A stretch of 64,000 nucleotides of DNA from Limnochordia bacterium. Lineage in GTDB: Bacteria > Bacillota > Limnochordia > DTU080. The notes under the pieces were generated by a model, which saw only the letters and a program-made list of their open reading frames with translations, searched no databases and was not told the DNA's origin. The stretch spans positions 448,001-512,000 of the forward strand of contig JBMNJG010000007.1 of the NCBI GenBank assembly GCA_050951545.1, given 5' to 3'. Shown piece by piece: positions 1 to 64,000 of the stretch; within the stretch, counting starts at the first letter, position 1; the number at the start of each line of letters is the position of its first letter. The position numbers and the translations under genes are program-made.

Positions 1-2
1 AA

Positions 3-179
3 TGGCAGAATCGGGCTGCGGCGGTTGTCTTAGCAGTCGCAGGGGTCACCTTGTTCGTCTTGAATGCTCTGGACCTTCTGTGGGGATGGTTTGTCTACCC
101 TGATGGCGCCCTTGCTATGGTCTTGGGCATCGCTATCGCTGGAGCCTTGCTGATGAGCAGGCCGGAACGATCCGAATGA
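3..179 (+). CDS. C-terminal end of a hydrophobic (membrane) protein, truncated by the window edge
   Basis: Frame 3 is open from the window start to TGA 177-179 and reads WQNRAAAVVLAVAGVTLFVLNALDLLWGWFVYPDGALAMVLGIAIAGALLMSRPERSE, with two TM-like stretches. Not in the ORF track. Confidence 0.5.
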   Translation, partial: WQNRAAAVVLAVAGVTLFVLNALDLLWGWFVYPDGALAMVLGIAIAGALLMSRPERSE

Positions 180-227
180 GAGACGCAACGTGTAACACTC
201 GCCGGAGGTGCCTACGCCCCTTGCGCA

Positions 228-722
228 GTGCGTACGCATATTGGTGACGCTCAGGTTCAGATGACTGTAGATACGGAGTATCCTTTCCGCGACGTGGTGG
301 CATTCACTGTGTCTACAGATCGCCGGGCCGAGTTTGCTATCTGGCTACGCATCCCAGACTGGGCCCAAGGTGCTACTGTTGAGCTAGCCGAAGAGGTACT
401 TTCGCCTGCAACTGGAGGCTTTTATCGCCTGGAGCGAGTGTGGAAAGGAACGGTTTCTTCTGTGCTTCGCTTGCCCATGCAGGTAGAGCTGATGAATCGT
501 CCGGGCAACCTGTACGCACACATGCGGGGACCTCTCGTGTATTCCCTGTCGCTAGGGGAGCGGTGGGTGCGCGTCAATGAGGACACTCCGGGCCGCGAGC
601 CACCACATTGCGACTATGAGGTGTATGCTACGAGTCCCTGGAACTACGGCCTATGTCTTGACTCGGAAATGCCCCAGAGCGGCGTGATCTTTGAGGAGCA
701 GCTGCACCCACCCCAGCCATGA
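228..722 (+). pseudogene. Fragment of a GH127/GH146 beta-L-arabinofuranosidase-like protein (C-terminal beta-sandwich part only)
   Basis: Motifs (YAP)..TEYPF..FAIWLRIPDWA..RVW..LRLPM..RGPLVYSL. The catalytic N-terminal barrel is absent and the C-terminus looks truncated. Confidence 0.7.
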
Positions 723-853
723 CCTGGATAGCCGAGGAAGAGGAGGAACTCAAGCTTATTCCCTATGGTTGCACGAGTCTGCGGGTTACCGAGATGCCTC
801 TGGTCTGAGGGCCAGAGAGCTGGTGCTGAAAGGTGGCCCCATCCTCGCTGTCC

Positions 854-1768
854 TTAACCAGCCGATGTCTGCGACCCGTCAGCGGGACGTGTTCGGTACT
901 CGCTTGGCGACATCCGCATCTTCTGTCTAAAGACACGGGCAAAGTAAGAGGGACTGCCGAAGCCGACCGCGTCACTGATCGCTGCAATCGGTCGTGCGGT
1001 GTACAGGAGGAGCCGACATGCTTCTGCCAGTCGGCGATCGTTGATGTACTCGATAGGGGGCCGTCCTGTTGACGAGCGGATGAGCCGCCAAATGTGGCTT
1101 TCTGAGTAGCTAAACACCCGAGCGAGATTACTGACCGACAGGTCATCCCGCAGATGTCTTTCGATGTATGCTATCAGCTCTGGCACGGGATTACCGTGGG
1201 CATCTTCGCGATATGCCGGGGATGGCGGCGTGTCTTGCTCGCGAAGTTCGCTGCCGCCAACCAAAAGAAGCAGCTTGTCGATAAGAGGGTGTAGGTGTCG
1301 CTTTGTCTCACGGCCTCTGGCCATGAGCGCGGCACTGATCTCTTCGAAAACGCTCTGAACACTGTCTTGGGTCATCAGATCGATGTGGCGCTTCAGAATC
1401 ACCCGTTCCGAAACAAGCTCGCCGTTGCTGAAGGTGGGCAGAAAGCACAGGTTCCATCGTTCGTAGTTGCTGTCTATGAGCGGTGTGTGAGGTAATGATG
1501 CTGGAAACACAACCATCGTTCCAGGTGACATGGTGTAGTCGGTGCGGGCGATGCGCATGACCCCTTCGCCGCACTCACAGAAGATGATCTCCGTGCCTTC
1601 GTGTTGGTGCGGTTCGTGGCGGTAGTACCCTTCGGGATATCGTTTCCATGCACAGAAAACGCCCAAGCGCGATACGGTGCGAGACATTCCCCGATCCCAA
1701 GATGACAGGCGTTCTGTTTTCGTCACGATGGGCCCCCTGGAATTACGCGAGATCTGTACCATCCACAT
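854..1768 (-). CDS. AraC-family transcriptional regulator
   Basis: N-terminal cupin (HEPHQHEGTEIIFC) and C-terminal double HTH (IAAISDAVGFGSPSYFARVFRQKMRMSPSEYR). The true start may be slightly downstream. Divergent from the 1837 gene. Confidence 0.92.
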   Translation of the reverse strand: MWMVQISRNSRGPIVTKTERLSSWDRGMSRTVSRLGVFCAWKRYPEGYYRHEPHQHEGTEIIFCECGEGVMRIARTDYTMSPGTMVVFPASLPHTPLIDSNYERWNLCFLPTFSNGELVSERVILKRHIDLMTQDSVQSVFEEISAALMARGRETKRHLHPLIDKLLLLVGGSELREQDTPPSPAYREDAHGNPVPELIAYIERHLRDDLSVSNLARVFSYSESHIWRLIRSSTGRPPIEYINDRRLAEACRLLLYTARPIAAISDAVGFGSPSYFARVFRQKMRMSPSEYRTRPADGSQTSAG

Positions 1769-1836
1769 AAAAGTATTAGACTACATCCGCTCCTGATCCT
1801 GCCATATACTTGTATGTGCAAGGGGGGTAACCATGC

Positions 1837-4800
1837 ATGACCTTTTGGATGAGGAAATACTCCAAGCCCTTGGTCGTTTTCTGGATTCTGGTTGCACTAG
1901 GTGTTGCGGTTGGGGTGTCCGCTGCTGGTAGTGTGACCGAAGAGGCGAATCTGCTCGCCAATCCCGGGTTTGAGTTAGGCGAACAGGGTGATTTCCCTGT
2001 CGGCTGGTCAGGCCGAGGGGCTGGAAAATATTGGGTTAAGCTGATTGAAGAAGAAGCCTACTCCGGAGACAGGATGGTCGGTTTGTTTACACCGCACGAC
2101 CGAACGTCGGGTTGGGGGATACAAACCGAGCCAATCCCCGTCACAGCGGGCCGTACATATGAAGCGGCTGGCATGATCAAGCTTCTCGGAGCACGGGTAC
2201 AGATATACATCGAATTCTATGGCAGCTCTGGAGCTCGGATCAAGCCATACGTCGGGCAGACGAGAGTCAACGATGAGTGGACATGGCTCAGCATATCCGG
2301 AGAGGCACCGGAAGGGTCAGCTTACGCTCGTGTGTTACTGTATATGCCGCCTAACGTGCCCAATACGTGTGCCTATTTCGACGACATTACCTTCACCGAG
2401 ATCGTGGAGGAAGAGGTGGCAGAGGAGGACACAAGGCGGAGTCCAGGGACATTCTATGTATCATCTGGCGGCGACAACCACAATGACGGTACCCTTGAGG
2501 CCCCCTGGGCGACTGTAGGGTACGCTTCTGCCCGGGCGATCCCTGGCGATACGATTGTCTTCTTGCCCGGTGAGTACGAAGGGGTGCTAAAGCCGCTGCG
2601 TAGTGGCACGGCAGATGCGCCGATTGTCTTCAGAGCATCGGAGCGCCGAACAGCCCGATTGGCTGGCGAATCAGGTGCGGCCTACGCGATCGAACTATCA
2701 AACGTGGAGCACATTTCCGTCGAGGGCTTTCACGTGAAACCAAAATCATCTCAAGGACGTTGGCTGCTCGTCCAGGGCTCCAAACACATTCGTATCAATG
2801 ACGTCCTGATGGAAGATGCGACTGGTGGAATGCCCTTCCTTATCACTCACAGTGAACACATTCAAGTGCGCGATAGCGTGATTCAGCGGTATATAGGCGG
2901 CAACATGGCGCGGGTTGGCGATTCGGCACACATCCTTTTTGAAGGCAATGCGATTTCCCGCACGGGGCACAGTCCGTTCCAGTTCTACCCGGAAAGATCC
3001 ACCCGCAACGTGGTCATCCGCGGCAACGTCTTTCATGCCGCGTGGGGGCGCAATTTCGAGTTTTTTGGTACGGAAAACATCCTCTTTGAGCATAACATCG
3101 TCACCAATGCTTTCGACGGCGGGCGCTCGGCCAGCACGAATGCCAAGTTCGCCGTGGAGCGGGGCATATTCCGCTTTAATCGGGTGTTTCGCAATTGGGG
3201 CGGAGCACTGCATCTGTATACCTTCCGCGAGCAATGGCTGAGCCACATTCGTCTTTACAACAATGTCTTCGACGACAACTATGAGTACGGCATCGCAACC
3301 AGCGACTCGCCCGCTCAGATGCGTGACGTCGTCTTTGTCAACAACGTGTTCTCCCGCAATGACGTGCATGGGGGTCACCGTCAAGTTCAGTTTCAATCGA
3401 TGGGAATGCCGGAGAAAGGTCCGGAGGGTGAGCTGGTCCCTCGTGTGCGCTTCTTGAGCAATGCTCTTTCCGCCAGCGACCCCGACTTCATGTCAACACT
3501 CAGTTTCGGTGGGCGTCGCTTGGACATCGGTACTGTAGAAAGCGACGCCTGGCGGCAGCCTTCCCTATCGAATCAGTCTGTTCACTTCTCGGGTAATGCG
3601 GCGTTCTCTCCACAGTTTGCTGACGCCAAGACGTACAACCATGCCCTCGCACCTGGTAGCCCACTCATAGATGGCGGTCGCTTCTTGACTTCGACTGTTG
3701 GGGCAGGAGAGGGGCGTACGGTTCGCGTTGAAGACGCGATGTATTTCTACGACGGCTTCGGCATCGAGGGCGAGCAGGGTGATCTCGTGGTGGTCGGATC
3801 GCCGGACCAGTTGGCTCGTATAGTGAAGGTTGATTATGAGGCCAACGAGATCACGCTGGACCGCATCGTGAACTGGCAAGACGGGGCTCCCGTGAGCTTC
3901 CCTTGGGGTGGCCAGGCCCCCGATATGGGGGTGTACGAGCACGGTGCGGGCGGTCGGCCGTCCGTGCAGATAGTGGCGCGCCCCTTTTTCGTTCGACCTC
4001 AAGACGAAGTGCGCTTGTCAGCGACTCTCGCTAATATCGGTGATCCTGTCGAGATTCGCTGGCAGTTGGGTGATGGCACGATCGCTTTTGGTGCCGAATT
4101 GACGCATGTCTATGATGAGCCATACGATTATCCGATACGAGTGAGGGTGACGACGAAGTCGGGAGAGGTCTTTCGCGGCACGGGGTACGTCGTCGTCGAA
4201 CCGATGCGACCAGTCGATGATCCGTTGCTTCATTCGACGTTTGACAAGGAAGACGAAGACTGGTGGTGGTACTGGAAGTGTTACACGCCAGCCCCGGTCG
4301 ATTGGAGCCATGAGATCGATGGTGCATCGGGCAACGGAGTGCTTCGGATCTCGAACCCCGGTGGCGGCACCCTCCCGCTCAGAGTGGCACCCGCCAAATG
4401 GGATATTGACCAGTATCCATGGATTTTCTTGCGTTACCGCGTATCTCCCGGTGCTCCGATTGGGCTCTATCTAGACGGGTTCAGCGATACGGAGGGCAGA
4501 GGGCAAAGAAAGTGGCTTGCTGCGGCATCAGGTGAGCGCAACACCCGTACGGGTCGCTTGACCCCTTACGAACTGATCGACGATGGTAACTGGCATGTGC
4601 TGCTTATGGACGCGCGGCTAATACGTGCCGATTTCCCAGAGGTCAGCGTGTTGAAGAGACTCGGGATGGAGGCGCTGTCGGTATCAAGACAGGGCGATGC
4701 GTACTGGCTCGACGAGATCGCTATAGTGCCCGATGAGGCTCTGCGCAACTCCGCCTGGGAGGAGAAGCTGACGCATAGGCAAAGAGGTCACATCGACATC

Positions 4801-5574
4801 GTTTCGCCAAGAGAGGGAGCAGTAGTAAGTGGCGAGATGGTGCTTGATCTCGCGCTAGTCGCCTATGGCGAAGTCGGCGAGATGCCTACAGACTCGTTCG
4901 TACAGGGAATCACTGTGGATGTTGATGGTCAGGTTGTTCTTTCAACTGCTGACGGCCGTGAAGTTGAGGATCTGCGGATCGATACCAATGCCTTATCCGA
5001 TGGCTCCCATCAACTTGCCGTTACGCTGACCGATGAAGTGGGCATGACGATAACGTGCCGCGCTGCGTTCACGGTGCGCAACTGGCAAGTGATGAGAGAT
5101 CGATTGGAGCCTCCGGAGGAATGGTCATTCTTTGGTGAGACGATGACGACGGATCTAAGCAAGACGACGGCCGAATCAGGTGGCTGGGCGTATGCCTCAG
5201 AGTTGGAGCAGTCCGCTTTCGAGGGCGTATCGGGGAAGGTAAAGACGACCGCCAACGAGGAGTATCTCATCTGGGAAGCCCCAGGGCTACGTAACTTCGA
5301 GATCCTTGTCTATACGACGATGAGTGACATCGGAAGTGTTGTGAGGGTGGAGGCAGACACGGGCGACTCAGAATGGGTCGGTCTTCCATGCGTCACGACA
5401 AGAGCCGGGGCCATCGGGTCTGGAGACCCGTCATGGACCACGTTTACGATTACTGGCAATGGGCCGCAAGGGGCAGAGGCCACTGCTTTTCGGCTAATCG
5501 TCGGATCAGAAGCGCCAGCATATGCACTCGGGGTCGAAGAGGTCGTGTTGGACATACGTTCGTCTTGTTTCTGA
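1837..5574 (+). CDS. Large secreted multidomain carbohydrate-active protein: CBM4/9-like, right-handed beta-helix (lyase-like), PKD, Ig-like and shared C-terminal domain
   Basis: Signal peptide; NLLANPGFE..YFDDITF (CBM-like); FYVSSGGDNHNDGTLEAPWAT..PGDTI..LPGEY (beta-helix start); WQLGDG..THVY (PKD); IDTNALSDGSHQL (Ig-like). Confidence 0.88.
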   Translation: MTFWMRKYSKPLVVFWILVALGVAVGVSAAGSVTEEANLLANPGFELGEQGDFPVGWSGRGAGKYWVKLIEEEAYSGDRMVGLFTPHDRTSGWGIQTEPIPVTAGRTYEAAGMIKLLGARVQIYIEFYGSSGARIKPYVGQTRVNDEWTWLSISGEAPEGSAYARVLLYMPPNVPNTCAYFDDITFTEIVEEEVAEEDTRRSPGTFYVSSGGDNHNDGTLEAPWATVGYASARAIPGDTIVFLPGEYEGVLKPLRSGTADAPIVFRASERRTARLAGESGAAYAIELSNVEHISVEGFHVKPKSSQGRWLLVQGSKHIRINDVLMEDATGGMPFLITHSEHIQVRDSVIQRYIGGNMARVGDSAHILFEGNAISRTGHSPFQFYPERSTRNVVIRGNVFHAAWGRNFEFFGTENILFEHNIVTNAFDGGRSASTNAKFAVERGIFRFNRVFRNWGGALHLYTFREQWLSHIRLYNNVFDDNYEYGIATSDSPAQMRDVVFVNNVFSRNDVHGGHRQVQFQSMGMPEKGPEGELVPRVRFLSNALSASDPDFMSTLSFGGRRLDIGTVESDAWRQPSLSNQSVHFSGNAAFSPQFADAKTYNHALAPGSPLIDGGRFLTSTVGAGEGRTVRVEDAMYFYDGFGIEGEQGDLVVVGSPDQLARIVKVDYEANEITLDRIVNWQDGAPVSFPWGGQAPDMGVYEHGAGGRPSVQIVARPFFVRPQDEVRLSATLANIGDPVEIRWQLGDGTIAFGAELTHVYDEPYDYPIRVRVTTKSGEVFRGTGYVVVEPMRPVDDPLLHSTFDKEDEDWWWYWKCYTPAPVDWSHEIDGASGNGVLRISNPGGGTLPLRVAPAKWDIDQYPWIFLRYRVSPGAPIGLYLDGFSDTEGRGQRKWLAAASGERNTRTGRLTPYELIDDGNWHVLLMDARLIRADFPEVSVLKRLGMEALSVSRQGDAYWLDEIAIVPDEALRNSAWEEKLTHRQRGHIDIVSPREGAVVSGEMVLDLALVAYGEVGEMPTDSFVQGITVDVDGQVVLSTADGREVEDLRIDTNALSDGSHQLAVTLTDEVGMTITCRAAFTVRNWQVMRDRLEPPEEWSFFGETMTTDLSKTTAESGGWAYASELEQSAFEGVSGKVKTTANEEYLIWEAPGLRNFEILVYTTMSDIGSVVRVEADTGDSEWVGLPCVTTRAGAIGSGDPSWTTFTITGNGPQGAEATAFRLIVGSEAPAYALGVEEVVLDIRSSCF

Positions 5575-5589
5575 TGTGCGGCCGTTGTA

Positions 5590-5743
5590 GGCATCTGCGT
5601 ACACCGCTATGGATCGAGTACTACGTCAACCAGCTAATCCGGCGATGAACGCCGTATTAGGAGGCGAGAAGACACCGGAGCAGGCCTTACATGATGTACA
5701 GCTTGTGATGGTGGATCGCTTCCGCAGTGTCTTTGGCCAGTAG
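5590..5743 (+). pseudogene. C-terminal remnant of a sugar ABC solute-binding protein
   Basis: Two frames joined by a frameshift near 5635 read TPLWIEYYVNQL and NPAMNAVLGGEKTPEQALHDVQLVMVDRFRSVFGQ*, the typical SBP C-terminal GEKTPEQAL helix. Confidence 0.55.
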
Positions 5744-5851
5744 GGACTATATCGAAATCGTCCGGTTTCGTTTCCCCGACCGATTCGGTAGCTGTAACGC
5801 ATGCCCCGGGGATGACGGTCAGCCATTGCTCGTCCCCCGGGGCTCTGCATG

Positions 5852-6577
5852 TCACAGGCGGTTGGTTTGGTAACGTGCCCACATATCATCTGCTATGCGC
5901 CAGGACTCTCCCCCCACGCCGTATCTGCTGAAGTGTTGGCATACATTCTCAATGTCTCGATGCAAAAACGCATAGGCTTGCGAGTTGAATCGAGCGTCAA
6001 CGGCCTGAGGAAAGTCGATCACCTTGATGCTGCCCTGCCAGTAAAGGATGTTGAACGGCGACAGGTCGGCATGAACCAGATGATGGGTGAGCCACAGTCT
6101 GATGTTCTCGACGAGACGCTGGTATATTTCCGGCGCTTCATCTGCTTCTAGGTGTACCCTGTTCAGCTGCGACGCCGGTCCGAGTTCATCACCGACATAC
6201 TCCATGAGAATGGCGTTCTCGCTCATGGCCAAGGACAAGGGGACGTCGGCTCCGGCGGCATGCAGCACGCTTAGGGTCTTGAACTCGTTCTCCAACCACA
6301 CGCTGAAATCGACTACCCGGCCCACTTGTGTTTTGTTTCGCGAAGCACGCCGCAAGCGAGAGTCGGCAATGTAGAAGCCTTCCCGGTACGCCGCGTCATG
6401 TCTGAAACCACGAGACTCCGGGTTTGCGTATACCTTAGCGAGCAGCAAGTCGTAACCCGTGGCGGGGTTCGCTTGGCAGCAGTAGGCAGTGGCCTCTTTG
6501 CCGCTCTTCAACGGTTCTAGGACTTCGGTTATCCAACCTTCATCGACGAAGCTTTGTAGTGTGGGCAGTTTTGACAT
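5852..6577 (-). CDS. RIO1-family serine/threonine kinase (bacterial RIO-like)
   Basis: LKSGKEATAY (RIO P-loop), ILMEYVG, LVHADLSPFNIL and VIDFPQAV motifs. Start moved to ATG 6577, after a GAGGGGAG RBS. Confidence 0.92.
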   Translation of the reverse strand: MSKLPTLQSFVDEGWITEVLEPLKSGKEATAYCCQANPATGYDLLLAKVYANPESRGFRHDAAYREGFYIADSRLRRASRNKTQVGRVVDFSVWLENEFKTLSVLHAAGADVPLSLAMSENAILMEYVGDELGPASQLNRVHLEADEAPEIYQRLVENIRLWLTHHLVHADLSPFNILYWQGSIKVIDFPQAVDARFNSQAYAFLHRDIENVCQHFSRYGVGGESWRIADDMWARYQTNRL

Positions 6578-6726
6578 CCTGCTACTCTCCCCTCGCGGGT
6601 GAGAGGCACATGAGCAGCTGCACAGTGTGCTAAAGGTGGCGTCGTGGATGGGAAGGGGCTTTCCGGGAAGCAAGGAGAGGAAAGCTTGGGCTCATCTCTG
6701 CCCTGGGCTCATGAGATGCAGAACGT

Positions 6727-6801
6727 CTAGCGGGGATTTGTTTGATCGCGTTCAGGTGAGGGCGGACGACACCGTATGCAGTTAGGCGTGCATGCTATCA
6801 T
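6727..6801 (-). CDS. Putative 24-aa leader peptide upstream of the RIO kinase (MIACTPNCIRCRPPSPERDQTNPR)
   Basis: Strong RBS GGAGGTG 6 nt before ATG 6801; TAG at 6727-6729; lies between a sigma-A-like promoter and the kinase. Confidence 0.5.
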   Translation of the reverse strand: MIACTPNCIRCRPPSPERDQTNPR

Positions 6802-6831
6802 GGCCCTCACCTCCAGTGGATGTTTGTCTCT

Positions 6832-6861
6832 AATGTAGCATGTGGGCGTTGCACGAGTCAA
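6832..6861 (-). promoter_or_regulatory. Sigma-A/70-like promoter for the leader peptide and RIO kinase
   Basis: Minus strand TTGACT-N18-TACATT, with an extended -10 TG. Confidence 0.6.
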
Positions 6862-6925
6862 CGTTGCGACCATACGGGGGGCCGCGCAAAGAACTGCGGT
6901 AATCTCCCTGCGTCCGCTTGGGTTG

Positions 6926-8307
6926 GTGGTAGGAACCTAGCGATGCGGTCTTCGCGAAGCCCTTCTGCTCATTTTGATCGCCCGAAGGGCCTATTTCCCC
7001 GCCTAAGGGCACGCTTTCCCGCCTTGATTTCGGTTCTGGGGCTACCGGGCAGCACATAACCGAACGGTAGTGACTGCCTTTTTCCACTCAGCCGATTGGG
7101 GTCAGCTCCCCAGTGCGCGATCACAGCGGGCTCGCTCGGGTCCCTCTGCGAACCGACCCTTCAGTGTTAACCCGGTCGGTGTATTTCGAGAAAGGTGGAC
7201 AGATGCAATGGACGCGCTCGGGAAACAGGCTCTGCAGTCAGACACCAGCCGGATTGGTATGTGAGGCCGGGCTAAGGATGTGGCCGCGATGGCAAGAGAG
7301 CCGCCCCATCAACCCCCGGGGCCAATGTACGTGGTAAAAGTGCAGCGATGCGGTCTTCGCGAAGCCCTTTTTGCTCATTTTGACCGCCTGAAGGGCTCTT
7401 TTCCCCGCAAGAGCACGCTTTCCCGCCTTGATTTCGCTTCTGGGGCTACCGGGCAGCACATAACCCGACGGTAGTGACGGCCTTTTCCCACTCAGCCGAT
7501 TGGATCAGCTCTCCAGTGCGCGATCACAGCGGGCTCGCTCGGGTCCCTCTGCGGACCGACCCTTCGGTGTTGCCCCGGTCGGTGCATTCGAACAGAATGG
7601 ACGGACACCATGCACACGCTTGCGAGACTGGCTCGGCAGTCGGACACCAGCCGGATTGGTATGTGAGGCCCGGCTAAGGATGTGGCCGCGATGGCAAGAG
7701 AGCCGCCCTATTTACCCCCGGAGCAGGTGTGGGTGGTAAAAGTGCAGCGATGCGGCCTTCGCGAAGCCCTTTTGGCTGGTCTGGACGGCCTGAAGGGCCC
7801 TTTTCCCCCCAAAAGAGCGCGCTTTCCCGCCCTGGTGGCCCCTCTGGAGCTACCGCGCAGCACATAACCCGACGCAATTGATAGCCTTTTCCCACTCAGT
7901 CGATGGGGTCAGCTCCCCAGTGCGCGATCACAGCTGGCTCGCTCGGGTCCCTCTGCGAACCGACCCTTCAGTGTTAACCCGGTCGGTGCATTTGGAAGAG
8001 AATGGACGGATCAATGGACACGCTCGCGAGACTGGCTCGGTAGTCAGACACCAGCCGGATTGGCATGCGAGTCGGGGCCAAGAATCCGACCGCGATGGCA
8101 AGAGAGCCCCTCATTAACCCCCGGGCCCAATGTACGTGGTAAAAGTGCAGCGATGCGGCCTTCGCGGAGCCCTTTTGGCTCATTTTGATCGCCCGAAGGG
8201 CTCATTTCCCCGCCCAAGGGCACGCTTTCCGGCCTTGATGCCTCTTCCGGAGCTGCCGGGCGGTACATAACCGAACAGTGGCGATACCTTTTTCCCACTC
8301 AGCCGAT
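6926..8307. repeat. Tandem array of ~403-bp non-coding units (3 full copies plus ~170 bp)
   Basis: Anchor AGCGATGCGG starts at 6939, 7344, 7746 and 8149 (periods 405, 402, 403). Shared blocks include CAGTGCGCGATCACAGCnGGCTCGCTCGGGTCCCTCTGCG, GACACCAGCCGGATTGG and CCGCGATGGCAAGAGAGCC. No reading frame is conserved. Confidence 0.97.
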
Positions 8308-8432
8308 GATCCGAGGGTGAAATGCTAATCGACTCCCGGTGGCCACCGGGTCTTAGCTGGCAATGCGCGCGTTTTCGGCGAAAGCTGTGGAAGGATTCTG
8401 GTCTCACGTACCGAACATCCCATCGAGACAAT

Positions 8433-8446
8433 CGAACACATGATCG
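8433..8446. promoter_or_regulatory. LexA/DinR (SOS, Cheo-box)-like operator
   Basis: CGAACACATGATCG differs at one position from the Firmicute consensus CGAAC-RNRY-GTTCG and ends ~20 bp before the likely TTG start at 8465. Confidence 0.45.
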
Positions 8447-8464
8447 TTGTGTGAGGTGAGGCCC

Positions 8465-9526
8465 TTGTACTCTCTCTATGTAGATGAGGTGAACGTGCCG
8501 CTCTCACTGCTACTGACTCGCGAGCTAAAGGCCAGCGAGAAGATCGTTTGGATGGCCTTAACGATGGATGATCAGCTGGAGGAAAGCTTCCTTTTCTCGC
8601 CCAGCCGCCTGGGGCGGCGCACGGGTATGTCCCGGCCTACCGTTCGCAGGGCGACAGCCAAGTTAACCACCGAGGGCTGGTTTGCTCCACCGGCTAGGCG
8701 GGGTCCTAGCCAGACCGCGGCACAGAAGCCATCCCCGGATAGGGTCTCCGTGCCTGTGGAGCTAGTCATGGCTACTGAAATCCATGCACAGGCCAAATTG
8801 GTTTATGCCCTACTGCTGTCCAAACCTACGGATCCACCTCGCAAAAGGCAGTTCACATACGCTGAGTTAGCCGGCCGGATGAGTCTGAGCCCCCAAACCA
8901 TCAAACACGCGGCTCGTCAGTTGGCCAAGCATGGTTGGCTGGAGATGGAGCAGGCGCACAAGCGGGCACCGATTCGCTTCACTCTCCACAACCCGGTTGA
9001 TAAGCGAAATGTAAAAGAAATACTAGACGTGCAGGATGAGCTCCACCGCGCTACGCACCTCGGAGAGGCTCTCATGCAGGCTATCTTCTTGGCGCTTGTC
9101 GATTGCCTTGACTTCGACGACGGAATGCGCCCAGGTTTCATGAGGAACCCAGCAACTGGCAAGCGTCTGGAGGTCGATCTCTTCTATTACTTGCACAATA
9201 CGGCCATGGAGTTCAATGGGGCGCAACACTACCGCGTCACGGAGCGGAATTCGGCTGAGCAGGTCCATAAGCAGCAATGCCGTGACCAGACCAAACAGCA
9301 GATCTGCGCTAAGAAGAAGATCAAGCTGATCGTGATTCAGACTCACGAGCTGTCCTGCAAGATCATCAAGCGCAAGATTCACAGGCGGCTGCCATTCCGG
9401 CGCGGTCAGGACTTCAACCGGAAGCTCATCAACTATCTCGAGTGTAGATGCGGTGAGTACCAGCAAAGAATAGATGAACGTGGCTGGGGAACCGCCAGCC
9501 AATCTGAGAGAAAGCAAGACGAGTAA
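8465..9526 (+). CDS. Tandem winged-HTH protein with a C-terminal PD-(D/E)XK (Vsr/DUF559-like) endonuclease domain
   Basis: Two internally similar HTH modules (VPLSLLLTRELKASEKIVWMAL..SPSRLGRRTGMSRPTVRRATAKLTTEGWF and VPVELVMATEIHAQAKLVYALL..TYAELAGRMSLSPQTIKHAARQLAKHGWL). Nuclease motifs RNPATGKRLEVDLFY..AMEFNGAQHY..RDQTKQQIC..IKLIVI. Start placed at TTG 8465, after GAGGTG. Confidence 0.88.
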   Translation: MYSLYVDEVNVPLSLLLTRELKASEKIVWMALTMDDQLEESFLFSPSRLGRRTGMSRPTVRRATAKLTTEGWFAPPARRGPSQTAAQKPSPDRVSVPVELVMATEIHAQAKLVYALLLSKPTDPPRKRQFTYAELAGRMSLSPQTIKHAARQLAKHGWLEMEQAHKRAPIRFTLHNPVDKRNVKEILDVQDELHRATHLGEALMQAIFLALVDCLDFDDGMRPGFMRNPATGKRLEVDLFYYLHNTAMEFNGAQHYRVTERNSAEQVHKQQCRDQTKQQICAKKKIKLIVIQTHELSCKIIKRKIHRRLPFRRGQDFNRKLINYLECRCGEYQQRIDERGWGTASQSERKQDE

Positions 9527-9713
9527 TCACCCTGGGTCACCTTGTCCGTTTCGTCAGGGCTCGCATCAGCCGTGCAGCCAATGTTGATGCGCGTCCACCC
9601 GCCGCTGGCGATCAGGGCAACACGTCTGCACTGATCTTCACTCAGACGGCACCGTGACATAACCAGCAGTTGACCGCCATGTCTCGTGTGCACTCCCAAT
9701 CCCCCTATCGACG

Positions 9714-10150
9714 GGGTCCACGCAAAAAATAGCGGAAAGTAAGTGCCGAACGTAGATTCCCAACAAGGAGTTTATGGGGCAAATGGAAAAAGAGATCTCT
9801 GACAACCATCCGCGGGCTCACGTCCGCAGAAGGAGAGATCTCTTTAACTACCAGTATAGTATATCCGGCCGAAACCATCAGCACTCAAGAGGCACCTTCG
9901 CAGGAGGAGATGAACCCTTTATCCGAGGCTGGAGGCCGCTGGCTACCCCATTGGCAGCGGATGCGTAGAAAGCGCCTGTAAGCAGGTTGTTGTTAGGCGC
10001 CACGAGCAATCGCGTTGGAGCCAACTTGGGGCACAGCAGATGCTAAACGTTGCAGCATACTCCCACGGTGAACAGTGGGACGATTTCTGGGAGAGGCTGG
10101 AGGCCGCATGATTAGGAACGGGTGTTCGCCGCGATTTCACGTGTGCACCC
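9714..10150 (+). mobile_element. Internally deleted ISKra4/ISLre2-type insertion sequence (MITE-like, ~437 bp)
   Basis: Imperfect 22-bp terminal inverted repeats GGGTCCACGCAAAAAATAGCGG (9714-9735) and GGGTGCACACGTGAAATCGCGG (reverse complement of 10129-10150), 16/22 match. Contains a transposase C-terminus YPRLEAAGYPIGSGCVESACKQVV..RWSQLGAQQML..WDDFW ending at TGA 10111. No target duplication seen. Confidence 0.75.
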
Positions 10151-10270
10151 ACCATACGGAGTTTCAGTGGAGGACGATCCGCGCCAGGCACTCAGCTCCA
10201 TGTGTTTGCAGGCATCTGGGTCGCGGCGACTAAGATGTGCATGGACCTGGTGACATGGAGGCTGGATCAG

Positions 10271-13147
10271 ATGCTAACGGTTGACATGGTGCATAGGACT
10301 GACGTGCTGGTGTGCGGTGCCACCAGTGGCGCGGTGGCGGCGGCGCTGGCGGCTAAGAAACAGGGCGTTTCGGTGATGGTGGTTTCGGATCGCTCGTACT
10401 TTGGCGAGGAGACGGCGGGCGCGATGCGACTGTGGCAACATGGCCGCTCCGACGACCCCTTATACCGGGGGATCTTTGGCGAGGGCGGGCCTGTGCAACC
10501 CCCGACGCCCGGTCATGTGAAACGCATTTTGGACACGGCGTTGCTCAGGGCGGAAATCCCGTTCCTCTTTGAAAGTCGGCCAGTCTTTCTGCTGCGGGAT
10601 GAGGATGGGCAGGTTGCGGGCGTTGTCTTGGCTTCGCGTACGGCGCTGTACGGAGTGCGCTGTCGTGCTGCGGTGGACGCCAGCCGAACAGGGGTGCTTA
10701 CGCGTGTAGCTGGTCTGCCTCTAAGGCGCGTGAAGGTGCCAGCGGTACGTGAGCTCGTAGTGGTAGGTGCCACTCCACCAGAGGGGAGCCCGTTCACTTG
10801 GCAGGAGGCGGAGTCTCCTTTTTCGGTCACGAGCGACGACAAGACGAGACTATTCCCAGCGTATCGGTTACGCCTGCCGTTGTCGCAGGCGCGTGACTCA
10901 CTTACTCTCCAATTGTCTGCGGACCATGGGGATCGGGCACGAGCGCACTATCCTGGCATTCTCTACAGCGCCGACACATTCACTGATGCGCTTGACGAAC
11001 GCCTGGGAGTGGAGGCTGACTTGAGGAACGACCTGCATCTGCTCGCAGACCACGAACTCGTCCATCTGAATGGAAGGCTCATCGTCGCCAACGCCTTGCT
11101 GCCGCTCAGTGCAAGCGGTGCGTCGTGTCTAGACGATCTAGCTGGACAGTTGGCTTTGGGACACCGAGCGGGGCTATTGGCTTCTGAGTACGCGGCTGGC
11201 CTTCCGGTTGTTGAAGGCCCATTGGCGTGCCATGCAGGTGCACAGGGGCGGACGGACGGCCTGAGGTTCGCAGAGCGACTCAGGCGGCCCCGAGAGGGCA
11301 CAGAAGCTGAGCAGGTAGGCATTCATGGCGTACCAGTCTTTGATGCCTGTGATGTGTTGGTGGCTGGTGGGGGCACGGCAGGAGCACCTGCAGGCATAGG
11401 GGCGGCTCGTTCCGGCGCCCGCACGGTGGTCCTGGAACGGCTGCATGGTCTGGGTGGCGTGGGAACCTTGGGGCTGATCACCCACTACTGGTATGGAAAT
11501 CGAGTCGGGTTCACTGCGGAGATGGACGCCGGGGTTGAGGCGTGCGCCAAGGAGGCGCCGGAGCGGCCGGGGCGCTGGAATCCGGAAGAGAAGATGGGCT
11601 GGTACCTGCGAGCATTGCGTGATGCCGGGGCCAGCGCATGGCTCGGTAGTTTCGCGTTTGGTGCGGAAATGGACGGATCACAGGTGACGGGCGTCTTGGT
11701 CTCGACGCCCTATGGCACGGGGATGGTGCGCGCCGGGGCAGTTGTGGATGCCACTGGCAACGCAGACGTTGCCGCGGCGGCGGGGGCACCGTGCCGTGTG
11801 ATCGACCATCGCCATGTGGCTGTTCAGGGAGCAGGGCTTTCGTCTCGTCGGCCGGGCATCTACTACCGGAATTCGGACCACGCATTCATTGACGACACCG
11901 ATGCGTTGGGGGTAACGCACGCCTATGTGAATGCCCGGGCCAAGTTCGCGCAGGAGTTTGACGTAGCAGTGATAGTCGGCAGTCGCGAGCGACGGCAGGT
12001 CATCGGTGAGCACGAGATCTCGCCTCTGGACCTGCTAGCCAAGCGGACGTATCCTGACACCATCGTCATTGCTCGGAGCAATTTCGATACTCACGGATAC
12101 ACTGTGCATCCGGTTTTCATGGTCGTGCCGCCAGATCAACAAGCACTTATGGCACACGTACCCTTCCGGTGTCTCGTGCCGCAGGGCGTCGACAGGGTTC
12201 TCGTAACTGGTCTGGGTGTGAGTGCACATCGAGATGCTCTGCCCGTCATTCGCATGCAACCAGATGTGCAGAATCAAGGTTACGCTGCGGGCCTGGCGGC
12301 AAGCATGGCTGCCAAAGCACGATCCGGCTTCCAGAATATCGATGTACGGAAGCTGCAAAAGGAACTGGTCGATGAGGGTATTCTGGATGCGGAGGTGCTT
12401 AGGCATACTGACTCGTTCCCGCTTGCTGCGGAAGTAGTAAGGGAGGCTGCGGTGCGTGGGCCCTCTGATCTTTTCACGGCAGCGATCATCATGGGCTACC
12501 CTGAGGTGAGCACGCCGATTCTCTTGGAGATACTGCAGCGCGGCGCTGATGAGAAGCAGAGGGAAGACGCTGCGCTCATTCTTGGGCTGAGCGGGCGAGT
12601 GGAGGCCGTGGCATCGCTCGTGGAGATGATTGACTCGCGGGAGTGGGATGAGGGCTGGGATTACACAGGCATGGGGCAGTTCGGTCGGAGCATGAGTCGC
12701 CTGGACGCCCTCATCATCGCGCTGGGCAAGACAGGCGACCCTGCTGCCATCTCGACCATCCTGCGCAAGATCCAGACCCTCGATGAAAGAAGCGCGTTTT
12801 CGCATTGTCGTGCCGTTTCCGTGGCTGCTAGTGCATTCACAAACTCCGGACTTGCCGAGGCACTATATGCTCTCCTGCAAAAGCCGGGGATGCAGGGGCA
12901 CGCGCATCTGCGGACAGCGCAGGTCATTGCCGATGTCAATGACAGTCCCGTGGAAACAGAGGCCCGTAATCAGTCTCTCAAGGAGTTGGTTCTAGGACGG
13001 GGGCTCTATCTCTGTGGCGATCACGAGGGTCTAGGGCGCCACATTCTTGAGACTTATGCTGATGATCTGCGCGGTCACTACGCCCGCCATGCACAGGCGA
13101 TTTTGGGACACGCTGATCTGGAGTCACTACGGGCAGAAGTGATGTGA
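10271..13147 (+). CDS. FAD-dependent oxidoreductase (two FAD_oxidored-type domains and a C-terminal HEAT-like region)
   Basis: Degenerate first Rossmann motif DVLVCGATSGAVAAALAA; second motif DVLVAGGGTAGAPAGIGAARSGA..LERLHGLGG; VDATGNADVA; VPFRCLVP..IRMQP..QGYAAG. Start placed at ATG 10271, after GGAGG. Confidence 0.9.
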   Translation: MLTVDMVHRTDVLVCGATSGAVAAALAAKKQGVSVMVVSDRSYFGEETAGAMRLWQHGRSDDPLYRGIFGEGGPVQPPTPGHVKRILDTALLRAEIPFLFESRPVFLLRDEDGQVAGVVLASRTALYGVRCRAAVDASRTGVLTRVAGLPLRRVKVPAVRELVVVGATPPEGSPFTWQEAESPFSVTSDDKTRLFPAYRLRLPLSQARDSLTLQLSADHGDRARAHYPGILYSADTFTDALDERLGVEADLRNDLHLLADHELVHLNGRLIVANALLPLSASGASCLDDLAGQLALGHRAGLLASEYAAGLPVVEGPLACHAGAQGRTDGLRFAERLRRPREGTEAEQVGIHGVPVFDACDVLVAGGGTAGAPAGIGAARSGARTVVLERLHGLGGVGTLGLITHYWYGNRVGFTAEMDAGVEACAKEAPERPGRWNPEEKMGWYLRALRDAGASAWLGSFAFGAEMDGSQVTGVLVSTPYGTGMVRAGAVVDATGNADVAAAAGAPCRVIDHRHVAVQGAGLSSRRPGIYYRNSDHAFIDDTDALGVTHAYVNARAKFAQEFDVAVIVGSRERRQVIGEHEISPLDLLAKRTYPDTIVIARSNFDTHGYTVHPVFMVVPPDQQALMAHVPFRCLVPQGVDRVLVTGLGVSAHRDALPVIRMQPDVQNQGYAAGLAASMAAKARSGFQNIDVRKLQKELVDEGILDAEVLRHTDSFPLAAEVVREAAVRGPSDLFTAAIIMGYPEVSTPILLEILQRGADEKQREDAALILGLSGRVEAVASLVEMIDSREWDEGWDYTGMGQFGRSMSRLDALIIALGKTGDPAAISTILRKIQTLDERSAFSHCRAVSVAASAFTNSGLAEALYALLQKPGMQGHAHLRTAQVIADVNDSPVETEARNQSLKELVLGRGLYLCGDHEGLGRHILETYADDLRGHYARHAQAILGHADLESLRAEVM

Positions 13148-13291
13148 GCTAGCGGGAACCTATTCCGTATACCAATGTCATTAGCGCGAAAATGCTAAGT
13201 AATTGTGCTGCACGAGTGCTAAGGTAGACAAGGCTGGTAGGGTTTTGCCTATGCGTTTGCGTACCGATCGGGAGGTGAGCCTCGTAAGCAG

Positions 13292-14458
13292 GTGGTTGAA
13301 ACGTGGATTCGGGAGTTTGAACGCTCCCATCCTCATGTGCGTATCGAATGGCTTCCGGTAGGCGAAGAAAAGGTTGTTGTGTCGATGTTGGGTGGTGTGG
13401 GACCCGATGTGACCGAGGTGTTTGGCGATTTCGCTCAACGGTTGGCCCGCGCGGGGTTGCTCCTGGATCTAAGACCGTTTGTGAAAAGGGACTTCGGTGC
13501 CCAGGAGATTGCGGATTTCTGGCCACCCGCCTGGGACGCTTCTTTCGTAAAATTCGGTTCACAGCAGGGCGTTCAGTTTCGTATCCCACGTTACATGCTT
13601 ACGACCGTCTTTTACTACAACGAAGACCTCTTCCGGCAGGGTGGTCTGGCCACCCCCGCTGAACTGGATGCTCGTGGCGCCTGGGATTGGGCAAGCCTGA
13701 GGAGCTCTGCAAAGAAGCTGACTCGGCGAACTGGCGACACGATCAGCACCTATGGGTTTGTGACTAACACCACTGCTTGGAGACGGATCGTCAACTGGGC
13801 CCGGGCTACTGGAGGCGACTTCTTCGATCCCCGTGATCCGACGCGCTTCATCGGCGATATGCCAGAAGCCGTGGAGGGCATCTCCTTTTTGCAGAACATG
13901 ATCTGGGAAGACCAGTGCATGGCTCCGGGCTGGGCACATTCATCTTTCTACCAGGGGAAGGTCGGCGTCGTAGAGGATGGTATTCATGCCATCATGGATC
14001 GGTTCGAGACCCGTATTCAACAAGCCTTTGCTTGGAACATCGTACCTACGCCCGTTGGACCAACAGGGCGCAATGCCTACACTGGTGACGATGGGTTTTC
14101 CATTTGGATTAACACTCAACATCCAGAGGAAGCGTGGAAGTTCGTGAAGTTCATGACCTCCAAGGATGGGCAAGATCTGATGATCCGGCATGAGGGGTTA
14201 GCCCCAGTGCGACAATCTGCGATGAGAAGCTACAGCGCGGTTCGTCCGCATCTGAACCTGTACTCTCTAGCACTAAACATGCAGCAGGCTGCACCGCCAA
14301 TTGCCAGCTACTTAGTCGGTGATGTGAGCCGTATCGGCGAAATCATGACTCAGGTACTGCAGACTTCATTGGTTGACAATGACAAGCCCTACGAACAGGC
14401 GGCTCGAGAGGCGAAGCCTGTTTTGGAGTCACTAATCCGAGAGTCAATGGGGCGATAG
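13292..14458 (+). CDS. Sugar ABC transporter solute-binding protein (family 1), N-terminal signal peptide missing
   Basis: FERSHPHVRIE..GGVGPDV..LLDLRP..FYYNEDLF..HPEEAWKFVKFM. The frame extends only a few codons upstream to a TAG, with no leader peptide, so it may be 5'-truncated. Confidence 0.88.
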   Translation: MVETWIREFERSHPHVRIEWLPVGEEKVVVSMLGGVGPDVTEVFGDFAQRLARAGLLLDLRPFVKRDFGAQEIADFWPPAWDASFVKFGSQQGVQFRIPRYMLTTVFYYNEDLFRQGGLATPAELDARGAWDWASLRSSAKKLTRRTGDTISTYGFVTNTTAWRRIVNWARATGGDFFDPRDPTRFIGDMPEAVEGISFLQNMIWEDQCMAPGWAHSSFYQGKVGVVEDGIHAIMDRFETRIQQAFAWNIVPTPVGPTGRNAYTGDDGFSIWINTQHPEEAWKFVKFMTSKDGQDLMIRHEGLAPVRQSAMRSYSAVRPHLNLYSLALNMQQAAPPIASYLVGDVSRIGEIMTQVLQTSLVDNDKPYEQAAREAKPVLESLIRESMGR

Positions 14459-14460
14459 CG

Positions 14461-17400
14461 ATGTTACGTTCATCTTGGTGGCACAACGGGCTGTTCTTGG
14501 TACTCGTCGCCATGGGAACATTGACCATCACTATGGTTGGAGGGGCGCAGGGCCGTCTTCTATTCAGTGACGACTTTGCAGACGCCCCGGTGGGTGGTTT
14601 CCCACCGGGCTGGCGAATATCTGCACGCGGGGATTATCTACAAGTGGTGAATGACCCCACGGCGAAGGGGGGTCGAGCGGTTAGAATCTTGGGTGATCCC
14701 TCAAGAGCCAGCAGTATGGTAGTTGAGCTCTCCACCGAGGATCCTGTGATCGTCATAGAGCACTCGGTGCGTTGGGTGAAGAATTCAGGTCTAAACTACT
14801 ACGTTTACGGCCAGCCCAGCGGCAACAACGTGAACTGGTTTGTTGACCAGCGGGGACATCTAAACTACCGCTTCACTCAGAATGGCAAGGTGACAACAGC
14901 GCAGGCAGGGCTCCTGAATCCGGGATGGAATCGTGTGCGAGTACAGGCTGACTACGAGCGCAACGAGGTGTACTTGTACCTTAACGATCTTGAGATCCCT
15001 GCGTTAGGACCACTGCCTTTTCGCACCCCGGTCGATGACTGGAGAGTGATCCGACTGACTTTTTACGACACAGGCAGAAAGGCTAACGTATCCGAGCTCA
15101 CGGAATCCTACTACGACGATGTGCGGGTGTGGAGTCTGAGTCGTGAGGAGGTTGAGGGTGCGGACTCGGCAGAGCCCGTTCAGGCTATCTCCGCCCGGAG
15201 CACCATCTGGGCTGGCGATCTACCGCCCAGGGCTAAGGTGGTGCCCCCGCTCCCCAGTGAGCCACCTGAGGCGAGCGTAGAGCGGGTGCGTGTGCCGCTG
15301 ACCGTGACCGAGGACTCCGGGGTGCGGCGCATCGGACAACCCGTTAGCTCGGGAATACCCTTACCGCGTGGTCAACTCTGGGACGATGCAGGCTTGCGAC
15401 TGCTCAATGCAGACGGTGTGGAAGTGCCACTGCAGACTGAGGTCTTGGCCCGTTGGCCTGATGACAGCATTCGATGGGTTTTGCTCATTTTTCAAGCGGA
15501 TCTGTTGCCTCGGGAGCGGGCTCGGTTTAATGCGGAGTACGGTAGTGCTGTCGAAAGAGCTCAGCGGAGGGGTCTCCAGCTCCATAGAGATGGGAATTCG
15601 CTGCAAGTAGCAGCGGGAGCACTCAAGTGGAGCCTCCCTTCCGAGGGCGTCACCGCGGCAGTGGATCGGGCGGGTGAGGAGTGGCGCTGGGTTGGGGTAC
15701 CGACGCTGACAGCTCGGGACAAGGATGGTTTTGTCTACATTAGCGCGGGCACTAGCTATGCAGTAGACGTCGAAGAGGACGGCCCGCAACGAGCAGTAGT
15801 GCGTATCAGGGGGGAGCTTCGTGCAGAAAGCCCCGGGGCCCCGGGACTCTTCGCTTTCGAGTACCGCCTTTTCTTCTTCCGGGATCGGGCCGTCGTCCGC
15901 ATAGATCCAGTCCTGACAAACCTCATGGCTCATGCAGGTGCAGGGTCGGAGGTCATTGAGCTGCATGAAGTCTCTTTGGTTTTCCCCAAGTGGTTGTCTG
16001 GTCAGGATGCTCTGGCTTACGAGTTGGGCCTCCTGTCTCCTTCTGACGCGGGAGCACAGCATCTGATCGGAATGGCTTCTGAAGCTACTTCGGGGGTACC
16101 TGAGAGAATCACCGGAAAGACGTTCGGAGGATTTCGCTTGGCGCAAGAGGATGTGGGGCTCTTGCGCATGGCGGATCAGCCCGAAGATATTATGCTCTCC
16201 AAGCGAAGCAGCGGTTGGATCCATTTCACACGTGGCGAGCGGCAGGTCGGTGTGGGGGTTCGCCATTTCTGGGAGCAGTTTTCGAAGGGTTTTGAGGTAA
16301 CCCCGGCCGGCGATCTTTGCATTCATCTCTGGGTGGATGGGTCACTCACTATGCGCGGCGGCGAGGCGAAGCGCCACGAGGTGTATGTCTCTCTCGAAGA
16401 TGAACCCAACATGGCAGCCTGGCTGCAGCCTCTGATGGCTGTCGCTTCTCCGGAGTGGTACTCAGACACTGAAGGAATGGGTCAGCCGATTTTCGTCTAT
16501 GATCCGGAGCTACTACCGCTGCTGGATCCGAGTGTCGCGGCCTACGAGGAGTTTGTGCAGGAGGGTTTCGTCCAGCTTCTTCGCAACAGAGAGGTCCTGA
16601 AGGAGTACGGTTGGCGACATTTCGGAGATTGGTCCACCACGTGGGATCCTGACGGCTGGGGAAACATTGAGTGCGACTTGGCCCGTGCATTCTTCCTTCA
16701 GTTTGCCAGAACTGGTGAGTTGGAGTACCTGCGGTTTGCAGAGACCGCGGCCCGGCATTGGATGGATCTGGACATCATCTGGGCTGCTGACACCCTATCG
16801 TGGCTAGGTGGTGGGATTGAGCATTCGACAGCCCATCGCTCCAAGACTGTGGATACGGGACACACGTGGTTGCAGGGTCTGGTGGACTACTACTTGTTCA
16901 CCGGGGATCGTCGTAGCCTGGAGGCGGCCCTGTTGACTGGAGATTGGTTCGCGCGCATGGCTCTGGAGCGACCAGCGAGCGGGCCTCGCCTTCACAACCG
17001 TCCAGGCGCGCGCCGTCCAGGCTGGGCATTGATCGCTCTAATGCGCTTGGCGCATCTAGGTGACCCCTATTACTTGGAGGCTGCCCAAGCCTTAGTACAG
17101 ATCATGGCCGAGGAACAGACCGCAGATGGCCAGTGGACGTATGGGATCCCTGAGGCGGAACTGCCAGGTGAGGGGCGCCCTCAGCTAACCAAGGGGTTTA
17201 TGACAGCTTTGACTCTCAAGGGCTTGGTTGATTATGAGCGCTTTACTGGCGATCCCTTGGCCGCGGATCTCCTAGTCAAAGGGACGCGTTTTCTTGTGGA
17301 TGAAATGTGGGATTACGACGTAGGAGGGTTCCAATACATACATCATCCTAAGTTCCCGCCGTCTGTGGGATCAGGGACCTTTCTGTTTCTTGACAGCTTA

Positions 17401-18357
17401 GTACGCACGTACCAGCTCACGAAAGACGAACGCTTCCTACACGTCGCGCGGCGGGCTTTTGAAGCAGCGGTGGCCAAACTCAAGGTAAGTGAAAGCAACT
17501 TCGGTAAGAGCATAGCCCAGGCTATTCGCCAGACTCCGGAGTCCATGGTCGGCTTTGTGGCCGAGCCTCTTCCCTACGTTGTTAGAGCTCCAGAAGAGCT
17601 GCAGCTATATAAGGGCTCGCCAGTCACACTGGAAGTCACCTTTACGAGAAGGGATGCTGAAGAGGGATATCGCGGTAGCGTGCGCGTTCTTGGCACGCCT
17701 GAGGGTCTTTCTATGGAAGAGACAGAGCTTCCGTTCGAATTGAGGCCTGGTGAGCGGAGTGCCGTGCTGCGGTTCAACGCCGTGGTCGGCGATACTTTGT
17801 ATCCTGGAACGTATTCGATGCAATTCCAGGAGATAGTGACGAGGGTTTCTGCGTGCTCAGCAGTCAGAGTACGTGGCTGGCGGCGTCTGGATGCGTTTCG
17901 GCCTCCTGTAGAACATGGTTGGTTTGGCTCCTTCAGTTTCTCGGCGACACTCGAGGAGTCTGCAGGATGGACCTACGCAACTGATAGCCAAGATGCTCCC
18001 TACGGTTTGGTTAACCGACGCGTGCGTCAGGGATCTGGTGAGGAGTATCTTGTTTACGAAGTCCCTGGACTCTACAGCTTCCAGTTGGTGGCCTTGGTGC
18101 CCCATGAGGAAGTCGAGGGTCTTGGCGAATGCCTGCAAATCTGGATCGGTAATCAGGGTGAGGAATGGAGTCGGGTCGGTGTTGATGTAGCCTGGGAGGC
18201 AAGTGAAGGAATGCCGCTAGCGAAGGTTACACTCTCTCCCAGCACTCGTCTGCGGGGCGATAGGAGCCTGCTCAAGATCGTGGTCGCTGGTGCTGGTGCC
18301 AGCAGATGGCCTCAGTTGGGCGAGCTCCAGTTGGAGGGCTGGGATCTGAACTCATAG
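14461..18357 (+). CDS. Large secreted protein of the PL26/exo-rhamnogalacturonan-lyase-like (PcRGLX/YetA-like) type, with the shared C-terminal domain
   Basis: Signal peptide; LLFSDDF lectin-like N-domain; PVSSGIPLPRG..VPLQTEVLARWPDDSIRW; (alpha/alpha) barrel motifs YGWRHFGDW, HWMDLD, GHTWLQGLVDYYLFTGD. Confidence 0.82.
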   Translation: MLRSSWWHNGLFLVLVAMGTLTITMVGGAQGRLLFSDDFADAPVGGFPPGWRISARGDYLQVVNDPTAKGGRAVRILGDPSRASSMVVELSTEDPVIVIEHSVRWVKNSGLNYYVYGQPSGNNVNWFVDQRGHLNYRFTQNGKVTTAQAGLLNPGWNRVRVQADYERNEVYLYLNDLEIPALGPLPFRTPVDDWRVIRLTFYDTGRKANVSELTESYYDDVRVWSLSREEVEGADSAEPVQAISARSTIWAGDLPPRAKVVPPLPSEPPEASVERVRVPLTVTEDSGVRRIGQPVSSGIPLPRGQLWDDAGLRLLNADGVEVPLQTEVLARWPDDSIRWVLLIFQADLLPRERARFNAEYGSAVERAQRRGLQLHRDGNSLQVAAGALKWSLPSEGVTAAVDRAGEEWRWVGVPTLTARDKDGFVYISAGTSYAVDVEEDGPQRAVVRIRGELRAESPGAPGLFAFEYRLFFFRDRAVVRIDPVLTNLMAHAGAGSEVIELHEVSLVFPKWLSGQDALAYELGLLSPSDAGAQHLIGMASEATSGVPERITGKTFGGFRLAQEDVGLLRMADQPEDIMLSKRSSGWIHFTRGERQVGVGVRHFWEQFSKGFEVTPAGDLCIHLWVDGSLTMRGGEAKRHEVYVSLEDEPNMAAWLQPLMAVASPEWYSDTEGMGQPIFVYDPELLPLLDPSVAAYEEFVQEGFVQLLRNREVLKEYGWRHFGDWSTTWDPDGWGNIECDLARAFFLQFARTGELEYLRFAETAARHWMDLDIIWAADTLSWLGGGIEHSTAHRSKTVDTGHTWLQGLVDYYLFTGDRRSLEAALLTGDWFARMALERPASGPRLHNRPGARRPGWALIALMRLAHLGDPYYLEAAQALVQIMAEEQTADGQWTYGIPEAELPGEGRPQLTKGFMTALTLKGLVDYERFTGDPLAADLLVKGTRFLVDEMWDYDVGGFQYIHHPKFPPSVGSGTFLFLDSLVRTYQLTKDERFLHVARRAFEAAVAKLKVSESNFGKSIAQAIRQTPESMVGFVAEPLPYVVRAPEELQLYKGSPVTLEVTFTRRDAEEGYRGSVRVLGTPEGLSMEETELPFELRPGERSAVLRFNAVVGDTLYPGTYSMQFQEIVTRVSACSAVRVRGWRRLDAFRPPVEHGWFGSFSFSATLEESAGWTYATDSQDAPYGLVNRRVRQGSGEEYLVYEVPGLYSFQLVALVPHEEVEGLGECLQIWIGNQGEEWSRVGVDVAWEASEGMPLAKVTLSPSTRLRGDRSLLKIVVAGAGASRWPQLGELQLEGWDLNS

Positions 18358-18428
18358 GTTCGCGCGAGGCATACCGCCTTGGCCACAACGAGGAGCATGT
18401 TTCTGTACCCTGGCGCTCAGGCCTGTAC

Positions 18429-19325
18429 CTACTGGGCGCCTTCTACTAACCAAGCCTTGTACACAGTGGGAGCGACCCCAGACTGTAGCTTGAAAGCTCT
18501 CGAGAAGCTGCTCACGTCGTTGTATTGGCAGGCCAGGGCTGTTTCAGTGACGCTTTCCCCCGCGTGAAGAAGAGCATGTGCCAGGGAGAAGCGGGTGGTG
18601 TTTAGGTGTTCCCTGAGGTTCATCCCGGTCGCTCTGCGGAAGATTCGCCGGAGGTGCCCTTCGCTGATCTCCAGACGCTTGGCTAGATCGCCTACATGGA
18701 ATATGGCGGTACCGTCTTGTCCATTCATGCGTTCGACGCATTCGACAAGCCACTCCTCATGAGGGGTCGGCCTTTCGTTGGTAACCGCGGTAGTTGGGCT
18801 TTCCTCGTCAATGCAACGCAGAATCTCAAGCAAGAGCCTAGAGATATGAGGGCGGGATGAGCGACTCCAGTCAGCACACTCGACATAGAGCCTTTGCATG
18901 AGGGCACAAAGCTTTTTCTGCATTGGCGCAGGCACGCTGAACTGGCGACAAGGTCTTGTGTTCGTAGGCAGGAGATGCAGAAGCGAGTTGGTTGGCTCTC
19001 TCACGCTCGAAGTGGGAAGAGCTAGCGGAAAGTGGACGACTCGGCGTGCGTACTCTGTAGAGGAAGAGGCATAGAGCTGGTGAGGAACAGGTCCCAGCAA
19101 CAGGGTTACGTGGCCAGGAAGGAGGGGGAATCTCTGTCTGCTGCGCGTCACCTCGAAGAAACCGGACCCTTCCTCGCAGTAGTGCAGTTCTATGTGCGGA
19201 TGCTGGTGAGCGGTGGTGTGGCCTGAGGATTTTCGCAACTGGTAGACGCGGAAATCTTGGAGTAGTGGCGTAGGGGTAGGGAACGGATGATACTGCGCTA
19301 GCACTGTACACCTTCCTCTCCGCAA
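18429..19325 (-). CDS. AraC-family transcriptional regulator
   Basis: Cupin AHQHPHIELHYCEEGSG; HTH SVTETALACQYNDVSSFSRAFKLQSGVAPTVY. Confidence 0.92.
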   Translation of the reverse strand: MRRGRCTVLAQYHPFPTPTPLLQDFRVYQLRKSSGHTTAHQHPHIELHYCEEGSGFFEVTRSRQRFPLLPGHVTLLLGPVPHQLYASSSTEYARRVVHFPLALPTSSVREPTNSLLHLLPTNTRPCRQFSVPAPMQKKLCALMQRLYVECADWSRSSRPHISRLLLEILRCIDEESPTTAVTNERPTPHEEWLVECVERMNGQDGTAIFHVGDLAKRLEISEGHLRRIFRRATGMNLREHLNTTRFSLAHALLHAGESVTETALACQYNDVSSFSRAFKLQSGVAPTVYKAWLVEGAQ

Positions 19326-19795
19326 TTCAAGGTAGCATGAACATCACGCCTGCCTGCCATATACTCCAATTTGACGACACCAGGCAGAAACCTGCCGGGG
19401 TGGTTGCGGGTTGGGGCACGACGCGGCGGAATCCATCTTTTCGGTTCTTACCTGTTGCCAAGACATGGCGAGCGATGTAGAATGTGGTTGTTGTTTGGCT
19501 GAGTTCAATCTAGGATATCAATTGCCGCATTTACACAGAAAGGGGGGCAAAGGGATGACCAAGAGGCGTCTAGTACGGTCCTGCGTAATCATTGTGCATG
19601 TCACAGACCTGGTTGTTGGCGCGCCCTTGGGAAGCATCTCTTTGCGCTTGTGTGTTCGAAACGGTGATCCCCCCTAATGAAGGGTGTAGCGGGATTTGCC
19701 CGAACCACGGCGCGCATCGGTGTCGTGGTTTTTCTTTACCGCGAAACCGACCTTTTGGGCACCGCTGTCGGATCGAGGCATCAGGAGGTGTTATC

Positions 19796-22102
19796 GTGAA
19801 GGTTCTTTGGCCACTACCATCTGAGGTCAGACAAGAGGTGGAGGGGCGACTGACTGTTGGTGAGAGGATAGAGGTAGCTCTGGCAACGGATTTGGCTACG
19901 CCGTCTGCTTTTGCTGTTGGATGGATGATCGCCACAGACAAGCGCATTATCGTGCTTGTGCCTGCCGCCGACGATGGTGATCCACTGCAAGCAGATTCTG
20001 ATGCTGTTACGCACAGAAATGGTACTACCGCTATACCAGCGGTTGGATGTCTTCCGCGTGTGCAAGAGCAGTGGCGTATAGCGGAGTATCCCCTGGACCA
20101 GGTCGAGTGGGCCAAGGTGGAGCCGCTGGTTGGTGGAGGCAAACTGTGCATTCAGGTCGGGTCACGGCTTGTCGAAGCGGTCTTTTTCTCCAGTTCTCTC
20201 ATCGAGAGATTTGCAGAAGCTGCTCGCACTATCGAGAAGCTGGCCAAGGGAACGCCACCCGACAACGCCAATGTGGAGGAGCCCACGCGCTGTGGCAAGT
20301 GTCAACGCCTCCTACCCGAGCCGGGTGGCCTGTGCCCTGCGTGTGTGCAGAAAGCTGCGGTGCTCATGCGCATTGCGCGCTATATCAAGCCGTACTGGCC
20401 TAGCGCTCTGGCCCTGGCTCTGATTGCCCTGGGCAGTACGGGTGCTCAGCTGATACCGCCCTACGTGTCGCGTATCTTGCTGGACCGGGTGCTCGTACCG
20501 AGGCAAAACATACATTTGCTTCCGTGGTTGGCACTGACTTTGCTCAGCATGTCTGCTCTTGAGGCTGGTGCCGGTGCCTTACATGGGTGGATCGTGGCCT
20601 CCCTGAGCGCCAAGGTGACACGTGACATCCGCGCTCACATCTATCGGGTGCTAGAACGCCTCACGCTGCGTTTCTATGACAAGCGGCAGACTGGGGCCAT
20701 CATGTCGCGAGTGACCAATGACGCTGACCGACTCAACGGTATCTTGGTGGATGGTCTGCCCTATCTGATCTCGAATTTCCTGCTTGTGTGCGGTGTGGCG
20801 GTTATGCTGTTTGCACTTGACTGGAAGCTGGCCCTTCTGGCGTTGCTACCCGCTCCGCTCTTAATCATGGGCGGTACGATCTTTTGGCGCCGGATGCGCA
20901 GTGTCTTCTACACGTGTGGGCAGAAGTGGTCTAACTTCTCCGCCTACCTGAACGAGTCCATCACAGGCATCAAGGTAGTGAAGGCCTTTGCCCAGGAGGA
21001 CAAGGAGATCGGACGCCTTGATAGGCGTAACGAAGCTCTCTGTACGGCCAACGTGAGTGCTGATCGGTTGTGGATGATGTTTTTCACCACAATGAATCTG
21101 ACCTCCAGTTTGGGAATAGTCATTGTGTGGTTCTTCGGTGGCAGACGCGTGTTGGCTGGTGAAGTGACCGTCGGCGAACTAGTCGCGTTTGTTCAGTACC
21201 AGATGATCATGTATCGACCGCTCCAGTGGTTCGCCCAGCTCAACAACTGGCTTACCCGGGCGCTTGCGGGCGCCGAGCGCATTTTCGAAGTGATCGATGC
21301 CGACCCGGAGCCCTACCAGAGCAGTGACTATCAGGCGCTTCCCGACATCCGCGGTGAGGTGGAGTTTCGGGGGGTCACCTTTGGTTACGAACGCTACAAG
21401 CCCGTGTTGAAGGGGGTAAACCTCCATGTGCAGCCCGGCGAGATGATAGGTCTGGTAGGTCGGTCAGGGGCTGGTAAGAGCACTCTCATCAACCTTCTGT
21501 GCCGCTTCTACGATCCGGACGAGGGCCAGATTCTGGTGGATGGTATAGACCAGAGAGAAATCCGTCTGGAAAGCCTGCGCAGTCGGATTGGTATGGTGCT
21601 GCAGGAGCCGTTTCTGTTCAACGGCACTATTGCTGAGAACATTGCCTACGGCAAACCCGATGCCTCCCTGGATGAGATCATCCGGGCAGCTCGGGCAGCA
21701 AATGCCCATACTTTTGTCGTCAACAAGCCGGATGGCTACGACACGCAGGTTGGCGAGCGGGGCGCTAAGCTGTCTGTGGGGGAACGTCAGCGGGTATCCA
21801 TCGCCCGAGCGATTCTGCATGACCCACGCATCTTGATCATGGACGAAGCTACGGCTTCCGTCGATACAGAGACGGAGCGACAGATCCAGGAGGCCATTGG
21901 GCGGCTGGTTCAGGGTAGGACTACGTTTGCCATTGCTCACCGCCTGTCGACCCTACGCAACGCCAACCGACTGGTAGTGATTGATGAGGGGACGATAGCA
22001 GAGGTGGGAACTCACGATGAGCTGATGGAGCGAAAGGGGTTGTACCACCGGCTGGTCAACATGCAGACGGAGGTCAACAAACTCCGCGCCGTTGACGGGT
22101 AG
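19796..22102 (+). CDS. ABC exporter (fused permease and ATPase) with an N-terminal extension and a Cys4 zinc-ribbon
   Basis: Walker A GRSGAGKST, signature LSVGERQR, Walker B ILIMDEAT, and CGKC..CPAC before the TM domain. Start placed at GTG 19796, after AGGAGG. Confidence 0.95.
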   Translation: MKVLWPLPSEVRQEVEGRLTVGERIEVALATDLATPSAFAVGWMIATDKRIIVLVPAADDGDPLQADSDAVTHRNGTTAIPAVGCLPRVQEQWRIAEYPLDQVEWAKVEPLVGGGKLCIQVGSRLVEAVFFSSSLIERFAEAARTIEKLAKGTPPDNANVEEPTRCGKCQRLLPEPGGLCPACVQKAAVLMRIARYIKPYWPSALALALIALGSTGAQLIPPYVSRILLDRVLVPRQNIHLLPWLALTLLSMSALEAGAGALHGWIVASLSAKVTRDIRAHIYRVLERLTLRFYDKRQTGAIMSRVTNDADRLNGILVDGLPYLISNFLLVCGVAVMLFALDWKLALLALLPAPLLIMGGTIFWRRMRSVFYTCGQKWSNFSAYLNESITGIKVVKAFAQEDKEIGRLDRRNEALCTANVSADRLWMMFFTTMNLTSSLGIVIVWFFGGRRVLAGEVTVGELVAFVQYQMIMYRPLQWFAQLNNWLTRALAGAERIFEVIDADPEPYQSSDYQALPDIRGEVEFRGVTFGYERYKPVLKGVNLHVQPGEMIGLVGRSGAGKSTLINLLCRFYDPDEGQILVDGIDQREIRLESLRSRIGMVLQEPFLFNGTIAENIAYGKPDASLDEIIRAARAANAHTFVVNKPDGYDTQVGERGAKLSVGERQRVSIARAILHDPRILIMDEATASVDTETERQIQEAIGRLVQGRTTFAIAHRLSTLRNANRLVVIDEGTIAEVGTHDELMERKGLYHRLVNMQTEVNKLRAVDG

Positions 22103-22165
22103 GCGAGCGAAACACAAGGGATCCTCTGGTCTTCGTGTCGGAGCAAGAGGGGAACAGGAGGGAAG

Positions 22166-22741
22166 ATGATCGTGAAGGGTGCTAGTTTGGCAGAACAGCA
22201 ATCGATGGAGCAATGGGCGCACCACATCGATGCTGATTACGCTCGGGATTCTTGGCAGCCGGGGATGCTGGATCCTAGAGACATCGTGTTGCGTCAGTCA
22301 AGCGGGTGGGGGATGACGCTTACACTGCGGGACGTTCGCACCTGGTTAGGTGTGCGTATCGTCCGTGCGTTCCCACTGTCACAGGGCTGGAAGTATATGA
22401 CATTCCTGAACCGCAAGAACGATGAGATAGGTACCATCCGTAGCCTGAAGGACCTCGAACCAGTGACTCGTCAGCTGGCAGAAACCGAGATACGACATCG
22501 CTACTTGGTGAACGTGATTCAGAGCATTCACTCGTTGCGCTGTGAAGGTGACACACTCTATCTCGGTGTCAGTTGCCAGCGTGGTCAGCGGGAGTGTGTG
22601 GTCAAAGCCACGAGGGAGACCGTGGTTCGGCTTGACGACGCCAGGCTGATCATTGTGGATGTAGACGGCAACCGGTTTGAGATAGACGACATACAGCGTT
22701 TTGGCAGACGAGTGCAAGAGACCTTCAACCAGGTGCTTTGA
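22166..22741 (+). CDS. DUF1854-family protein
   Basis: VRAFPLS..EIGTI..L..EIRHRY..RG..RLIIVDVDGNRFEI pattern. This family is typically encoded next to this type of ABC exporter. Confidence 0.8.
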   Translation: MIVKGASLAEQQSMEQWAHHIDADYARDSWQPGMLDPRDIVLRQSSGWGMTLTLRDVRTWLGVRIVRAFPLSQGWKYMTFLNRKNDEIGTIRSLKDLEPVTRQLAETEIRHRYLVNVIQSIHSLRCEGDTLYLGVSCQRGQRECVVKATRETVVRLDDARLIIVDVDGNRFEIDDIQRFGRRVQETFNQVL

Positions 22742-22992
22742 TGCGTCACAGAGTGAGGTCGCCGTGGACCGGAAAGGGTTGCGTGGCAACCTCTTCTCAT
22801 CTAGCGATGGTGTCCGCGGGCGGCAAAAGAGGTCCGCTTCGGTTTTCCTTTCCGCCTGTAACCGCCGTTAGACCTGTCTCTTCCACCCAAAAACCTCGCC
22901 CGGCCACGGAAAACATGCTCTAGCTCGTCGGATCTGCCCTTCGAGGCAACAGAAATGGGCCGAACCCGACATGGTTTGCCACATCCGGCGGT

Positions 22993-23072
22993 ATGGTGTA
23001 CGTGCCTGAAGCTCTGCTGCTCTCCAGTGAGCTACAGGCGACTGACAAAGTGATCTATGGCACTGCAGCTTG
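22993..23072 (+). pseudogene. N-terminal relic of a paralog of the 8465 HTH-nuclease gene
   Basis: MVYVPEALLLSSELQATDKVI, then after a frameshift MALQL, aligns with VNVPLSLLLTRELKASEKIVWMAL of the 8465 protein. Confidence 0.65.
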
Positions 23073-23136
23073 GTACTCTACAGCCGCACGAACTGGTCCG
23101 AGGAGAGGGGCCGAGCTGGCAAACTCTGAATAAAAC

Positions 23137-23364
23137 ATGCGTCCCATGAACGTCTCGCGTTCCGGTACCGTCAATCTGTCGGTGGGGAAATACGTTCCGC
23201 CTTCGAAGGGTGTTCGACGGTTGCGGGATGGGGATGTCCTCTTTAATAACACAAACAGCCCGGAGTTAGTAGGCAAGACCGCATTCGTACAGAAAGCTGG
23301 CGACTGGGGATTTTCGAGTCACATGACGAGGCTAGCTTTTCACCGGGGGACTAGCCCTAGATAG
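23137..23364 (+). pseudogene. hsdS: Fragment of a type I restriction-modification specificity subunit (HsdS target-recognition domain)
   Basis: LRDGDVLFNNTNSPELVGKTA..FSSHMTRL matches the conserved HsdS TRD motif. Only ~75 aa remain. Confidence 0.7.
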
Positions 23365-23709
23365 GCTGGGATACGTCGTGGAAGGTACTGGGCGCAAGCG
23401 ATGCCTAATCCATTTCTCTCTCATCGACAACACCACCGAGTCAGTCAGTGCATGGATCCCACAGAACCCCTATACCCTCAAGGGTCTTGGGGGGTGGAGG
23501 GGAGTTACTGGTCTCTAGGGAGTGAGAAGCAGAAGGGAGACGGAGCTGCAAGACCTAGCTACAGACCCTGCAAGGCTCGTAGCCTGGTCCTTCCCCCTTC
23601 TACTCCTCCTGACTGAGCAACCTCAGAACCCCAAGCACTTCCCCGTTCTGTGTTCCTTGGCTACGCTACAGGGATACACTGCTCAACGTCCATGACCGTA
23701 CCCGTGCGC

Positions 23710-23889
23710 TCAAGCGGGGACGGAGGGACGGTTCCGCTGCTGGTCTTCCACCGACCACTTCTCATCGAGATCCCTAATGACACGTACCTCTGTCTCAGCC
23801 ACTGCATGTGTGTACCTGTTCGCCATAGCCATCGTCTTGTGCCCTAGCCTGCTCATGATGTTCTTAACGGGCATCCCCTCGTCAGCCAG
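23710..23889 (-). pseudogene. Tyrosine integrase, extreme C-terminal part (downstream of the IS insertion)
   Basis: LADEGMPVKNIMSRLGHKTMAMANRYTH carries the LGH and catalytic Tyr motifs. Confidence 0.85.
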
Positions 23890-26247
23890 CTGGTCCTTAC
23901 CCTTACTTAACACCGTGGCTCATGGTGAGCGGGCGAATATGCTGAACAACTCAACTGCTTCCACTGCGTTGTCCAAATGCTGCAACCCGCGCCAAAGAAC
24001 CTGGGTGCCGGGCATGCCGTCGCTTTTTCGCCCCAAGTGTCCGCCTAGCTGCCCAACCATCCGAACCGCTTCAGCCATGGTAGGTGGTTTGTCCGGTGGA
24101 CGAGGGTTCTTGGTGACAAGGCAGCACAGCCGTTTTCCATTCAACGTCAGTAAAGAATGAAGTGCAAGCAACATCGGGGGTGTCCCGGCCCAGCATGGTC
24201 AGGTGGTAGATCCTCCAGGCCACGACCATGTCCAGTCCAATACAGGCTTGCAGGCTATCAGCTGTGCCGAGTTGCCGATTGCGGATACGACAGCCACTCT
24301 TCAGCGTACGATGGTATACTTCAATACCCCAGCGGCCAGCGTACCATTCCACTCTCGTTTTGGCATCCTTCGCAGTTTCGACCGGGACCGTCGTGAGTAG
24401 CATCCATTCTAGCGGTACTGTCGGTTGCGCAGTATCGCTTTCCGGAGGGAGCTCTGAAAGGCGGACTGCCCATAGCACTATAGGTGGTCCCTTGGCATCG
24501 CGTTTAGGGGGACGCACCTCTACCTTGGAAAAACGCAGCTCAACCCAAGTATCGCGAGCTTTTCGAGAGCCAGCATGTGGAATGTGAATTTTGAGCTTCG
24601 CGGCCACGTCGCGGGCAGCCAAAAAATCCCACAGGTAGCTTTGTTCTTCTCTATCAACTTTGCGAAGAAGCGCCCTATCAGACCTGATCAGAAGCCCAGG
24701 CCCGAGAGGATCCTTGGTTGCCTCGACAAGCAATTCATACATGTCAGATTCACGATCACCGACACTGACGATCAGTGTATCGGGACACAGCTTCTGTATC
24801 TCGGCCACCTTGCGGAAACTGTGCAGCCACTTGATGCTTTCCTTTTCCTCGATAGGTAGCCGCTGTCTTTTCTTGCTTTTGCCAGTTTCCTGTGGGTCGC
24901 GTACCCAACATTGCGCATCGAGAATTCCTAACGGCGTTCCCTCTGGCGTAAAAGCCAAGGTATCGTGCAAGAGCATACCGAGACCCTCACCGCCGGAACC
25001 TGTGGGACCAAGCCCCTCCGTCATAGGATGCGTATTATAATCGAGAGTGGTGGTATCCTGAGGGGCGAGCACCACGGGATGCTCCTTGATACGCTCAATT
25101 GTGGCCTCCGTATGAGGCGTGAGTATTACGTCCATGCTAACCGCCTTATTGCTGAAGAATCGATATGCCGCCATCGTGCGAGCCTTCGAACCGCATGCCT
25201 CTGGTATGTTCGCCTCGGAGTTATTGTAGAAATCCTGAGCGAGTATGTACAGACGCTGCTTGAGCCTTTCGTCAAAGAAACGAACGGTGCCAAACTCCTC
25301 TTCAGCCCAGTGAGCTGGCTCTTCAGGCCGAGGTAGCTCACATAGTTGCACTGGTGGAGCCTGACACAGACTTTGCCGCCACTCAGCGCAAAGAGGATAG
25401 AGAAAGATTCGTTTCCGAACACCGTCTCGCCTTCCTGCTGTGACGCCGACTTCCTCCCAGTTGGCCGCTTTGTAGCATGTGCCTAAGAAATGAGAAGGAT
25501 CAACAAAGCTCTCTACCAATAACGGGCGAACGGCGTAGCGCTCCTCCCAATCGTCCGCCAGCCGAGCAAGCGCCAAGGATAGCACGTGCGAGGCCAGATT
25601 GGGTACTTCCACCGAGGGTGCGATCAAGAAGCGAGCATTGCAGACAACCTGTGGCAAATTCGCTCTTCTGGCTGCTTCAGTCCAACCAATGTGTTCGTCA
25701 CGTGCCTTGAGCGCAAACGATGCCGACGTGAAAGCTAAGGCCCCTATGGCCCCATAGATCGAGCTCTCCACCAGGTACCTAATCTGAGCGCCACATAGCG
25801 GGCCGCTCCCCAAGTAATGATAGGTATCCAAAAGAGATCGCCAGGTCTGATGCGCTTTGGCGTAGCGACTACTAACGGGTTGCACAATGATCTCACCCAA
25901 CTCCTGTAGCGAGCAGGCGACCTGTGCAACCTCTATCCCAACAGGATCACCCAGATCCTGGAAAGCAAAGGTGATGTTAACTGCAGGTAGGGAGACCAAG
26001 TCTCTACGTTCAAGCTCCGCAAGAGCTTTGCGGCAACCCATCTCCTTCGGGTCACCATTAGGCGAACGCCAATCGTTCTCATCACACAATCGCCGGGACA
26101 ACTCTCGGCGCGAGATCGAAGGCTCCGCCTTGACCCACCTGTTAATCATCTCGATAATGGACTTGGTAAAATGAAAGCCGTTGATCCACATCATGCCTAA
26201 AGGCTAGCATGATCAACCCCCCGGTGTCAAGCGTGTGCGAGGACCAG
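23890..26247 (-). mobile_element. IS4-family (IS50/Tn5-like) insertion sequence, 2358 bp, with a 9-bp target-site duplication
   Basis: Ends CTGGTCCTTACCCTTACTTAACACCG and (reverse complement) CTGGTCCTCGCACACGCTTGACACCG, 19/26 match. Flanking direct repeat GTCAGCCAG at 23881-23889 and 26248-26256. Confidence 0.93.
23920..26194 (-). pseudogene. IS4/Tn5-like transposase fused to an N-terminal DUF4338 domain, frameshifted near the C-terminus
   Basis: WAEEEFG..DERL, AAYRFFSN, QDTT, GDRESD and YAGRWGIEVYHRTLKSGC (DDE/YREK). One extra base near 24133 moves the tail (LGGHLGRKSDGMPG..LWRGL) into ORF 23920-24174. This could be a real mutation or a sequencing error. Confidence 0.9.
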
Positions 26248-26545
26248 GTCAGCCAGGAGGGTGCCATGGCTGTGCCTAAGGCCGTGGAACTTGATGTACG
26301 GGAGCCCTGCCTTAGACACAAGGGCTTTCCACCTGTCTACGATGGTCGACTTGCCTAGGGCTGGGCCAGTGGTTCTCCTCCTGTCACCAGGGAAGACGTA
26401 GCTGTTGGGATTCACCAGCAGGTCCCGACTAAGCAACACCTTATGCTGAAACTCTAGGGCCTGCCGGGTCAGCGACATCATTGGGATGTCCCGCTTGCCT
26501 TTGGCACCCGACTTCAGGGGGCCTACACGCTGCTGCCCTCCGACC
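26248..26545 (-). pseudogene. Tyrosine integrase catalytic-domain fragment (upstream of the IS insertion; N-terminus lost)
   Basis: PLKS..KRDIP..YVFP..AGLPYIKFHGLRHSHGTLLAD (HxLRH motif). It joins the 23710-23889 piece exactly through the duplicated LAD codons. Confidence 0.85.
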
Positions 26546-26558
26546 TCAGAGATGGCTT

Positions 26559-26615
26559 GACGAGCGCATGACGATTGCCCTGCTCGACAGGCTGACCCAT
26601 CGTGCACACATCCTA
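26559..26615 (+). pseudogene. IS21-family helper ATPase (IstB) C-terminal scrap
   Basis: DERMTIALLDRLTHRAHIL matches the IstB LLDRLTH motif. Confidence 0.6.
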
Positions 26616-26900
26616 CTTGGGTACCTGCTATATCCCGGCAAGCACTATGGCATTGACGGGCCTTTGGGCACCGTCAGACTGGCCATGGTCAGGGAGGGCA
26701 ATGAAGACCTGGAGTATTTCTGGCTTTACCGCACGCTCGCTGAGCAGGCTGGTCTTTCGGATGAGGTGATTGAGGCGCAAGTCCAGTCGCTGATCGAGCC
26801 CCTGGCCCGCAACCTGCGGGACTGGGAGAGAGACCCGCGTCTTCTCTACAAGCAACGAGAGGCCGTGGCCCAGCAGATCATTGAGCTGCTGCCACAGTAG
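26616..26900 (+). pseudogene. C-terminal DUF4091-like fragment of a glycoside hydrolase (GH123-like)
   Basis: GYLLYPG..GPLGTVRLAMVREGNEDLEY motif. The N-terminal catalytic part has been replaced by mobile-element debris. Confidence 0.65.
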
Positions 26901-26908
26901 AGCACGAC

Positions 26909-26932
26909 AGGGCGGGCATCAAGTCCCGCCCT
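26909..26932. terminator. Hairpin between convergent genes
   Basis: AGGGCGGG-N8-CCCGCCCT. Confidence 0.55.
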
Positions 26933-26973
26933 AGCCTCGTCATTGCCGGTAGGGATGTCACTTCTCAGGGTGG

Positions 26974-27942
26974 TTAGGGAGTCGTGTAGGCTGGTACTAC
27001 TCGTATGTTCCCTGTATAGCTATCCACTGCAGCGACACTACGCACGCGTCCTTGCTCGTCCAACGCACAATCGACCTCGGTCAGATCGTTGATGGAGTCG
27101 AGCTCCAGGCGTTGATTTCCTATCTGGATGTAGCCACCTACGAGCCAGCGTGCTTGGGCTTCGGGATGGGGGCTGCGCCGATGATCGTCAAAGAAGCTCA
27201 GCACCACACTGAGATATTCCGGTAGGCGCAGATCGTGACCTAGGCCAGGCAACTCCACATAGGCGACTGGTTTGCTTAACTCCTCAGCGAAGGCCTTGTA
27301 GCGTCTGGCCATGACGACAGGTACCCGCGGGTCTTCCACGCCGTGAAAGATAAGTAGAGGAGCTCGCAAGTTGGGCAAAAGGTGGAGCCCACTGCGGGCT
27401 CGGTAGGCGTTGGGGTCTTGGTCAGGCGTCACACCTAGCCAGACATCCATTTCATCGCGAAACTCACCCACACGGTCGCCGTTGTACCACAGGGCATAGT
27501 CGGATATGCCACACAAAACGACGCCAGCTGCGAAGAAATGAGGGAACTTCGCCATAGCAGCGTATGTATTGCCCCCGCCTCCACTGCCTCCAAGGCAGTA
27601 GACAGTCTCTGGGTCACGGATAAACTCCGCGTAGCGTCGGCGGACGTAGTTTACGGCGTCGATGCCATCAAGCAGCTCCCAGCCATTGACGTCCGGCACA
27701 CCGCCACTTGGTCCTCGGCCTCGCATGTCGACGTTCACCACTACGAAATAGGGAGCCAGGACTTGGGCCATATGCCGGGCGCTCCTGCGCTCGCCGTGCC
27801 AACCGTGAAAGAGCAGCAGCAGAGGCGCTGGGTGAGCAGGTAGATAGACATCCGTGAATAACTGGCAATCCGTATCGCGAGAAGAAGAGTAGACGACGTC
27901 GTACTCTGCGCGCCAGGCGCTTGAGGTCGCATCGCTTGACAT
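26974..27942 (-). CDS. Alpha/beta hydrolase (S9 peptidase/esterase-like)
   Basis: FHGWHG oxyanion loop, GGSGGG nucleophile elbow, IFHGVEDPRVP and LPGLGH. Confidence 0.88.
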   Translation of the reverse strand: MSSDATSSAWRAEYDVVYSSSRDTDCQLFTDVYLPAHPAPLLLLFHGWHGERRSARHMAQVLAPYFVVVNVDMRGRGPSGGVPDVNGWELLDGIDAVNYVRRRYAEFIRDPETVYCLGGSGGGGNTYAAMAKFPHFFAAGVVLCGISDYALWYNGDRVGEFRDEMDVWLGVTPDQDPNAYRARSGLHLLPNLRAPLLIFHGVEDPRVPVVMARRYKAFAEELSKPVAYVELPGLGHDLRLPEYLSVVLSFFDDHRRSPHPEAQARWLVGGYIQIGNQRLELDSINDLTEVDCALDEQGRVRSVAAVDSYTGNIRVVPAYTTP

Positions 27943-28014
27943 TCGGGGATCGCTCCTATCGGAATGATGCTGGTTTTCTTCATCGTAGCCGCCACGCAGT
28001 CCTGCACGGCACTT

Positions 28015-29715
28015 TCATGCGGTATCCATAGCGCGGTCAACTGCCTGCGGTACCTGTGCCAACGGCACAATCTTGGTCTCGCCAGTACGTCTGGAGATCA
28101 GTTCGGCACCCCCGGCAGCCAGAGATCGTTCGCCAACGGTGATGCGCAGTGGCATGCCCAGCAGGTCGGCATCCATGAACTTCACACCAGCGCTCACATC
28201 GCGATCATCGAATAGTACTTCATCTCTGCCCAGGGTGCTGTAGAGCTCTTCGGCCGCTGCGCGCACAGCATCACTCTTCCCAATCACCACTAGATGGCAC
28301 TTGTAGGGCGCCACTGCAGCTGGCCACATAATGCCGCGTTCGTCATGGCGGTGTTCGATGATGCAGGCCAGCAGCCTCGTGAGGCCAATGCCGTAGCACC
28401 CCATCAGCAGAGGACGCGATGTACCGTTTTCGTCGGTAAAACAGGCGTTCATCGCTGTTGAGTACTTTGTACCCAGTTGGAAGATGTTGGCCGCTTCAAT
28501 GCCCCGGCGGGTTTCCAGCGGGCTACCGCATTCGACGCAGGGCTGGCCTGCCTGAGCTAGGGCGATGTCGCCAACCAGGTCAGCAGTGAAATCACGGCCG
28601 TAGCGCACACCGACCAAGTGGAAGTCGGGTCGGTTGGCTCCGCTGACGAGATCGCCGCAGTCGGGTACGGAATCATCGGCCACTATCAGTACGGGCGCGT
28701 TTGTGTGGAGTCCAACGGGACCCGCGAAGCCCACACAAAGGCCGACTCGCTCGGCTTCTTCAGCGGAGAGAGTCTGAGCCTCCGCTCCTAACAGCTGGCT
28801 CAGTTTCTGCGGGTTCACGTCTAGATCGCCACGGATGAGCGCCAAGACCACTTGTTTGCCCGCAGCGTAGAAGACTGACTTCAGCGTTTCCTGCGGAGTG
28901 CAGCCCAGGTAGTCACAGAGATCAGCGATCGTTTTGCAGCCCGGTGTATGACTAGTCTCAAGGTCGCGCTCCTTCGCATCGCGGCTGGCAGCCCCTTTTT
29001 TCGCTTTGGCCACCTCTTGGTTCGCTGCGTAGTGGCATGCAGGGCAGACGACTAGCGTGTCTTCGCCTCTTGGGGCGATGAACATGAACTCGTGCGCGAT
29101 GAGTCCACCCATCATTCCGGTATCGGACTGCACCACCAGCACCGGAAGAGACAGACGCTCGAATATTCGCTCGTAGGCGTGGAAGACGGTGTGGTAAACG
29201 TCCTCCAGGCTACGCTGCGAGGCGTGGAAGCTGTAGGCATCTTTCATGAGAAACTCCCGCAACCGGATCAGGCCAGCGCGGGGGCGTGCCTCATCGCGGA
29301 ACTTTGTCTGAATCTGATACACAAGGAGAGGGAGTTGTCGGTACGAGTCGACCATCGACCCGACCAGGTCGGTCACGACCTCTTCATGCGTCATAGCCAG
29401 AACCATGGGGTGGCCTGTGCGATCGGTGAATCGGGCCAAGGTGGCGTCGAGTTCGCTGTAGCGACCGCTGGTCTCCCAGAGTTCTGCAGGTTGCACTAGC
29501 GGCAGAAGGAGCTCCTGGGCGCCGATGGCCTCCATCTCCTGGCGCACAATGTCTTCGATATGGCGGAGCGCCCGGTGTGCAAGAGGTGTGAGGCTGTAGA
29601 TGCCAGCGGCAACTCGTCGGATGAGACCTGAGCGCAAGAGTAATCGGTGGCTCGGTAGCTCGGCCTCGATCGGTGTGTGTTTCTGGGTTTTGCACAGTAG
29701 CTGGCTCAGGCGCAT
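28015..29715 (-). CDS. proS: Prolyl-tRNA synthetase (bacterial type with INS editing domain)
   Basis: SHRLLLRSGLIR, THEE, YQIQTKFRDEARPRAGLIRLREFLMKDAYSF, MGCYGIG and DDRD..GVKF.DADLLG. Start ATG 29715, after GGGAGG. Confidence 0.97.
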   Translation of the reverse strand: MRLSQLLCKTQKHTPIEAELPSHRLLLRSGLIRRVAAGIYSLTPLAHRALRHIEDIVRQEMEAIGAQELLLPLVQPAELWETSGRYSELDATLARFTDRTGHPMVLAMTHEEVVTDLVGSMVDSYRQLPLLVYQIQTKFRDEARPRAGLIRLREFLMKDAYSFHASQRSLEDVYHTVFHAYERIFERLSLPVLVVQSDTGMMGGLIAHEFMFIAPRGEDTLVVCPACHYAANQEVAKAKKGAASRDAKERDLETSHTPGCKTIADLCDYLGCTPQETLKSVFYAAGKQVVLALIRGDLDVNPQKLSQLLGAEAQTLSAEEAERVGLCVGFAGPVGLHTNAPVLIVADDSVPDCGDLVSGANRPDFHLVGVRYGRDFTADLVGDIALAQAGQPCVECGSPLETRRGIEAANIFQLGTKYSTAMNACFTDENGTSRPLLMGCYGIGLTRLLACIIEHRHDERGIMWPAAVAPYKCHLVVIGKSDAVRAAAEELYSTLGRDEVLFDDRDVSAGVKFMDADLLGMPLRITVGERSLAAGGAELISRRTGETKIVPLAQVPQAVDRAMDTA

Positions 29716-29836
29716 GCTCGTCCTCCCTAGCGGACTTTGCCATAGGGTTCCATGGGAGGAGACGAAGTCCTGCGACAAGCGAAGACTCCACTAGTTGTGA
29801 TGGCGTCGTGAGCTTGCAGCAACCCGGCCTACACAC

Positions 29837-30913
29837 TTATCTCTCTGGCGTGCTTAGCTTCTGGTTGAGGTGACTGCAATAGGCGATAGGGTTGGTGTAG
29901 AGGGTACGAAACTCGTCATGCAGGCCAGCCTGAAGAAAGGTTATTCTCTGGTCTCGGGTGTTCACTTCAATCAACCACGGTTTCCCGTCAGTGTCAATGC
30001 CTACATCCAGGCCGAGGTCGGCGGCATAGTGATAGTGGCCCGCGACAGCTTGCGCAACGTCAAACGCCAGTCGGATGATTCTCTCTGGCAGAACAGCGGA
30101 GATTGAGGGCGCAAACGCGGCCTTGATGGCGTTCTCGCCGGGCATGGCATGGCCCCCTTGGGCGAGGTTGGTGAGGAAGGGGTGTCCGGTCGCCACTTTG
30201 GCTACCATACCCGCGACTACCCAGTTACCCTCGCCGTCTCGCTGCACTGGTACGCGCAGGTCGAAGGGTCTTCCCTCGTACTGAGCAAGGTTGATGCATT
30301 GCTGTAGCAGATAGCGGTGCGAGCTCATTCGAGTCCTGAGGTGCTTCCGCAGAGCGGGGCGGGAGAGCTCCCGCGTTGACTGGCCTGTCACGAGGACGCG
30401 CTGCTTTGACAGCGGCACGATTTTCAGAATGCCCTGACCAACCGACCCGATCTTGGGTTTCATGATCATGCTGTGTCCAGTATCTAGCTGCCTCCTAAGT
30501 TGGTACCAGCAGCTATCCCACGTTGGCGGGATGTGCCCGCTCGCCGATGCACTACCGGACAGAATCTGGTGCATCTTCTGCTTGCTCTGCATGCGGTGAG
30601 GGTTTACGAGTATAGTACCGCGGCGACGCAACGTGTCAAGAATCTGTAGCGGGGCGTTTGTCTGGTACAGCACCCGCTTATGAATGACTTTGGGAATTGG
30701 CGCGGCTTGTCTCTGCCAACCTTGCGAGGAGGGAACGTAGCCACGCAGGCTGTGACGGCGTACGCTGATGTCATTGATGGAAAACACGATGATATCAATG
30801 CCTTCTGCCAGGGCGATCTCTCTATACAGAGAAACTTGCTCGTGCGTTGGCCGATCCCGCAGAGCCCTGTGCAGCACAAGTCTATCGACCAGGATGCCAA
30901 TCCGATCTGACAC
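29837..30913 (-). CDS. YheC/YheD-family endospore coat-associated ATP-grasp protein
   Basis: IMKPKIGSVGQGI, YLLQQCINL..GRPFDLRVPVQRDGEG.W, TNLAQGG and LGLDVGIDTDGKPWLIEVN. Confidence 0.9.
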   Translation of the reverse strand: MSDRIGILVDRLVLHRALRDRPTHEQVSLYREIALAEGIDIIVFSINDISVRRHSLRGYVPSSQGWQRQAAPIPKVIHKRVLYQTNAPLQILDTLRRRGTILVNPHRMQSKQKMHQILSGSASASGHIPPTWDSCWYQLRRQLDTGHSMIMKPKIGSVGQGILKIVPLSKQRVLVTGQSTRELSRPALRKHLRTRMSSHRYLLQQCINLAQYEGRPFDLRVPVQRDGEGNWVVAGMVAKVATGHPFLTNLAQGGHAMPGENAIKAAFAPSISAVLPERIIRLAFDVAQAVAGHYHYAADLGLDVGIDTDGKPWLIEVNTRDQRITFLQAGLHDEFRTLYTNPIAYCSHLNQKLSTPER

Positions 30914-30958
30914 AGCATGTGCCCCTCTCTCTGGGTTCAGCGGTGGCGATGCCAGCCT

Positions 30959-31630
30959 CTAGACGCGGCTACGGCGCCTGGCTCTTCTGCGAACTCTGTA
31001 CCTCCACCACGCATGGCGTGATCGCCAGCCATAGGCATAGAGCACTCGCGTAGTAACTGGGCGTGGTGTTCTACGCAACCGAAGCGCACAACCCCGTGCA
31101 AAACGCACCTCGATGCCCCTCTGCCGAGCTACGGAGAGGAGGTATCTGATCGCGGGCCTTTGGCGCAGATACTCCCTGCGTTTGACGTCGATGCCCCATA
31201 GGCCAATGGTGTCGTAGCCTTCCGTGATGGCCAGAGCGATGAGGTAGGAGGCCGTGCTTGTAAAACATCGTCCAAACTCTTTTCGCAGTTTTCGCATGGG
31301 AAAGGGGACGCTATTGGGAATGCGCGGGTGTGTTCTCTGCATGTATACCGGACCGTTGAACTGGCGCATGAAACGCATATAGCCCTGAAAGGATCTACGT
31401 CCTGGCTTTTTCGTCGCCAGCTGCTGTCTCAGATCGGTGATAGCATGCAGCTCAAACCAGCGCGTGACTCTGGGGTAACGGTAGAGTCGACTGGAGAACC
31501 CCCAGATCTCCCATGATGGGTCGCGGTAGGGCGCTCGGCGGCGGGACGGACCACCGCCGACGATGGCTACCCTTTTGCGGGCAGCGGGTTTCGTAGAGCA
31601 GGTGCTGTCATCAGGCATGTCAATCCACAT
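30959..31630 (-). CDS. Hypothetical basic protein with sialyltransferase (GT42/GT29/Maf)-like motifs, paralog 1
   Basis: VAIVGGGPS..SWEIW..RWFELH..FTSTASYLIALAITEGYDTIGLWGID and an Arg-rich tail. The start may be ATG 31618. Confidence 0.75.
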   Translation of the reverse strand: MWIDMPDDSTCSTKPAARKRVAIVGGGPSRRRAPYRDPSWEIWGFSSRLYRYPRVTRWFELHAITDLRQQLATKKPGRRSFQGYMRFMRQFNGPVYMQRTHPRIPNSVPFPMRKLRKEFGRCFTSTASYLIALAITEGYDTIGLWGIDVKRREYLRQRPAIRYLLSVARQRGIEVRFARGCALRLRRTPRPVTTRVLYAYGWRSRHAWWRYRVRRRARRRSRV

Positions 31631-31649
31631 CCTTGGTCAAGGTGCTACC

Positions 31650-32291
31650 TTAGCGGCGTTTCCGGCGCCGCCGCCTCCTCCGCCACCAAGCCCTTGGAGA
31701 CTGCCAGTCATATCCGTAGAGCACGTCCGTGACTGTCAGAATGGGCGGTATCGGAATCCGTAGGGGACACCCTGGGGGGAGATAGACTTCAGTACCTTTT
31801 GTCCTCGCTACACCGAGCAGATACTCCACCCCAGGGCGTTGATGGGCGTAGACAGTCCGTTCCGTGAGGTGGATGCCCCAGACGCCTATGGTCTCGTATG
31901 CCTCCAAGATGGCCAGGGCGATCAGATAAGATGCGGTGCTGGTGAAGCACCTGCCAAGAGCGTCCAATGCCTCTTGCAGTGGGTACTCTACGCTCTTGGG
32001 GATGGTGCCGTGGGCGGTTTGCATGTAGATGGGGCAGTCGAGATTCTGCAGGAATCTCAAGTAGCTGCGATACGACAGCCTGCGCTTGGTGTTTCGCTGC
32101 AGCTGTCCCTGTAGATCCTCGAGCGCATGCATTTCAAACCAGCGGGTGATTCTGGGCGTGGGTAGGCGCAGGCTTGAGAAGGCCCATATTTCCCAGGAAT
32201 GGTCTTCATAGGGGGCTTGGGTACGTGACCGTGCGCCGCCGACGATCGCTACCTTCCTAGGGGGATGGGGTGGTTGTGCATCGTAGCCCAT
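31650..32291 (-). CDS. Hypothetical basic protein with sialyltransferase-like motifs, paralog 2
   Basis: VAIVGGARS..SWEIW..RWFEMH..FTSTASYLIALAILEAYETIGVWGIH; ends WWRRRRRRRKRR; GGAGG RBS. Confidence 0.78.
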   Translation of the reverse strand: MGYDAQPPHPPRKVAIVGGARSRTQAPYEDHSWEIWAFSSLRLPTPRITRWFEMHALEDLQGQLQRNTKRRLSYRSYLRFLQNLDCPIYMQTAHGTIPKSVEYPLQEALDALGRCFTSTASYLIALAILEAYETIGVWGIHLTERTVYAHQRPGVEYLLGVARTKGTEVYLPPGCPLRIPIPPILTVTDVLYGYDWQSPRAWWRRRRRRRKRR

Positions 32292-32373
32292 GGATCGATC
32301 CTCCGCTGACAGTTCATTTCCATAGCACTGCCGTCATGCGCCCGTTCGCTTCTTCGGGACTCTGGGGCTATAT

Positions 32374-32402
32374 CATGGTATGCCGTACGAGGCGGTTCGT
32401 GC
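32374..32402 (-). promoter_or_regulatory. Sigma-K-like (late mother-cell sporulation) promoter
   Basis: Minus strand GCAC-N16-CATACCATG resembles the Bacillus sigK consensus AC-N16/17-CATANNNT, upstream of the two GT-like genes and yheC/D. Confidence 0.45.
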
Positions 32403-32544
32403 CAGACATACCGCTGGGTCTCAAGTCGGCGGAATAGCTCCGCATTCCTATTCCTCCCCCTAGATGACCCGCGTAGGATGAACCCGGGTCTCTAGCCAGC
32501 AGTAAATGAATGGCATTCGGCGAGTAGGGGGAGGGGTCGGACCT

Positions 32545-33693
32545 TTGAGTGCTCTTGCGGTGATCCCGGCCCGCGGCGGATCGAAAGGACTGCCACGGAA
32601 GAACGTCCGCCTCCTCTGCGGCAAGCCTCTGATCGCCTGGACGATAGAGGCAGCGATGCAGGCGGAGACGGTAAGGCAAATCGTTGTGTCTACTGATGAT
32701 GCAGAGATAGCCGGGGTGAGTCAACGTCACGGGGCGGAGGTTGTCTGGCGTCCGAAAGAGATAAGTGGTGACACATCGCCTTCAGAGGCAGCCCTGCTGC
32801 ATGCGCTTGATCAACTGCAGGTCAGTGAGGGGACCCTCGTGTTCTTGCAGTGTACCTCTCCGCTTATGCTGCCTGAGGATATCGACGCCACGGTAGCCGC
32901 TCTTCAGCACGCTGACGCTGCTTTCACAGCGACCCCTTGGCATCGGTTTGTGTGGAAAGAGACAGTGGAAGGGGCGCTCCCCCTGGGGCACAGCAAGGGG
33001 CATAGGCCCATGCGTCAACAAAGAGAGCCCGAGTTTCTGGAAGTCGGGGCTGTCTACGCGATGAAGGTCGAAGGCTTCGTCCAGGCGCGTCACCGGTTCT
33101 TTGGGCGCGTCGCGATGCACCTCGTACCACCTGAAAGAAGCATTGAGATCGATGACGAGACAGATTTTCTGCTCACTGAGGCATTGATGCGGCAACGCTT
33201 GGATCGGGATAAAACGGCACGTCTGCCCAAGAGGGTAGCTGGCCTGGTGATGGATTTTGATGGTGTGTTGACCGATAACCGCGTGAGCGTTGACGAGGAT
33301 GGGCGGGAGGCTGTGGTTCGTCACCGTGGGGACGGATGGGCCATGCAGCGACTCAAGGAGGCAGGGATTAGCCTTCTGGTGCTGACCAACGAGGCTAACC
33401 CTAGTGCAAGGCGTAGCTGTGCCAAGTTGGCGGTGGAGTGTATCGTGGCTCATGGTGATAAGCTGCCAGCGCTGAAGCAATGGCTGGCACAGCACGGCAT
33501 CACCTCTGAATGCACGATTTACGTTGGCAATGATGACCCTGATATCCCGTGCATGCTCCATGCTGCGTGTGGCGTAGCGCCTGCGGACGCCTATCCCAAG
33601 GCGAAGAACGCAGCGCAAATCGTCCTCGCCGCGCCTGGTGGGCATGGATGCATCCGCGAGTTGGCAGGTCTTCTGTTGGGCAGCTGTCTGTAA
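32545..33693 (+). CDS. neuA: CMP-nonulosonate (acylneuraminate) cytidylyltransferase fused to a KdsC/YrbI-type HAD phosphatase
   Basis: VIPARGGSKGLPRKN, LQCTSP and SIEIDD; C-domain MDFDGVLTD..YVGND.PD..GGHGCIRE. Start placed at TTG 32545. Confidence 0.93.
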   Translation: MSALAVIPARGGSKGLPRKNVRLLCGKPLIAWTIEAAMQAETVRQIVVSTDDAEIAGVSQRHGAEVVWRPKEISGDTSPSEAALLHALDQLQVSEGTLVFLQCTSPLMLPEDIDATVAALQHADAAFTATPWHRFVWKETVEGALPLGHSKGHRPMRQQREPEFLEVGAVYAMKVEGFVQARHRFFGRVAMHLVPPERSIEIDDETDFLLTEALMRQRLDRDKTARLPKRVAGLVMDFDGVLTDNRVSVDEDGREAVVRHRGDGWAMQRLKEAGISLLVLTNEANPSARRSCAKLAVECIVAHGDKLPALKQWLAQHGITSECTIYVGNDDPDIPCMLHAACGVAPADAYPKAKNAAQIVLAAPGGHGCIRELAGLLLGSCL

Positions 33694-33739
33694 AGGCGGA
33701 CGGCTATGTGTCGACTCCTCACCGACTAGGAGGGATACC

Positions 33740-34609
33740 GTGAACGCCCCATTCATAGTAGCTGAAATTGGGTGCAATCACCGAGGGGAGCTAGCTACGG
33801 CTGAAGAGATGGTTCGAGTGGCAGCCGATCTCTGTGGCGTGGATGTCGTGAAGTTCCAGAAACGGAACCCGCGCGAGTCTCTGACTCCCGAGCAGTATGT
33901 GGCGCCTCATCCAGTACCACGAAACGCATATGGGGCAACCTATGGAGAGCATAGGGAAGTACTGGAGTTGGGGATCGATGGGCATGGTCGTCTGAAAGCG
34001 CTCTGCGAAGAGGTAGGGGTCACCTACAGTTCGAGCGTCTGGGACATGACCAGCGCTCGGCAGATTGCAGCCCTGGACCCGGCTATGATCAAAATACCCT
34101 CAGCATGTAATACGCATTTCGCGATGCTGAGCTATCTCTGTGATGAGTTTGGTGGCGGTATCCACATCTCCTTAGGTATGACGACGAGGCAAGAGGAGGA
34201 GCGCATTGCCAAGTTCCTGCAAGGGCGCTCGCGTATGCAAGATGTGGTGCTGTATCATTGCGTCTCTGGGTATCCTGTGGCCTTTGAGGATCTGTCCCTA
34301 CTGGAGATCCAGCGGCTGCGTACCGAATATGGCTCACAGGTGAAGGGGATCGGTTTCTCCGGTCACCATCTGGGCATTGCTGCTGACATCGCCGCCATGA
34401 CCCTTGGGGCGCAGTGGATTGAGCGGCATTTCACGTTGGATCGGACATGGAAGGGCACGGACCATGCCGCGTCGCTCGAGCCCGATGGCCTTCGCCGGTT
34501 GGTGCGTGACACTCGCAATGTGTCGAAGGCGCTGCAGCACAAGGCCACAGCGCTACTGGAAATCGAAGTCCCACAACGCCAGAAGCTGAAGCGGGTGACT
34601 ACGGGATAA
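33740..34609 (+). CDS. neuB: N-acetylneuraminate/nonulosonate synthase (NeuB/SpsE family), short form without the C-terminal SAF domain
   Basis: IVAEIGCNHRG, VKFQKR, IKIPS, HCVSGYP, GFSGH and IERHFTLDRTWKGTDHAASLEP. 289 aa from GTG 33740. Confidence 0.93.
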   Translation: MNAPFIVAEIGCNHRGELATAEEMVRVAADLCGVDVVKFQKRNPRESLTPEQYVAPHPVPRNAYGATYGEHREVLELGIDGHGRLKALCEEVGVTYSSSVWDMTSARQIAALDPAMIKIPSACNTHFAMLSYLCDEFGGGIHISLGMTTRQEEERIAKFLQGRSRMQDVVLYHCVSGYPVAFEDLSLLEIQRLRTEYGSQVKGIGFSGHHLGIAADIAAMTLGAQWIERHFTLDRTWKGTDHAASLEPDGLRRLVRDTRNVSKALQHKATALLEIEVPQRQKLKRVTTG

Positions 34610-34722
34610 GGGGGAGGCTGTGGCGCCAGTGGTCCTCGGTGCATCTGCCAGAGCTGACCGCGAACGGCGGTGGCAAGGAGTCGCCACAGGACCTCCGAAG
34701 GCTTGATTAGCAGAGTGTATTA

Positions 34723-34827
34723 TTGCACAGGTTTGAAAACGAGCATAGTTTATATGCGCTGAAACGTCTGAAAACAAAGGAGTAAGTGGCCATCCAGAGA
34801 AGGCAATATCGGGCGATATCGTTTTCA
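34723..34827 (+). promoter_or_regulatory. Sigma-A-like promoter with LacI/CcpA-type operator-like sites
   Basis: TTGCAC-N17-TAGTTT (34723-34751); TTGAAAACG within the spacer; CGATATCGTTTTCA at 34814-34827. Confidence 0.45.
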
Positions 34828-34876
34828 AGTGCCGAGTAGGCATTGGCGAGATGATCACCATAGGGGGGTGGCTCGG

Positions 34877-36193
34877 ATGTGGTTGTTGAGTAGAACTGGA
34901 ACTGGCCAAGGCAGGTTTGTACAGAGGTTTTCGGCGCAGGTAGTGTCTGCGGTAGCGTTGGCGGTCATCGTAAGCGTAGGACTAAGCGCAGCCCCAACAA
35001 CGATTCAACTGGCGACATATGGCATGGGTGGGCTACAGGCTGAGGACTGGCAGAATATGCTTCTACCTTTTATGGAGGCGAATCCAGATATACAGGTAGA
35101 GGTCCAGATCTACGGGTTCGGCGAGTACAACGAGAAGCTTATGACGCAGATCGCGGCTGGGGTAGCACCAGACCTGATGCAGACCTGGGCACAGTATAAG
35201 CCTAAGTTCGTTGAGATGGGCCTACTGCGCGACATTACGCCAGAATGGGAAAAAAGCAGCGTGGCCAAGAAAGCACGACTGTACCCGTTCGTTCTCGAGG
35301 CTCCTAAAAGCGGGGGCCGCCTGTACGGTGTGCCGTTTGACTTCAACTCTATGCTTTGGTTTGCCAATGTCGATTACCTGTCTGAGAGAGGGGTGGTCCC
35401 TCCTGGAAACGATTGGACGGTGGAGGATCTTCGTGTCTTGGCTCGCAAACTGACAGACCCCGTGCAGCGGGTGTACGGAAGCCATAATGAGGTGTCCAGG
35501 GGCGGGACGCACAGTCTCCAGTGGACTCAGTTGTGGACGGGCCATGATTGGGTCAGCGATGACCGGAAGAGAGCACTGGTGGATAGCCCGGAGAACCTGG
35601 ACATGCTGACATTCTGGAGCGAGCTGCAGAATGACCTGAATGTCACACCCGGCTGGCCCGGTGCTTGGGCGGCGAAGGGCGACTTCTATCAAGGTGGCTA
35701 CGCCATGCAGGTAGGATGGTTATCTTATGCCGCGGCGTTTGCGGACAAGCTCACCTTCGATTGGGTCTATGCCCCTATGCCCAAGACATCAGCGAGTCAA
35801 CTGGCCTTTGCTCAGGGTCACATGTTCTCGATCCCGGTGGGCTCGAAAAGCCCTGCCGAGGCCTGGCGTCTGGCAGAGTGGCTGATCAGCTATGAGGGCC
35901 AGAAGGTGATCGTGCGTGAACTCAAATGCCATCCCATGGGCCCCTACGCTGACCTGTGGAACGAATTCTATCAGATACTGGCGCCCGATAAGCGAAACTA
36001 CGCAAGGGAGTTTGTCATGAACGTCTTCTACGGCGGCAACATGATTCGCACGATGGATTACTGGACCTCTTACCCTGAGGTGAACACTATCATGACCGAG
36101 CACGTCGGCAATATCTTCACTCGCCAGGCACCTATTGGTAATGAAATGCGCAACGCGGCGGTCAAGATACAAGCACTGTTGGATGGTAAGTGA
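34877..36193 (+). CDS. Sugar ABC transporter solute-binding protein
   Basis: Signal peptide ending GLSA; FMEANPDIQVEV..IAAGVAPDL..GRLYGVP..EAWRLAEWL. Confidence 0.92.
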   Translation: MWLLSRTGTGQGRFVQRFSAQVVSAVALAVIVSVGLSAAPTTIQLATYGMGGLQAEDWQNMLLPFMEANPDIQVEVQIYGFGEYNEKLMTQIAAGVAPDLMQTWAQYKPKFVEMGLLRDITPEWEKSSVAKKARLYPFVLEAPKSGGRLYGVPFDFNSMLWFANVDYLSERGVVPPGNDWTVEDLRVLARKLTDPVQRVYGSHNEVSRGGTHSLQWTQLWTGHDWVSDDRKRALVDSPENLDMLTFWSELQNDLNVTPGWPGAWAAKGDFYQGGYAMQVGWLSYAAAFADKLTFDWVYAPMPKTSASQLAFAQGHMFSIPVGSKSPAEAWRLAEWLISYEGQKVIVRELKCHPMGPYADLWNEFYQILAPDKRNYAREFVMNVFYGGNMIRTMDYWTSYPEVNTIMTEHVGNIFTRQAPIGNEMRNAAVKIQALLDGK

Positions 36194-37521
36194 GGATGCA
36201 CAGAATGCGGCTAACGAGACCAACGAAAGGAAGGTGTTGCTCAGTGTGGTTGGTGCGGAGAGTCGTCTCTGGTCGCCGAGTCGCTGTATGGTTGTGTATA
36301 AGTGTGGCCATTGTCTTGTCCACTGTGGTCACGCAGGCGGCAAAGACCCAGCTTATCGTGTGGGACTGGTGGGACATAGCTAACCCGTCAATCAAGGCCT
36401 TTTACGACTGGGCCAAGGGTACGTTTGAGGCCTCCAATCCTGACATTGCACTTGAGTACCAATTCATAGCTGAGAGTCAGTACTACACAAAGATCATAGC
36501 CTCGACAGCCGCGGGTGTGGGCCCGGATGTGGTGCAGCTTTCTATCACTCGGGCGCGGGATTTCTATAACGAAGGGTTGCTTTTGGACCTAAGCAGCTTT
36601 GTGGCCAAAACGCCGTCCATGTCTCCTAGTCAGTTCATACCCCCCACCCAGATTTATAATCAAAAGGACGGAAAGATCTATGGCATCACTTTTGTGATGG
36701 ACGCCTCTGCTCTCCTGTACAACCGACAGCACTTTCGCGAGACGGGACTGGATGACTCCCCGGAGGGGATTGCTTCGTGGGACGCTTTTGCTCAGGCGGC
36801 GAAGAAGCTGTCTCGGCGAGAGGGCGGGGTGACAAGTCGTTTCGCATATACTTTTTATGGGAACCCGATTGAGGAGTTCTGCACATGGATGCGTACCAAC
36901 GGCGGGTCTTTCTACAATGCAGACTTCACCCGGACTGGTTTCAATACCAACGCGGGAATTGAGACCTTGCGGTTCCTGCAGGGCCTCTCTCTTGATCAGC
37001 TGACCGGAGGAAGCTTCAACGCCGAGACGGCTTCTATGCGCTACTGGGGCACTTGGGCTGGCTCGTACATCCGTAGTGCCAATGCCTCACTCGATTTCGG
37101 CATGATCACCTTCCCAAAGGGGCCTTCGGGCAATCAACGAGGAAGCACGACGTGGGGCAACATGATGACTGTGCTGAAGTCGACGCAAGAGGCCGAGGCT
37201 GCTTGGCGATACATTTCGTTCATCTGTGGCTTGGAGGCTGATATTCAGCTGCTGAAGCTGATGGATCGGCCCACCTCTCCACGTTTGGAGTTCTACAGAA
37301 CGGCGGCGTGGAGAGAGGCAGTGCGCGCCAACCCCTGGATGGAGCAACTGCCAGCTATCGTCAACTCTGGTGGCGCCTATCCTTTTATCCGATTTGCTGA
37401 CGTCAATGCGGGGATGGGACCGCTGATCCGTAGCGTCATCCAGACGACCACAATGTCGCCAGAGGAGGCCTTACTGCGTTCTGAAGAGCTCGTCAACCGT
37501 TTGCTCGCCGAGACAGAGTAA
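36190..37521 (+). CDS. Sugar ABC transporter solute-binding protein
   Basis: FEASNPDIALEY..AAGVGPDV..DGKIYGI..LLYNRQHF..EAAWRYISF. Exact start uncertain. Confidence 0.92.
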   Translation: MRMHRMRLTRPTKGRCCSVWLVRRVVSGRRVAVWLCISVAIVLSTVVTQAAKTQLIVWDWWDIANPSIKAFYDWAKGTFEASNPDIALEYQFIAESQYYTKIIASTAAGVGPDVVQLSITRARDFYNEGLLLDLSSFVAKTPSMSPSQFIPPTQIYNQKDGKIYGITFVMDASALLYNRQHFRETGLDDSPEGIASWDAFAQAAKKLSRREGGVTSRFAYTFYGNPIEEFCTWMRTNGGSFYNADFTRTGFNTNAGIETLRFLQGLSLDQLTGGSFNAETASMRYWGTWAGSYIRSANASLDFGMITFPKGPSGNQRGSTTWGNMMTVLKSTQEAEAAWRYISFICGLEADIQLLKLMDRPTSPRLEFYRTAAWREAVRANPWMEQLPAIVNSGGAYPFIRFADVNAGMGPLIRSVIQTTTMSPEEALLRSEELVNRLLAETE

Positions 37522-37565
37522 CGCAGGGCAAGGGGTCTCGTACTGCCTTCGCACATTTCAGAGTG

Positions 37566-37601
37566 GAATGGCCGACCGATGCATTCATCAGACGGCCATT
37601 C
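37566..37601 (+). terminator. Hairpin after the SBP pair
   Basis: GAATGGCCG..CGGCCATTC followed by TTCCT. Confidence 0.5.
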
Positions 37602-37799
37602 TTCCTACCAGTGATCTCTCAAGTCACGCTATCTCGATCGGAACTGAAATGAGAAAAGGTCGGCATCTCGCATCACGAATCGTAGCCTCATGAAGGCGAA
37701 ACAGCTGAGAAGGAACCTGCATGCGATCAGGGGAATGAGATTCCGCGGAAGGCGAAGTGTCTGCAGATTTCGGGATAGCATCTTTCTCATGAAGGGAGA

Positions 37800-39284
37800 T
37801 TGACCAGCGTGGATTCTTCACATGGTTCCGATAAGCCACGACTAGAGGAAGGCGAACTCTATGTGGGTTGGAGCGAAAGAAGCATCACGCCCGACAGACC
37901 AGTAATGTTGCAGGGCCAATTTCATCAGAGAATCTCAAAGTATGTGCAGTCCGAGCTAGTGGTCACGGTACTGGCGTTGGAGACCAGGGATGGCTCGGGA
38001 GGCACTCTGGAGCAGATGATGATTGGTGCCTGCGATCTCTGCAACATTCCCGCGGAGCTTCTTGTGGAAGTGAGAAGCAAGCTCAGAGGTCAACTGTCAG
38101 GCTTCTGCGTGGACAAGCTGTTTCTCAATGCGACGCACACCCATACGGCGCCGATAAAGACGGAGGCCGAGGTGGTAGCCGGAAGCCTCATATACAGGTA
38201 CATTCCCAAGGAGATGCAGCCTGCGGCCGAGCCTGTAGATGGCGAGGTGATGTCTCCTCAAGAGTACAGTGAGCTTCTGGTCGAGCGCCTGTGCGAAGCT
38301 TTCATTGAGGCCTGGGAGAAACGGGCGCCGGGGTCTGCCAATTGGCAGTTAGGCCATGCTGTCGTGGGGCATAACAGGCGCCTGGTCTATGATGACGGCA
38401 GTGCTCAGATGTACGGCTCGAGTGACACCATCAATTTCGACTGCATCGAGGGCCCCAGCGATCACGGTGTGGAGCTGCTGTATCTCTGGGACAAAACTGA
38501 GCGACTCTCGGGTGTCGTGGTCAATGTCGCCTGTCCATCGCAGGTAGTGGAAGGGCATAGCTTCATCTCATCCGACTACTGGGGCGAGGTAAGAAAGCAG
38601 CTCAAGGAGCATTTCCCAGACCCGCTTTTCGTTTTGCCGATGTGTGGTGCTGCAGGTGACCAATCGCCAAGGGATTTGGTGAGGCGGCGCCGGGGGGAGC
38701 CCAGCATGCACAACGTGGAGGGCGCCATCGAGTTGGGGGCTCGTATCACAGCTGCCGTAGTCGGCAAGCACGCTGCAGCGGCAGAGGAGAAAAGGTCAAG
38801 GCTGAGATTCGGACATCTGGTGGTGCGCATGGATTTGCCGTTACGCACGGTCTCCAGACAGGAGCATGACGAGGCTCAGGCCAAATTCCAGGCTATTCTC
38901 GCCACGAAGAAGCCCGGAGAGCGACTGGAGACCAGGGATATCGTCAAGCTGTTCACTCCCGGGGGAGTAATGGCTAGATATGAAGACCAGCAGAAGACGT
39001 CCTTCTACTCGCCCGAGATCCATGTGATTCGGCTAGGCGAGATCGCCATAGCCAGCAATCCCTTTGAGCTGTTCTTAGATTACGGTCTGAGAATGAAAGC
39101 GCGTAGCCGAGCTGCGCAGACTTTCCTTGTCCAGCTGGCCTGCGAGAAAGGGAGGTATCTTCCTACTGAGAAAGCTGCCGCAGGTGGTGGCTACAGCGCT
39201 ATTGTGGCCAGCAACCTGGTGGGTCCCGAGGGAGGTAGACTGCTGGTTGAGCAGACGGTCGGTCTGATCAACAGCCTGTTCTAG
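37800..39284 (+). CDS. Neutral/alkaline ceramidase-like amidohydrolase
   Basis: ITPD..L.GQF, NATHTHTAP, GHNRR, ISSDYWG, GAAGDQSP and NPFELF..YG..YLPT..GGYS. Confidence 0.8.
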   Translation: MTSVDSSHGSDKPRLEEGELYVGWSERSITPDRPVMLQGQFHQRISKYVQSELVVTVLALETRDGSGGTLEQMMIGACDLCNIPAELLVEVRSKLRGQLSGFCVDKLFLNATHTHTAPIKTEAEVVAGSLIYRYIPKEMQPAAEPVDGEVMSPQEYSELLVERLCEAFIEAWEKRAPGSANWQLGHAVVGHNRRLVYDDGSAQMYGSSDTINFDCIEGPSDHGVELLYLWDKTERLSGVVVNVACPSQVVEGHSFISSDYWGEVRKQLKEHFPDPLFVLPMCGAAGDQSPRDLVRRRRGEPSMHNVEGAIELGARITAAVVGKHAAAAEEKRSRLRFGHLVVRMDLPLRTVSRQEHDEAQAKFQAILATKKPGERLETRDIVKLFTPGGVMARYEDQQKTSFYSPEIHVIRLGEIAIASNPFELFLDYGLRMKARSRAAQTFLVQLACEKGRYLPTEKAAAGGGYSAIVASNLVGPEGGRLLVEQTVGLINSLF

Positions 39285-39308
39285 ACTAGAAATGGAGGCA
39301 TCGACGCT

Positions 39309-40571
39309 ATGGGAGATAAGCTAGCCATACGTGGAGGTACACGGCTGATTCCCGAGGGAACCATCAAGAAGTGGCCGCCTGTTGACGAAACTGACAGGCA
39401 GCTGGTGCTTGGCGCGCTGGCTGCTCCGAGCCATACCTTCAGCACCAATTGCTATGCGTTCCAAGATGAGTTTGCAGCCTGGAACGGCAATAAGTATGCG
39501 GTCACCACGAACTCGGGCACGGCGGCAATGCACATGTGTCTGGTCGCCTGTGACTGTGGAACAGGTGACGAGGTGATAGTCCCCGCTTACACGTGGTCCT
39601 CGTCAGCTACGTGCGTGATGCAGCACAACAGTATCCCGGTCTTTGTAGACATCGACTTTGATACTATGAATATCGATCCGGACAAGATCGAACAGGCGAT
39701 TACTCCCAAGACGAAGGCCATCATTGTGGTGCATCTGCATGGCCTCCCTGCAGACATGGACCGGATCATGGCCATTGCCGAGAAGCATAACCTGAAGGTC
39801 ATTGAGGATGCCTGCCAGGCTCATGGCGCCAAATACAAGGGCCAGAAGGTAGGCACCATCGGGCACTGCGCGGCTTTCAGCTTCAACCAAAACAAGTGCC
39901 TCAGCGCGGGTGAAGGTGGCATGTTCGTCACTGCGTCAGAGGAGATGCTGGCTAAGGCCAGGGCCTTGTGGTCCTTCGGCGAGAGCTTTCAAGATATGGC
40001 AAAAAGGGACTACCATGTGTACTCCATGGGCTGGATGTATAGGAACTCCGAGCTGAACGCGGCTTTTGGCAGAGCGCAGCTCAAGAAGCTAGATGGCTAC
40101 TTGGCCTATCAGGAAGAGAGTACACAGCTTCTCACGGAATTGCTGGCGGATGTGCCGCATCTGATCCTGCCGACAGCTCCTGAAGGGTACGAAACCAACG
40201 GGTACAACTATACGATTCGCTTTGATATGAAGGCCTTGGGTCACGAACACGACGCTAGCGCCTTTCGTTACAAGATCATCGAGGCTCTCAAGGCAGAGGG
40301 CGTAGAGACTGGAGTATGGCAGCGCTTCATTTTGCCAGCCATGGCTGTGTTTCAGGCGAAGAACGGCTATGGGAAGGGCTGTCCCTGGCAGTGCCCCAAT
40401 GCTCAGCCGGTCGATTATTCCCTTGAGCAGTATCCCATGGCGCAAAAACACTGCGACACACACACTGGCATGACTACGCCCTTGCGGCTACCCAATGATC
40501 TGGACACCGTGAGACTGGTGGCAGAAGCGTTTCGCAAGGTGATGGGCAATATCGAGCAGCTTGAGCAGTGA
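39309..40571 (+). CDS. DegT/DnrJ/EryC1/StrS PLP-dependent sugar aminotransferase
   Basis: NSGTAAMH, GDEVIVP, IEDACQAHGA and FSFNQNKCLSAGEGG. Confidence 0.95.
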   Translation: MGDKLAIRGGTRLIPEGTIKKWPPVDETDRQLVLGALAAPSHTFSTNCYAFQDEFAAWNGNKYAVTTNSGTAAMHMCLVACDCGTGDEVIVPAYTWSSSATCVMQHNSIPVFVDIDFDTMNIDPDKIEQAITPKTKAIIVVHLHGLPADMDRIMAIAEKHNLKVIEDACQAHGAKYKGQKVGTIGHCAAFSFNQNKCLSAGEGGMFVTASEEMLAKARALWSFGESFQDMAKRDYHVYSMGWMYRNSELNAAFGRAQLKKLDGYLAYQEESTQLLTELLADVPHLILPTAPEGYETNGYNYTIRFDMKALGHEHDASAFRYKIIEALKAEGVETGVWQRFILPAMAVFQAKNGYGKGCPWQCPNAQPVDYSLEQYPMAQKHCDTHTGMTTPLRLPNDLDTVRLVAEAFRKVMGNIEQLEQ

Positions 40572-40583
40572 CGCTAAAAAGGG

Positions 40584-41423
40584 TTGGTGATGATGAAGAT
40601 CTCGCTGATGTCCTATACTCTAGCTCGTGGCAGCTGGGGGAAGAACCCGGATCTCGAGGAGCTGTGCCGGCTGGCATGCTCACTGCATCTTGATGCGATC
40701 GACTGGGTTACGCTCTATGGTTTCACGCCTGAGCAAGTTGCGCAGGTAACAGCCGACCATGGCCTCAAGAACATCTGCTATACCTTCTTTGCCCCCATCC
40801 ATCATGCTCAGAAGAAAGCCGCGGCGATGGATCTGATCAAGCGTGGGCTAGACATTGCGAGCATATTGGGCGCGGACAAGATCATGCTCCCCCTATCGGG
40901 GGTGGAAGGCCAGACGAGGGAGTTCAGTCAGAAGCTGGCGCTAGAAGGCCTAGCAGAGGTCGTGCCTTTGGCCTCGGCGTACGGCGTCACCGTGACTGTG
41001 GAGCACTTCCATGGTCGGTCGGCTCCGTTTGTCACCTCCCAAGACATGGAGCAGGCCGTGACAGCGGTCCCAGGCCTGAAGATCACCTATGACAACGGCA
41101 ATGTCTATACATCTGGTGAGAGTCCCGCCGAGGCGTTTACTAAAATGAAAGAGCACATTGTGCACGCTCATTTCAAGGACTGGCGCGTGGTCACAGAAGG
41201 TACGCTCCAGGGCCTGGATGGCCGATACTATGCAGCTGCCTTGGTAGGTGAAGGCGCAGTTGAGCCCTTGCCCTGCTTACAGGCGATGTCGGCCGCAGGC
41301 TACGAAGGCTATATCAACATGGAGTACGAAGGGAAGGAATACGATCCAAAAGAGGCGGTTGTCCGCGGCACGAAGCACCTGCAGGGCCTGATCGCCTCGC
41401 TGAGTCAGGAGCGTGACAAGTAG
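40584..41423 (+). CDS. Sugar phosphate isomerase/epimerase (xylose-isomerase-like TIM barrel)
   Basis: TVEH, YDNGN, HAHFKD and GYEGYINMEYE metal-ligand pattern. Confidence 0.9.
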   Translation: MVMMKISLMSYTLARGSWGKNPDLEELCRLACSLHLDAIDWVTLYGFTPEQVAQVTADHGLKNICYTFFAPIHHAQKKAAAMDLIKRGLDIASILGADKIMLPLSGVEGQTREFSQKLALEGLAEVVPLASAYGVTVTVEHFHGRSAPFVTSQDMEQAVTAVPGLKITYDNGNVYTSGESPAEAFTKMKEHIVHAHFKDWRVVTEGTLQGLDGRYYAAALVGEGAVEPLPCLQAMSAAGYEGYINMEYEGKEYDPKEAVVRGTKHLQGLIASLSQERDK

Positions 41424-42382
41424 TGATCACACGTGGCGTGGTCTTGAATCCAACGGACCTTTCTTTCTCGGATTGGCCTGCGCGGGCCAAGGAGGCGGGG
41501 CTCACAACGATTGCTCTACATCATTCGCGTGAGGTTTCTCACGTGAGTGATTTCATGCAGCGAGAGGAGGGGCAGGCCTTCTTGGCCACATGTAGGGAAC
41601 TCGGACTCGAGGTCGAGTATGAGCTGCATGCCATGAAAGACCTTTTGCCAAGGGACCTGTTCGACAAGGAGAAGAGCCTGTTTCGGATGGCTGATGACGG
41701 CGAGCGGGTTCCCGACTTCAACCTCTGCGTGCACTCAGAGCGGGCATTGCAGATTGCGGCTGAAAACGCTGTCGCTATCAGTCGTCTGCTTCGTCCCACC
41801 ACCGGGAGATATTTCCTGTGGGGTGACGACGGTAGGCCGTGGTGTCGCTGTCCCCAATGCCGACACCTGTCTGATAGCGACCAAGCTCTGATCGTGGCCA
41901 ATTTCCTACTCGATGCTCTAAGAAAGGACGACGCAAAGGCACAGATAGCTCACTTGGCCTATCTGAACATGCTTGCACCGCCACAGCAGATCAAGCCGCA
42001 AGAGGGCGTTTTCCTGGAGTACGCCCCCATCAGACGGCGCTACGACATCCCGTACTCCGAGCAAGTCGGGAGCGATTACGCCAATGCGCTAGAGCTGTTG
42101 GACGCCAATCTGGCACTCTTTGAGCGTTCAAGTGCTCAGGTGCTTGAGTACTGGCTCGACGCGAGCCTCTTCACGAGATCGCAGAAGCCTCGCTCAGCGA
42201 CTGTGGTCAAGGTCCCCTGGCGCCCGGAGGTGTTTCTCAGCGACGTGGGCTTGTATGCAGAGCGTGGAATCCGGCACATTACGAGCTTTGCCTGCATGAT
42301 CGACGCTAGCTATGTGACGTTACATGGGGAGCCACCACTTCACGAGTATGGAACTGGTCTCATACGAAGGGGAAATGCGTAG
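41423..42382 (+). CDS. DUF4838-like protein (putative glycoside hydrolase-like)
   Basis: EYELHA, DDG..WCRCPQC, HLAY..P and LEYWLD. Confidence 0.7.
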   Translation: MITRGVVLNPTDLSFSDWPARAKEAGLTTIALHHSREVSHVSDFMQREEGQAFLATCRELGLEVEYELHAMKDLLPRDLFDKEKSLFRMADDGERVPDFNLCVHSERALQIAAENAVAISRLLRPTTGRYFLWGDDGRPWCRCPQCRHLSDSDQALIVANFLLDALRKDDAKAQIAHLAYLNMLAPPQQIKPQEGVFLEYAPIRRRYDIPYSEQVGSDYANALELLDANLALFERSSAQVLEYWLDASLFTRSQKPRSATVVKVPWRPEVFLSDVGLYAERGIRHITSFACMIDASYVTLHGEPPLHEYGTGLIRRGNA

Positions 42383-42431
42383 TAGGCCGCCGACGTCCCG
42401 CATAGCGCGTAACACGGTTTGCTGGGGGAAG

Positions 42432-42458
42432 CTGACGGCCCCGTTACGGGGCCGTCAG
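42432..42458. terminator. Perfect 13-bp inverted repeat between convergent genes
   Basis: CTGACGGCCCCGT-T-ACGGGGCCGTCAG. Confidence 0.75.
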
Positions 42459-42475
42459 TTCATGGGTGGGTGAAG

Positions 42476-43750
42476 CTACTTCTTAGCGCTGCGTTGCAGG
42501 TCGTCGACGATCGCCTGCTTCTGGATGTGCAGCTGCTCGAGGAACTGCCTTGCTGGGATCTTGCCCAGAATGACGTCGTTGACGTTGACCGAGCGTGCAC
42601 TCAGTTCTTGCGGCACCGCACCGTACTCGGGGGGCGGCAGGTAGTTGAGCGCATCAAAGATCACTTGGTAGTTCTTATCCCTCAGATTGGCGATGCCAGC
42701 ATAGGCGGGTTGAGCAGAGGTGAGGGCTGGCACGGTACCCACCAAGGCCATCATGTCTTCCATGTTTCGCCTGTTGATGAAAAGGAACTTACACCATTCC
42801 CAGGCCTCGTTGAGGTGCTTTGTGGAGGCCATAATGTTCGGGCCGTAGCCACCAGCACCAGATGCAATGGGGCCTTTGGGACCTGCGGGGAGCAGCGTCA
42901 TATCCCAGTCCCAGGTTACATTGCTGAGGTAGGATCCAATGATTCCCGTAGCATCTACGATGTCGATGCCCGTTTTGCCAGTCCAGAAGAAGTAGTCGTC
43001 ATGCCTGGCCACGCGCATCCAGGGGATAGTACCCTCTTCCCACAGACGCGCCACATACGAGAGGCCTTGCTCTACCTCTGGCGTGTTCCACAGACTCTTG
43101 ATAGCCTGACCGTTGCTGTCGTACTCGTAGAATCTGCCGCCTGCTTGGGCTACAGCTCGTCGCCAGTAGGCGTAACCGCGATCTACACCAAACGTTTCGG
43201 GTATGCCATCGCCATCCACGTCGCGGGTAAGCTTCTTGCCTAACTGTAGAACCGCATCCCAGTTGTACTCGCTACCCAGCTTATCAGGGGGTGTTACACC
43301 AGCCTCGAGGAACATGGTGCGGTTGAAGAAGCCGACGACACTGGCGATACCCTGGGGTACCTCATGAAGCGCGCCTTTCTGATCGCTCATGGCCTTGATC
43401 AGCCCGGGGTTGAACTGCCCGAGGAGCCCGTCCCTTTTCAGCAGCGGAATGATATCGACATAGTAGTCGGAAAAGGCCAAATAGTCGAAGTCGGGGAGAT
43501 CGTGAATGTCGGGATCGGCACCACCAGCGAGCATGGTCTTGAACTTCTCTTGGTTGCCGACGATGATCTCAACGTCGATGTTGGTCAGTTTCTTGAACTC
43601 TGCCGCTTTCTCCTCAAGGTATCTGAGGAAGGCGTCACCGTGGTAGACGTATGTCAGGTGGGTGACACTTACTGCAGAGACTACGGAGGCCGCGATGCCG
43701 ATCAGGGCCAGTGCCAACACAATAATCAGAGCTTTGGAGAAGCGGCTCAA
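42476..43750 (-). CDS. Sugar ABC transporter solute-binding protein
   Basis: Signal peptide ending VVSA; LAGGADPDI; FNRTMFLEAGV; DVDGDG loop; EAWEWCKFL. Start placed at TTG 43750, after AGGAGG. Confidence 0.92.
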   Translation of the reverse strand: MSRFSKALIIVLALALIGIAASVVSAVSVTHLTYVYHGDAFLRYLEEKAAEFKKLTNIDVEIIVGNQEKFKTMLAGGADPDIHDLPDFDYLAFSDYYVDIIPLLKRDGLLGQFNPGLIKAMSDQKGALHEVPQGIASVVGFFNRTMFLEAGVTPPDKLGSEYNWDAVLQLGKKLTRDVDGDGIPETFGVDRGYAYWRRAVAQAGGRFYEYDSNGQAIKSLWNTPEVEQGLSYVARLWEEGTIPWMRVARHDDYFFWTGKTGIDIVDATGIIGSYLSNVTWDWDMTLLPAGPKGPIASGAGGYGPNIMASTKHLNEAWEWCKFLFINRRNMEDMMALVGTVPALTSAQPAYAGIANLRDKNYQVIFDALNYLPPPEYGAVPQELSARSVNVNDVILGKIPARQFLEQLHIQKQAIVDDLQRSAKK

Positions 43751-43959
43751 AGGAAACCCTCCTATCTGTGAATACACGTGGTGACTTCCCAGAGGTGACA
43801 GGGGTAGGCTTCATGACGGCTTCGATCTGGATGGCTGGTTTGGCATCACCCCTTCAAGAAGCGATCGGCAAGACATGAGCACCTGAAGTATATTATGACG
43901 AAACACCTGAATTCCCTGCCGTATTGGAGGTATGGACGAAGGGGATCTACGGAGGGGAT

Positions 43960-45021
43960 CTATGGTAGGTTCATCACCGTCCCTGAGGCTGCTGACGCCA
44001 CCATGGACTCGAGGAGTCTGAGAGAATCTAGCACGCTCTCGGGGGTTACCGCCAAAGGGGCCCCGTGCAGCAAGGCTGCAGCGATATTCCGATAGTAGGC
44101 GAGGTAGTCCCCTGGAACGATCTGAAGCTTTGCTTCGGGAATATCGCTTTCGAAGTGGCAGCTCTCGTATGCGATGCAGGCCTGGTCACTGCCGGAGATG
44201 ACGACGTTGCGTTTGAGTTCAGCTTCCTGAGGGTCAAGGCCTTGGATGACAAGTGCGCCCTGCGAACCGCGTACGTACCAGCGTGGGCGATCAATCTTGG
44301 AGATACTGCCTACCTCCATGCGAAAACGCACACCCTCAGCAAAACGAATCCAGCACATTGCCGCACTCTCCACGTCAATTCCTGGCCAACGGTACTGGAA
44401 ATCGGCGTAAACCGAACGCATGTTACTGCCGAAGAGCTGTATGGCCTGGTCGAGCAGGTGCGCGCCCCAGTCACGAACGGCTCCACCTCCGTAGCGAGCC
44501 TGCATCCGCCAGGGCAAGTGGCTGCCAGCAGCAGGAGGTTTTCGGTAACCTACCACGCTCGATTCTATCACGTAGGGCTCGCCAAGCAGGCCCTGCTGCA
44601 GAACTGCTTTGACAGTGAGAAAGTCGCTATCCCAGCGCCGGTTGTGAAATACGCTGAGAAGGACGCTCGCTTGCTCAGCGGCTTTGACCATCGACTCCGC
44701 CTCGGCGACATTCAGGGCCATGATCTTGTCGACGACAACATGCTTACCCCTTCTGCAAGCTTGGATGGTTAGCGGAGCGTGTGTGGAATGGGGGGTGGAG
44801 ATCACCACCAGGTCGATGCGCTTGTCGGCCAGGAGAGCATCATAGTCATCGTAGATGCGGACGGCTGGAAAGTGTTGAAGTGCTTGCTGCTGGCGGTCGG
44901 GGTTTGTGCTTAGCACCGCCCTGATCTCCAAACCCTCTGTCTCACGGATAAGGGGCCCATGAAAGGCCCTGTTGCCAAAACCGTAGCCAATTAAGCCGAC
45001 CCCGACTGTTGCCATCACCAA
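43960..45021 (-). CDS. Gfo/Idh/MocA oxidoreductase (scyllo-inositol dehydrogenase IolW/YdgJ-like)
   Basis: VGLIGYG..FH.P, GKHVVVDK, VFHNRRWDSDF and DWGAHLLDQA. Confidence 0.93.
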   Translation of the reverse strand: MVMATVGVGLIGYGFGNRAFHGPLIRETEGLEIRAVLSTNPDRQQQALQHFPAVRIYDDYDALLADKRIDLVVISTPHSTHAPLTIQACRRGKHVVVDKIMALNVAEAESMVKAAEQASVLLSVFHNRRWDSDFLTVKAVLQQGLLGEPYVIESSVVGYRKPPAAGSHLPWRMQARYGGGAVRDWGAHLLDQAIQLFGSNMRSVYADFQYRWPGIDVESAAMCWIRFAEGVRFRMEVGSISKIDRPRWYVRGSQGALVIQGLDPQEAELKRNVVISGSDQACIAYESCHFESDIPEAKLQIVPGDYLAYYRNIAAALLHGAPLAVTPESVLDSLRLLESMVASAASGTVMNLP

Positions 45022-45160
45022 TACCTCCTAAGTGTGTGATCACCTCTTGGTTTCACCTGTGAATGGTCGAAATCCTGGAAGTACGCCTGGAAACAAGGTC
45101 TAGCGCGCATGACGACGAAAGAGTTGCCCATGATAGCGATAGTTCAGCGGAGGTGGCACT

Positions 45161-46441
45161 ATGGAGTTTCGTCGATCGCTCGAGCTCTTTTCCGAGGCAC
45201 GCCAGATTATCCCGGGCGGAAGTCAGACCAATAGCAAGCGCCCGCAAGCGTTTGCCTACGGGGTTTACCCGATCTATATTGGTCGGGGTCGTGGGTGTCG
45301 TGTGGAAGATGTCGATGGAAACACTTATATCGATCTGGTTGGGGCACTTGGACCCATCAACCTTGGTTACTGTTATCCGGCTGTCAACAAGGCTATTGAG
45401 GAGCAGTTGAGTCGGGGAATCGTCTCTGGGTTGCTCTTTCGGGCAGAGCTAGAGGCGGCGCGTCTACTCACAGAGATTGTGCCCAGCGCTGAGATGGTCC
45501 GCTTCTTCAAGGGAGGCGGGGAGGCCACGGCAGCTGCGGCGCGCATCGCCCGCAAACACACCGGGCGTGAGCTCATCCTCAATTGTGGCTATCGAGGATG
45601 GCCGGACGTGTGGACTGCAGCCCGCAACGATGGCGGAGTGCCCACCGCCCTCGAATCGTCTATCCGTTCGTTTCCCTTTGGTGACATAGCTGCTCTAGAG
45701 CAGTTGTTCGCTACCAACAAAGACAACGTAGCCGCAGTGTTTCTGGACATTCTCGCCAGGGAACCAGAACCAGGGTACCTGCAGGCAGTGATCGATCTGG
45801 CCCATGCCAACGGGGCTCTTTTCGTAATGGATGAGATCGTATCTGGGTTCCGGGTGGCTACGGGTGGGGCCCAGGAATACTTCGGAGTCGTGCCAGATAT
45901 GGCGTGTTTCGCCAAAGGTATAGCCAACGGGATGCCTCTGAGTACTGTGGTCGGCAGAGCAGACGTCATGCGCCAGGCAGAGGATCTGCTTATCTCCATC
46001 ACCTATGGTGGAGAGGCACTCTCCCTGGCCGCAGCTGTGGCCACCATGCGTGAGCTACGTGAGAAAAAGGTAACTGACTATCTGTGGGATATTGGCCGTA
46101 CTCTCATGGATGGGTTAGACAATGCCGCCGTGAAAAATGGTGTGCCGTTTGAGTGCTACGGTATACCACCGATGAGCCTCATGCGCTTTCGGGATGTGGA
46201 TGCGCAGGGTAACCAGCTCGTCTGGGGTTACTTCTTACAGGAGATGGCGGCACGTGGCGTTCTTTTGAGGCGGGGTGGTGTCAACTTCGTGTCTTACAGT
46301 CATCGACCTGAAGACATTGCCGAGGTAGTCGCTGCAGCAGACCAGGTCTTTGCTGAGTTGGCAAAGCTGTGGGGAACACCGAAGCTTGCCGAGCACGTAC
46401 GCATCCAGGACGTCAAGCTTGGCTTTCGCAGTTTCGCTTAG
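45161..46441 (+). CDS. Class III PLP aminotransferase (glutamate-1-semialdehyde aminomutase-like)
   Basis: IPGGSQTNSK, DVDGNTYID, DEIVSGFR and PDMACFAKGIANG. Confidence 0.92.
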   Translation: MEFRRSLELFSEARQIIPGGSQTNSKRPQAFAYGVYPIYIGRGRGCRVEDVDGNTYIDLVGALGPINLGYCYPAVNKAIEEQLSRGIVSGLLFRAELEAARLLTEIVPSAEMVRFFKGGGEATAAAARIARKHTGRELILNCGYRGWPDVWTAARNDGGVPTALESSIRSFPFGDIAALEQLFATNKDNVAAVFLDILAREPEPGYLQAVIDLAHANGALFVMDEIVSGFRVATGGAQEYFGVVPDMACFAKGIANGMPLSTVVGRADVMRQAEDLLISITYGGEALSLAAAVATMRELREKKVTDYLWDIGRTLMDGLDNAAVKNGVPFECYGIPPMSLMRFRDVDAQGNQLVWGYFLQEMAARGVLLRRGGVNFVSYSHRPEDIAEVVAAADQVFAELAKLWGTPKLAEHVRIQDVKLGFRSFA

Positions 46442-46465
46442 TCCATCGCCCAATCTGTCTTAGGG

Positions 46466-48934
46466 GTGAGTCTACCATTGGTATATGAAGAGGTCGTACT
46501 TCAGAGCATCCCCAAGTCAGCTCTTGGCCTGTGTTGGTTGTGCGCGCTGACTCTGCTAGCTGTTTTCGCGACTCCCGTAGCAGCGACGGGTTGGCGATCC
46601 GAGCTATATCCCGCTGATTGGACTCCGGGCTTCGCAGACGCAGAGGGGCGCTTTCTGCAGGACTTCTCCTTTGCAGGCTACCATGCGGGGACGCGAGAGA
46701 TACCTGAGGGGGCTGTTGCCCCCGTCGTCGATGTCACACAACCTCCATACTCCGCTGACTTTTCTGGTCAGACGGATGCCACGCAGGCCGTTCAAGCCGC
46801 CATCGACACGGTGGGTGGGGCGGGCGGAGGCACAGTCTATCTGCCCCCGGGTACTTACCGGCTAAGCGCTCCATCTACACAAGCTTTTGCTCTAGGGATC
46901 CCCTACAGCAACGTGCGCCTACTGGGGGCCGGGTCAGAGCAGACGTATCTGCACCTGGACTGCCAGCAGATGCGGAATAAGGATGTCATTCGCGTTTATG
47001 GTGCGGGTGCCTGGCAGCACCCTGTGGGAGCTACGCAGGCGATTGCGGAACCACTGACGTATCCGACACAGATCATCCCGCTAAAGGGCAGGCCGCGTTT
47101 TGAAGTCGGGGATTGGGTGGTCATCACTCACGATACTACAGAAGCTTGGATCGCAGAGCACTACATGGACGATTTGTGGCCGCCAAGCTCGATTCCCGGG
47201 GCCACCTTCTACCGTCAGGTGTTGGCAGTGGACGACGAAAGAGCGACCATCACAGTTGATGCTCCCATTCGCTACTACCTACTACCGCGTGACAACGCCC
47301 GAGTGTACAAAGTAGGCCCTCATGTGGAAGAGGTCGGCATAGCGCACCTGGCCATCGGCATGACAGAGCACCCCGGACAAGGATGGGGTTCGTCAGATTA
47401 CGAGGTGGCTGGCACTGCGGCCTATGATATACACCATTCCCATGCCATTCGGTTCATCGGTGCCGTGAATTCCTGGGTGAATGACGTGCGCAGCTTCAAG
47501 CCGTCGGGTAATGAAAGAGTGCATCTGCTGTCTAACGGCATCCTGATCAGCCATAGTCGTTTTGTGACTATCCAGGGGGTCGATCTGCGGGAACCCCAGT
47601 ACCGGGGCGGTGGCGGTGAGGGCTACCATTTCACCTTAGCAGGCAACGATTCGCTCATTAAGAATTGCGCCGCCTACAACGGGCGGCACAACTACGACTT
47701 CAAGCAGGGCTACGCCAATGGTAACGTGATCACGCAGTGCTACGCCTATAGCCCCGACAGCCTCAATTCGGATTTCCACATGCATCTTTCACCCGCAAAT
47801 CTGATCGATCAGGTGGTGGTGGACCAGGACCGCTTTGACGCTGGCTGGCGCGGTTCATCGGGGACTACGCCTCATGGTCTTAGTACGACGCAGTCTGTTT
47901 TCTGGAATGTCCGGGGTGAAGCCTATAAGCATCGCTATCGGGCCATTGTCTACTCCGAACAGTATGGATGGGGGTATGTGATTGGCACTCAGGGAGCTGC
48001 AGATCAGGTCCAGCTGGGGCGAAACCCCCGTACCCTTCCCGAAGACTATGTCGAGGGTGTGGGGCGCGGCGAGAATTTGGATCCGCCATCTTTGTATGCA
48101 GATCAGCTGAGCCGAAGGCTGGCCCGAGACGAGATCATCCACTGCCCTGAGCTGGATTTTAGACCGCCGATGCCTAGAATCGCTATCCAGTATCCGCAGG
48201 CCAATGACAGAGTCATAGGTGACCTTTCTCTGCAGCTCACGGTGGATCCACCGCGCCAGGATACGAGCCTGACGAAAGTGACCCTCTTGCTTGATCAGGA
48301 TGTGCTCTTTACGGGAAGCGCATTGCCAGACGAGGGGCTGACCATCGATACCCGCCAACTTGAGGATGGCAGGCACACGCTGCGTGTTGAAGCCGTTTCC
48401 GAGGCCGGGCTCGCCGCCCGACAGAATGTAGCCTTCTCGGTAAGCAACAGATGGACCATGGTGGACCATCTCGATGCGCCGATTGAAATGTCTTGGTTTG
48501 GTGTGCTCTCTCGCGAGATGACGCTTGAGGCCTCGGATGGATGGGCCTACGACACGTCGCGGTCTCAAGATTTTGGTGATGACGAGAGTCGCCGTGTTCG
48601 TGATGTAGACAGCGAGGAGTATTTGGTCTGGAAGGCTACAGGACTAGAGACCTTTGCAGTGACCCTCTATTCCCAGACTACGTCAGCGGTTGACTTCGTG
48701 CGCTTAGAGGTTCTCGATGAGTCGGGTTGGCAGAAGCTTGACTTTGTCACGGAGGCCTCGGAGTCCTCAGAGAGTCCATGGTACCAGATTATCTTGACGG
48801 GTTCGGTTCCTCGGGCGACGGCCGTAGAGCGGTTGCGGCTTACTCTGCTATCCGGGGCCGGTGAAGGCCGCCGCATTCAACTGGGTGAGGTGAGGCTGTC
48901 AGGGTGGCGCACCTCACTCGATGATGGGTTGTGA
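46466..48934 (+). CDS. Secreted pectate-lyase-3-like beta-helix protein with an Ig-like and the shared C-terminal domain
   Basis: WRSELYP..LQDFSFAGYH, DATQAVQAAID..GGGTVYLPPGTY and IDTRQLEDGRHTL. Confidence 0.85.
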   Translation: MSLPLVYEEVVLQSIPKSALGLCWLCALTLLAVFATPVAATGWRSELYPADWTPGFADAEGRFLQDFSFAGYHAGTREIPEGAVAPVVDVTQPPYSADFSGQTDATQAVQAAIDTVGGAGGGTVYLPPGTYRLSAPSTQAFALGIPYSNVRLLGAGSEQTYLHLDCQQMRNKDVIRVYGAGAWQHPVGATQAIAEPLTYPTQIIPLKGRPRFEVGDWVVITHDTTEAWIAEHYMDDLWPPSSIPGATFYRQVLAVDDERATITVDAPIRYYLLPRDNARVYKVGPHVEEVGIAHLAIGMTEHPGQGWGSSDYEVAGTAAYDIHHSHAIRFIGAVNSWVNDVRSFKPSGNERVHLLSNGILISHSRFVTIQGVDLREPQYRGGGGEGYHFTLAGNDSLIKNCAAYNGRHNYDFKQGYANGNVITQCYAYSPDSLNSDFHMHLSPANLIDQVVVDQDRFDAGWRGSSGTTPHGLSTTQSVFWNVRGEAYKHRYRAIVYSEQYGWGYVIGTQGAADQVQLGRNPRTLPEDYVEGVGRGENLDPPSLYADQLSRRLARDEIIHCPELDFRPPMPRIAIQYPQANDRVIGDLSLQLTVDPPRQDTSLTKVTLLLDQDVLFTGSALPDEGLTIDTRQLEDGRHTLRVEAVSEAGLAARQNVAFSVSNRWTMVDHLDAPIEMSWFGVLSREMTLEASDGWAYDTSRSQDFGDDESRRVRDVDSEEYLVWKATGLETFAVTLYSQTTSAVDFVRLEVLDESGWQKLDFVTEASESSESPWYQIILTGSVPRATAVERLRLTLLSGAGEGRRIQLGEVRLSGWRTSLDDGL

Positions 48935-48947
48935 GGGGGACTCGCTA

Positions 48948-50132
48948 GTGAACACACAACACTGCTTTGATATCCAGCATTACGGGGCTTGTCCGGACGG
49001 CAACACGTTGAGCACTGTGGCTATCCAGAAGGCCATTGACGCCTGCCATGAGGCTGGTGGAGGGAGGGTCTTGTGTGGCCCAGGGGCTTTTCTGACCGGC
49101 TCGTTGGTTCTGAGGAGCAATGTTGAGTTGCACGTGATGGCCGGATGCAGACTCGTGGGCAGCACCTCGTTAGATGATTACGAGGTGCTGACAGCAGATG
49201 GCTTTAGAACTGAGAACGCTCCAGAGCGTAGTGCCCAGAGCCTCGTGCGAGCGGTCGATGCCGAGAATGTGGCCATTACGGGTCCGGGTGAGCTTGACGG
49301 ATCTGGCTTGGCATTTTATGGCACAGAGAGGGTCAGTGGCCGCTTTTTTGCCAAGCCCAGCACACCGCGGCCGCGTATCGTCATGTTCTACCGCTGCCGG
49401 AATGTCCGCTTCGAAGAGACGTCATTTGTAGACTCGCCATGCTGGACGATGTGGTTGATGAAGTGTGAGCAGGTCCGGATTCACCGGGTGCGCGTTATCG
49501 GTGACCAGAGAATGATCAACAATGACGGTATTGACTTGGACTCTTGTCGCGATGTCGTAGTCAGCGACTGCATTATCAAGACTGGGGATGACTGTCTTGT
49601 GCTACGGGCCTTGGGCCGGGTCTACGACGAGCCGGGTGTGTGCGAGAATGTGACGATCAGCAACTGCGTGCTCGATAGCTGGTGTCAAGCGGTACGTGTC
49701 GGTTGCCCGGGAGACAGTGTCATCCGCAACTGCACGCTAAGTGGTTTGGTGATCCACAGCGCAGCCAATGGGATCGTCTTTGACAACCCAAGGCGTTACC
49801 TGCCGGAAGGTAGCACCGGGAGAGCGGACGTCCACAACATTTCGTTCTCGAATGTCACTATCGATTGTGAGAGAGTACCCATTAAAGTGTCAGTGGAATC
49901 TGGTATCGAGTTGCCCAGGTTGGCTGCATTGAGTTTCTCAGACTTTCGGATACGAAGTGGTGAGCCGTGTCGAGTGGAAGGCAGCCCGGAGACGATTGTC
50001 CGTCATGTGAGTTTCAGCAACATGCAGATCGATACGTATGGCGAAGAGGCCATCGTCTGTCGTCATTGCGAGGGCATTCAGCTTAGGGGTGTGGTCTTGT
50101 CTAACCGGAGGCAAGAGGCGACGGGGGCTTGA
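48948..50132 (+). CDS. GH28-family (polygalacturonase-like) glycoside hydrolase
   Basis: YGA.PDG.T.ST.AIQKAIDAC..GGGRV, NNDGIDLDS and TGDDC. The canonical GHG and RIK motifs are not present. Confidence 0.88.
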   Translation: MNTQHCFDIQHYGACPDGNTLSTVAIQKAIDACHEAGGGRVLCGPGAFLTGSLVLRSNVELHVMAGCRLVGSTSLDDYEVLTADGFRTENAPERSAQSLVRAVDAENVAITGPGELDGSGLAFYGTERVSGRFFAKPSTPRPRIVMFYRCRNVRFEETSFVDSPCWTMWLMKCEQVRIHRVRVIGDQRMINNDGIDLDSCRDVVVSDCIIKTGDDCLVLRALGRVYDEPGVCENVTISNCVLDSWCQAVRVGCPGDSVIRNCTLSGLVIHSAANGIVFDNPRRYLPEGSTGRADVHNISFSNVTIDCERVPIKVSVESGIELPRLAALSFSDFRIRSGEPCRVEGSPETIVRHVSFSNMQIDTYGEEAIVCRHCEGIQLRGVVLSNRRQEATGA

Positions 50133-50156
50133 TGACAGATCCGTGGTGGTAGACGA

Positions 50157-50186
50157 GGAGGGGAGTGAGGTGTCTCGCCCCCCTCC
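50157..50186. terminator. GC-rich hairpin between convergent genes
   Basis: GGAGGGGAGTGAG-GTGT-CTCGCCCCCCTCC imperfect stem. Confidence 0.55.
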
Positions 50187-50211
50187 AATGGTGCAGATCT
50201 GGAGCATCCGG

Positions 50212-51582
50212 CTAGCGGTCGCCAGCCAACTCAGTAGCCATGCAGGCGATCTCTTCTGCTTCGTGGCGCAGGGGCTCCAAACGATCGCCAGTAAAACGAG
50301 AGATCCAGATATCTGGAACCAGGCCTGAGAAAGCTTGCTGTATGTTCTGAGCCTCAGTGTCCATTCGGGCTACCAGGGCCCCTAGGCTCTTCGCCCATTT
50401 GGCATACAGCACTGGCTCGATACGGGCAGGATCCAGTGTGGCGCAGGCCATGTTCTGGCGAGTGCGGCGGATGTTATCCCACGCGGAGTGCTTGAGGCGA
50501 GAGAACGCTGCTACACTCTGGTAGCACGCCTGGAAGCGCTCGTACTCTCCTACTGATTTCAGGAATTCTCGACAGCCATCGATGCCCTCTTGCGGTGCTG
50601 CACCATCATGTAGGACAGCCGCACTGAGCACCAGCACGTCAAGGGCCGCATCAATCGGTTCCACCTGCGTGATCATGGTGTTGTAGCGGCTCCAGGCGGT
50701 GGAGATGACGCCTTTCATCTCAAACCGCTGGGCTATCTCAGTCCAGGCCAGCATGTTCCTGAGGCGGTTCTCCACAACCGGTAGCTCGCTGTCGTTTCCA
50801 TCGGCGCCTTTGTAGGCGGTGCCAGCCCACATGCTGACGCCATGATCTTGGAAACGCTCGATATTGGCCGTATGGTAGTGGGCTCTCGGATTTGCGGTGT
50901 CGGGATGCCCCTGGTAGCCCCAGACACACAGATCTGCCTTCTCCCGGATGTTATGTAGTGAAGCTGCATCCCATTGGGTCATCATATCGTGCCAGAGAAT
51001 TGGCCGGACGCCTCGGGCGAGAAGGTTGTCAAGCAGAGGCTCTACGTGGTGCATATACAGGGCGCCTTTGCCATGCTCTTCGATGAACGCTTTCGTGTCG
51101 GGGTGCGAGCCAAAGGTCCAGGCCTCGTCGCCACCCAAGTGGAAATGTTTGGCATCGGGTAGTAGCGCGAGCACATCATCAACCATTTCTTGCACGAGTT
51201 CGCGGGCTCCTGCTGCCAGCGGGTTAAGCACATCGTAGTGGTCGGGCAACTCACGCAGATGGGCGTACTCCGGGAACTTGAGGGGCGTCTGCATGTGTCC
51301 GAGACACTGTACCAGAGGGATGATCTCTATGCCGAGCACCTTGGCCTTTTCCCGGAAGTGGACGATGTCGTCGGGGCTATAGGCAGTCTCGCACCGAAAG
51401 CGGGTATCGCAAGTCCAGGGAAACATGTCTTCCCATTCAACGAGTACCGCATTGTAGCGGGCTGCAGCCAACAGGTCAAGCAGGCTGAGCAGGCGTTCAT
51501 TCGTTGGTGGCAGGCCTTTCAGGTCAAGGTGTAGACAACGCACAGGAACGACGGGTTGAGACGATCGGAAAAGGTCAGACAA
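50212..51582 (-). CDS. GH20-family hexosaminidase (HexD-like)
   Basis: HLDLKGLPP, VEWEDMFP, IPLVQCLGH, FHLGGDEA (catalytic DE) and TAWSRY. Start placed at TTG 51582. Confidence 0.9.
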   Translation of the reverse strand: MSDLFRSSQPVVPVRCLHLDLKGLPPTNERLLSLLDLLAAARYNAVLVEWEDMFPWTCDTRFRCETAYSPDDIVHFREKAKVLGIEIIPLVQCLGHMQTPLKFPEYAHLRELPDHYDVLNPLAAGARELVQEMVDDVLALLPDAKHFHLGGDEAWTFGSHPDTKAFIEEHGKGALYMHHVEPLLDNLLARGVRPILWHDMMTQWDAASLHNIREKADLCVWGYQGHPDTANPRAHYHTANIERFQDHGVSMWAGTAYKGADGNDSELPVVENRLRNMLAWTEIAQRFEMKGVISTAWSRYNTMITQVEPIDAALDVLVLSAAVLHDGAAPQEGIDGCREFLKSVGEYERFQACYQSVAAFSRLKHSAWDNIRRTRQNMACATLDPARIEPVLYAKWAKSLGALVARMDTEAQNIQQAFSGLVPDIWISRFTGDRLEPLRHEAEEIACMATELAGDR

Positions 51583-51605
51583 GTCAATGCCTCCTTTTTC
51601 AGTTC

Positions 51606-52805
51606 TCAGTGACTCACCTTTTGCCATAGACGGGCCATGGCGAGCAAAGGGTTATGTCCTAGGTAGTCAGGGCATGGGGTGTTCTGACTGGTCTGGGGTT
51701 TGCGCTGCAGATCACGCGGGTTCCCGCCCTGTGGGTGGTAGAACTCCCAGATGGTTCCGGTTTTTTCAAACTGCACCACAGAGGCATCGAGCGCTGCTGC
51801 CAGGATCGCACCAGCCGCATCGGCTCTGCCATAGCGCATGCAGCCGAGGGCGGCCCAGTAGGTCATGCTGTTCCAGGTGGGACCACGCCACATACGCAAC
51901 TCAAAGCGGGGGTCACCTGTGGAAACGGAACTCACGGGATGGGCGGTGAAGAAGCGCTCGGTGTTGAGGAGATTCTCATCAATCACGCGTTGCGCTTGCT
52001 CGGGGGTGGCCGCACCCATGACCATGGGGAACATCCCCTCGAGGGCCATCCGCCGCATTTGCGGTTGACCGACAGCCCACATGTCGTGGAAGAACCCGGT
52101 CTCTTCATCAAACAGGCGGTTTTGTATAAGCTCTCGCAGTGCATCAGCCTTTTGCTGGTGTGGATGAGCATCGCGGCCTAGAATCTCAGCCCAGCGAGCG
52201 GCTGTGGCGTAGGCCTGGTATAGGTGCGATGTGGCATCGACACACGTGTAGGGGCCAGCAGGAGCATCGTCGAAGCGCACGCCTTCATCAACACCGCTCT
52301 CCCAGCTGCGGTGCGTGATATCCAGGTAGAAGAAACCGCCTTCCTCGGCTCGTCGATTGGTCTCGAACCAGTTGAGTTGGCGAAGCAACGGCTCGTAGCA
52401 CTGACCGATCAGCTTGTTACAGCCCGTGAGGGAGCAGTAGGCGTCGACAGCGACTGGCCAGACAAGGGGGTGCCCCACTGTCTTGCTCCAGCGCGGTTCG
52501 GGGCCTCGCAGCCAAATAGAGCCAGGCACCAAACCGTCAGGCTCTTGGTTGGCCAGGTTATTGAGGATCTGATTTCTGGCATGCTCAGGCTCTGAGGGAA
52601 GCGTGTCAAATACTTGGTGGATGATATCCCAGTGGCCAAATGCCGGGGAGGCCTGATAGCCTGGCCCAATCTCCTCCCATGGGTATGCGAAGGGAGGGCG
52701 AGGTGGGTGTGTACTACGCTCGTGCAGCTCTGCTACGTATTGGAGCATCGGCTGCCATGCTTGTTTGCCCAAGCGGGCTGCTTCGGCCTTCAGTGCCTCT
52801 AGCAA
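51606..52805 (-). CDS. GH63/MGH1-like (trehalase-fold) glycoside hydrolase
   Basis: GHWD, WESGVD..RFD, MWRGPTW and IWEFYHP. Confidence 0.85.
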   Translation of the reverse strand: MLEALKAEAARLGKQAWQPMLQYVAELHERSTHPPRPPFAYPWEEIGPGYQASPAFGHWDIIHQVFDTLPSEPEHARNQILNNLANQEPDGLVPGSIWLRGPEPRWSKTVGHPLVWPVAVDAYCSLTGCNKLIGQCYEPLLRQLNWFETNRRAEEGGFFYLDITHRSWESGVDEGVRFDDAPAGPYTCVDATSHLYQAYATAARWAEILGRDAHPHQQKADALRELIQNRLFDEETGFFHDMWAVGQPQMRRMALEGMFPMVMGAATPEQAQRVIDENLLNTERFFTAHPVSSVSTGDPRFELRMWRGPTWNSMTYWAALGCMRYGRADAAGAILAAALDASVVQFEKTGTIWEFYHPQGGNPRDLQRKPQTSQNTPCPDYLGHNPLLAMARLWQKVSH

Positions 52806-52842
52806 GGGAAGCTCTTCCTTTCTAGATCGGTCTGGGTGTCGA

Positions 52843-53643
52843 CTAGGATGCCGATTCCAGCAGTGTGATCAGCTCAACCATGCCAGCCACGATCTCTTTG
52901 GCTATTTTTCCGCCCAACTCCGCAGAAGCCTGCGACGGATCACCCAAGACACCGATCTTGATTCCCTCATTTTGTTTGATGCGGGGCATGACCATGGGAT
53001 GATCTACAGGCCGCTCCACTGTCTGGTAGGCATCCTGATCTGCTCGGAGCATGGCCATTATCTCTTCGCGGTCAGTGACTCGCTCTTCGCGGACTAGCTC
53101 TGGATGCCAGTACAGCATGCGTGAGGTTTCCGATTTCCCGGCGTGGAAGTCTTTTTGCTCGAAGCATTCCCTGGCGGCAGGTGAGAGGCTGCTTAACGAG
53201 ACCAAGGCCACCTTGGCGTTCGCCAGCGAGGGGTTCATGCGCAAGGTGATATCGAGGCCATCTCGAATTCCCCGCACATTCTCAGAGCCCCCGTGGCCCA
53301 GGGCCACGATGATGTTGACGAATCCTTGCTGGGCCAGTGAGCAGCAGATATCGTTGATTACTGCAGAGACAGTCTGTGGGGCGATATTGATCGTCCCGGG
53401 CAGGCTGCCCCCGGAGTAGCTATAGGGCATGGCAGGCGCCACAAAGCAACCCGTGGCGGCCGAGACTCGTTTGGCAATCTCATAGGCGTTGTGGATATCC
53501 GTACTGAGGGGAAGATGCCACCCGTGCTGCTCCACACAGCCCACTGGCAGGATGACAGTCTGTGTGACGCGTAAGCCTTCCTCAACGTCCTTGATCGTCA
53601 TGAGTTCCATGAGTCGTGTTTGCTTTCCTGATCCTACGTTCAT
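52843..53643 (-). CDS. Creatininase-family amidohydrolase
   Basis: LPVGCVEQHGWHLPLSTD, GHGG.EN, HAGKSETS and GVLGDP..ASAELG. Confidence 0.93.
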   Translation of the reverse strand: MNVGSGKQTRLMELMTIKDVEEGLRVTQTVILPVGCVEQHGWHLPLSTDIHNAYEIAKRVSAATGCFVAPAMPYSYSGGSLPGTINIAPQTVSAVINDICCSLAQQGFVNIIVALGHGGSENVRGIRDGLDITLRMNPSLANAKVALVSLSSLSPAARECFEQKDFHAGKSETSRMLYWHPELVREERVTDREEIMAMLRADQDAYQTVERPVDHPMVMPRIKQNEGIKIGVLGDPSQASAELGGKIAKEIVAGMVELITLLESAS

Positions 53644-53684
53644 GCGCCGCGCCTCTCCTTCTTAGAGCCTTCTGGGCTGCATCA

Positions 53685-53715
53685 GCTCCTGCGGGCCCTT
53701 GGGACCCGCAGGAGC
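53685..53715. terminator. Intercistronic hairpin
   Basis: GCTCCTGCGGG..CCCGCAGGAGC just after the GH20 stop codon. There is no U-tract, so it may be a stability element. Confidence 0.5.
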
Positions 53716-53722
53716 CATCACA

Positions 53723-55627
53723 CTAGCCACGGGCAGCGATTGGACTGCCTGATACGATGCGAGGGTAGTAGTTTGTGTAGCGGACGACGCCCGGCTTGCC
53801 GTTATAGTAGAGTCGCTCGGCTTCCAGCTCCTCAATCTCCGGGAGATCTCCGCCTAGGTAGCGCTCTATTTGGTCAACGGCACTATTAATACGTGCCTCG
53901 ATAGAGGCATAGCGCATATCCATGATATCCCAGCCGAAGGCTTTGTAGGTGTCTAGCCATACCCTTCTGTGGCATTCGTGCAGCTTCTTCATCTGTTTTG
54001 CCAGCGCGGGGAGCTCGTCACTGGCCAGCTCCTCCAATCGCTGGCGATCGCCAGCGCGGTAGGCCTCGGTCACTTTCAGCCCCATCTCGGACTTTAGGGC
54101 CAGCACCTCTGCCACTTGGTGGAGGAATTCAAAGAGAGAGTTGTAGGCCCCATTACGCTTTACGGCCAGACTTAGGGTGTTGGCCAGTTTGGCGTAGTGT
54201 GCCGCGACCGGATGCCCCTCAATGTTCTTGTCGAACAAGCCAGCGAGGATATCCTGCCACATCAGATACTTGCTGGGGTTGGCTGTGTTTAGGTTGTCAG
54301 ACTCGGTGCCGGGTATTTCATCGAGGTACTTCAGATTGATGAAATCGTCGTAGCGGGCACCTGTGCAGAACTCAAAACGCCGCTTAAGTCGCTCCATGTC
54401 GAGCTCGCGAGCGTAGCCGTGCTCGGCAAAGAGTTGCAGACCTAGCAGGGTGGTGTAGATGCTACATTCCGTGCCGTTATCGCCCCATACGGTGGCAAAG
54501 ACCTCTTTGACTCCTTCGTGTTTGCAGGCATTGAGGGCGGCGTTCGTGGTGACGAAGGTCTTGCTCCAGTTGACGGTGTAGCTGATCCAATTCCAGATAC
54601 CCCCAGCGAAGATGGGCTCAGTGCCAAACTCGCGGTGGCGCTTAATGAACTCTCGGTAGAACTTCTCGTCGTGGTGGTAGTAATCCCAGTAGACCAGTTC
54701 TACCCCCTTGGGCATCGAGGCGAGCATCTCGGGAGTGAATTCGACGGCTAGATCATAGTAGCCGCCTGACTTGGAGGCGGCGCGAAAAAACATGTCGCTC
54801 CACATCATCGGTTGCAGTCCGTGCTTTTCCACAATCTCGAGTACCCGTGTGAGGTGCTCGGTCATGATATCAAACTTATTACGCAGCCCGTGGCGCCTAA
54901 AGTAGGCACCCATGCCTAGGCGCCATGCTTCGTCCATCCCGATATGGATGCGTTTGGTACGGAAAGGCGCAGCCGCTGCCTTGATCATGTTCTCAATGAA
55001 CTCGTATGTCCGATCGCTACCCACCAGCAAGGTGGTGTCGTCCTCTTTGATGTCGGCGTATACGGGCCATTTGAGCACATCGGGCAGATGGGCGAGTGTC
55101 TGCATGCAAGGGATCATCTCAATACCGAGAATCGCCGCGTACTCGTCACACTCTCGCAGATCGTCGTGGGTAAATTTCGGCCGCATATAGCCAAAGTACG
55201 GCTCTTCGGGGACTACATAGCTGTCTTCGGTGTACATCATGAGCATGTTGAGGCCCATGATGGCCATGCGCCGGAGAATGTTTTTCACCGTCTCTACTCG
55301 GGGTACCGCATTGCCCTGCGAGACGTCGTACATAACTCCGTTCATGGTGAACTGAGGCTCTTCACTGAGGGAAAAGTCTCCAGATCCTACCGCTAGTTGC
55401 TCCAATAGAAGTCCTAGCGCCCGGAAGAAATGGATTTTCTCTGAGTAGCGGATAGTCGCTTGGTTGCCTTTCTTCTCTACCGTAACCGGGCAGCCAGGTT
55501 GCTGCTCGACTGTGACCGTGAGGCCGTCTGCAGACAGCTGGTAGCGAAAGTCGGGGGCCAGCAACTGCAGGCCTTCCATACAGTCTTGGACATCGCCTTG
55601 AAAGTGGAGACGGTGCTCTTGCGCCAT
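53723..55627 (-). CDS. GH20 beta-N-acetylhexosaminidase (GcnA-like), copy 2
   Basis: MMYTED, PCMQTLAH, IHIGMDEAW, MMWSDMF, YWDYY and WGDNG. Start ATG 55627, after GGAGG. Confidence 0.93.
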   Translation of the reverse strand: MAQEHRLHFQGDVQDCMEGLQLLAPDFRYQLSADGLTVTVEQQPGCPVTVEKKGNQATIRYSEKIHFFRALGLLLEQLAVGSGDFSLSEEPQFTMNGVMYDVSQGNAVPRVETVKNILRRMAIMGLNMLMMYTEDSYVVPEEPYFGYMRPKFTHDDLRECDEYAAILGIEMIPCMQTLAHLPDVLKWPVYADIKEDDTTLLVGSDRTYEFIENMIKAAAAPFRTKRIHIGMDEAWRLGMGAYFRRHGLRNKFDIMTEHLTRVLEIVEKHGLQPMMWSDMFFRAASKSGGYYDLAVEFTPEMLASMPKGVELVYWDYYHHDEKFYREFIKRHREFGTEPIFAGGIWNWISYTVNWSKTFVTTNAALNACKHEGVKEVFATVWGDNGTECSIYTTLLGLQLFAEHGYARELDMERLKRRFEFCTGARYDDFINLKYLDEIPGTESDNLNTANPSKYLMWQDILAGLFDKNIEGHPVAAHYAKLANTLSLAVKRNGAYNSLFEFLHQVAEVLALKSEMGLKVTEAYRAGDRQRLEELASDELPALAKQMKKLHECHRRVWLDTYKAFGWDIMDMRYASIEARINSAVDQIERYLGGDLPEIEELEAERLYYNGKPGVVRYTNYYPRIVSGSPIAARG

Positions 55628-55723
55628 TTCAGGTAACCTCCGTTTGTGTGTGTGGTGATGCAAATGCCGGGGACGCTTGGAAGAAGAGCGCTCGGCAGTT
55701 CCGTGTACCTAGATAAGCTCACA

Positions 55724-57628
55724 TTAGCTACGGGGACCGATTGGACTGGCTGACACGATGCGCTGGTAGACCTTTGTGTAGCGGACGATGCCGGGTCTGT
55801 TGTTGTAGTAGAGTCGCTCGGCTTCCAGCTCCTGGATCTGCGCCAAGCGCCCGTCAAGGTAACGCTTAACCTGATCGATAGCGCTTTGGATGCGCGTCTC
55901 GATAGAGCCGTAGCGCATATCAATGATCTCCCAACCGAAAGCCTGGTACGTGTCTAGCCATAGCTCCCTGTGGCATTCGTGTAGCTTCTTCATCTCTTTT
56001 GCCAGTGCAGGGAGTTCGTCACTGGCCAGCTGCCCCAGTCGCTGGCGATCACCAGTACGGTAGGCCTCGGTTAGCTTCAGCCCCATCTCAGACTTCAGGG
56101 CTAGTACCTGTGCTACCTGGGAGAGAAATTCAAAGAGGAAGTTGAAGGAGCCATTACGCTTTACCGCCGGACTTAGGGTGTTGGCGAGTTTGGCGTAATG
56201 TGCGGCAACCGGGTATTCCTCGATGTTCTTATCGAATAGGCCTGCGAGAATGTCTTGCCACATGAGGTACTTGCTAGGATTTGCCGTGTTTAGGTTTTCG
56301 GGCTCGGTACCGGGTATTTCATCGAGGTATTTCAGATTGATGAAGTCGTCGTAGTTGGCACCGGTGCAGAACTCAAAACGTTGCTTTAGCCGCTCTTCAT
56401 CGAGTTCGCGGGCGTAGCCGTGTTCGGCAAAGAGCTGCAAGCCCAGCAAAGTGGTGTAAATGTTGCATTCGGTGCCTTGATCGCCCCATACAGTGGCGAA
56501 GACCTCTTTGACACCCTCGGCTTTGCAGGCATTGAGTGCGGCGTTCGTGGTAACAAAGGTTTTGCTCCAGTTTATGGTGTAGCTGATCCAGTTCCAGATG
56601 CCGCCAGCGAAGATCGGTTCGCTGCCAAACTCGCGGTGGCGTTTGATAAATTCCCGGTAAAATTCCTCATCGTTGTGGTAATAATCCCAGGCGATGAGTT
56701 CGACGCCCTTGGGGACCGCGGCCAGCATCTCAGGGGTAAACTTGATATCTAGATCGTAGTAGGCGCCCGATTCGGAGACGGCGCGGAAGAACATGTCGCC
56801 CCACATCATCGGCTGTAGCCCGTGCCTTTCTACAATTTCGAGTACTCGTGTGAGGTGCTCCGTCATGATATCAAACTTGTTGCGTAGCCCATGCTTCTTG
56901 AAGTAGTTACCCATGCCCAGGCGCCATGCCTCGTCCATTCCGATATGGATGCGTTTGGTGCGAAACGGTGCTGCGGCGGCCTTGATCATGTGTTCGATGA
57001 ACTCGTATGTCCGGTCGCTACCCACCAGCAAGGTGGTCTCGTCCTCTTTGATATCAGCATATACGGGCCACTTGAGCACATCGGGCAGATGGGCGAGTGT
57101 CTGCATGCAAGGGATCATCTCAATACCGAGGATCGCCGCGTACTCGTCACACTCTCGCAGATCGTCGTGGGTGAATCTCGGCCGCATATAGCCAAAGAAC
57201 GGCTCTTCGGGGACTACATAGCTGTCTTCGGTATACATCATGAGCATGTTGAGGCCCATGATGGCCATGCGCCGGAGGATGTTCTTCACCGTCTCTACTC
57301 GGGGTACCGCATTGCCCTGCGAGACGTCGTACATGACTCCGTTCATGGTGAACTGGGGCTTTTCACTAAGGGAGAAGTCTCCAGATTTTGCGGCGAGTTG
57401 CTCTAAGAGAAGTCCTAGGGCTCGGAAGAAATGGATCTTCTCTGAGTAGCGGATGGTCGCTTGGTTGCCTTTCTTCTCTACAGTAACAGGGCAACCAGGT
57501 TGCTGCTCGACCATGACTGCGATGCCGTCTGCAGACAGCTCGTAGTGAAAGTCGGAGGCTAGCAACCGCAGGCCTTCCATGCAGTCTTGGACATCGCCTT
57601 GAAAGTGGAGACGGTGTTTTTGCGCCAT
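55724..57628 (-). CDS. GH20 beta-N-acetylhexosaminidase (GcnA-like), copy 1
   Basis: Same motifs and same length (634 aa) as the neighbouring copy. Confidence 0.93.
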   Translation of the reverse strand: MAQKHRLHFQGDVQDCMEGLRLLASDFHYELSADGIAVMVEQQPGCPVTVEKKGNQATIRYSEKIHFFRALGLLLEQLAAKSGDFSLSEKPQFTMNGVMYDVSQGNAVPRVETVKNILRRMAIMGLNMLMMYTEDSYVVPEEPFFGYMRPRFTHDDLRECDEYAAILGIEMIPCMQTLAHLPDVLKWPVYADIKEDETTLLVGSDRTYEFIEHMIKAAAAPFRTKRIHIGMDEAWRLGMGNYFKKHGLRNKFDIMTEHLTRVLEIVERHGLQPMMWGDMFFRAVSESGAYYDLDIKFTPEMLAAVPKGVELIAWDYYHNDEEFYREFIKRHREFGSEPIFAGGIWNWISYTINWSKTFVTTNAALNACKAEGVKEVFATVWGDQGTECNIYTTLLGLQLFAEHGYARELDEERLKQRFEFCTGANYDDFINLKYLDEIPGTEPENLNTANPSKYLMWQDILAGLFDKNIEEYPVAAHYAKLANTLSPAVKRNGSFNFLFEFLSQVAQVLALKSEMGLKLTEAYRTGDRQRLGQLASDELPALAKEMKKLHECHRELWLDTYQAFGWEIIDMRYGSIETRIQSAIDQVKRYLDGRLAQIQELEAERLYYNNRPGIVRYTKVYQRIVSASPIGPRS

Positions 57629-57831
57629 TCCAGGTGACCTCCGTTTGTGTGGTGGTGATGCAAATGCCGGAGACGCTTGGCAGAAAAGCGGTCGGCGACC
57701 TCTCGTATCTCAAAACCATGTTCCACAAGAGGTCGCTATCCCCTTGGCCAGCTACGGTTTTTCGCGGGCGGTAGATACTGGGGCAGAGGCCACGGATGAT
57801 GCGTACCAATCTGCCCCAGCACTCATGCACT

Positions 57832-60627
57832 CTATAGCAGTGCGAGGATATCCTCCGGAAGCTCACCGACGACAATCGGTGCACTGCGAGTGGAAAACGC
57901 TTGCCTACCGCCATCCTCAGTGCAGTAGCTGCCCTTGATCAGAAGTCGGTAAAGGCCTGAGGAGGGTGGTGTAAGGGTGAGCGTCATGGTTTCATCTGCA
58001 GGAACACTGCCAATTTCCTGGATCACCGCTCCATGAGCATTCTCAAGGATCAAAGTGGCCTGGATACCGGCAAACTCACGATCACTTCTGTCAGGTGCTC
58101 GGCGCACGGAGACCTCTAGTGGGGATCCGATCGCCGCGTGTCTTCCGTAGGTGGCCTCGCGAGTGAGCGGCCCTAAGTCGAAGCTATAGCGCGGACCAGC
58201 CTCCGGGATGAGCGCAGGCGTTTGCAGCTGAGCTTCACCGAGCGCGGGCACGATGTCCGAGGCGATCCTGGCACTGTAGTCGAAGATGGTGAACCCGTCG
58301 GCTCCTAGGTGCCTGGTCAGCACCACCTGTCCGGCGACGCGGTCTGCGGAGAGGGTGGAGCCCGAAGACACAGCACCGATGCCAGGATACAGAGGTACTA
58401 GCCCATCCACGAGATGCAGCTGCTGGGTGACACGAGCCGCGAAGGAGGCGTCGGATTCGGTGTAGTCCATCGGGCAGAGGAAATCTACCCAGCCCTGCTC
58501 AGCCCAGTACACCCAGTCTTGTCCGTTGCTTACTCGACAGGCCGGATAGTTGCTGAAGACCGCCGCGGAGATCCGACAGTCAGGCTTGACACTGCGCACC
58601 GCCTCGGAAGTGCGCTGTACCAGGCGGTCGATTTGATCGCAGCGCCACTGCACCCAGGCTTGCTCCACGTGGGGAGAGCGGACGCCAGCGGGCCAATTGG
58701 TTACGGTGATACCAGTGTCGCGCTGGAAGCGTTCCCGGCAGCCGTCACAGAAACACGAGTCGGCATCTGAGTAGCGGATGTAATCGAAATGGATGCCATC
58801 TACCTCGTAATCGGTCACGACTTCCAGTAAGCTGTCTAGCTCGAGCTGCAGATTGCGCGGATCAGAGGGGCAGAGCCAATCCAGCTCTTTGCCGTTGAAG
58901 TGTCGGGCCAGCCGGCCCTCGCTGCGCATGCGCTGCAGGAAATGGGCGGGAGTGTTTCCGAGTTTCCAGTTCACTTTCCACACATGCACCTCAAGGCCGT
59001 GACGCTTGGCGGCCTCCACGCATTCGGCGATCTGATCGCCACGTTCTGCCACCACGGGGTGGTGAGGCAGATGCTTACTATCGTAGAGGGCTAGGCCGCC
59101 CCAAAGCATGTTTGGCAGAACGGCGTTGAAGCCGTGCTCTTTGAGGCTGCCAATTGATTCCTCCCATGTCGCGAAGGCGCCTGTCCCGCTGTGGTTCCAG
59201 CAACCTCGGAACTCCACGTCGCGTGCTGGCTGAGCCAACAAGTAGGCGTGTGTCCGCTGGTCCCAGGCTGTGGTGGCCAGATCAGCCGCCTCCAGGTAGC
59301 GATGTGTCTCATAGTCCTGTTCCGCGGCGGCCAGCTTCTGCTCCGCAGCAGCAAGCAGGTCTTCAGCGGCATCGCCATGTGCACTAGAGGGGGCCTGGCG
59401 CTTCACCCACTCCGGCACCGATGTAGAGCCCTCCACGAGGTGGCCAATCTGGCTGGGACCCTGAATCGCCTTCTCAGCAACCGCAGGCCATATTTCAGGG
59501 AGGTAGTGCCCTAGTAGGGCGACGAGCATGCGCTGTTTGCCTGAGGGGTTGTCGCCCAGGACGATGTGGCTCATGAAGACACCGTTCTCTGAGATAGTCA
59601 TCGCCGGAGCCCCAGCATCTCGCCCCTGATCGTCATGCCATGAGCCGATGACCCGGGCCCGGTCGCCAATGGGTGTCACCACAGTGATGTTCCATGAAGC
59701 TTGTGCAACCTGTGTGGGCATACCTGTGATGTCGGGAGCGTTGAAGCGAATCTCACTGTATTGGCGGGGGTAATCCTGGCGCTTCCAGCCCGTCTTGCGG
59801 AGCCCCAGCAGGTCATCGAGGCCTATCGGGAGCGAATAGAAGACCAGTATCTTGCCTCCACCTCTGACGAAGCGTACCACTTCGAGGGTCTCGTCGAGCG
59901 TCATCGTGGGGTTATAGGGAAAGATGGCCAGTTTCATGTCTTGTAGGGCGCCCCGGGCGACATCAGCACCAGTGATCGTGCTGGTGAGAATCCCGGCCTC
60001 TCTCAGTAGCGTGGATACGGTGTCTGCGGCCTGCTGAATGCCAGTCTGGTCGTCACCGCTACCTAGGACCACGCAGATCGTTTCCCGGTGAGCGACGAGG
60101 TTGTCGACCAAGCAAGTCCCAGTGAAGTCGCCGCCGCGCCACGCTGAGATGCGTATGCCATCGATTTTGTGCCAACCTGCTGGCTGCCCTTCTGTGCGAA
60201 AGGCCGAGCGGGGAAGGTGCACAGTACCCCAACGCTTGCTAGGAAGCGTGCCAGTTGCCGCATACCAGCCACCTCCTGAGCGGAAGTACAGGGTGAAGGT
60301 GGAAAAGACGCGAGGTTCGTCTACGCGCAACTCAAGCGTAAAGCGCCCCCACCGACTGAGATCGAGACTCACATCGCGGTCGTAGACGACGCGGCGTAGG
60401 TCGCCCGTGAAGTCAGCGTTCATCTGAAGCGCCTGACCGTCTTCGTGTGCAACAAGCGAGACGGGTGGGGAGTTCTGGGCAGGCCGCCACGTCTCTCGAG
60501 CCTGCGTCGCATCGGGGTAGTCGAAGTCGTCGATAAGCATGCTCTCTGAGGCATACGTCAGCCCCGGTATCAGCACTAGAGCAAGGAGAAACAGAGCGGT
60601 GATGCAGTGCTTCATTGGCAAAGGCAC
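57832..60627 (-). CDS. Secreted GHL10 (DUF187/YddW-like) glycoside hydrolase with an N-terminal CBM-like domain
   Basis: Signal peptide; IDDFDY N-domain; EFRGCW, GLEVHVW, WLCPSDP, YEVDGIHFDYIRY, ISAAVF and QDWVYW..GWVDFLCPMDY. Confidence 0.9.
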   Translation of the reverse strand: MPLPMKHCITALFLLALVLIPGLTYASESMLIDDFDYPDATQARETWRPAQNSPPVSLVAHEDGQALQMNADFTGDLRRVVYDRDVSLDLSRWGRFTLELRVDEPRVFSTFTLYFRSGGGWYAATGTLPSKRWGTVHLPRSAFRTEGQPAGWHKIDGIRISAWRGGDFTGTCLVDNLVAHRETICVVLGSGDDQTGIQQAADTVSTLLREAGILTSTITGADVARGALQDMKLAIFPYNPTMTLDETLEVVRFVRGGGKILVFYSLPIGLDDLLGLRKTGWKRQDYPRQYSEIRFNAPDITGMPTQVAQASWNITVVTPIGDRARVIGSWHDDQGRDAGAPAMTISENGVFMSHIVLGDNPSGKQRMLVALLGHYLPEIWPAVAEKAIQGPSQIGHLVEGSTSVPEWVKRQAPSSAHGDAAEDLLAAAEQKLAAAEQDYETHRYLEAADLATTAWDQRTHAYLLAQPARDVEFRGCWNHSGTGAFATWEESIGSLKEHGFNAVLPNMLWGGLALYDSKHLPHHPVVAERGDQIAECVEAAKRHGLEVHVWKVNWKLGNTPAHFLQRMRSEGRLARHFNGKELDWLCPSDPRNLQLELDSLLEVVTDYEVDGIHFDYIRYSDADSCFCDGCRERFQRDTGITVTNWPAGVRSPHVEQAWVQWRCDQIDRLVQRTSEAVRSVKPDCRISAAVFSNYPACRVSNGQDWVYWAEQGWVDFLCPMDYTESDASFAARVTQQLHLVDGLVPLYPGIGAVSSGSTLSADRVAGQVVLTRHLGADGFTIFDYSARIASDIVPALGEAQLQTPALIPEAGPRYSFDLGPLTREATYGRHAAIGSPLEVSVRRAPDRSDREFAGIQATLILENAHGAVIQEIGSVPADETMTLTLTPPSSGLYRLLIKGSYCTEDGGRQAFSTRSAPIVVGELPEDILALL

Positions 60628-60944
60628 CCCTTTTCAGAAACTCGTGGTAATACTACGCTTTCAGCAGTGGTTGTTCCTCGTGCGAGTCTCGCGGATAGCA
60701 GGAGGGAGATCAACAAACGCTTCGAATGGGGAACGTGAATGTATCGTATTGCCCAGACACCCGAATCACTGTCTACAGAAAGTACGACATTACCAGCGGT
60801 GACGACTGGCCCGCACATCATTGGTCAGGGCTGGGGGGCCGGAGCTGTATGAAGCTGTGGTTGCTCAGTTCAGAAAGAGCCACCCTGTAGAGGAGTCTTC
60901 GGTACAGAGTACACCCGGGCTATCTGAGCGACGTCGACTGAGGG

Positions 60945-62261
60945 GTGACCTGTAGTCCCGATCTGGGTGGCGGATCTGTAGCGGTGTTTGCGTACATGCC
61001 ACGCGCGAGTCAGCAAGGATTAAGAATGGGTCTTATCATCGCTCTCATCGTGGCGCATGTGACGCTAGCAGCAGGGGCGGAGCTAAAAGGTTCCATCACG
61101 TTTGGTTGGAAGGGTACGCTACAGGCCATGGAGATCACGAAAGAGATGCTCAAAACGTTTGAACTGCAGCATCCTGATGTGGAGGTCGATTTCGTCTACC
61201 TTATGGCGGGTGGCGGGTCGTGGGAGGAGAAGCTCAAGACCATGATATTGGCTGGTTCGCCGCCCGATGTCACAAAGATGGAGTACCAGGTAGGGATGCC
61301 CCTAGCCATTGAGGGGCTGTTGCTTCCGCTCGATGGGCTAGCAGCTCGAGATCCAGAATTCAGACTTGACGCGTATTTCCCTGTGGCATTGGACGCCCAT
61401 CGATATAGGGGTCAGCTCTACGGCTTGCCGCAAGAGGCCAATCTTGGTGCTGTCTTCTACAATGCAGAGATGTTTGAGGCAGCAGGATTGCTCCCTCCAA
61501 CGGGTGATTGGAGTCACGACGATATCGTAGAGTGGGGAAAGAAGCTAGCGAAAGACATCGACGGTGATGGACTGAAGGACACATTCGCCATTGACTACTC
61601 ATGGGGCCGAACCTCTATGGAACCCCACATCCAAGCCTTTAACGGTACGGGGTATATGGCCAGTGACGGAAGTCGGACCATGCTAGGCGACCCTGGTTTC
61701 ATCCAGGCAATGCAGTGGGTGGTAGACACCGTCCATAGCTGGGGCATCGCCAACAACCCGCGTCGCTCACGCGGCTCCTTTGCGGGAGGAAATGTGGCCC
61801 TTTTCTATAACGGGCCGTGGATGATCACGGGCTTTCGCTCTGCCAAGTTCCGCTGGGATGCTGCACTGAGCCCCGTGGGGCCAAAAGGCCGCGGCACCAG
61901 GCTTAGTTCCGATGGTCTACAGATATCGCGGCAGAGCAAGTACTCTGACGCAGCCTGGGAGTTGGCCAAGTTCATGGCGGGCCAGGAGGTGCAGCTAGCA
62001 CTGGCGAAAGCAGGCTACCTGATTCCATCGTTGCGTCGGCTAGCGCAGTCTCAGACATGGCGTTCGTCACCGCCGGACTACGAACCGTTTATCCAGAGCG
62101 CAGCGTGGAGCTTGCCGGAGGTGATCGTGCCTCGCCTCAGTGAGGTCCGACGCATCTATGATAACGCTCTGAACGCCTCATGGCTACTTGAGCAGACACC
62201 GCAAGCGGCTTTCAGCCAGGCTGCAGCTCAGATCAACGCCTTGTTGCGGGAGAACAAGTAG
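60945..62261 (+). CDS. Sugar ABC transporter solute-binding protein
   Basis: FELQHPDVEV..LAGSPPDV..GQLYGLP..FYNAEMFEAAG..DIDGDG..AAWELAKFM. The start is probably further downstream. Confidence 0.92.
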   Translation: MTCSPDLGGGSVAVFAYMPRASQQGLRMGLIIALIVAHVTLAAGAELKGSITFGWKGTLQAMEITKEMLKTFELQHPDVEVDFVYLMAGGGSWEEKLKTMILAGSPPDVTKMEYQVGMPLAIEGLLLPLDGLAARDPEFRLDAYFPVALDAHRYRGQLYGLPQEANLGAVFYNAEMFEAAGLLPPTGDWSHDDIVEWGKKLAKDIDGDGLKDTFAIDYSWGRTSMEPHIQAFNGTGYMASDGSRTMLGDPGFIQAMQWVVDTVHSWGIANNPRRSRGSFAGGNVALFYNGPWMITGFRSAKFRWDAALSPVGPKGRGTRLSSDGLQISRQSKYSDAAWELAKFMAGQEVQLALAKAGYLIPSLRRLAQSQTWRSSPPDYEPFIQSAAWSLPEVIVPRLSEVRRIYDNALNASWLLEQTPQAAFSQAAAQINALLRENK

Positions 62262-62333
62262 AAGCACACATGGGGGCCTGGCTGGTGCACGAGTTGCGAC
62301 AGAGAGGCTCTATGGCTTGGGCAGGGTAGAAGA

Positions 62334-63614
62334 TTGCTCCAGGGGGTCATGATAGTGTTCTCGAAAAAACAGAGGATCCTGGTGTACGTAGTCGGCTTGG
62401 CGCTGTTGGTGGCGCCAGCAGCTCTCGCTAAGCAGACACTGCGTGTGCAGATCATTCTTGGCGCAGCGGCGACTAAGTACATTAACGACAGCATCATCCC
62501 AGAGTTCGAACGAACCCATGATGTCATTGTACAGATGGAGACAGTCAATTGGAATACTCGCATGGAGAAGCTGCTGATTACTACGGCGGGTGGGGTTCCG
62601 CCTGATGTCTTCATGAGCGGGGCCGAACACATCTTGGAGTTGGTACAGGCCAACCTGATCGCTCCCCTAGACAGGGAGTTCGCCACGTGGCGTGATCGCA
62701 ATGACTTCTTTCCACCCACTTTTGGTAGCTCGGTCTGGCAGGGATCGAACTATGGAGTGCCCATCTACACAGGGCCACGAACGTGGTGGTACAGGACTGA
62801 CCTGTTTGAGCTCACGGGTCTCGACCCCAACAGTCCGCCTTCCACGTGGGAGGAGCTGCTTGTAGCCGCGAAAAAGCTGACGCGCACCGAAGGTAGTACG
62901 GTCGTTCGGCAGGGGTATGATCTGTCGCGTTGGACGGGTACTGCGAGTGGCTTTGGCAAGATCCAGGACTATGTCACGTACCTCTGGCAAAATGATGGTG
63001 AGTTGGTTGACGCCGAGTACCAGCCGTTGTTCCATTCACAGGAGGGGCTTGAGACACTACAGTTCCTCGTGGAACTGAAAGAGACGGTAAGACCTCCGGG
63101 CTATGATCTGGCTATCCCAGGGGGCTCAGGCAGTGCCTTCATCAAGGGTGCGGCGGCCATCTATCTGTTTGGTGCGGGAACCGCTTCGGAGGTCCATAAC
63201 ATAGCGCCTGGCCTCGTCGACTCGGTGAGAGCCATACTTCCGGTGATTGGTAAGAAGACGCAGGTTACTACGGTTTTCAGTGACTGGTTGGGTATCCATC
63301 CCCAGAGCCCAAACAGGGATGTGGCGTGGGCCTTTGTCCAGGCGCTGACACAGCCGAAGGCGCTAGTGGATATCAACGCTGAGTTGGGATTACTATCGCC
63401 CCGGCGTTCCACTGTCAACGAATTCGTACGGCGCAGGCCGCTGGTGCGCTATCTCTACGATACGCTCAATTACTGTCGCGCCTTTCCTGTCTACCCCAAG
63501 TCAGTGGAGCTGGCCAATGCCTTTGGTGCGGAGTACACCCGGGCCATCGAGGGTCAAGCCGCTCCGCACACGGTGTTAGAGGAGGCTGCAAGACGGGTGG
63601 CGGGTCATTCTTAG
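62334..63614 (+). CDS. Sugar ABC transporter solute-binding protein
   Basis: Signal peptide ending AALA; AGGVPPDV; YGVP; PPSTWEEL; VAWAFV. Confidence 0.92.
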   Translation: MLQGVMIVFSKKQRILVYVVGLALLVAPAALAKQTLRVQIILGAAATKYINDSIIPEFERTHDVIVQMETVNWNTRMEKLLITTAGGVPPDVFMSGAEHILELVQANLIAPLDREFATWRDRNDFFPPTFGSSVWQGSNYGVPIYTGPRTWWYRTDLFELTGLDPNSPPSTWEELLVAAKKLTRTEGSTVVRQGYDLSRWTGTASGFGKIQDYVTYLWQNDGELVDAEYQPLFHSQEGLETLQFLVELKETVRPPGYDLAIPGGSGSAFIKGAAAIYLFGAGTASEVHNIAPGLVDSVRAILPVIGKKTQVTTVFSDWLGIHPQSPNRDVAWAFVQALTQPKALVDINAELGLLSPRRSTVNEFVRRRPLVRYLYDTLNYCRAFPVYPKSVELANAFGAEYTRAIEGQAAPHTVLEEAARRVAGHS

Positions 63615-63700
63615 CGACGCCAACTAGAGGATGATCTGCAGGTTTCATTGAGGCGGCCAATGTGTTGCGCTGTTTGTGTATTGAGATAATAGCGAGCATG

Positions 63701-63737
63701 AGAGGGCAGGGTTGTTCTTGACCCCGCCCTCTTCTTT
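63701..63737 (+). terminator. Intrinsic terminator
   Basis: AGAGGGCAGGGT..ACCCCGCCCTCT followed by TCTTT. Confidence 0.65.
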
Positions 63738-64000
63738 GTGCCACATAGCTGCAGCCTTATATGCCTAAAGTCATAGTACCAAACGACGGTCCTGTCTTGT
63801 GGGACTGGGTACTTGGAGGCCTTAACCAGCGAAATCATGGGGCAAAGGTACCGTTTCCTCGAAATTGGCGGGATGCTGGAAGGGATCAGTGTCTCTATGT
63901 CGTAATGCATAGCGATACACAGTGACGCGTGTCACAATGAGGGAGTGCATATGGGTGCCTGGGCATATGAACGGGTTACGCGGAACTGGCTACACCGGGG

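Follow-up and report, generated by a model that had tools for sequence, protein, structure and literature searches.

A clade-restricted C-terminal jelly-roll domain on exported, mostly polysaccharide-degrading enzymes of a Limnochordia bacterium, and its possible role as a tether to a shared ligand

Three genes within the 64,000-nucleotide stretch of Limnochordia DNA analysed here (the window) encode proteins that end in similar segments of about 160 residues, raising the question of what one tail could contribute to proteins that otherwise differ. Pairwise BLASTP of the tails gives E values of 9.7e-14, 2.2e-17 and 2.2e-19 at 32% identity, and their three-way alignment holds 29 invariant columns; between the N-terminal parts of P0001, P0002 and P0003 the best pairwise value is E 0.003. 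The homology proposed in an earlier note on this DNA is thereby confirmed, with all the motifs it quoted located within the last ~160 residues of the three proteins. The signal peptides it reported are likewise found, as a signal-peptide-like N-terminal segment in each protein, called by our own hydrophobicity rule and not by SignalP. Its description of the catalytic cores as different holds in part: P0002 is PcRGLX/GH127-like, and P0001 and P0003 both carry right-handed beta-helices (PF13229 and PF12708, respectively), with no detectable sequence similarity to each other. The length of P0003 is counted from a GTG start, and the true start may lie further downstream. Table 1 lists the genes and their terminal domains.

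Table 1. Positions in the window of the three genes, their spacers and their tail domains.
Feature	Coordinates	Strand	Extent in protein	Description
Gene P0001	1837..5574	+	1245 aa	signal peptide, right-handed beta-helix (PF13229), PKD, Ig-like spacer, tail domain
Type-1 Ig-like spacer of P0001	4789..5082	+	residues ~985-1082	in 20-copy upstream cluster
Tail jelly-roll domain, copy 1 (P0001)	5083..5571	+	residues 1083-1245	
Gene P0002	14461..18357	+	1298 aa	signal peptide, PcRGLX-like + GH127-like core, type-2 spacer, tail domain
Type-2 beta-rich spacer of P0002	17575..17877	+		in 8-member upstream cluster; no Pfam match
Tail jelly-roll domain, copy 2 (P0002)	17878..18354	+	residues 1140-1298	
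Gene P0003	46466..48934	+	822 aa	signal peptide, rhamnogalacturonase-A-like beta-helix (PF12708), Ig-like spacer, tail domain
Type-1 Ig-like spacer of P0003	48176..48448	+		modelled beta sandwich
Tail jelly-roll domain, copy 3 (P0003)	48449..48931	+	residues 662-822	copy used for modelling

An Ig-like domain directly precedes the jelly roll, the pair forming a two-domain tail (the cassette) that models as one unit (pLDDT 88.7, pTM 0.78). The P0003 spacer forms a beta sandwich with strands at 39-127 of the 290-residue cassette model, and two residues separate its last strand from the first strand of the jelly roll. Spacers in this genome cluster into type-1 (20 copies) and type-2 (8 copies, one being a contig-edge fragment without a Pfam match), and the earlier observation of a similar Ig-like spacer in two of the proteins is borne out, one kind occurring in P0001 and P0003 and another in P0002. 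Matches under the cut-off were obtained for the P0001 spacer with Big_13 (residues 1021-1080, E 0.0022) and for the P0003 spacer with Big_7 (residues 570-641, E 0.0013), while the type-2 spacer is common, in this genome, only to PcRGLX/GH127-like paralogues. Foldseek on the cassette returned multimodular glycan-active proteins at low TM (0.21-0.30), including a CBM tandem (2c26), a multimodular xanthanase (6fhn), a bacterial sialidase with a galactose-binding module (2bzd) and EndoS.

The three copies described earlier understate the scale of the family, with an HMM of the three segments finding 33 ORFs in the 3.64-Mb genome and a separate profile search across genomes giving 34 matches there. 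In all 28 near-full genomic copies the domain is terminal, ending at most 8 residues from the stop, and 25 of these have a signal-peptide-like start by our heuristic. Proteins of this subfamily carry one copy each; among the best 150 cluster representatives, 140 are single-copy, with at most 25 residues after the domain in 138 and with 36 and 39 in the other two. The domain occurs in 543 of 1.84 billion cluster representatives, in 12 of 41 related genomes (3-37 matches per positive genome) and in 2 of 401 genomes of the phylum. The family is thus small and clade-restricted, present in some Limnochordia, in line with the lineage restriction suggested before. Residues S47, G49 and W50 are invariant across the 28 paralogues, and P29, F35, E75, L77, P82, L84 and G170 nearly so, at an overall identity of only 23-38%. 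Among P0003 orthologues the catalytic part is 62-83% identical and the tail 34-66%, suggesting that the tail evolves about twice as fast. The tail domains are strongly acidic (median pI 4.5), with a net charge of -7.6 per 100 aa against -4.1 in the remainder of the same proteins.

By sequence, the tail appears to be uncatalogued. The three isolated tails matched 0 Pfam families at E <= 10, the tail-domain profile found nothing among PDB sequences at E <= 10, and searches of Pfam, NCBIfam and PDB sequences together gave no match. The AlphaFold model of copy 3 (pLDDT 91.7, pTM 0.84) depicts a beta jelly roll, and its superposition on known members places it among the galactose-binding-domain-like jelly rolls, so that the domain is best described, from the model, as an acidic module of ~155 residues with a fold common to many CBMs. 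The best VIA-align superpositions are with the gingipain K1 adhesin (4itc, Z 10.1, rmsd 3.2, 132 aligned), the CE2 N-domain (2waa, Z 10.1), CBM27 (Z 9.9 and 9.8), CBM61 (Z 9.8) and a pectate-lyase CBD (8x8h, Z 9.7). Z is >= 8 for 72 chains and no single family stands out, the range of 8-10.1 covering CBM27, 61, 6, 35, 36, 4 and 22, the Eph ligand-binding domain, MAM and the K1 adhesin. CBM6, 35, 36, 27, 61, 4 and 22 and the gingipain K1/K2 'cleaved adhesin' share the fold class (Z 8-10 over 112-141 residues) at a sequence identity of just 4-15%. Foldseek on the domain model gave 15 matches at E <= 0.001 (best E 2.2e-4, TM <=0.51), among them the jelly-roll C-terminal domains of phage tailspike depolymerases (8iq9, 5w6h), and among named ESM-Atlas clusters those closest to the domain are CBM32 (0.87) and CBM6/35 (0.77-0.79). 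Membership of F5_F8_type_C (PF00754)/CBM32 was considered and rejected, there being no match at the gathering score; hhalign of the subfamily alignment against three F5/8 domains gives a probability of 0.2%.

The nearest sequence relatives form a sister subfamily (P0005, P0010, P0023, P0029, P0122, P0132 and P0134), aligned by hhalign with the window's subfamily at 99.7% probability over 129 columns. Its modules have the FxGDxxRxxR, EE(Y/I)xxW, S-DG-xW and Q(L)GxV motifs in common with the tail domain but not the invariant SxGW, and the first ~38 positions of the profile are missing from them. In contrast to the single, terminal domain of the window, they are mostly internal tandem copies (3-11 matched stretches per protein), some preceding SLH anchors, on PL8 xanthan-lyase-like, GH10 and GH123+SLH proteins and module-only arrays. 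Tandem arrays on SLH-anchored enzymes are a typical deployment of CBMs. The three sister proteins with a source name (P0023, P0029 and P0122) are all from Paenibacillus, which we take to be monoderm. P0023, with seven copies, reaches 49.8 bits in total for F5/8 type C and is named an F5/8 type C protein by one source, and the sister alignment compared with F5/8 by hhalign returns P of about 1e-3. Internal positions and kinship to a known family, which the earlier note had regarded as counting against a new terminal module, are therefore seen in this distant sister subfamily only, and not in the window's own. A close parallel in layout is the Micromonospora viridifaciens sialidase (2bzd, 1w8o, both among the Foldseek cassette matches), in which the catalytic domain is followed by an Ig-like linker and a jelly roll of the galactose-binding kind, the latter being C-terminal and a CBM32 member. 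The window's subfamily differs from this module in having no sequence or profile match to F5/8 or CBM32, a cassette TM of 0.21, a strictly terminal position and an expansion to about 30 copies per genome.

Judged from sequence, the domain closes about thirty exported, mostly polysaccharide-degrading enzymes in this genome. Families of GH, PL, CE, beta-helix or sulfatase type were found in 67 of 110 long single-copy representatives scanned, and other families in 5 (two M60 peptidases, a solute-binding protein, a metallophosphoesterase and an amidohydrolase). Cassette partners include amylase, pectate lyase, alginate lyase, chondroitinase-B-like, GH16, GH43, GH115 and sulfatase, and some of the proteins additionally carry CBM_4_9 or F5/8 type C domains.

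The explanation we favour, at a probability of roughly 45%, is a non-catalytic, CBM-like module that would tether exported enzymes to a single ligand common to them, most probably a glycan. The Ig-like and jelly-roll pair would then serve as a two-domain tail on Sec-exported degradative enzymes, holding them at a glycan common to the biomass or matrix, or at a glycan of the cell's own envelope, and would not recognise the substrate of each enzyme. Whereas the homology of the copies, their terminal position, the fold class and the phyletic and partner ranges are shown directly, binding of any kind, the glycan nature of the ligand and its being common to the paralogues are what we infer from sequence and model; the fold and the nearest relatives argue for the "new CBM" among the four functions proposed earlier. 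A shared ligand is suggested by the 20 type-1 cassettes, attached to at least six catalytic families in this genome, by the spread of partner families among the representatives scanned, by the additional CBM_4_9 or F5/8 type C domains of some carriers, by the single copy in each protein and by residues kept invariant despite the low overall identity. Against this tether stand the generic structural matches, with Z about 10 across dozens of families and TM <=0.51. The terminal position is also stricter than expected of a CBM, being more typical of sorting or docking modules, and so acidic a domain would not readily make direct contact with pectin, alginate or LPS, all anionic, without bridging cations. 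The fast evolution of the tail argues against a tightly constrained common interface. The carrier proteins, of 600-1570 residues, would have to pass the outer membrane, and may instead be periplasmic.

A classical substrate-targeting CBM, in which each paralogue binds the polysaccharide of its own enzyme or a neighbouring wall polymer through diverged specificities, draws on the same fold and tandem-array relatives as the tether, and the divergence and fast evolution of the tails leave room for it. Partner labels change 11 times on the domain tree against a shuffled mean of 17.5 (0/200 shuffles as low), and an 8-copy clade is confined to PcRGLX/GH127-like enzymes, but this clustering may merely reflect whole-gene duplication. 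The same cassette spans partners from amylases to sulfatases, plus the metallophosphoesterase, amidohydrolase, solute-binding protein and M60 peptidases, polar and aromatic residues are invariant in all paralogues, placement is strictly terminal and single-copy, and ordinary CBMs are already present within some of these proteins, all of which makes substrate targeting unlikely. Protein-protein docking or oligomerisation, which would bring the enzymes together on a scaffold at the surface or join them to each other, is the most doubtful of the proposals. Like a type I dockerin of cellulosomal Clostridia, the domain is a single terminal copy on varied degradative Firmicute enzymes, its cargo being nearly all degradative, its motif is kept in all paralogues, and phage tailspike jelly rolls are among its structural matches. 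A dockerin, however, is a ~60-residue Ca-binding helical module and the tail a ~155-residue beta jelly roll. Neither cohesin (PF00963) nor dockerin (PF00404) was matched in this 93.9%-complete genome or in the three window proteins. Screening for proteins with internal repeats turned up just a 7179-residue protein of two-partner-secretion type and two coiled-coil proteins with SLH, none of them having modular receptor-like repeats, and no gene family is consistently adjacent to the domain-bearing genes. Nor was an SLH or LPXTG anchor seen: SLH (PF00395) has 5 matches in 3 ORFs of the genome, none in a tail-domain protein or in the three window proteins, and direct reading of the sequences reveals no LPXTG motif or hydrophobic tail, the proteins ending 0-8 residues past the last beta strand. 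The earlier statement that the domain is not SLH, dockerin, LPXTG or T9SS CTD thus holds by sequence.

A sorting tag would act after Sec export, a hypothetical outer-membrane machine recognising the folded domain, moving the enzyme across and perhaps also attaching it or cleaving the tag. The usage resembles that of the T9SS CTD (Por secretion tail) of Bacteroidota, with a strictly C-terminal placement, behind an Ig-like domain, on many hydrolases with signal-peptide-like starts. A tag would also suit the size of the cargo set, which runs to dozens of proteins in a genome (3-37 matches in the 12 positive genomes), and its extension beyond CAZymes. The host is a diderm Firmicute, as the earlier note held, its genome encoding BamA/Omp85 (180 bits) and the LPS gene LpxC (304 bits); cultivated Limnochordia are diderm according to passages of PMC11456536, which count the group among the three Firmicute lineages retaining an outer membrane, with most genomes originating in digesters and muds. 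In the literature, no description was found of how Limnochordia place large polysaccharide lyases or hydrolases beyond the outer membrane. No classical T2SS was seen in the genome, the sole secretin lying within a PilB-PilT-PilC-PilM-PilN pilus-type cluster, and the domain is absent from signal-peptide-bearing solute-binding proteins of periplasmic type. The tail differs from the CTD, a 70-100-residue Ig-like sandwich, in fold, size and phylum, and Por_Secre_tail / TIGR04183-type models found nothing at E <= 1 in the whole proteins or at E <= 10 in the tails. SprA (TIGR04189) gave one 30-bit partial match in the genome against a 200-bit cut-off, in a search not validated by its control, which matched 0/14 reference genomes. 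The domain is missing from many further large proteins with a signal-peptide-like start, among them the GHL10 protein at 57832-60627, and the nearest relatives are internal and tandem, the named ones in a presumed monoderm genus. A PL10 relative without the domain, in a related diderm genome, keeps its signal peptide, catalytic and Ig-like domains and ends exactly at the Ig/domain junction; export of at least one type of enzyme therefore appears not to need the domain. The outer-membrane export signal suggested in the earlier note finds no T9SS-like marker over the cut-off, no cohesin and no conserved neighbouring gene on its side, and the evidence here neither supports nor excludes an export-tag role. 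A sorting tag seems improbable, as does the related proposal that the tail marks an undescribed pathway carrying folded enzymes across, or fixing them onto, the diderm-Firmicute outer membrane; the tail would in that case be the Terrabacterial equivalent of the T9SS CTD, with a CBM-type jelly roll recruited to the task.

The modelled fold is of a known kind, that of many sugar-binding jelly rolls, and the family itself is new to Pfam, NCBIfam and PDB sequences, with annotation pipelines at present leaving about 160 residues per protein unnamed whichever function applies. A single uncatalogued module, carried by as many as 37 exported enzymes in a genome, offers a direct experimental handle on enzyme placement. 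As a tag or anchor, the module would point to a localisation system not described before; as a CBM, it would found a new family, unusual for the breadth of enzymes it accompanies, and would provide a useful marker of the outward-facing enzyme set in these organisms.

Three proteins of the window, P0001, P0002 and P0003, end in a shared tail domain of ~155-160 residues that extends to the last codon of each gene. The tails match one another in pairwise BLASTP at E 9.7e-14, 2.2e-17 and 2.2e-19 with 32% identity, and all motifs quoted in the earlier note were found in the three proteins, confirming the homology proposed there. Outside the tails, no BLASTP match among the three was better than E 0.003, in keeping with the description of their cores as unrelated; P0001 and P0003 nevertheless both carry beta-helix cores, so two of the three cores belong to one fold class. 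All three have the signal-peptide-like N-terminus that had been claimed for them, judged by eye and by a custom hydrophobicity rule rather than SignalP; the signal peptides are predicted only.

Coordinates of the tail-domain genes and of other features in the window, in the assembly GCA_050951545.1 (contigs C2, C5, C7 and C13; the window is C7:448001-512000) and in two further genomes
Feature	Location	Strand	Description
P0001, 1245 aa	window 1837-5574	+	Tail-domain carrier; right-handed beta-helix and PKD (Pfam); shared part begins at nt 5083
P0002, 1298 aa	window 14461-18357	+	Tail-domain carrier; PcRGLX-like and GH127-like domains (Pfam); shared part begins at nt 17878
P0003, 822 aa	window 46466-48934	+	Tail-domain carrier; rhamnogalacturonase-A-like beta-helix (Pfam); shared part begins at nt 48449
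RIO1-type kinase gene	window 5852-6673	-
359-aa ORF	window 8447-9526	+	Two winged-helix regions; Pfam list identical to that of L072:12753-13934
Solute-binding-protein ORF	window 13292-14458	+	No visible signal peptide; stops 3 nt before the P0002 start
707-aa ORF	window 24071-26194	-	DruA-like and transposase DNA-binding domains
GHL10 protein	window 57832-60627		Large, signal-peptide-like, without tail domain
Heparinase-like tail-domain gene	C13:28622-31910		Broken by a frameshift within the domain
Truncated tail-domain pair	C5:387951-389045; C2:250265-251257		Identical copies near contig ends
Secretin cluster	C7:56895-66833 (L072:895-10833)		PilB-PilT-PilC-PilM-PilN ... secretin ... pseudopilin
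7179-aa repetitive protein	within C7:355190-378246 (L066, L067, L062)		No Pfam match; followed by a ShlB/FhaC-type transporter
Tail-domain gene	C2:141572-143644		Directly before the 1521-aa SLH protein
1521-aa SLH protein	C2:143983-148545 (L065)		One N-terminal SLH, ~1000-residue repetitive coiled coil, C-terminal barrel-like region
434-aa PL10 protein (genome G015)	L071:1433-2737		Without tail domain
Lone match (genome G389)	G389:C194:865-1374		171-aa open frame, E 4e-60

Searching the whole assembly (16 contigs, 3.64 Mb, 57% G+C) with an HMM of the three window tails matched 33 ORFs, and a second profile search gave 34 tail-domain matches. The 33 include the two halves of one frameshifted gene and four partial copies, namely a contig-edge fragment, two identical copies truncated near contig ends and one other partial. 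The tail domain lies 0-8 residues from the stop codon in all 28 near-full copies, so that the C-terminal position noticed in the window holds for every one of these. A signal-peptide-like start, which the earlier note proposed to check for, was seen in 25 of the 28 by the same hydrophobicity rule, but not in a contig-edge fragment and two ORFs of unclear start. Ranked by C-terminal similarity among ORFs of at least 450 aa, this is the second largest family of the genome, after 56 paralogous solute-binding proteins that are alike along their whole length, and the organism appears strongly reliant on sugar ABC transporters. In one representative from the library searches, P0095, a solute-binding protein is joined to the Ig-like and tail domains.

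The 28 copies share 23-38% identity with the first copy, with S47, G49 and W50 invariant, P29, F35, E75, L77, P82, L84 and G170 nearly invariant, and no conserved stretch of 7-10 columns anywhere in the alignment. The tails are acidic, with a median pI of 4.5 and a net charge of -7.6 per 100 aa, compared with -4.1 in the remainder of the same proteins and -1.2 in all ORFs of at least 400 aa. Among four P0003 orthologues, identity is 83/82/66/62% in the catalytic part, 66/66/35/37% in the spacer preceding the tail and 66/61/35/34% in the tail itself.

The isolated window tails match no Pfam family at E <= 10. NCBIfam gave no match on the tail in whole-protein searches of P0001-P0003, the 28-copy profile found 0 PDB sequences at E <= 10, and for the window's subfamily hhalign detected no significant match to F5/8 type C and CBM_4_9 domains, three genuine F5/8 domains among them showing no similarity at the profile level. 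A search for near-length proteins with the isolated domain returned one 158-aa fragment, and an alignment search for longer proteins returned 13, all called hypothetical or named for the catalytic part alone. AlphaFold2 with the 28-copy alignment yielded an all-beta model of ~14 strands (pLDDT 91.7, pTM 0.84), for which Foldseek found 15 PDB matches at E <= 0.001 (best 2.2e-4, TM <= 0.51), including Cry domain III, tailspike C-domains, CBM6, Eph ligand-binding domains and K1/K2 adhesins. Against 48,161 chains, VIA-align placed 4itc and 2waa at the top (Z 10.1), followed at Z 8.8-9.9 by CBM27, CBM61, a pectate-lyase CBD, CBM8, CBM6, CBM4, CBM35 and CBM36, with 72 chains at Z >= 8 and no standout. 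ESM-Atlas features scored 0.87 for CBM32 and 0.77-0.79 for CBM6/35, all below the 0.9 level and hence leads only. The modelled fold is therefore the common galactose-binding-domain-like jelly roll. Judged against Pfam, NCBIfam and PDB sequences, in which it is uncatalogued, the tail domain is a new family within a known fold class, though it could still coincide with a recent CAZy CBM family. No published account of it was found in the Limnochordia literature at title and abstract level.

A beta-rich spacer precedes the tail in all 28 near-full copies. One spacer type, Big_7/Big_13-like, occurs in 20. The other, present in eight copies, accompanies PcRGLX/GH127-like cores exclusively; one of these copies is a fragment that lacks any Pfam match. 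The domain tree divides into two deep clades that correspond to the two spacer types (support 100/99), and within the 20-copy clade the partners are mixed, PL10 and PcRGLX-like tails, for example, being sisters at 99/98. The last 290 residues of P0003, modelled from a 20-sequence alignment (pLDDT 88.7, pTM 0.78), comprise an Ig-like sandwich (strands 39-127) and a jelly roll (130-282) separated by two residues, with an invariant N129 at the junction. Foldseek related this spacer-tail cassette to 2c26 (a CBM tandem), 6fhn/6fhj (xanthanase), 2bzd/1w8o (sialidase), EndoS and the ZmpB M60 protein with CBM51, at E 1e-6 to 1e-5 and TM 0.21-0.30, the low TM pointing to a shared set of parts but not to a shared way of assembling them.

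The catalytic partners are varied. Among the 28 near-full copies, PcRGLX/GH127-like cores are found on nine plus two weak cases, beta-helix cores on six, PL10 and heparinase II/III-like cores on three each, and an RHGA-like and a GH16 core on one each, while no catalytic family was found on three. The Pfam survey (E <= 1e-6 and 1e-7) covered 110 single-copy representatives of at least 450 aa, out of 111 such proteins among the best 150 of 543, the 1936-aa protein P0153 being excluded. GH, PL, CE, beta-helix or sulfatase-type families were assigned to 67/110, including PL10, PcRGLX/GH127-like, heparinase-like, chondroitinase B and alginate lyase as well as GH13, GH16, GH43, GH115, GH123, CE8, GDSL, SASA and BNR. 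Other families, namely M60 peptidase (2), SBP_bac_1, Metallophos and Amidohydro_1, account for 5/110, DUF4838 or DUF4886 alone for 2, accessory domains alone for 11 and ambiguous assignments (FG-GAP, PD40) for 4; 21 have no Pfam family. CBM_4_9 or F5/8 type C domains also occur on some tail-domain proteins.

Searching 1.84 billion cluster representatives with the profile matched these 543 at E <= 0.001, 171 of them at E <= 1e-30. Copy number and tail length, taken from the best 150 of the 543, bear on the question whether the domain is always C-terminal: 138 are single-copy with at most 25 residues following and 2 are single-copy with 36 and 39 residues following, but 10 are multi-copy, with 3-11 matched stretches that are mostly internal tandem copies starting at profile position ~39. 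These multi-copy proteins are PL8 xanthan-lyase-like, GH10 and GH123+SLH enzymes plus module-only arrays; of six whose source was checked, three are named as Paenibacillus proteins. The seven-copy protein P0023 is called 'F5/8 type C domain-containing' in one source, scores 49.8 bits for PF00754 summed along the whole protein (Pfam), and has 0 matches to PDB sequences at E <= 1; the multi-copy P0010 matches xanthan, hyaluronate and chondroitin lyase structures over best-stretch ranges that may or may not extend into its modules. With an hhalign probability of 99.7%, the two subfamilies are clearly homologous at the profile level. The Paenibacillus-type one has neither the W..D..PP....WFG stretch at the N-terminus nor the SxGW motif of the window's subfamily.

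Close relatives of P0003 lie in genomes named Limnochordia bacterium, Clostridia bacterium DTU080 and Bacillota bacterium. The tail domain was found in 12 of 41 relatives searched, the present genome included: in 5/5 others of its own family, 1/2 and 3/4 in two families of the same order and 2/2 in one further family, with 3-37 matches per positive genome and none in nine families among the 41. In an even sample of 401 genomes from the phylum it turned up in two; in the second of them, G389, the lone match could stem from a mis-binned contig or from a transfer. These counts come from sampled species representatives, where a zero stands for no match among the genomes searched rather than for true absence; so read, they bear out the suggested lineage specificity. 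Evidence for a diderm envelope comes from the genome's BamA/Omp85 (180 bits), LpxC (304 bits) and small number of SLH proteins, and from the window's solute-binding proteins, which have signal peptides without a lipobox. Cultivated Limnochordia are diderm by electron microscopy according to PMC11456536, which cites Taib et al. 2020 for outer-membrane markers.

A diderm host, the strictly terminal position and the lack of an obvious T2SS or T9SS in the genome would suit a sorting tag of a putative outer-membrane pathway, the export signal raised in the earlier note. The sole secretin lies in a Pil gene cluster, no classical T2SS operon was seen, and SprA gave one 30-bit partial match against a 200-bit cut-off (control 0/14 reference genomes). 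The fold speaks against such a tag, as do the many large signal-peptide-like proteins without the domain (GHL10, for instance), counted by a rule that also picks up membrane proteins, and the PL10 relative of G015, in the family labelled f7, which is without the tail domain: this protein keeps its signal peptide, catalytic domain and Ig-like domain and ends '...FTVNNR', exactly at the tail-domain junction. The sorting-tag reading is improbable. Protein docking or oligomerisation is less probable still; neither cohesin nor dockerin matched in the genome. No gene family recurs consistently beside the tail-domain genes, and enrichment within 6 kb of them was confined to large transport/regulator families and one 20-member enzyme family. 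As scaffold or receptor candidates, windowed self-BLAST for internal repeats produced only the 7179-aa protein and two SLH coiled-coil proteins, and none of the Omp85-like candidates (BamA, a ShlB-type TpsB and an Omp85-like C-terminus on an AAT (acyltransferase-family)+TPR protein) was linked to the domain. The 7179-aa protein matched no TPS family, has an N-terminus that is TPS-like by eye, and together with the transporter that follows it resembles a two-partner secretion pair, in this case from a Firmicute. The 1521-aa SLH protein resembles an outer-membrane tether of the OmpM type, with a very long stalk.

A CBM-like, non-catalytic binding module is favoured by three features: the fold, the relatives in tandem arrays, and the placement of a terminal jelly roll behind an Ig-like domain. 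As a classical CBM family it would target each enzyme's substrate, a reading that is unlikely, though likelier than the sorting tag. One ligand shared by all paralogues, which could be a polymer of the matrix or a glycan of the cell's own envelope, is instead suggested by how widely the partners range, a few of them being enzymes unrelated to glycans, by the co-occurrence of ordinary CBMs, by the single copy per protein and by the motif conserved across all paralogues. We tentatively prefer this shared-ligand module, at a probability of roughly 0.45, some other function taking what the four readings leave. Whatever the ligand, this little-studied diderm lineage uses the tail domain in an unusual manner: uniformly, at the terminus and in many copies.

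Follow-up and report, generated by a model that had tools for sequence, protein, structure and literature searches.

The 64,000-nucleotide stretch of DNA analysed here (the window) contains, at positions 6878-10150, an element of ~3.3 kb that is best explained as a single copy of a multicopy DNA transposon comprising a tandem-repeat array and a nuclease gene, an explanation to which, taken as a whole, we assign a probability of about one half. Imperfect inverted repeats form its termini; it has one conserved gene, is present in multiple copies, and is associated with 9-bp duplications at unrelated sites. Its features in the window are the following.

6869-6877, no strand assigned: left copy of the target-site duplication, the 9-mer ACCATACGG, which abuts the element end.
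6878-6904, plus strand: left terminal inverted repeat (L end) and element start, where similarity between copies begins.
6926-8307, plus strand: subterminal tandem array, with full units at 6939-7342, 7343-7745 and 7746-8148 and a partial unit at 8149-8307 corresponding to unit positions 1-158.
7054-7061, plus strand: ACATAACC box, a candidate protein-binding site, found once in each unit (further occurrences at 7458, 7862 and 8265) and again at 9657-9664 near the inner right end.
8308-8464, plus strand: spacer, the likely promoter and 5' leader of the gene, with two haplotypes among copies (mean identity 89.0%).
8433-8446, no strand assigned: LexA (Cheo)-type box with the sequence CGAACACATGATCG, situated ~20 nt before the ribosome-binding site.
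8465-9526, plus strand: nuclease gene (353 aa), with two winged helices spanning approximately residues 1-177, followed by a Vsr-like PD-(D/E)XK nuclease at approximately 196-335.
9527-10150, plus strand: variable 3' non-coding part of the element, with large indels between copies.
9674-9696, plus strand: inner R-like end, at which some copies appear to terminate.
9714-9735, plus strand: inner L-like end GGGTCCACGCAAAAAATAGCGG, which together with the outer R end bounds a mini-element-like segment of ~437 bp.
10115-10128, no strand assigned: another LexA-type box, GGAACGGGTGTTCG, within the right end and 74 bp upstream of the start of the neighbouring ORF at 10202.
10124-10150, minus strand: right terminal inverted repeat (R end) and element end, where similarity between copies stops and the duplication adjoins.
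10151-10159, no strand assigned: right copy of the target-site duplication, the same 9-mer as on the left.

Alignment of the copies revealed fixed points at which similarity starts and stops. The majority L end matches the reverse-complemented R end at 16 of 27 positions, a score equalled by 48 of 100,000 shuffles, and the window copy's own L and R ends match at 14 of 27 positions as an imperfect inverted repeat. Eight L-R end pairs were compared for 9-bp duplications, of which four carry a perfect duplication (9/9), one an 8/9 duplication and one a 9/9 duplication with a shifted R end, the remaining two having no clear target duplication. The duplicated targets are mutually unrelated, which indicates that insertion is not site-specific. 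The original prediction had listed, among other options, a site-specific mobile element whose end has been amplified; this option comes closest to our results as far as the mobile element is concerned, but the site specificity has to be dropped. The element junctions were the same in a DNA sequencing run as in the assembly. A search for the empty site with the flanks in 30 relatives returned nothing usable, these genomes being too distant to supply one; those of the same genus gave 65-69% or no match. Among the copies, no conserved ORF was found in the variable 3' part, and the mini-element-like arrangement of an inner L and an outer R end recurs in one other genome copy (G000:C16:834).

The 3.6-Mb genome contains 15 copies of array plus gene belonging to the family of the window element (family A), as well as fragments, and the gene copies are 97.7-99.4% identical at the DNA level. 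The array lies upstream of the gene in all 15 full-length gene copies, gene-linked arrays all end at the same unit position (158), and the sister families described below also have repeats, so the earlier proposal that gene and array form one unit is borne out. The 404-bp unit has 85 matches genome-wide. Dispersal of the unit independently of the gene would have spoken against such a unit; the unit is indeed dispersed, but 18 of the 26 array pieces adjoin the gene or a gene remnant, the other eight being fragments or solo ends. An IS4-like element abuts two family-A copies.

In addition, the genome holds two or three diverged sister families, each with tandem repeats of its own. Family B (four copies) has a unit of ~270 bp located downstream of the gene. 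Aligned on the same strand, this unit shows 60-63% identity with a segment of the A unit (E 2e-11 to 6e-8), while the A and B proteins are only 54-55% identical. The sister families with units of 94-106 bp encode proteins 47-49% identical to that of the window family and likewise carry the array downstream; in one of them, C2, the units are 94 bp long and the first ~45 bp of the unit also form the left end. Family A differs from these families in having the largest unit (404 versus 94-106 bp) and an array upstream rather than downstream of the gene. The clear inverted ends and 9-bp duplications reported here refer to family A.

The array itself was detected by Tandem Repeats Finder as one array at 6939-8307 with a period of 404, 3.4 copies, 84% matches, 1% indels and a score of 1902, and in-register direct repeats start at 6926, 7331, 7733 and 8136. 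These values agree with the 3.4 tandem copies of a ~403-bp unit beginning at 6926 that had been described, and the distance from the array end to the gene start at 8465, given before as ~160 bp, was measured as 158 bp. The unit lacks a conserved frame, as had been stated: no frame is free of stops in more than 3 of 50 units (range 0-3 over all six), and the length of just 25 of the 130 indels is divisible by three. A coding reading of the unit is therefore rejected, owing to stops in all six frames and frame-breaking indels. Array length among the copies ranges from 1.7 units, in a copy cut by a contig end, to 6.0, or about 2 to 6 units. Compared by position, the units of different copies have mean identities of 83.9%, 86.8% and 88.9%, compared with 89.0% for the spacer and 97.0% for third codon positions of the gene, so that the array diverges about four times faster than the latter. 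Polymorphism was found in 258 of 405 unit columns, of which only 72 are singletons, the units being mosaics of common variants; this scarcity of singletons indicates that old variants are being shuffled.

We infer that the array is an amplified subterminal segment and not an RNA gene. Judging from its sequence, it may carry binding sites, for which the ACATAACC box is the candidate: 81 of the 141 occurrences of this box in the genome lie within family-A elements, and the box is kept in both A and B units and is related to GATGTAACCG of family C2. However, local alignments detected no similarity of the L end, the R end, the inner ends or the spacer to the unit beyond that of shuffles, and near distant homologs the box is not enriched (0.05 per kb both near and far), which together weaken the binding-site reading. 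Visual inspection had suggested that the R end represents part of the unit in degenerate form; this was likewise rejected, the alignment scores being no better than those of shuffles. Set against the binding-site part of our explanation only, the array could be a functionless satellite generated by slippage or unequal crossing-over and tolerated as harmless. This idea, which we consider rather doubtful but worth weighing, accommodates the variation in copy number, the mosaic units and the lack of likeness between unit and ends; moreover, conserved unit columns are clustered no more than by chance (the longest run measured 15, whereas permutations gave 11.4 on average and 30 at most), and a detectable repeat occurs at just 21 of 79 distant loci. 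A precedent exists in the minisatellites reported from bacterial MITEs (PMC4596501). The satellite reading fits less well with the homology of the A and B units despite the low identity of their proteins, with the presence of a repeat in every family of the genome and of end sequence at the opening of the C2 unit, and with a gene-proximal boundary that is constant in all arrays.

The leading idea of the original prediction was an RNA-associated nuclease on the pattern of HEARO or omegaRNA, with every unit specifying a structured or guide RNA as its partner; the unit was also said to keep several hairpins. A long conserved non-coding unit beside a nuclease gene in a mobile element is indeed reminiscent of OMEGA systems, but the tests of RNA structure were all null. 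The repeat unit has no Rfam match at E <= 1, and its folding energy relative to shuffles (z +0.54 on the plus strand and +0.76 on the minus strand) shows no excess stability. In RNAalifold analysis of 50 units, both-sided pair changes amounted to 11 of 120 pairs on the plus strand and 11 of 121 on the minus strand, compared with 5-13 and 2-11 in slid-partner controls, and 34 (plus) and 24 (minus) pairs of the consensus fold fail in at least 10% of the sequences. Some short palindromes, CTTCGCGAAG among them, are conserved yet show no covariation. With no Rfam match, no covariation above controls and folding like that of shuffles, the structured-RNA reading is rejected and the hairpins cannot be upheld as RNA features. 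In three metatranscriptome runs, RNA-library contigs lie on the gene (8668-9538) and a few short mismatched pieces of 75-176 nt lie on the array, which could be taken in favour of a unit RNA; such contigs cannot prove transcription or a discrete transcript, as DNA carry-over is possible, and the parts they leave uncovered are uninformative. The protein, moreover, has its own DNA-binding module and a nuclease that is Vsr-like, not RuvC or HNH, and we know of no RNA-guided member of the Vsr-like fold. An RNA partner encoded by the units is thus extremely improbable.

The gene lies in an ORF at 8447-9526, in which the 353-aa protein starts from TTG at 8465 after the Shine-Dalgarno-like GAGGTGAGG. 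Polymorphic sites among the copies fall on third (42), first (22) and second (7) codon positions, a distribution that points clearly to purifying selection on the gene. The translation contains the motif RNPATGKRLEVD..EFNGAQHY..RD..K; D238, E249, G252, H255, D274 and K277 do not vary among 57 homologs, nor does N251 in a closer set, giving D...E-x-N-G-x-Q-H...R-D-x-x-K as the invariant set of the nuclease domain. Searches of Pfam and NCBIfam returned HTH families only and no transposase of a known catalytic class, with two winged-helix/HTH_36-type stretches recognized by Pfam in the N-terminal part. Neither DUF559 (PF04480) nor DUF2726 (PF10881) matched the window protein, even at E <= 10 with the C-terminal 166 aa. 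DUF2726 matched 5 of the 57 homologs weakly (best E 0.001), and the look-alikes in an atlas include clusters in which 26% of members have DUF559 and 14% have DUF2726.

The structure predicted for the full protein has a pLDDT of 91.5. The fold of its nuclease domain matched Vsr (1cw0_A; Z 8.6, rmsd 3.6, 109 aligned), I-Bth0305I (3r3p_B; Z 8.4, rmsd 2.9, 93/98 aligned, 17% identity) and 3hrl_A (Z 7.9), and the lower-ranking matches are mostly restriction-endonuclease-fold nucleases, including TnsA (Z 6.3). The N-terminal part matched the pi initiator on iteron DNA (2nra_C; Z 8.4, 165 aligned) and, in Foldseek, RepE54 (1rep_C; E 8e-3, TM 0.47). Z values of about 8 are middling by the tool's own scale, Foldseek gave no match at E <= 0.001, and a sequence-profile search of solved structures returned HTH proteins only, with neither Vsr nor 3R3P among them. 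Further searches against PHROG matched the C-terminal domain to the families 'HNH endonuclease', 'homing endonuclease' and 'intron encoded nuclease' (1e-11 to 6e-6) and the N-terminal part to replication-initiator families (1e-7). At the level of predicted fold and motif, the protein is a RepE/pi-like winged-helix pair joined to a Vsr-like (EDxHD/DUF559-type) nuclease domain. This agrees with the two tandem winged-HTH modules recognized at the outset, and of the Vsr/DUF559-like nuclease proposed with them, the motif and the Vsr fold are supported while the Pfam DUF559 model is not matched.

The N-terminal domains also bear on a replication module, another of the options raised before, according to which the repeats would be iterons of an integrated mini-replicon, or a partition site, with the protein as initiator and the repeats as origin. 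The resemblance of ~177 N-terminal residues to the iteron-bound pi and to RepE, the PHROG and HTH_36 matches and the direct repeats are all in line with it, and the double winged helix is the part that stands. Nevertheless, the units (94-404 bp) far exceed iterons of ~20 bp, the array has a G+C content of 58-63% with no AT-rich stretch, and no match to the window protein was found on plasmids. Moreover, the copies are chromosomal insertions with target duplications, and initiators of this kind lack the conserved nuclease domain. A mini-replicon is therefore very unlikely.

In all copies of families A (15/15), B (4/4) and C (9/9), a LexA-type box lies upstream of the gene at a constant relative position, and this occurrence in every copy of every family suggests, from sequence, that the element is under SOS control. 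The box at the R end is present in 10 copies. The consensus applied was GAAC-N4-GTTC, which we take to be the Bacillus type; the family-A box reads GATC where this consensus has GTTC. Genome-wide, there are seven exact and 161 one-mismatch matches to the LexA-type box in 7.28 Mb (both strands). Four such boxes lie upstream of the genome's own lexA gene, no box was found within 260 bp of recA, and among distant homologs only 6 of 40 loci have one.

Since the element encodes no known transposase and its end pattern was found in no other element, the winged-helix nuclease is the likeliest candidate for its mobility enzyme. LexA would hold expression of the gene down until DNA damage releases it. 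The winged helices would then bind both at the ends and within the repeat units, the array perhaps supplying extra binding sites with the ACATAACC box as candidate. Cleavage of the ends, and of the target with a 9-bp stagger, would be the task of the nuclease, with joining and gap filling left to host repair. Repeated breakage and recombinational or error-prone repair at the array end could also account for the changes in array copy number, the mosaic units and the roughly fourfold excess divergence. Because a Vsr-type nuclease cannot join DNA, such a nuclease-only mechanism has no strand-transfer step and is without precedent; we know of no transposase that combines winged helices with a Vsr-like nuclease. 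Tentatively, the element could be the first member of a new bacterial transposon class, one whose sole enzyme is a double winged-helix plus Vsr-like nuclease, which is switched by the SOS response and makes 9-bp staggered cuts that are joined by host repair, and in which long iteron-like subterminal arrays assemble or regulate the cutting complex; we hold this to be possible and somewhat short of an even chance.

The inability of the nuclease to carry out strand transfer alone is also the starting point for a different explanation, in which the element is non-autonomous and is moved by a transposase encoded elsewhere, for example a DDE enzyme of the genome, the nuclease being a selfish passenger with a role in homing, addiction or defence. 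Inverted ends and 9-bp duplications are the usual marks of DDE transposition, the genome has matches to Transposase_mut (10), DDE_Tnp_1 (14) and rve (9) as well as an IS21-type element, and the nearest relatives of the nuclease are homing-endonuclease-like phage genes. However, a search of the genome for the end pattern found 21 places, of which 20 belong to family A, and no other inverted pair with a duplication, so that no partner transposon with the same ends was found. The one DDE element compared in detail, the IS4-like neighbour (1.72 kb, three copies), has other ends and duplications of 7-8 bp. Three or four diverged families with differing ends each carry this same gene and nothing else, unlike a random passenger, and the PADLOC defence-system models gave no meaningful match. 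We consider a passenger nuclease unlikely, and mobility driven by the nuclease itself is the reading we prefer.

Beyond this genome, 379 clusters (50% identity) match the family profile at E <= 1e-30, and relatives are multicopy in genomes of Limnochordia and Symbiobacteriaceae. The family is likewise multicopy in numerous Bacillota genomes from digesters and bioreactors. Tandem repeats with a period of at least 40 accompany distant homologs at 21 of 79 loci, mostly less than 1.5 kb from the gene. Copies in other genomes are only 65-88% alike and share the gene and 400-600 bp upstream of it, so the evidence of recent transposition is confined to this genome. In phages, only the nuclease domain was matched (six records). 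Family members are annotated as 'hypothetical protein' and no Pfam nuclease model recognizes them, so that genome annotation misses the family, and in the openly accessible literature no description of a gene-plus-repeat element of this kind was found.

The element thus has the anatomy of a transposon, yet its only candidate enzyme joins a homing-endonuclease-like nuclease to a DNA-binding module resembling that of initiators. To our knowledge, well-studied prokaryotic transposons all move by DDE/DEDD, HUH, serine or tyrosine enzymes, and a restriction-endonuclease-fold nuclease has only a helper role in transposition, as in TnsA; the roles known for Vsr-like nucleases are in repair and as homing endonucleases. 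If the protein drives movement, homing endonucleases would be linked to transposons and a cut-and-repair route to target duplications would be implied, whereas if it is a passenger, the finding shrinks to a cargo-carrying mini-transposon of an unusual sort. Its array, fast-evolving and variable in copy number, together with the likely SOS control, would make the element a tractable case for how a nuclease reshapes the DNA beside its own gene.

In comparison with known systems, the element resembles bacterial insertion sequences in its inverted repeats, target duplications, single gene, many copies, mini-element-like derivatives and fragments, but differs from them in encoding no DDE, DEDD, HUH, serine or tyrosine enzyme and in the long array of 404-bp units that lies subterminally. 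TnsA, encoded by the transposon Tn7, is a restriction-endonuclease-fold nuclease that cuts the element ends and has TnsC and the DDE transposase TnsB as partners. It is among the fold matches of the window nuclease, far more weakly than Vsr and I-Bth0305I (Foldseek E 0.26), and in contrast to Tn7 the window element encodes no TnsB/TnsC-type partner. Like the N-terminal part of the window protein, pi of R6K and RepE of mini-F have paired winged helices, which read direct repeats. Such initiators have no nuclease domain and act on iterons of ~20 bp beside an AT-rich region, whereas the units here are many times longer, GC-rich and part of chromosomal insertions.

The EDxHD/Vsr-like homing endonuclease I-Bth0305I (PDB 3R3P) is like the window protein in its nuclease fold, and both are selfish nuclease genes with an N-terminal DNA-binding module. 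The pattern of acidic and histidine residues in I-Bth0305I (D196/N208/H213/D222; PMC3239194) appears similar. According to PMC3239194, I-Bth0305I carries NUMOD motifs, resides in a group I intron, homes to one cognate site and leaves 2-base overhangs. The window protein, by contrast, has two winged helices in place of the NUMOD-type N-terminal region, and its element has inverted ends, unrelated insertion sites and 9-bp duplications. Finally, the minisatellite of the Porphyromonas gingivalis MITE is likewise a tandem repeat inside a bacterial transposable element; that MITE is reported to be non-coding (PMC4596501), whereas the 404-bp units described here are homologous between families and accompany a gene of their own.

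The 353-aa gene and the array of ~404-bp repeats (units) upstream of it form one unit, a transposon-like element (family A), whose features in the window are as follows.

6878-10150: element, flanked by ACCATACGG at 6869-6877 and 10151-10159
6939-8307: single tandem array, period 404, 3.4 copies, 84% matches (Tandem Repeats Finder), with in-register direct repeats from 6926 onward
8447-9526, + strand: ORF, 353 aa with the TTG at 8465, after a GAGGTGAGG run, as the start
9674-9696: inner R-like end of the window copy
9714-9735: inner L-like end of the window copy
10115-10128: second LexA-type box, in the right end

Apart from the word 'structured', the array and the gene were confirmed as described in the original prediction, and the nuclease motif quoted there is present in the translation of the protein. 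The TTG start is also used by the database cluster representative. Searching the window's own genome (3.64 Mb, 16 contigs) gave 85 matches to one unit and 34 matches to the protein. The protein matches comprised 13 full-length family-A copies at 97-100% amino-acid identity and two broken ones, four copies of a diverged sister family, B, at 54-55%, eight of the sister families C1 and C2 at 47-49%, and remnants. The unit matches were grouped into 26 array pieces, of which 15 immediately precede a full-length-equivalent gene, 3 are beside gene remnants and 8 are solo. The shortest of the 15 gene-linked arrays, truncated by a contig end, has 1.7 units and the longest 6.0; all of them stop at unit position 158, the last position of the partial gene-proximal unit, bearing out the earlier proposal that gene and array belong together. 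One solo array is split by a ~2.45-kb insertion (G000:C10:61403-63855; G000, the window's own genome; C, its contigs), where the unit stops at 235 and resumes at 231; by eye, the 516-aa and 249-aa frames of this insertion look like IS21-type IstA and IstB.

Similarity among the aligned copies extends from 61 bp upstream of the array to ~625 bp past the stop codon. Among the eight copies with both ends, four are flanked by perfect 9-bp duplications of unrelated sequences, one by a duplication matching at 8/9 positions and one at 9/9 with a slightly different right terminus, while two are unclear. Compared as inverted repeats, the left and right ends agree at 16 of 27 positions, a score reached by 48 of 100000 shuffles. 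Of 21 genomic matches to the end pattern, 20 belong to family A, and no other inverted pair of it in the genome had a duplication; a match at G000:C11:77513 lies outside any recognised family-A element. The 3' part of the element differs between copies, and because of the inner R-like and L-like ends the last ~437 bp of the window copy look like a mini-element. G000:C14:234-1048 is a deletion derivative, in which gene position ~427 is fused directly to the final 38 bp of the right end. Contigs from three metatranscriptome (RNA-library) runs match the gene and carry this joint (window 8873 to 10113), which is not proof of transcription.

The units had also been regarded as non-coding, in agreement with the stops (only 0-3 of 50 units are stop-free in any of the six frames) and with the indel lengths (25 of 130 are multiples of three). 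The description of the array as structured did not hold. Nothing was found in an Rfam search of the array at E <= 1. Fifty full units, 72-98% identical in pairs (mean 84%), were aligned and the alignment was folded on both strands. Both-sided pair changes amounted to 11/120 (+) and 11/121 (-), compared with 5-13 and 2-11 in controls with the 3' partner displaced by 1-3 columns, and pairing failed in at least 10% of cells for 34 pairs on the + strand and 24 on the - strand. For the one unit folded by itself, stability did not exceed that of dinucleotide shuffles (z +0.54 and +0.76). Given the Rfam null, covariation at control level and shuffle-level folding, the array is very probably not an RNA gene.

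Pfam detected two winged-helix/HTH_36-type stretches in the protein and gave no match for its C-terminal third. A word-indexed search with the protein returned only 8 clusters. A profile built from 10 sequences, run as a full HMMER scan, recovered 379 representatives at E <= 1e-30, and 2740 when the cut-off was relaxed to E <= 1e-10. D238, E249, G252, H255, D274 and K277 are invariant in a 57-sequence alignment. The AlphaFold model of the full protein is confident (pLDDT 91.5, pTM 0.86), and the nuclease domain modelled alone reached a pLDDT of 85.4.

Table. Structural matches of the protein. The Z values are middling by the structure tool's own note, and Foldseek matches for the nuclease domain are weak.
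N-terminal ~177 residues; pi initiator on iteron DNA, 2nra_C; Z 8.4, 165 aligned
N-terminal ~177 residues; RepE54; Foldseek E 8e-3
Nuclease domain alone; Vsr, 1cw0_A; Z 8.6, 109 aligned
Nuclease domain alone; I-Bth0305I, 3r3p_B; Z 8.4, 93 of 98 aligned
Nuclease domain alone; 3hrl_A; Z 7.9
Nuclease domain alone; TnsA; Z 6.3

Lower-ranked matches of the nuclease domain are mostly restriction-endonuclease-fold nucleases too. At the level of sequence profiles, the PHROG evidence agrees with the structural matches of both parts: the N-terminal part is matched by replication-initiator families, and residues 198-318 by families named 'HNH endonuclease', 'homing endonuclease' and 'intron encoded nuclease' (1e-11 to 6e-6). 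The winged-helix/Vsr-like nuclease is the likeliest mobility enzyme of the element. The strongest alternative is that the element is moved in trans by a transposase encoded elsewhere. Ordinary DDE elements do exist in the genome, and the one closely examined has ends that differ from those of family A and makes 7-8-bp duplications.

An IS4/IS5-type element (DDE_Tnp_1, 1.72 kb) with its own inverted ends and 7-8-bp duplications is present in three copies that are 99.8% identical (G000:C7:658689-659477, C11:2090-2878 and C16:36959-37747), two of which abut the terminus of a family-A element; beside the C16 copy lies a ~142-bp tandem repeat (roughly 4 copies, 99-100% identity). In the window, a weak DDE_Tnp_1 match (E 1e-4) at 24260-24544 falls inside a 710-aa minus-strand open frame. 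The window copy is inserted in a divergent intergenic region between a bacterial RIO1-type kinase (5852-6673, minus strand) and a 981-aa FAD-oxidoreductase/HEAT-repeat ORF starting at 10202; further upstream, at 1837-5574, is a secreted-type protein of 1245 aa that has beta-helix and PKD domains.

Scored against the Bacillus-type LexA box consensus GAAC-N4-GTTC, every copy of families A (15/15), B (4/4) and C (9/9) carries a LexA-type box immediately before the gene, and a box in the right end was found in 10 copies. Four such boxes precede lexA in this genome, while recA has none within 260 bp. A genome-wide count over both strands (7.28 Mb) gave 7 exact and 161 one-mismatch boxes, of which many fall within these elements. 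Among distant homologs the box occurs at 6 of 40 loci, mostly in one Limnochordia genome. The element may be SOS-controlled, a reading we hold less firmly than that of the mobility enzyme. The right-end box of the window copy is 74 bp upstream of the FAD-oxidoreductase/HEAT-repeat ORF, so the insertion may place this ORF under DNA-damage control or alter its promoter.

Table. Mean identity between copies, by region.
Third unit from the gene: 83.9%
Second unit from the gene: 86.8%
Gene-adjacent partial unit: 88.9%
Spacer between array and gene: 89.0%
Gene, all positions: 98.3%
Gene, third codon positions: 97.0%

By these identities the non-coding left part is ~4x more diverged than nearly neutral sites of the gene. 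In the units, 258 of 405 columns are polymorphic, with 72 singletons and 117 columns whose minor allele is present in at least 5 units, a pattern of old variants shuffled by recombination. Polymorphisms of the gene fall at codon positions 3, 1 and 2 in the numbers 42, 22 and 7, indicating that the protein is under purifying selection.

The units of family B (~270 bp) lie downstream of the B gene; they align with a portion of the A unit at 60-63% identity, in the same orientation to the gene (E 2e-11 to 6e-8). Those of C2 (94 bp) are also downstream, and their first ~45 bp double as the C2 left end in direct orientation. A ACATAACC-type box is shared by A units, B units and the left end of B; in C2 it takes the form GATGTAACCG. 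In the window each unit has one such box and a further one lies close to the inner right end, on the + strand throughout, and 81 of its 141 genome occurrences fall in family-A elements; it is a candidate binding site only. Conserved columns within the unit did not cluster beyond chance, similarity between the element ends and the unit was not significant, and the box was not enriched beside distant homologs. The array might represent an amplified set of subterminal sites, the most tentative of our three proposals.

Related loci were confirmed at 294 places. The best 80 belong to Limnochordia, Symbiobacteriaceae, Thermaerobacter and other Bacillota MAGs, and a single genome often holds many. 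Among the window's own genome and 30 relatives, 11 of the 31 carry the protein. No protein match was found in the two genomes of the same genus (95% and 91% complete), whereas more distant genomes of the same family and order reach as many as 13, the highest number outside the window's genome; this species therefore seems to have acquired or expanded the element families recently. Tandem repeats with a period of at least 40 occur at 21 of 79 homolog loci, mostly <1.5 kb from the gene. Copies in other genomes are just 65-88% identical, their common part being the gene and 400-600 bp upstream, so that recent bursts are evident only in the window's genome. Literature searches found no description of this element. 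The EDxHD homing endonucleases, as described in PMC3239194, combine a Vsr-like site with a NUMOD DNA-binding region, an intron location and 2-base overhangs; the Vsr-like site appears to be common to both systems, whereas the other three features are not shared by the system in the window.
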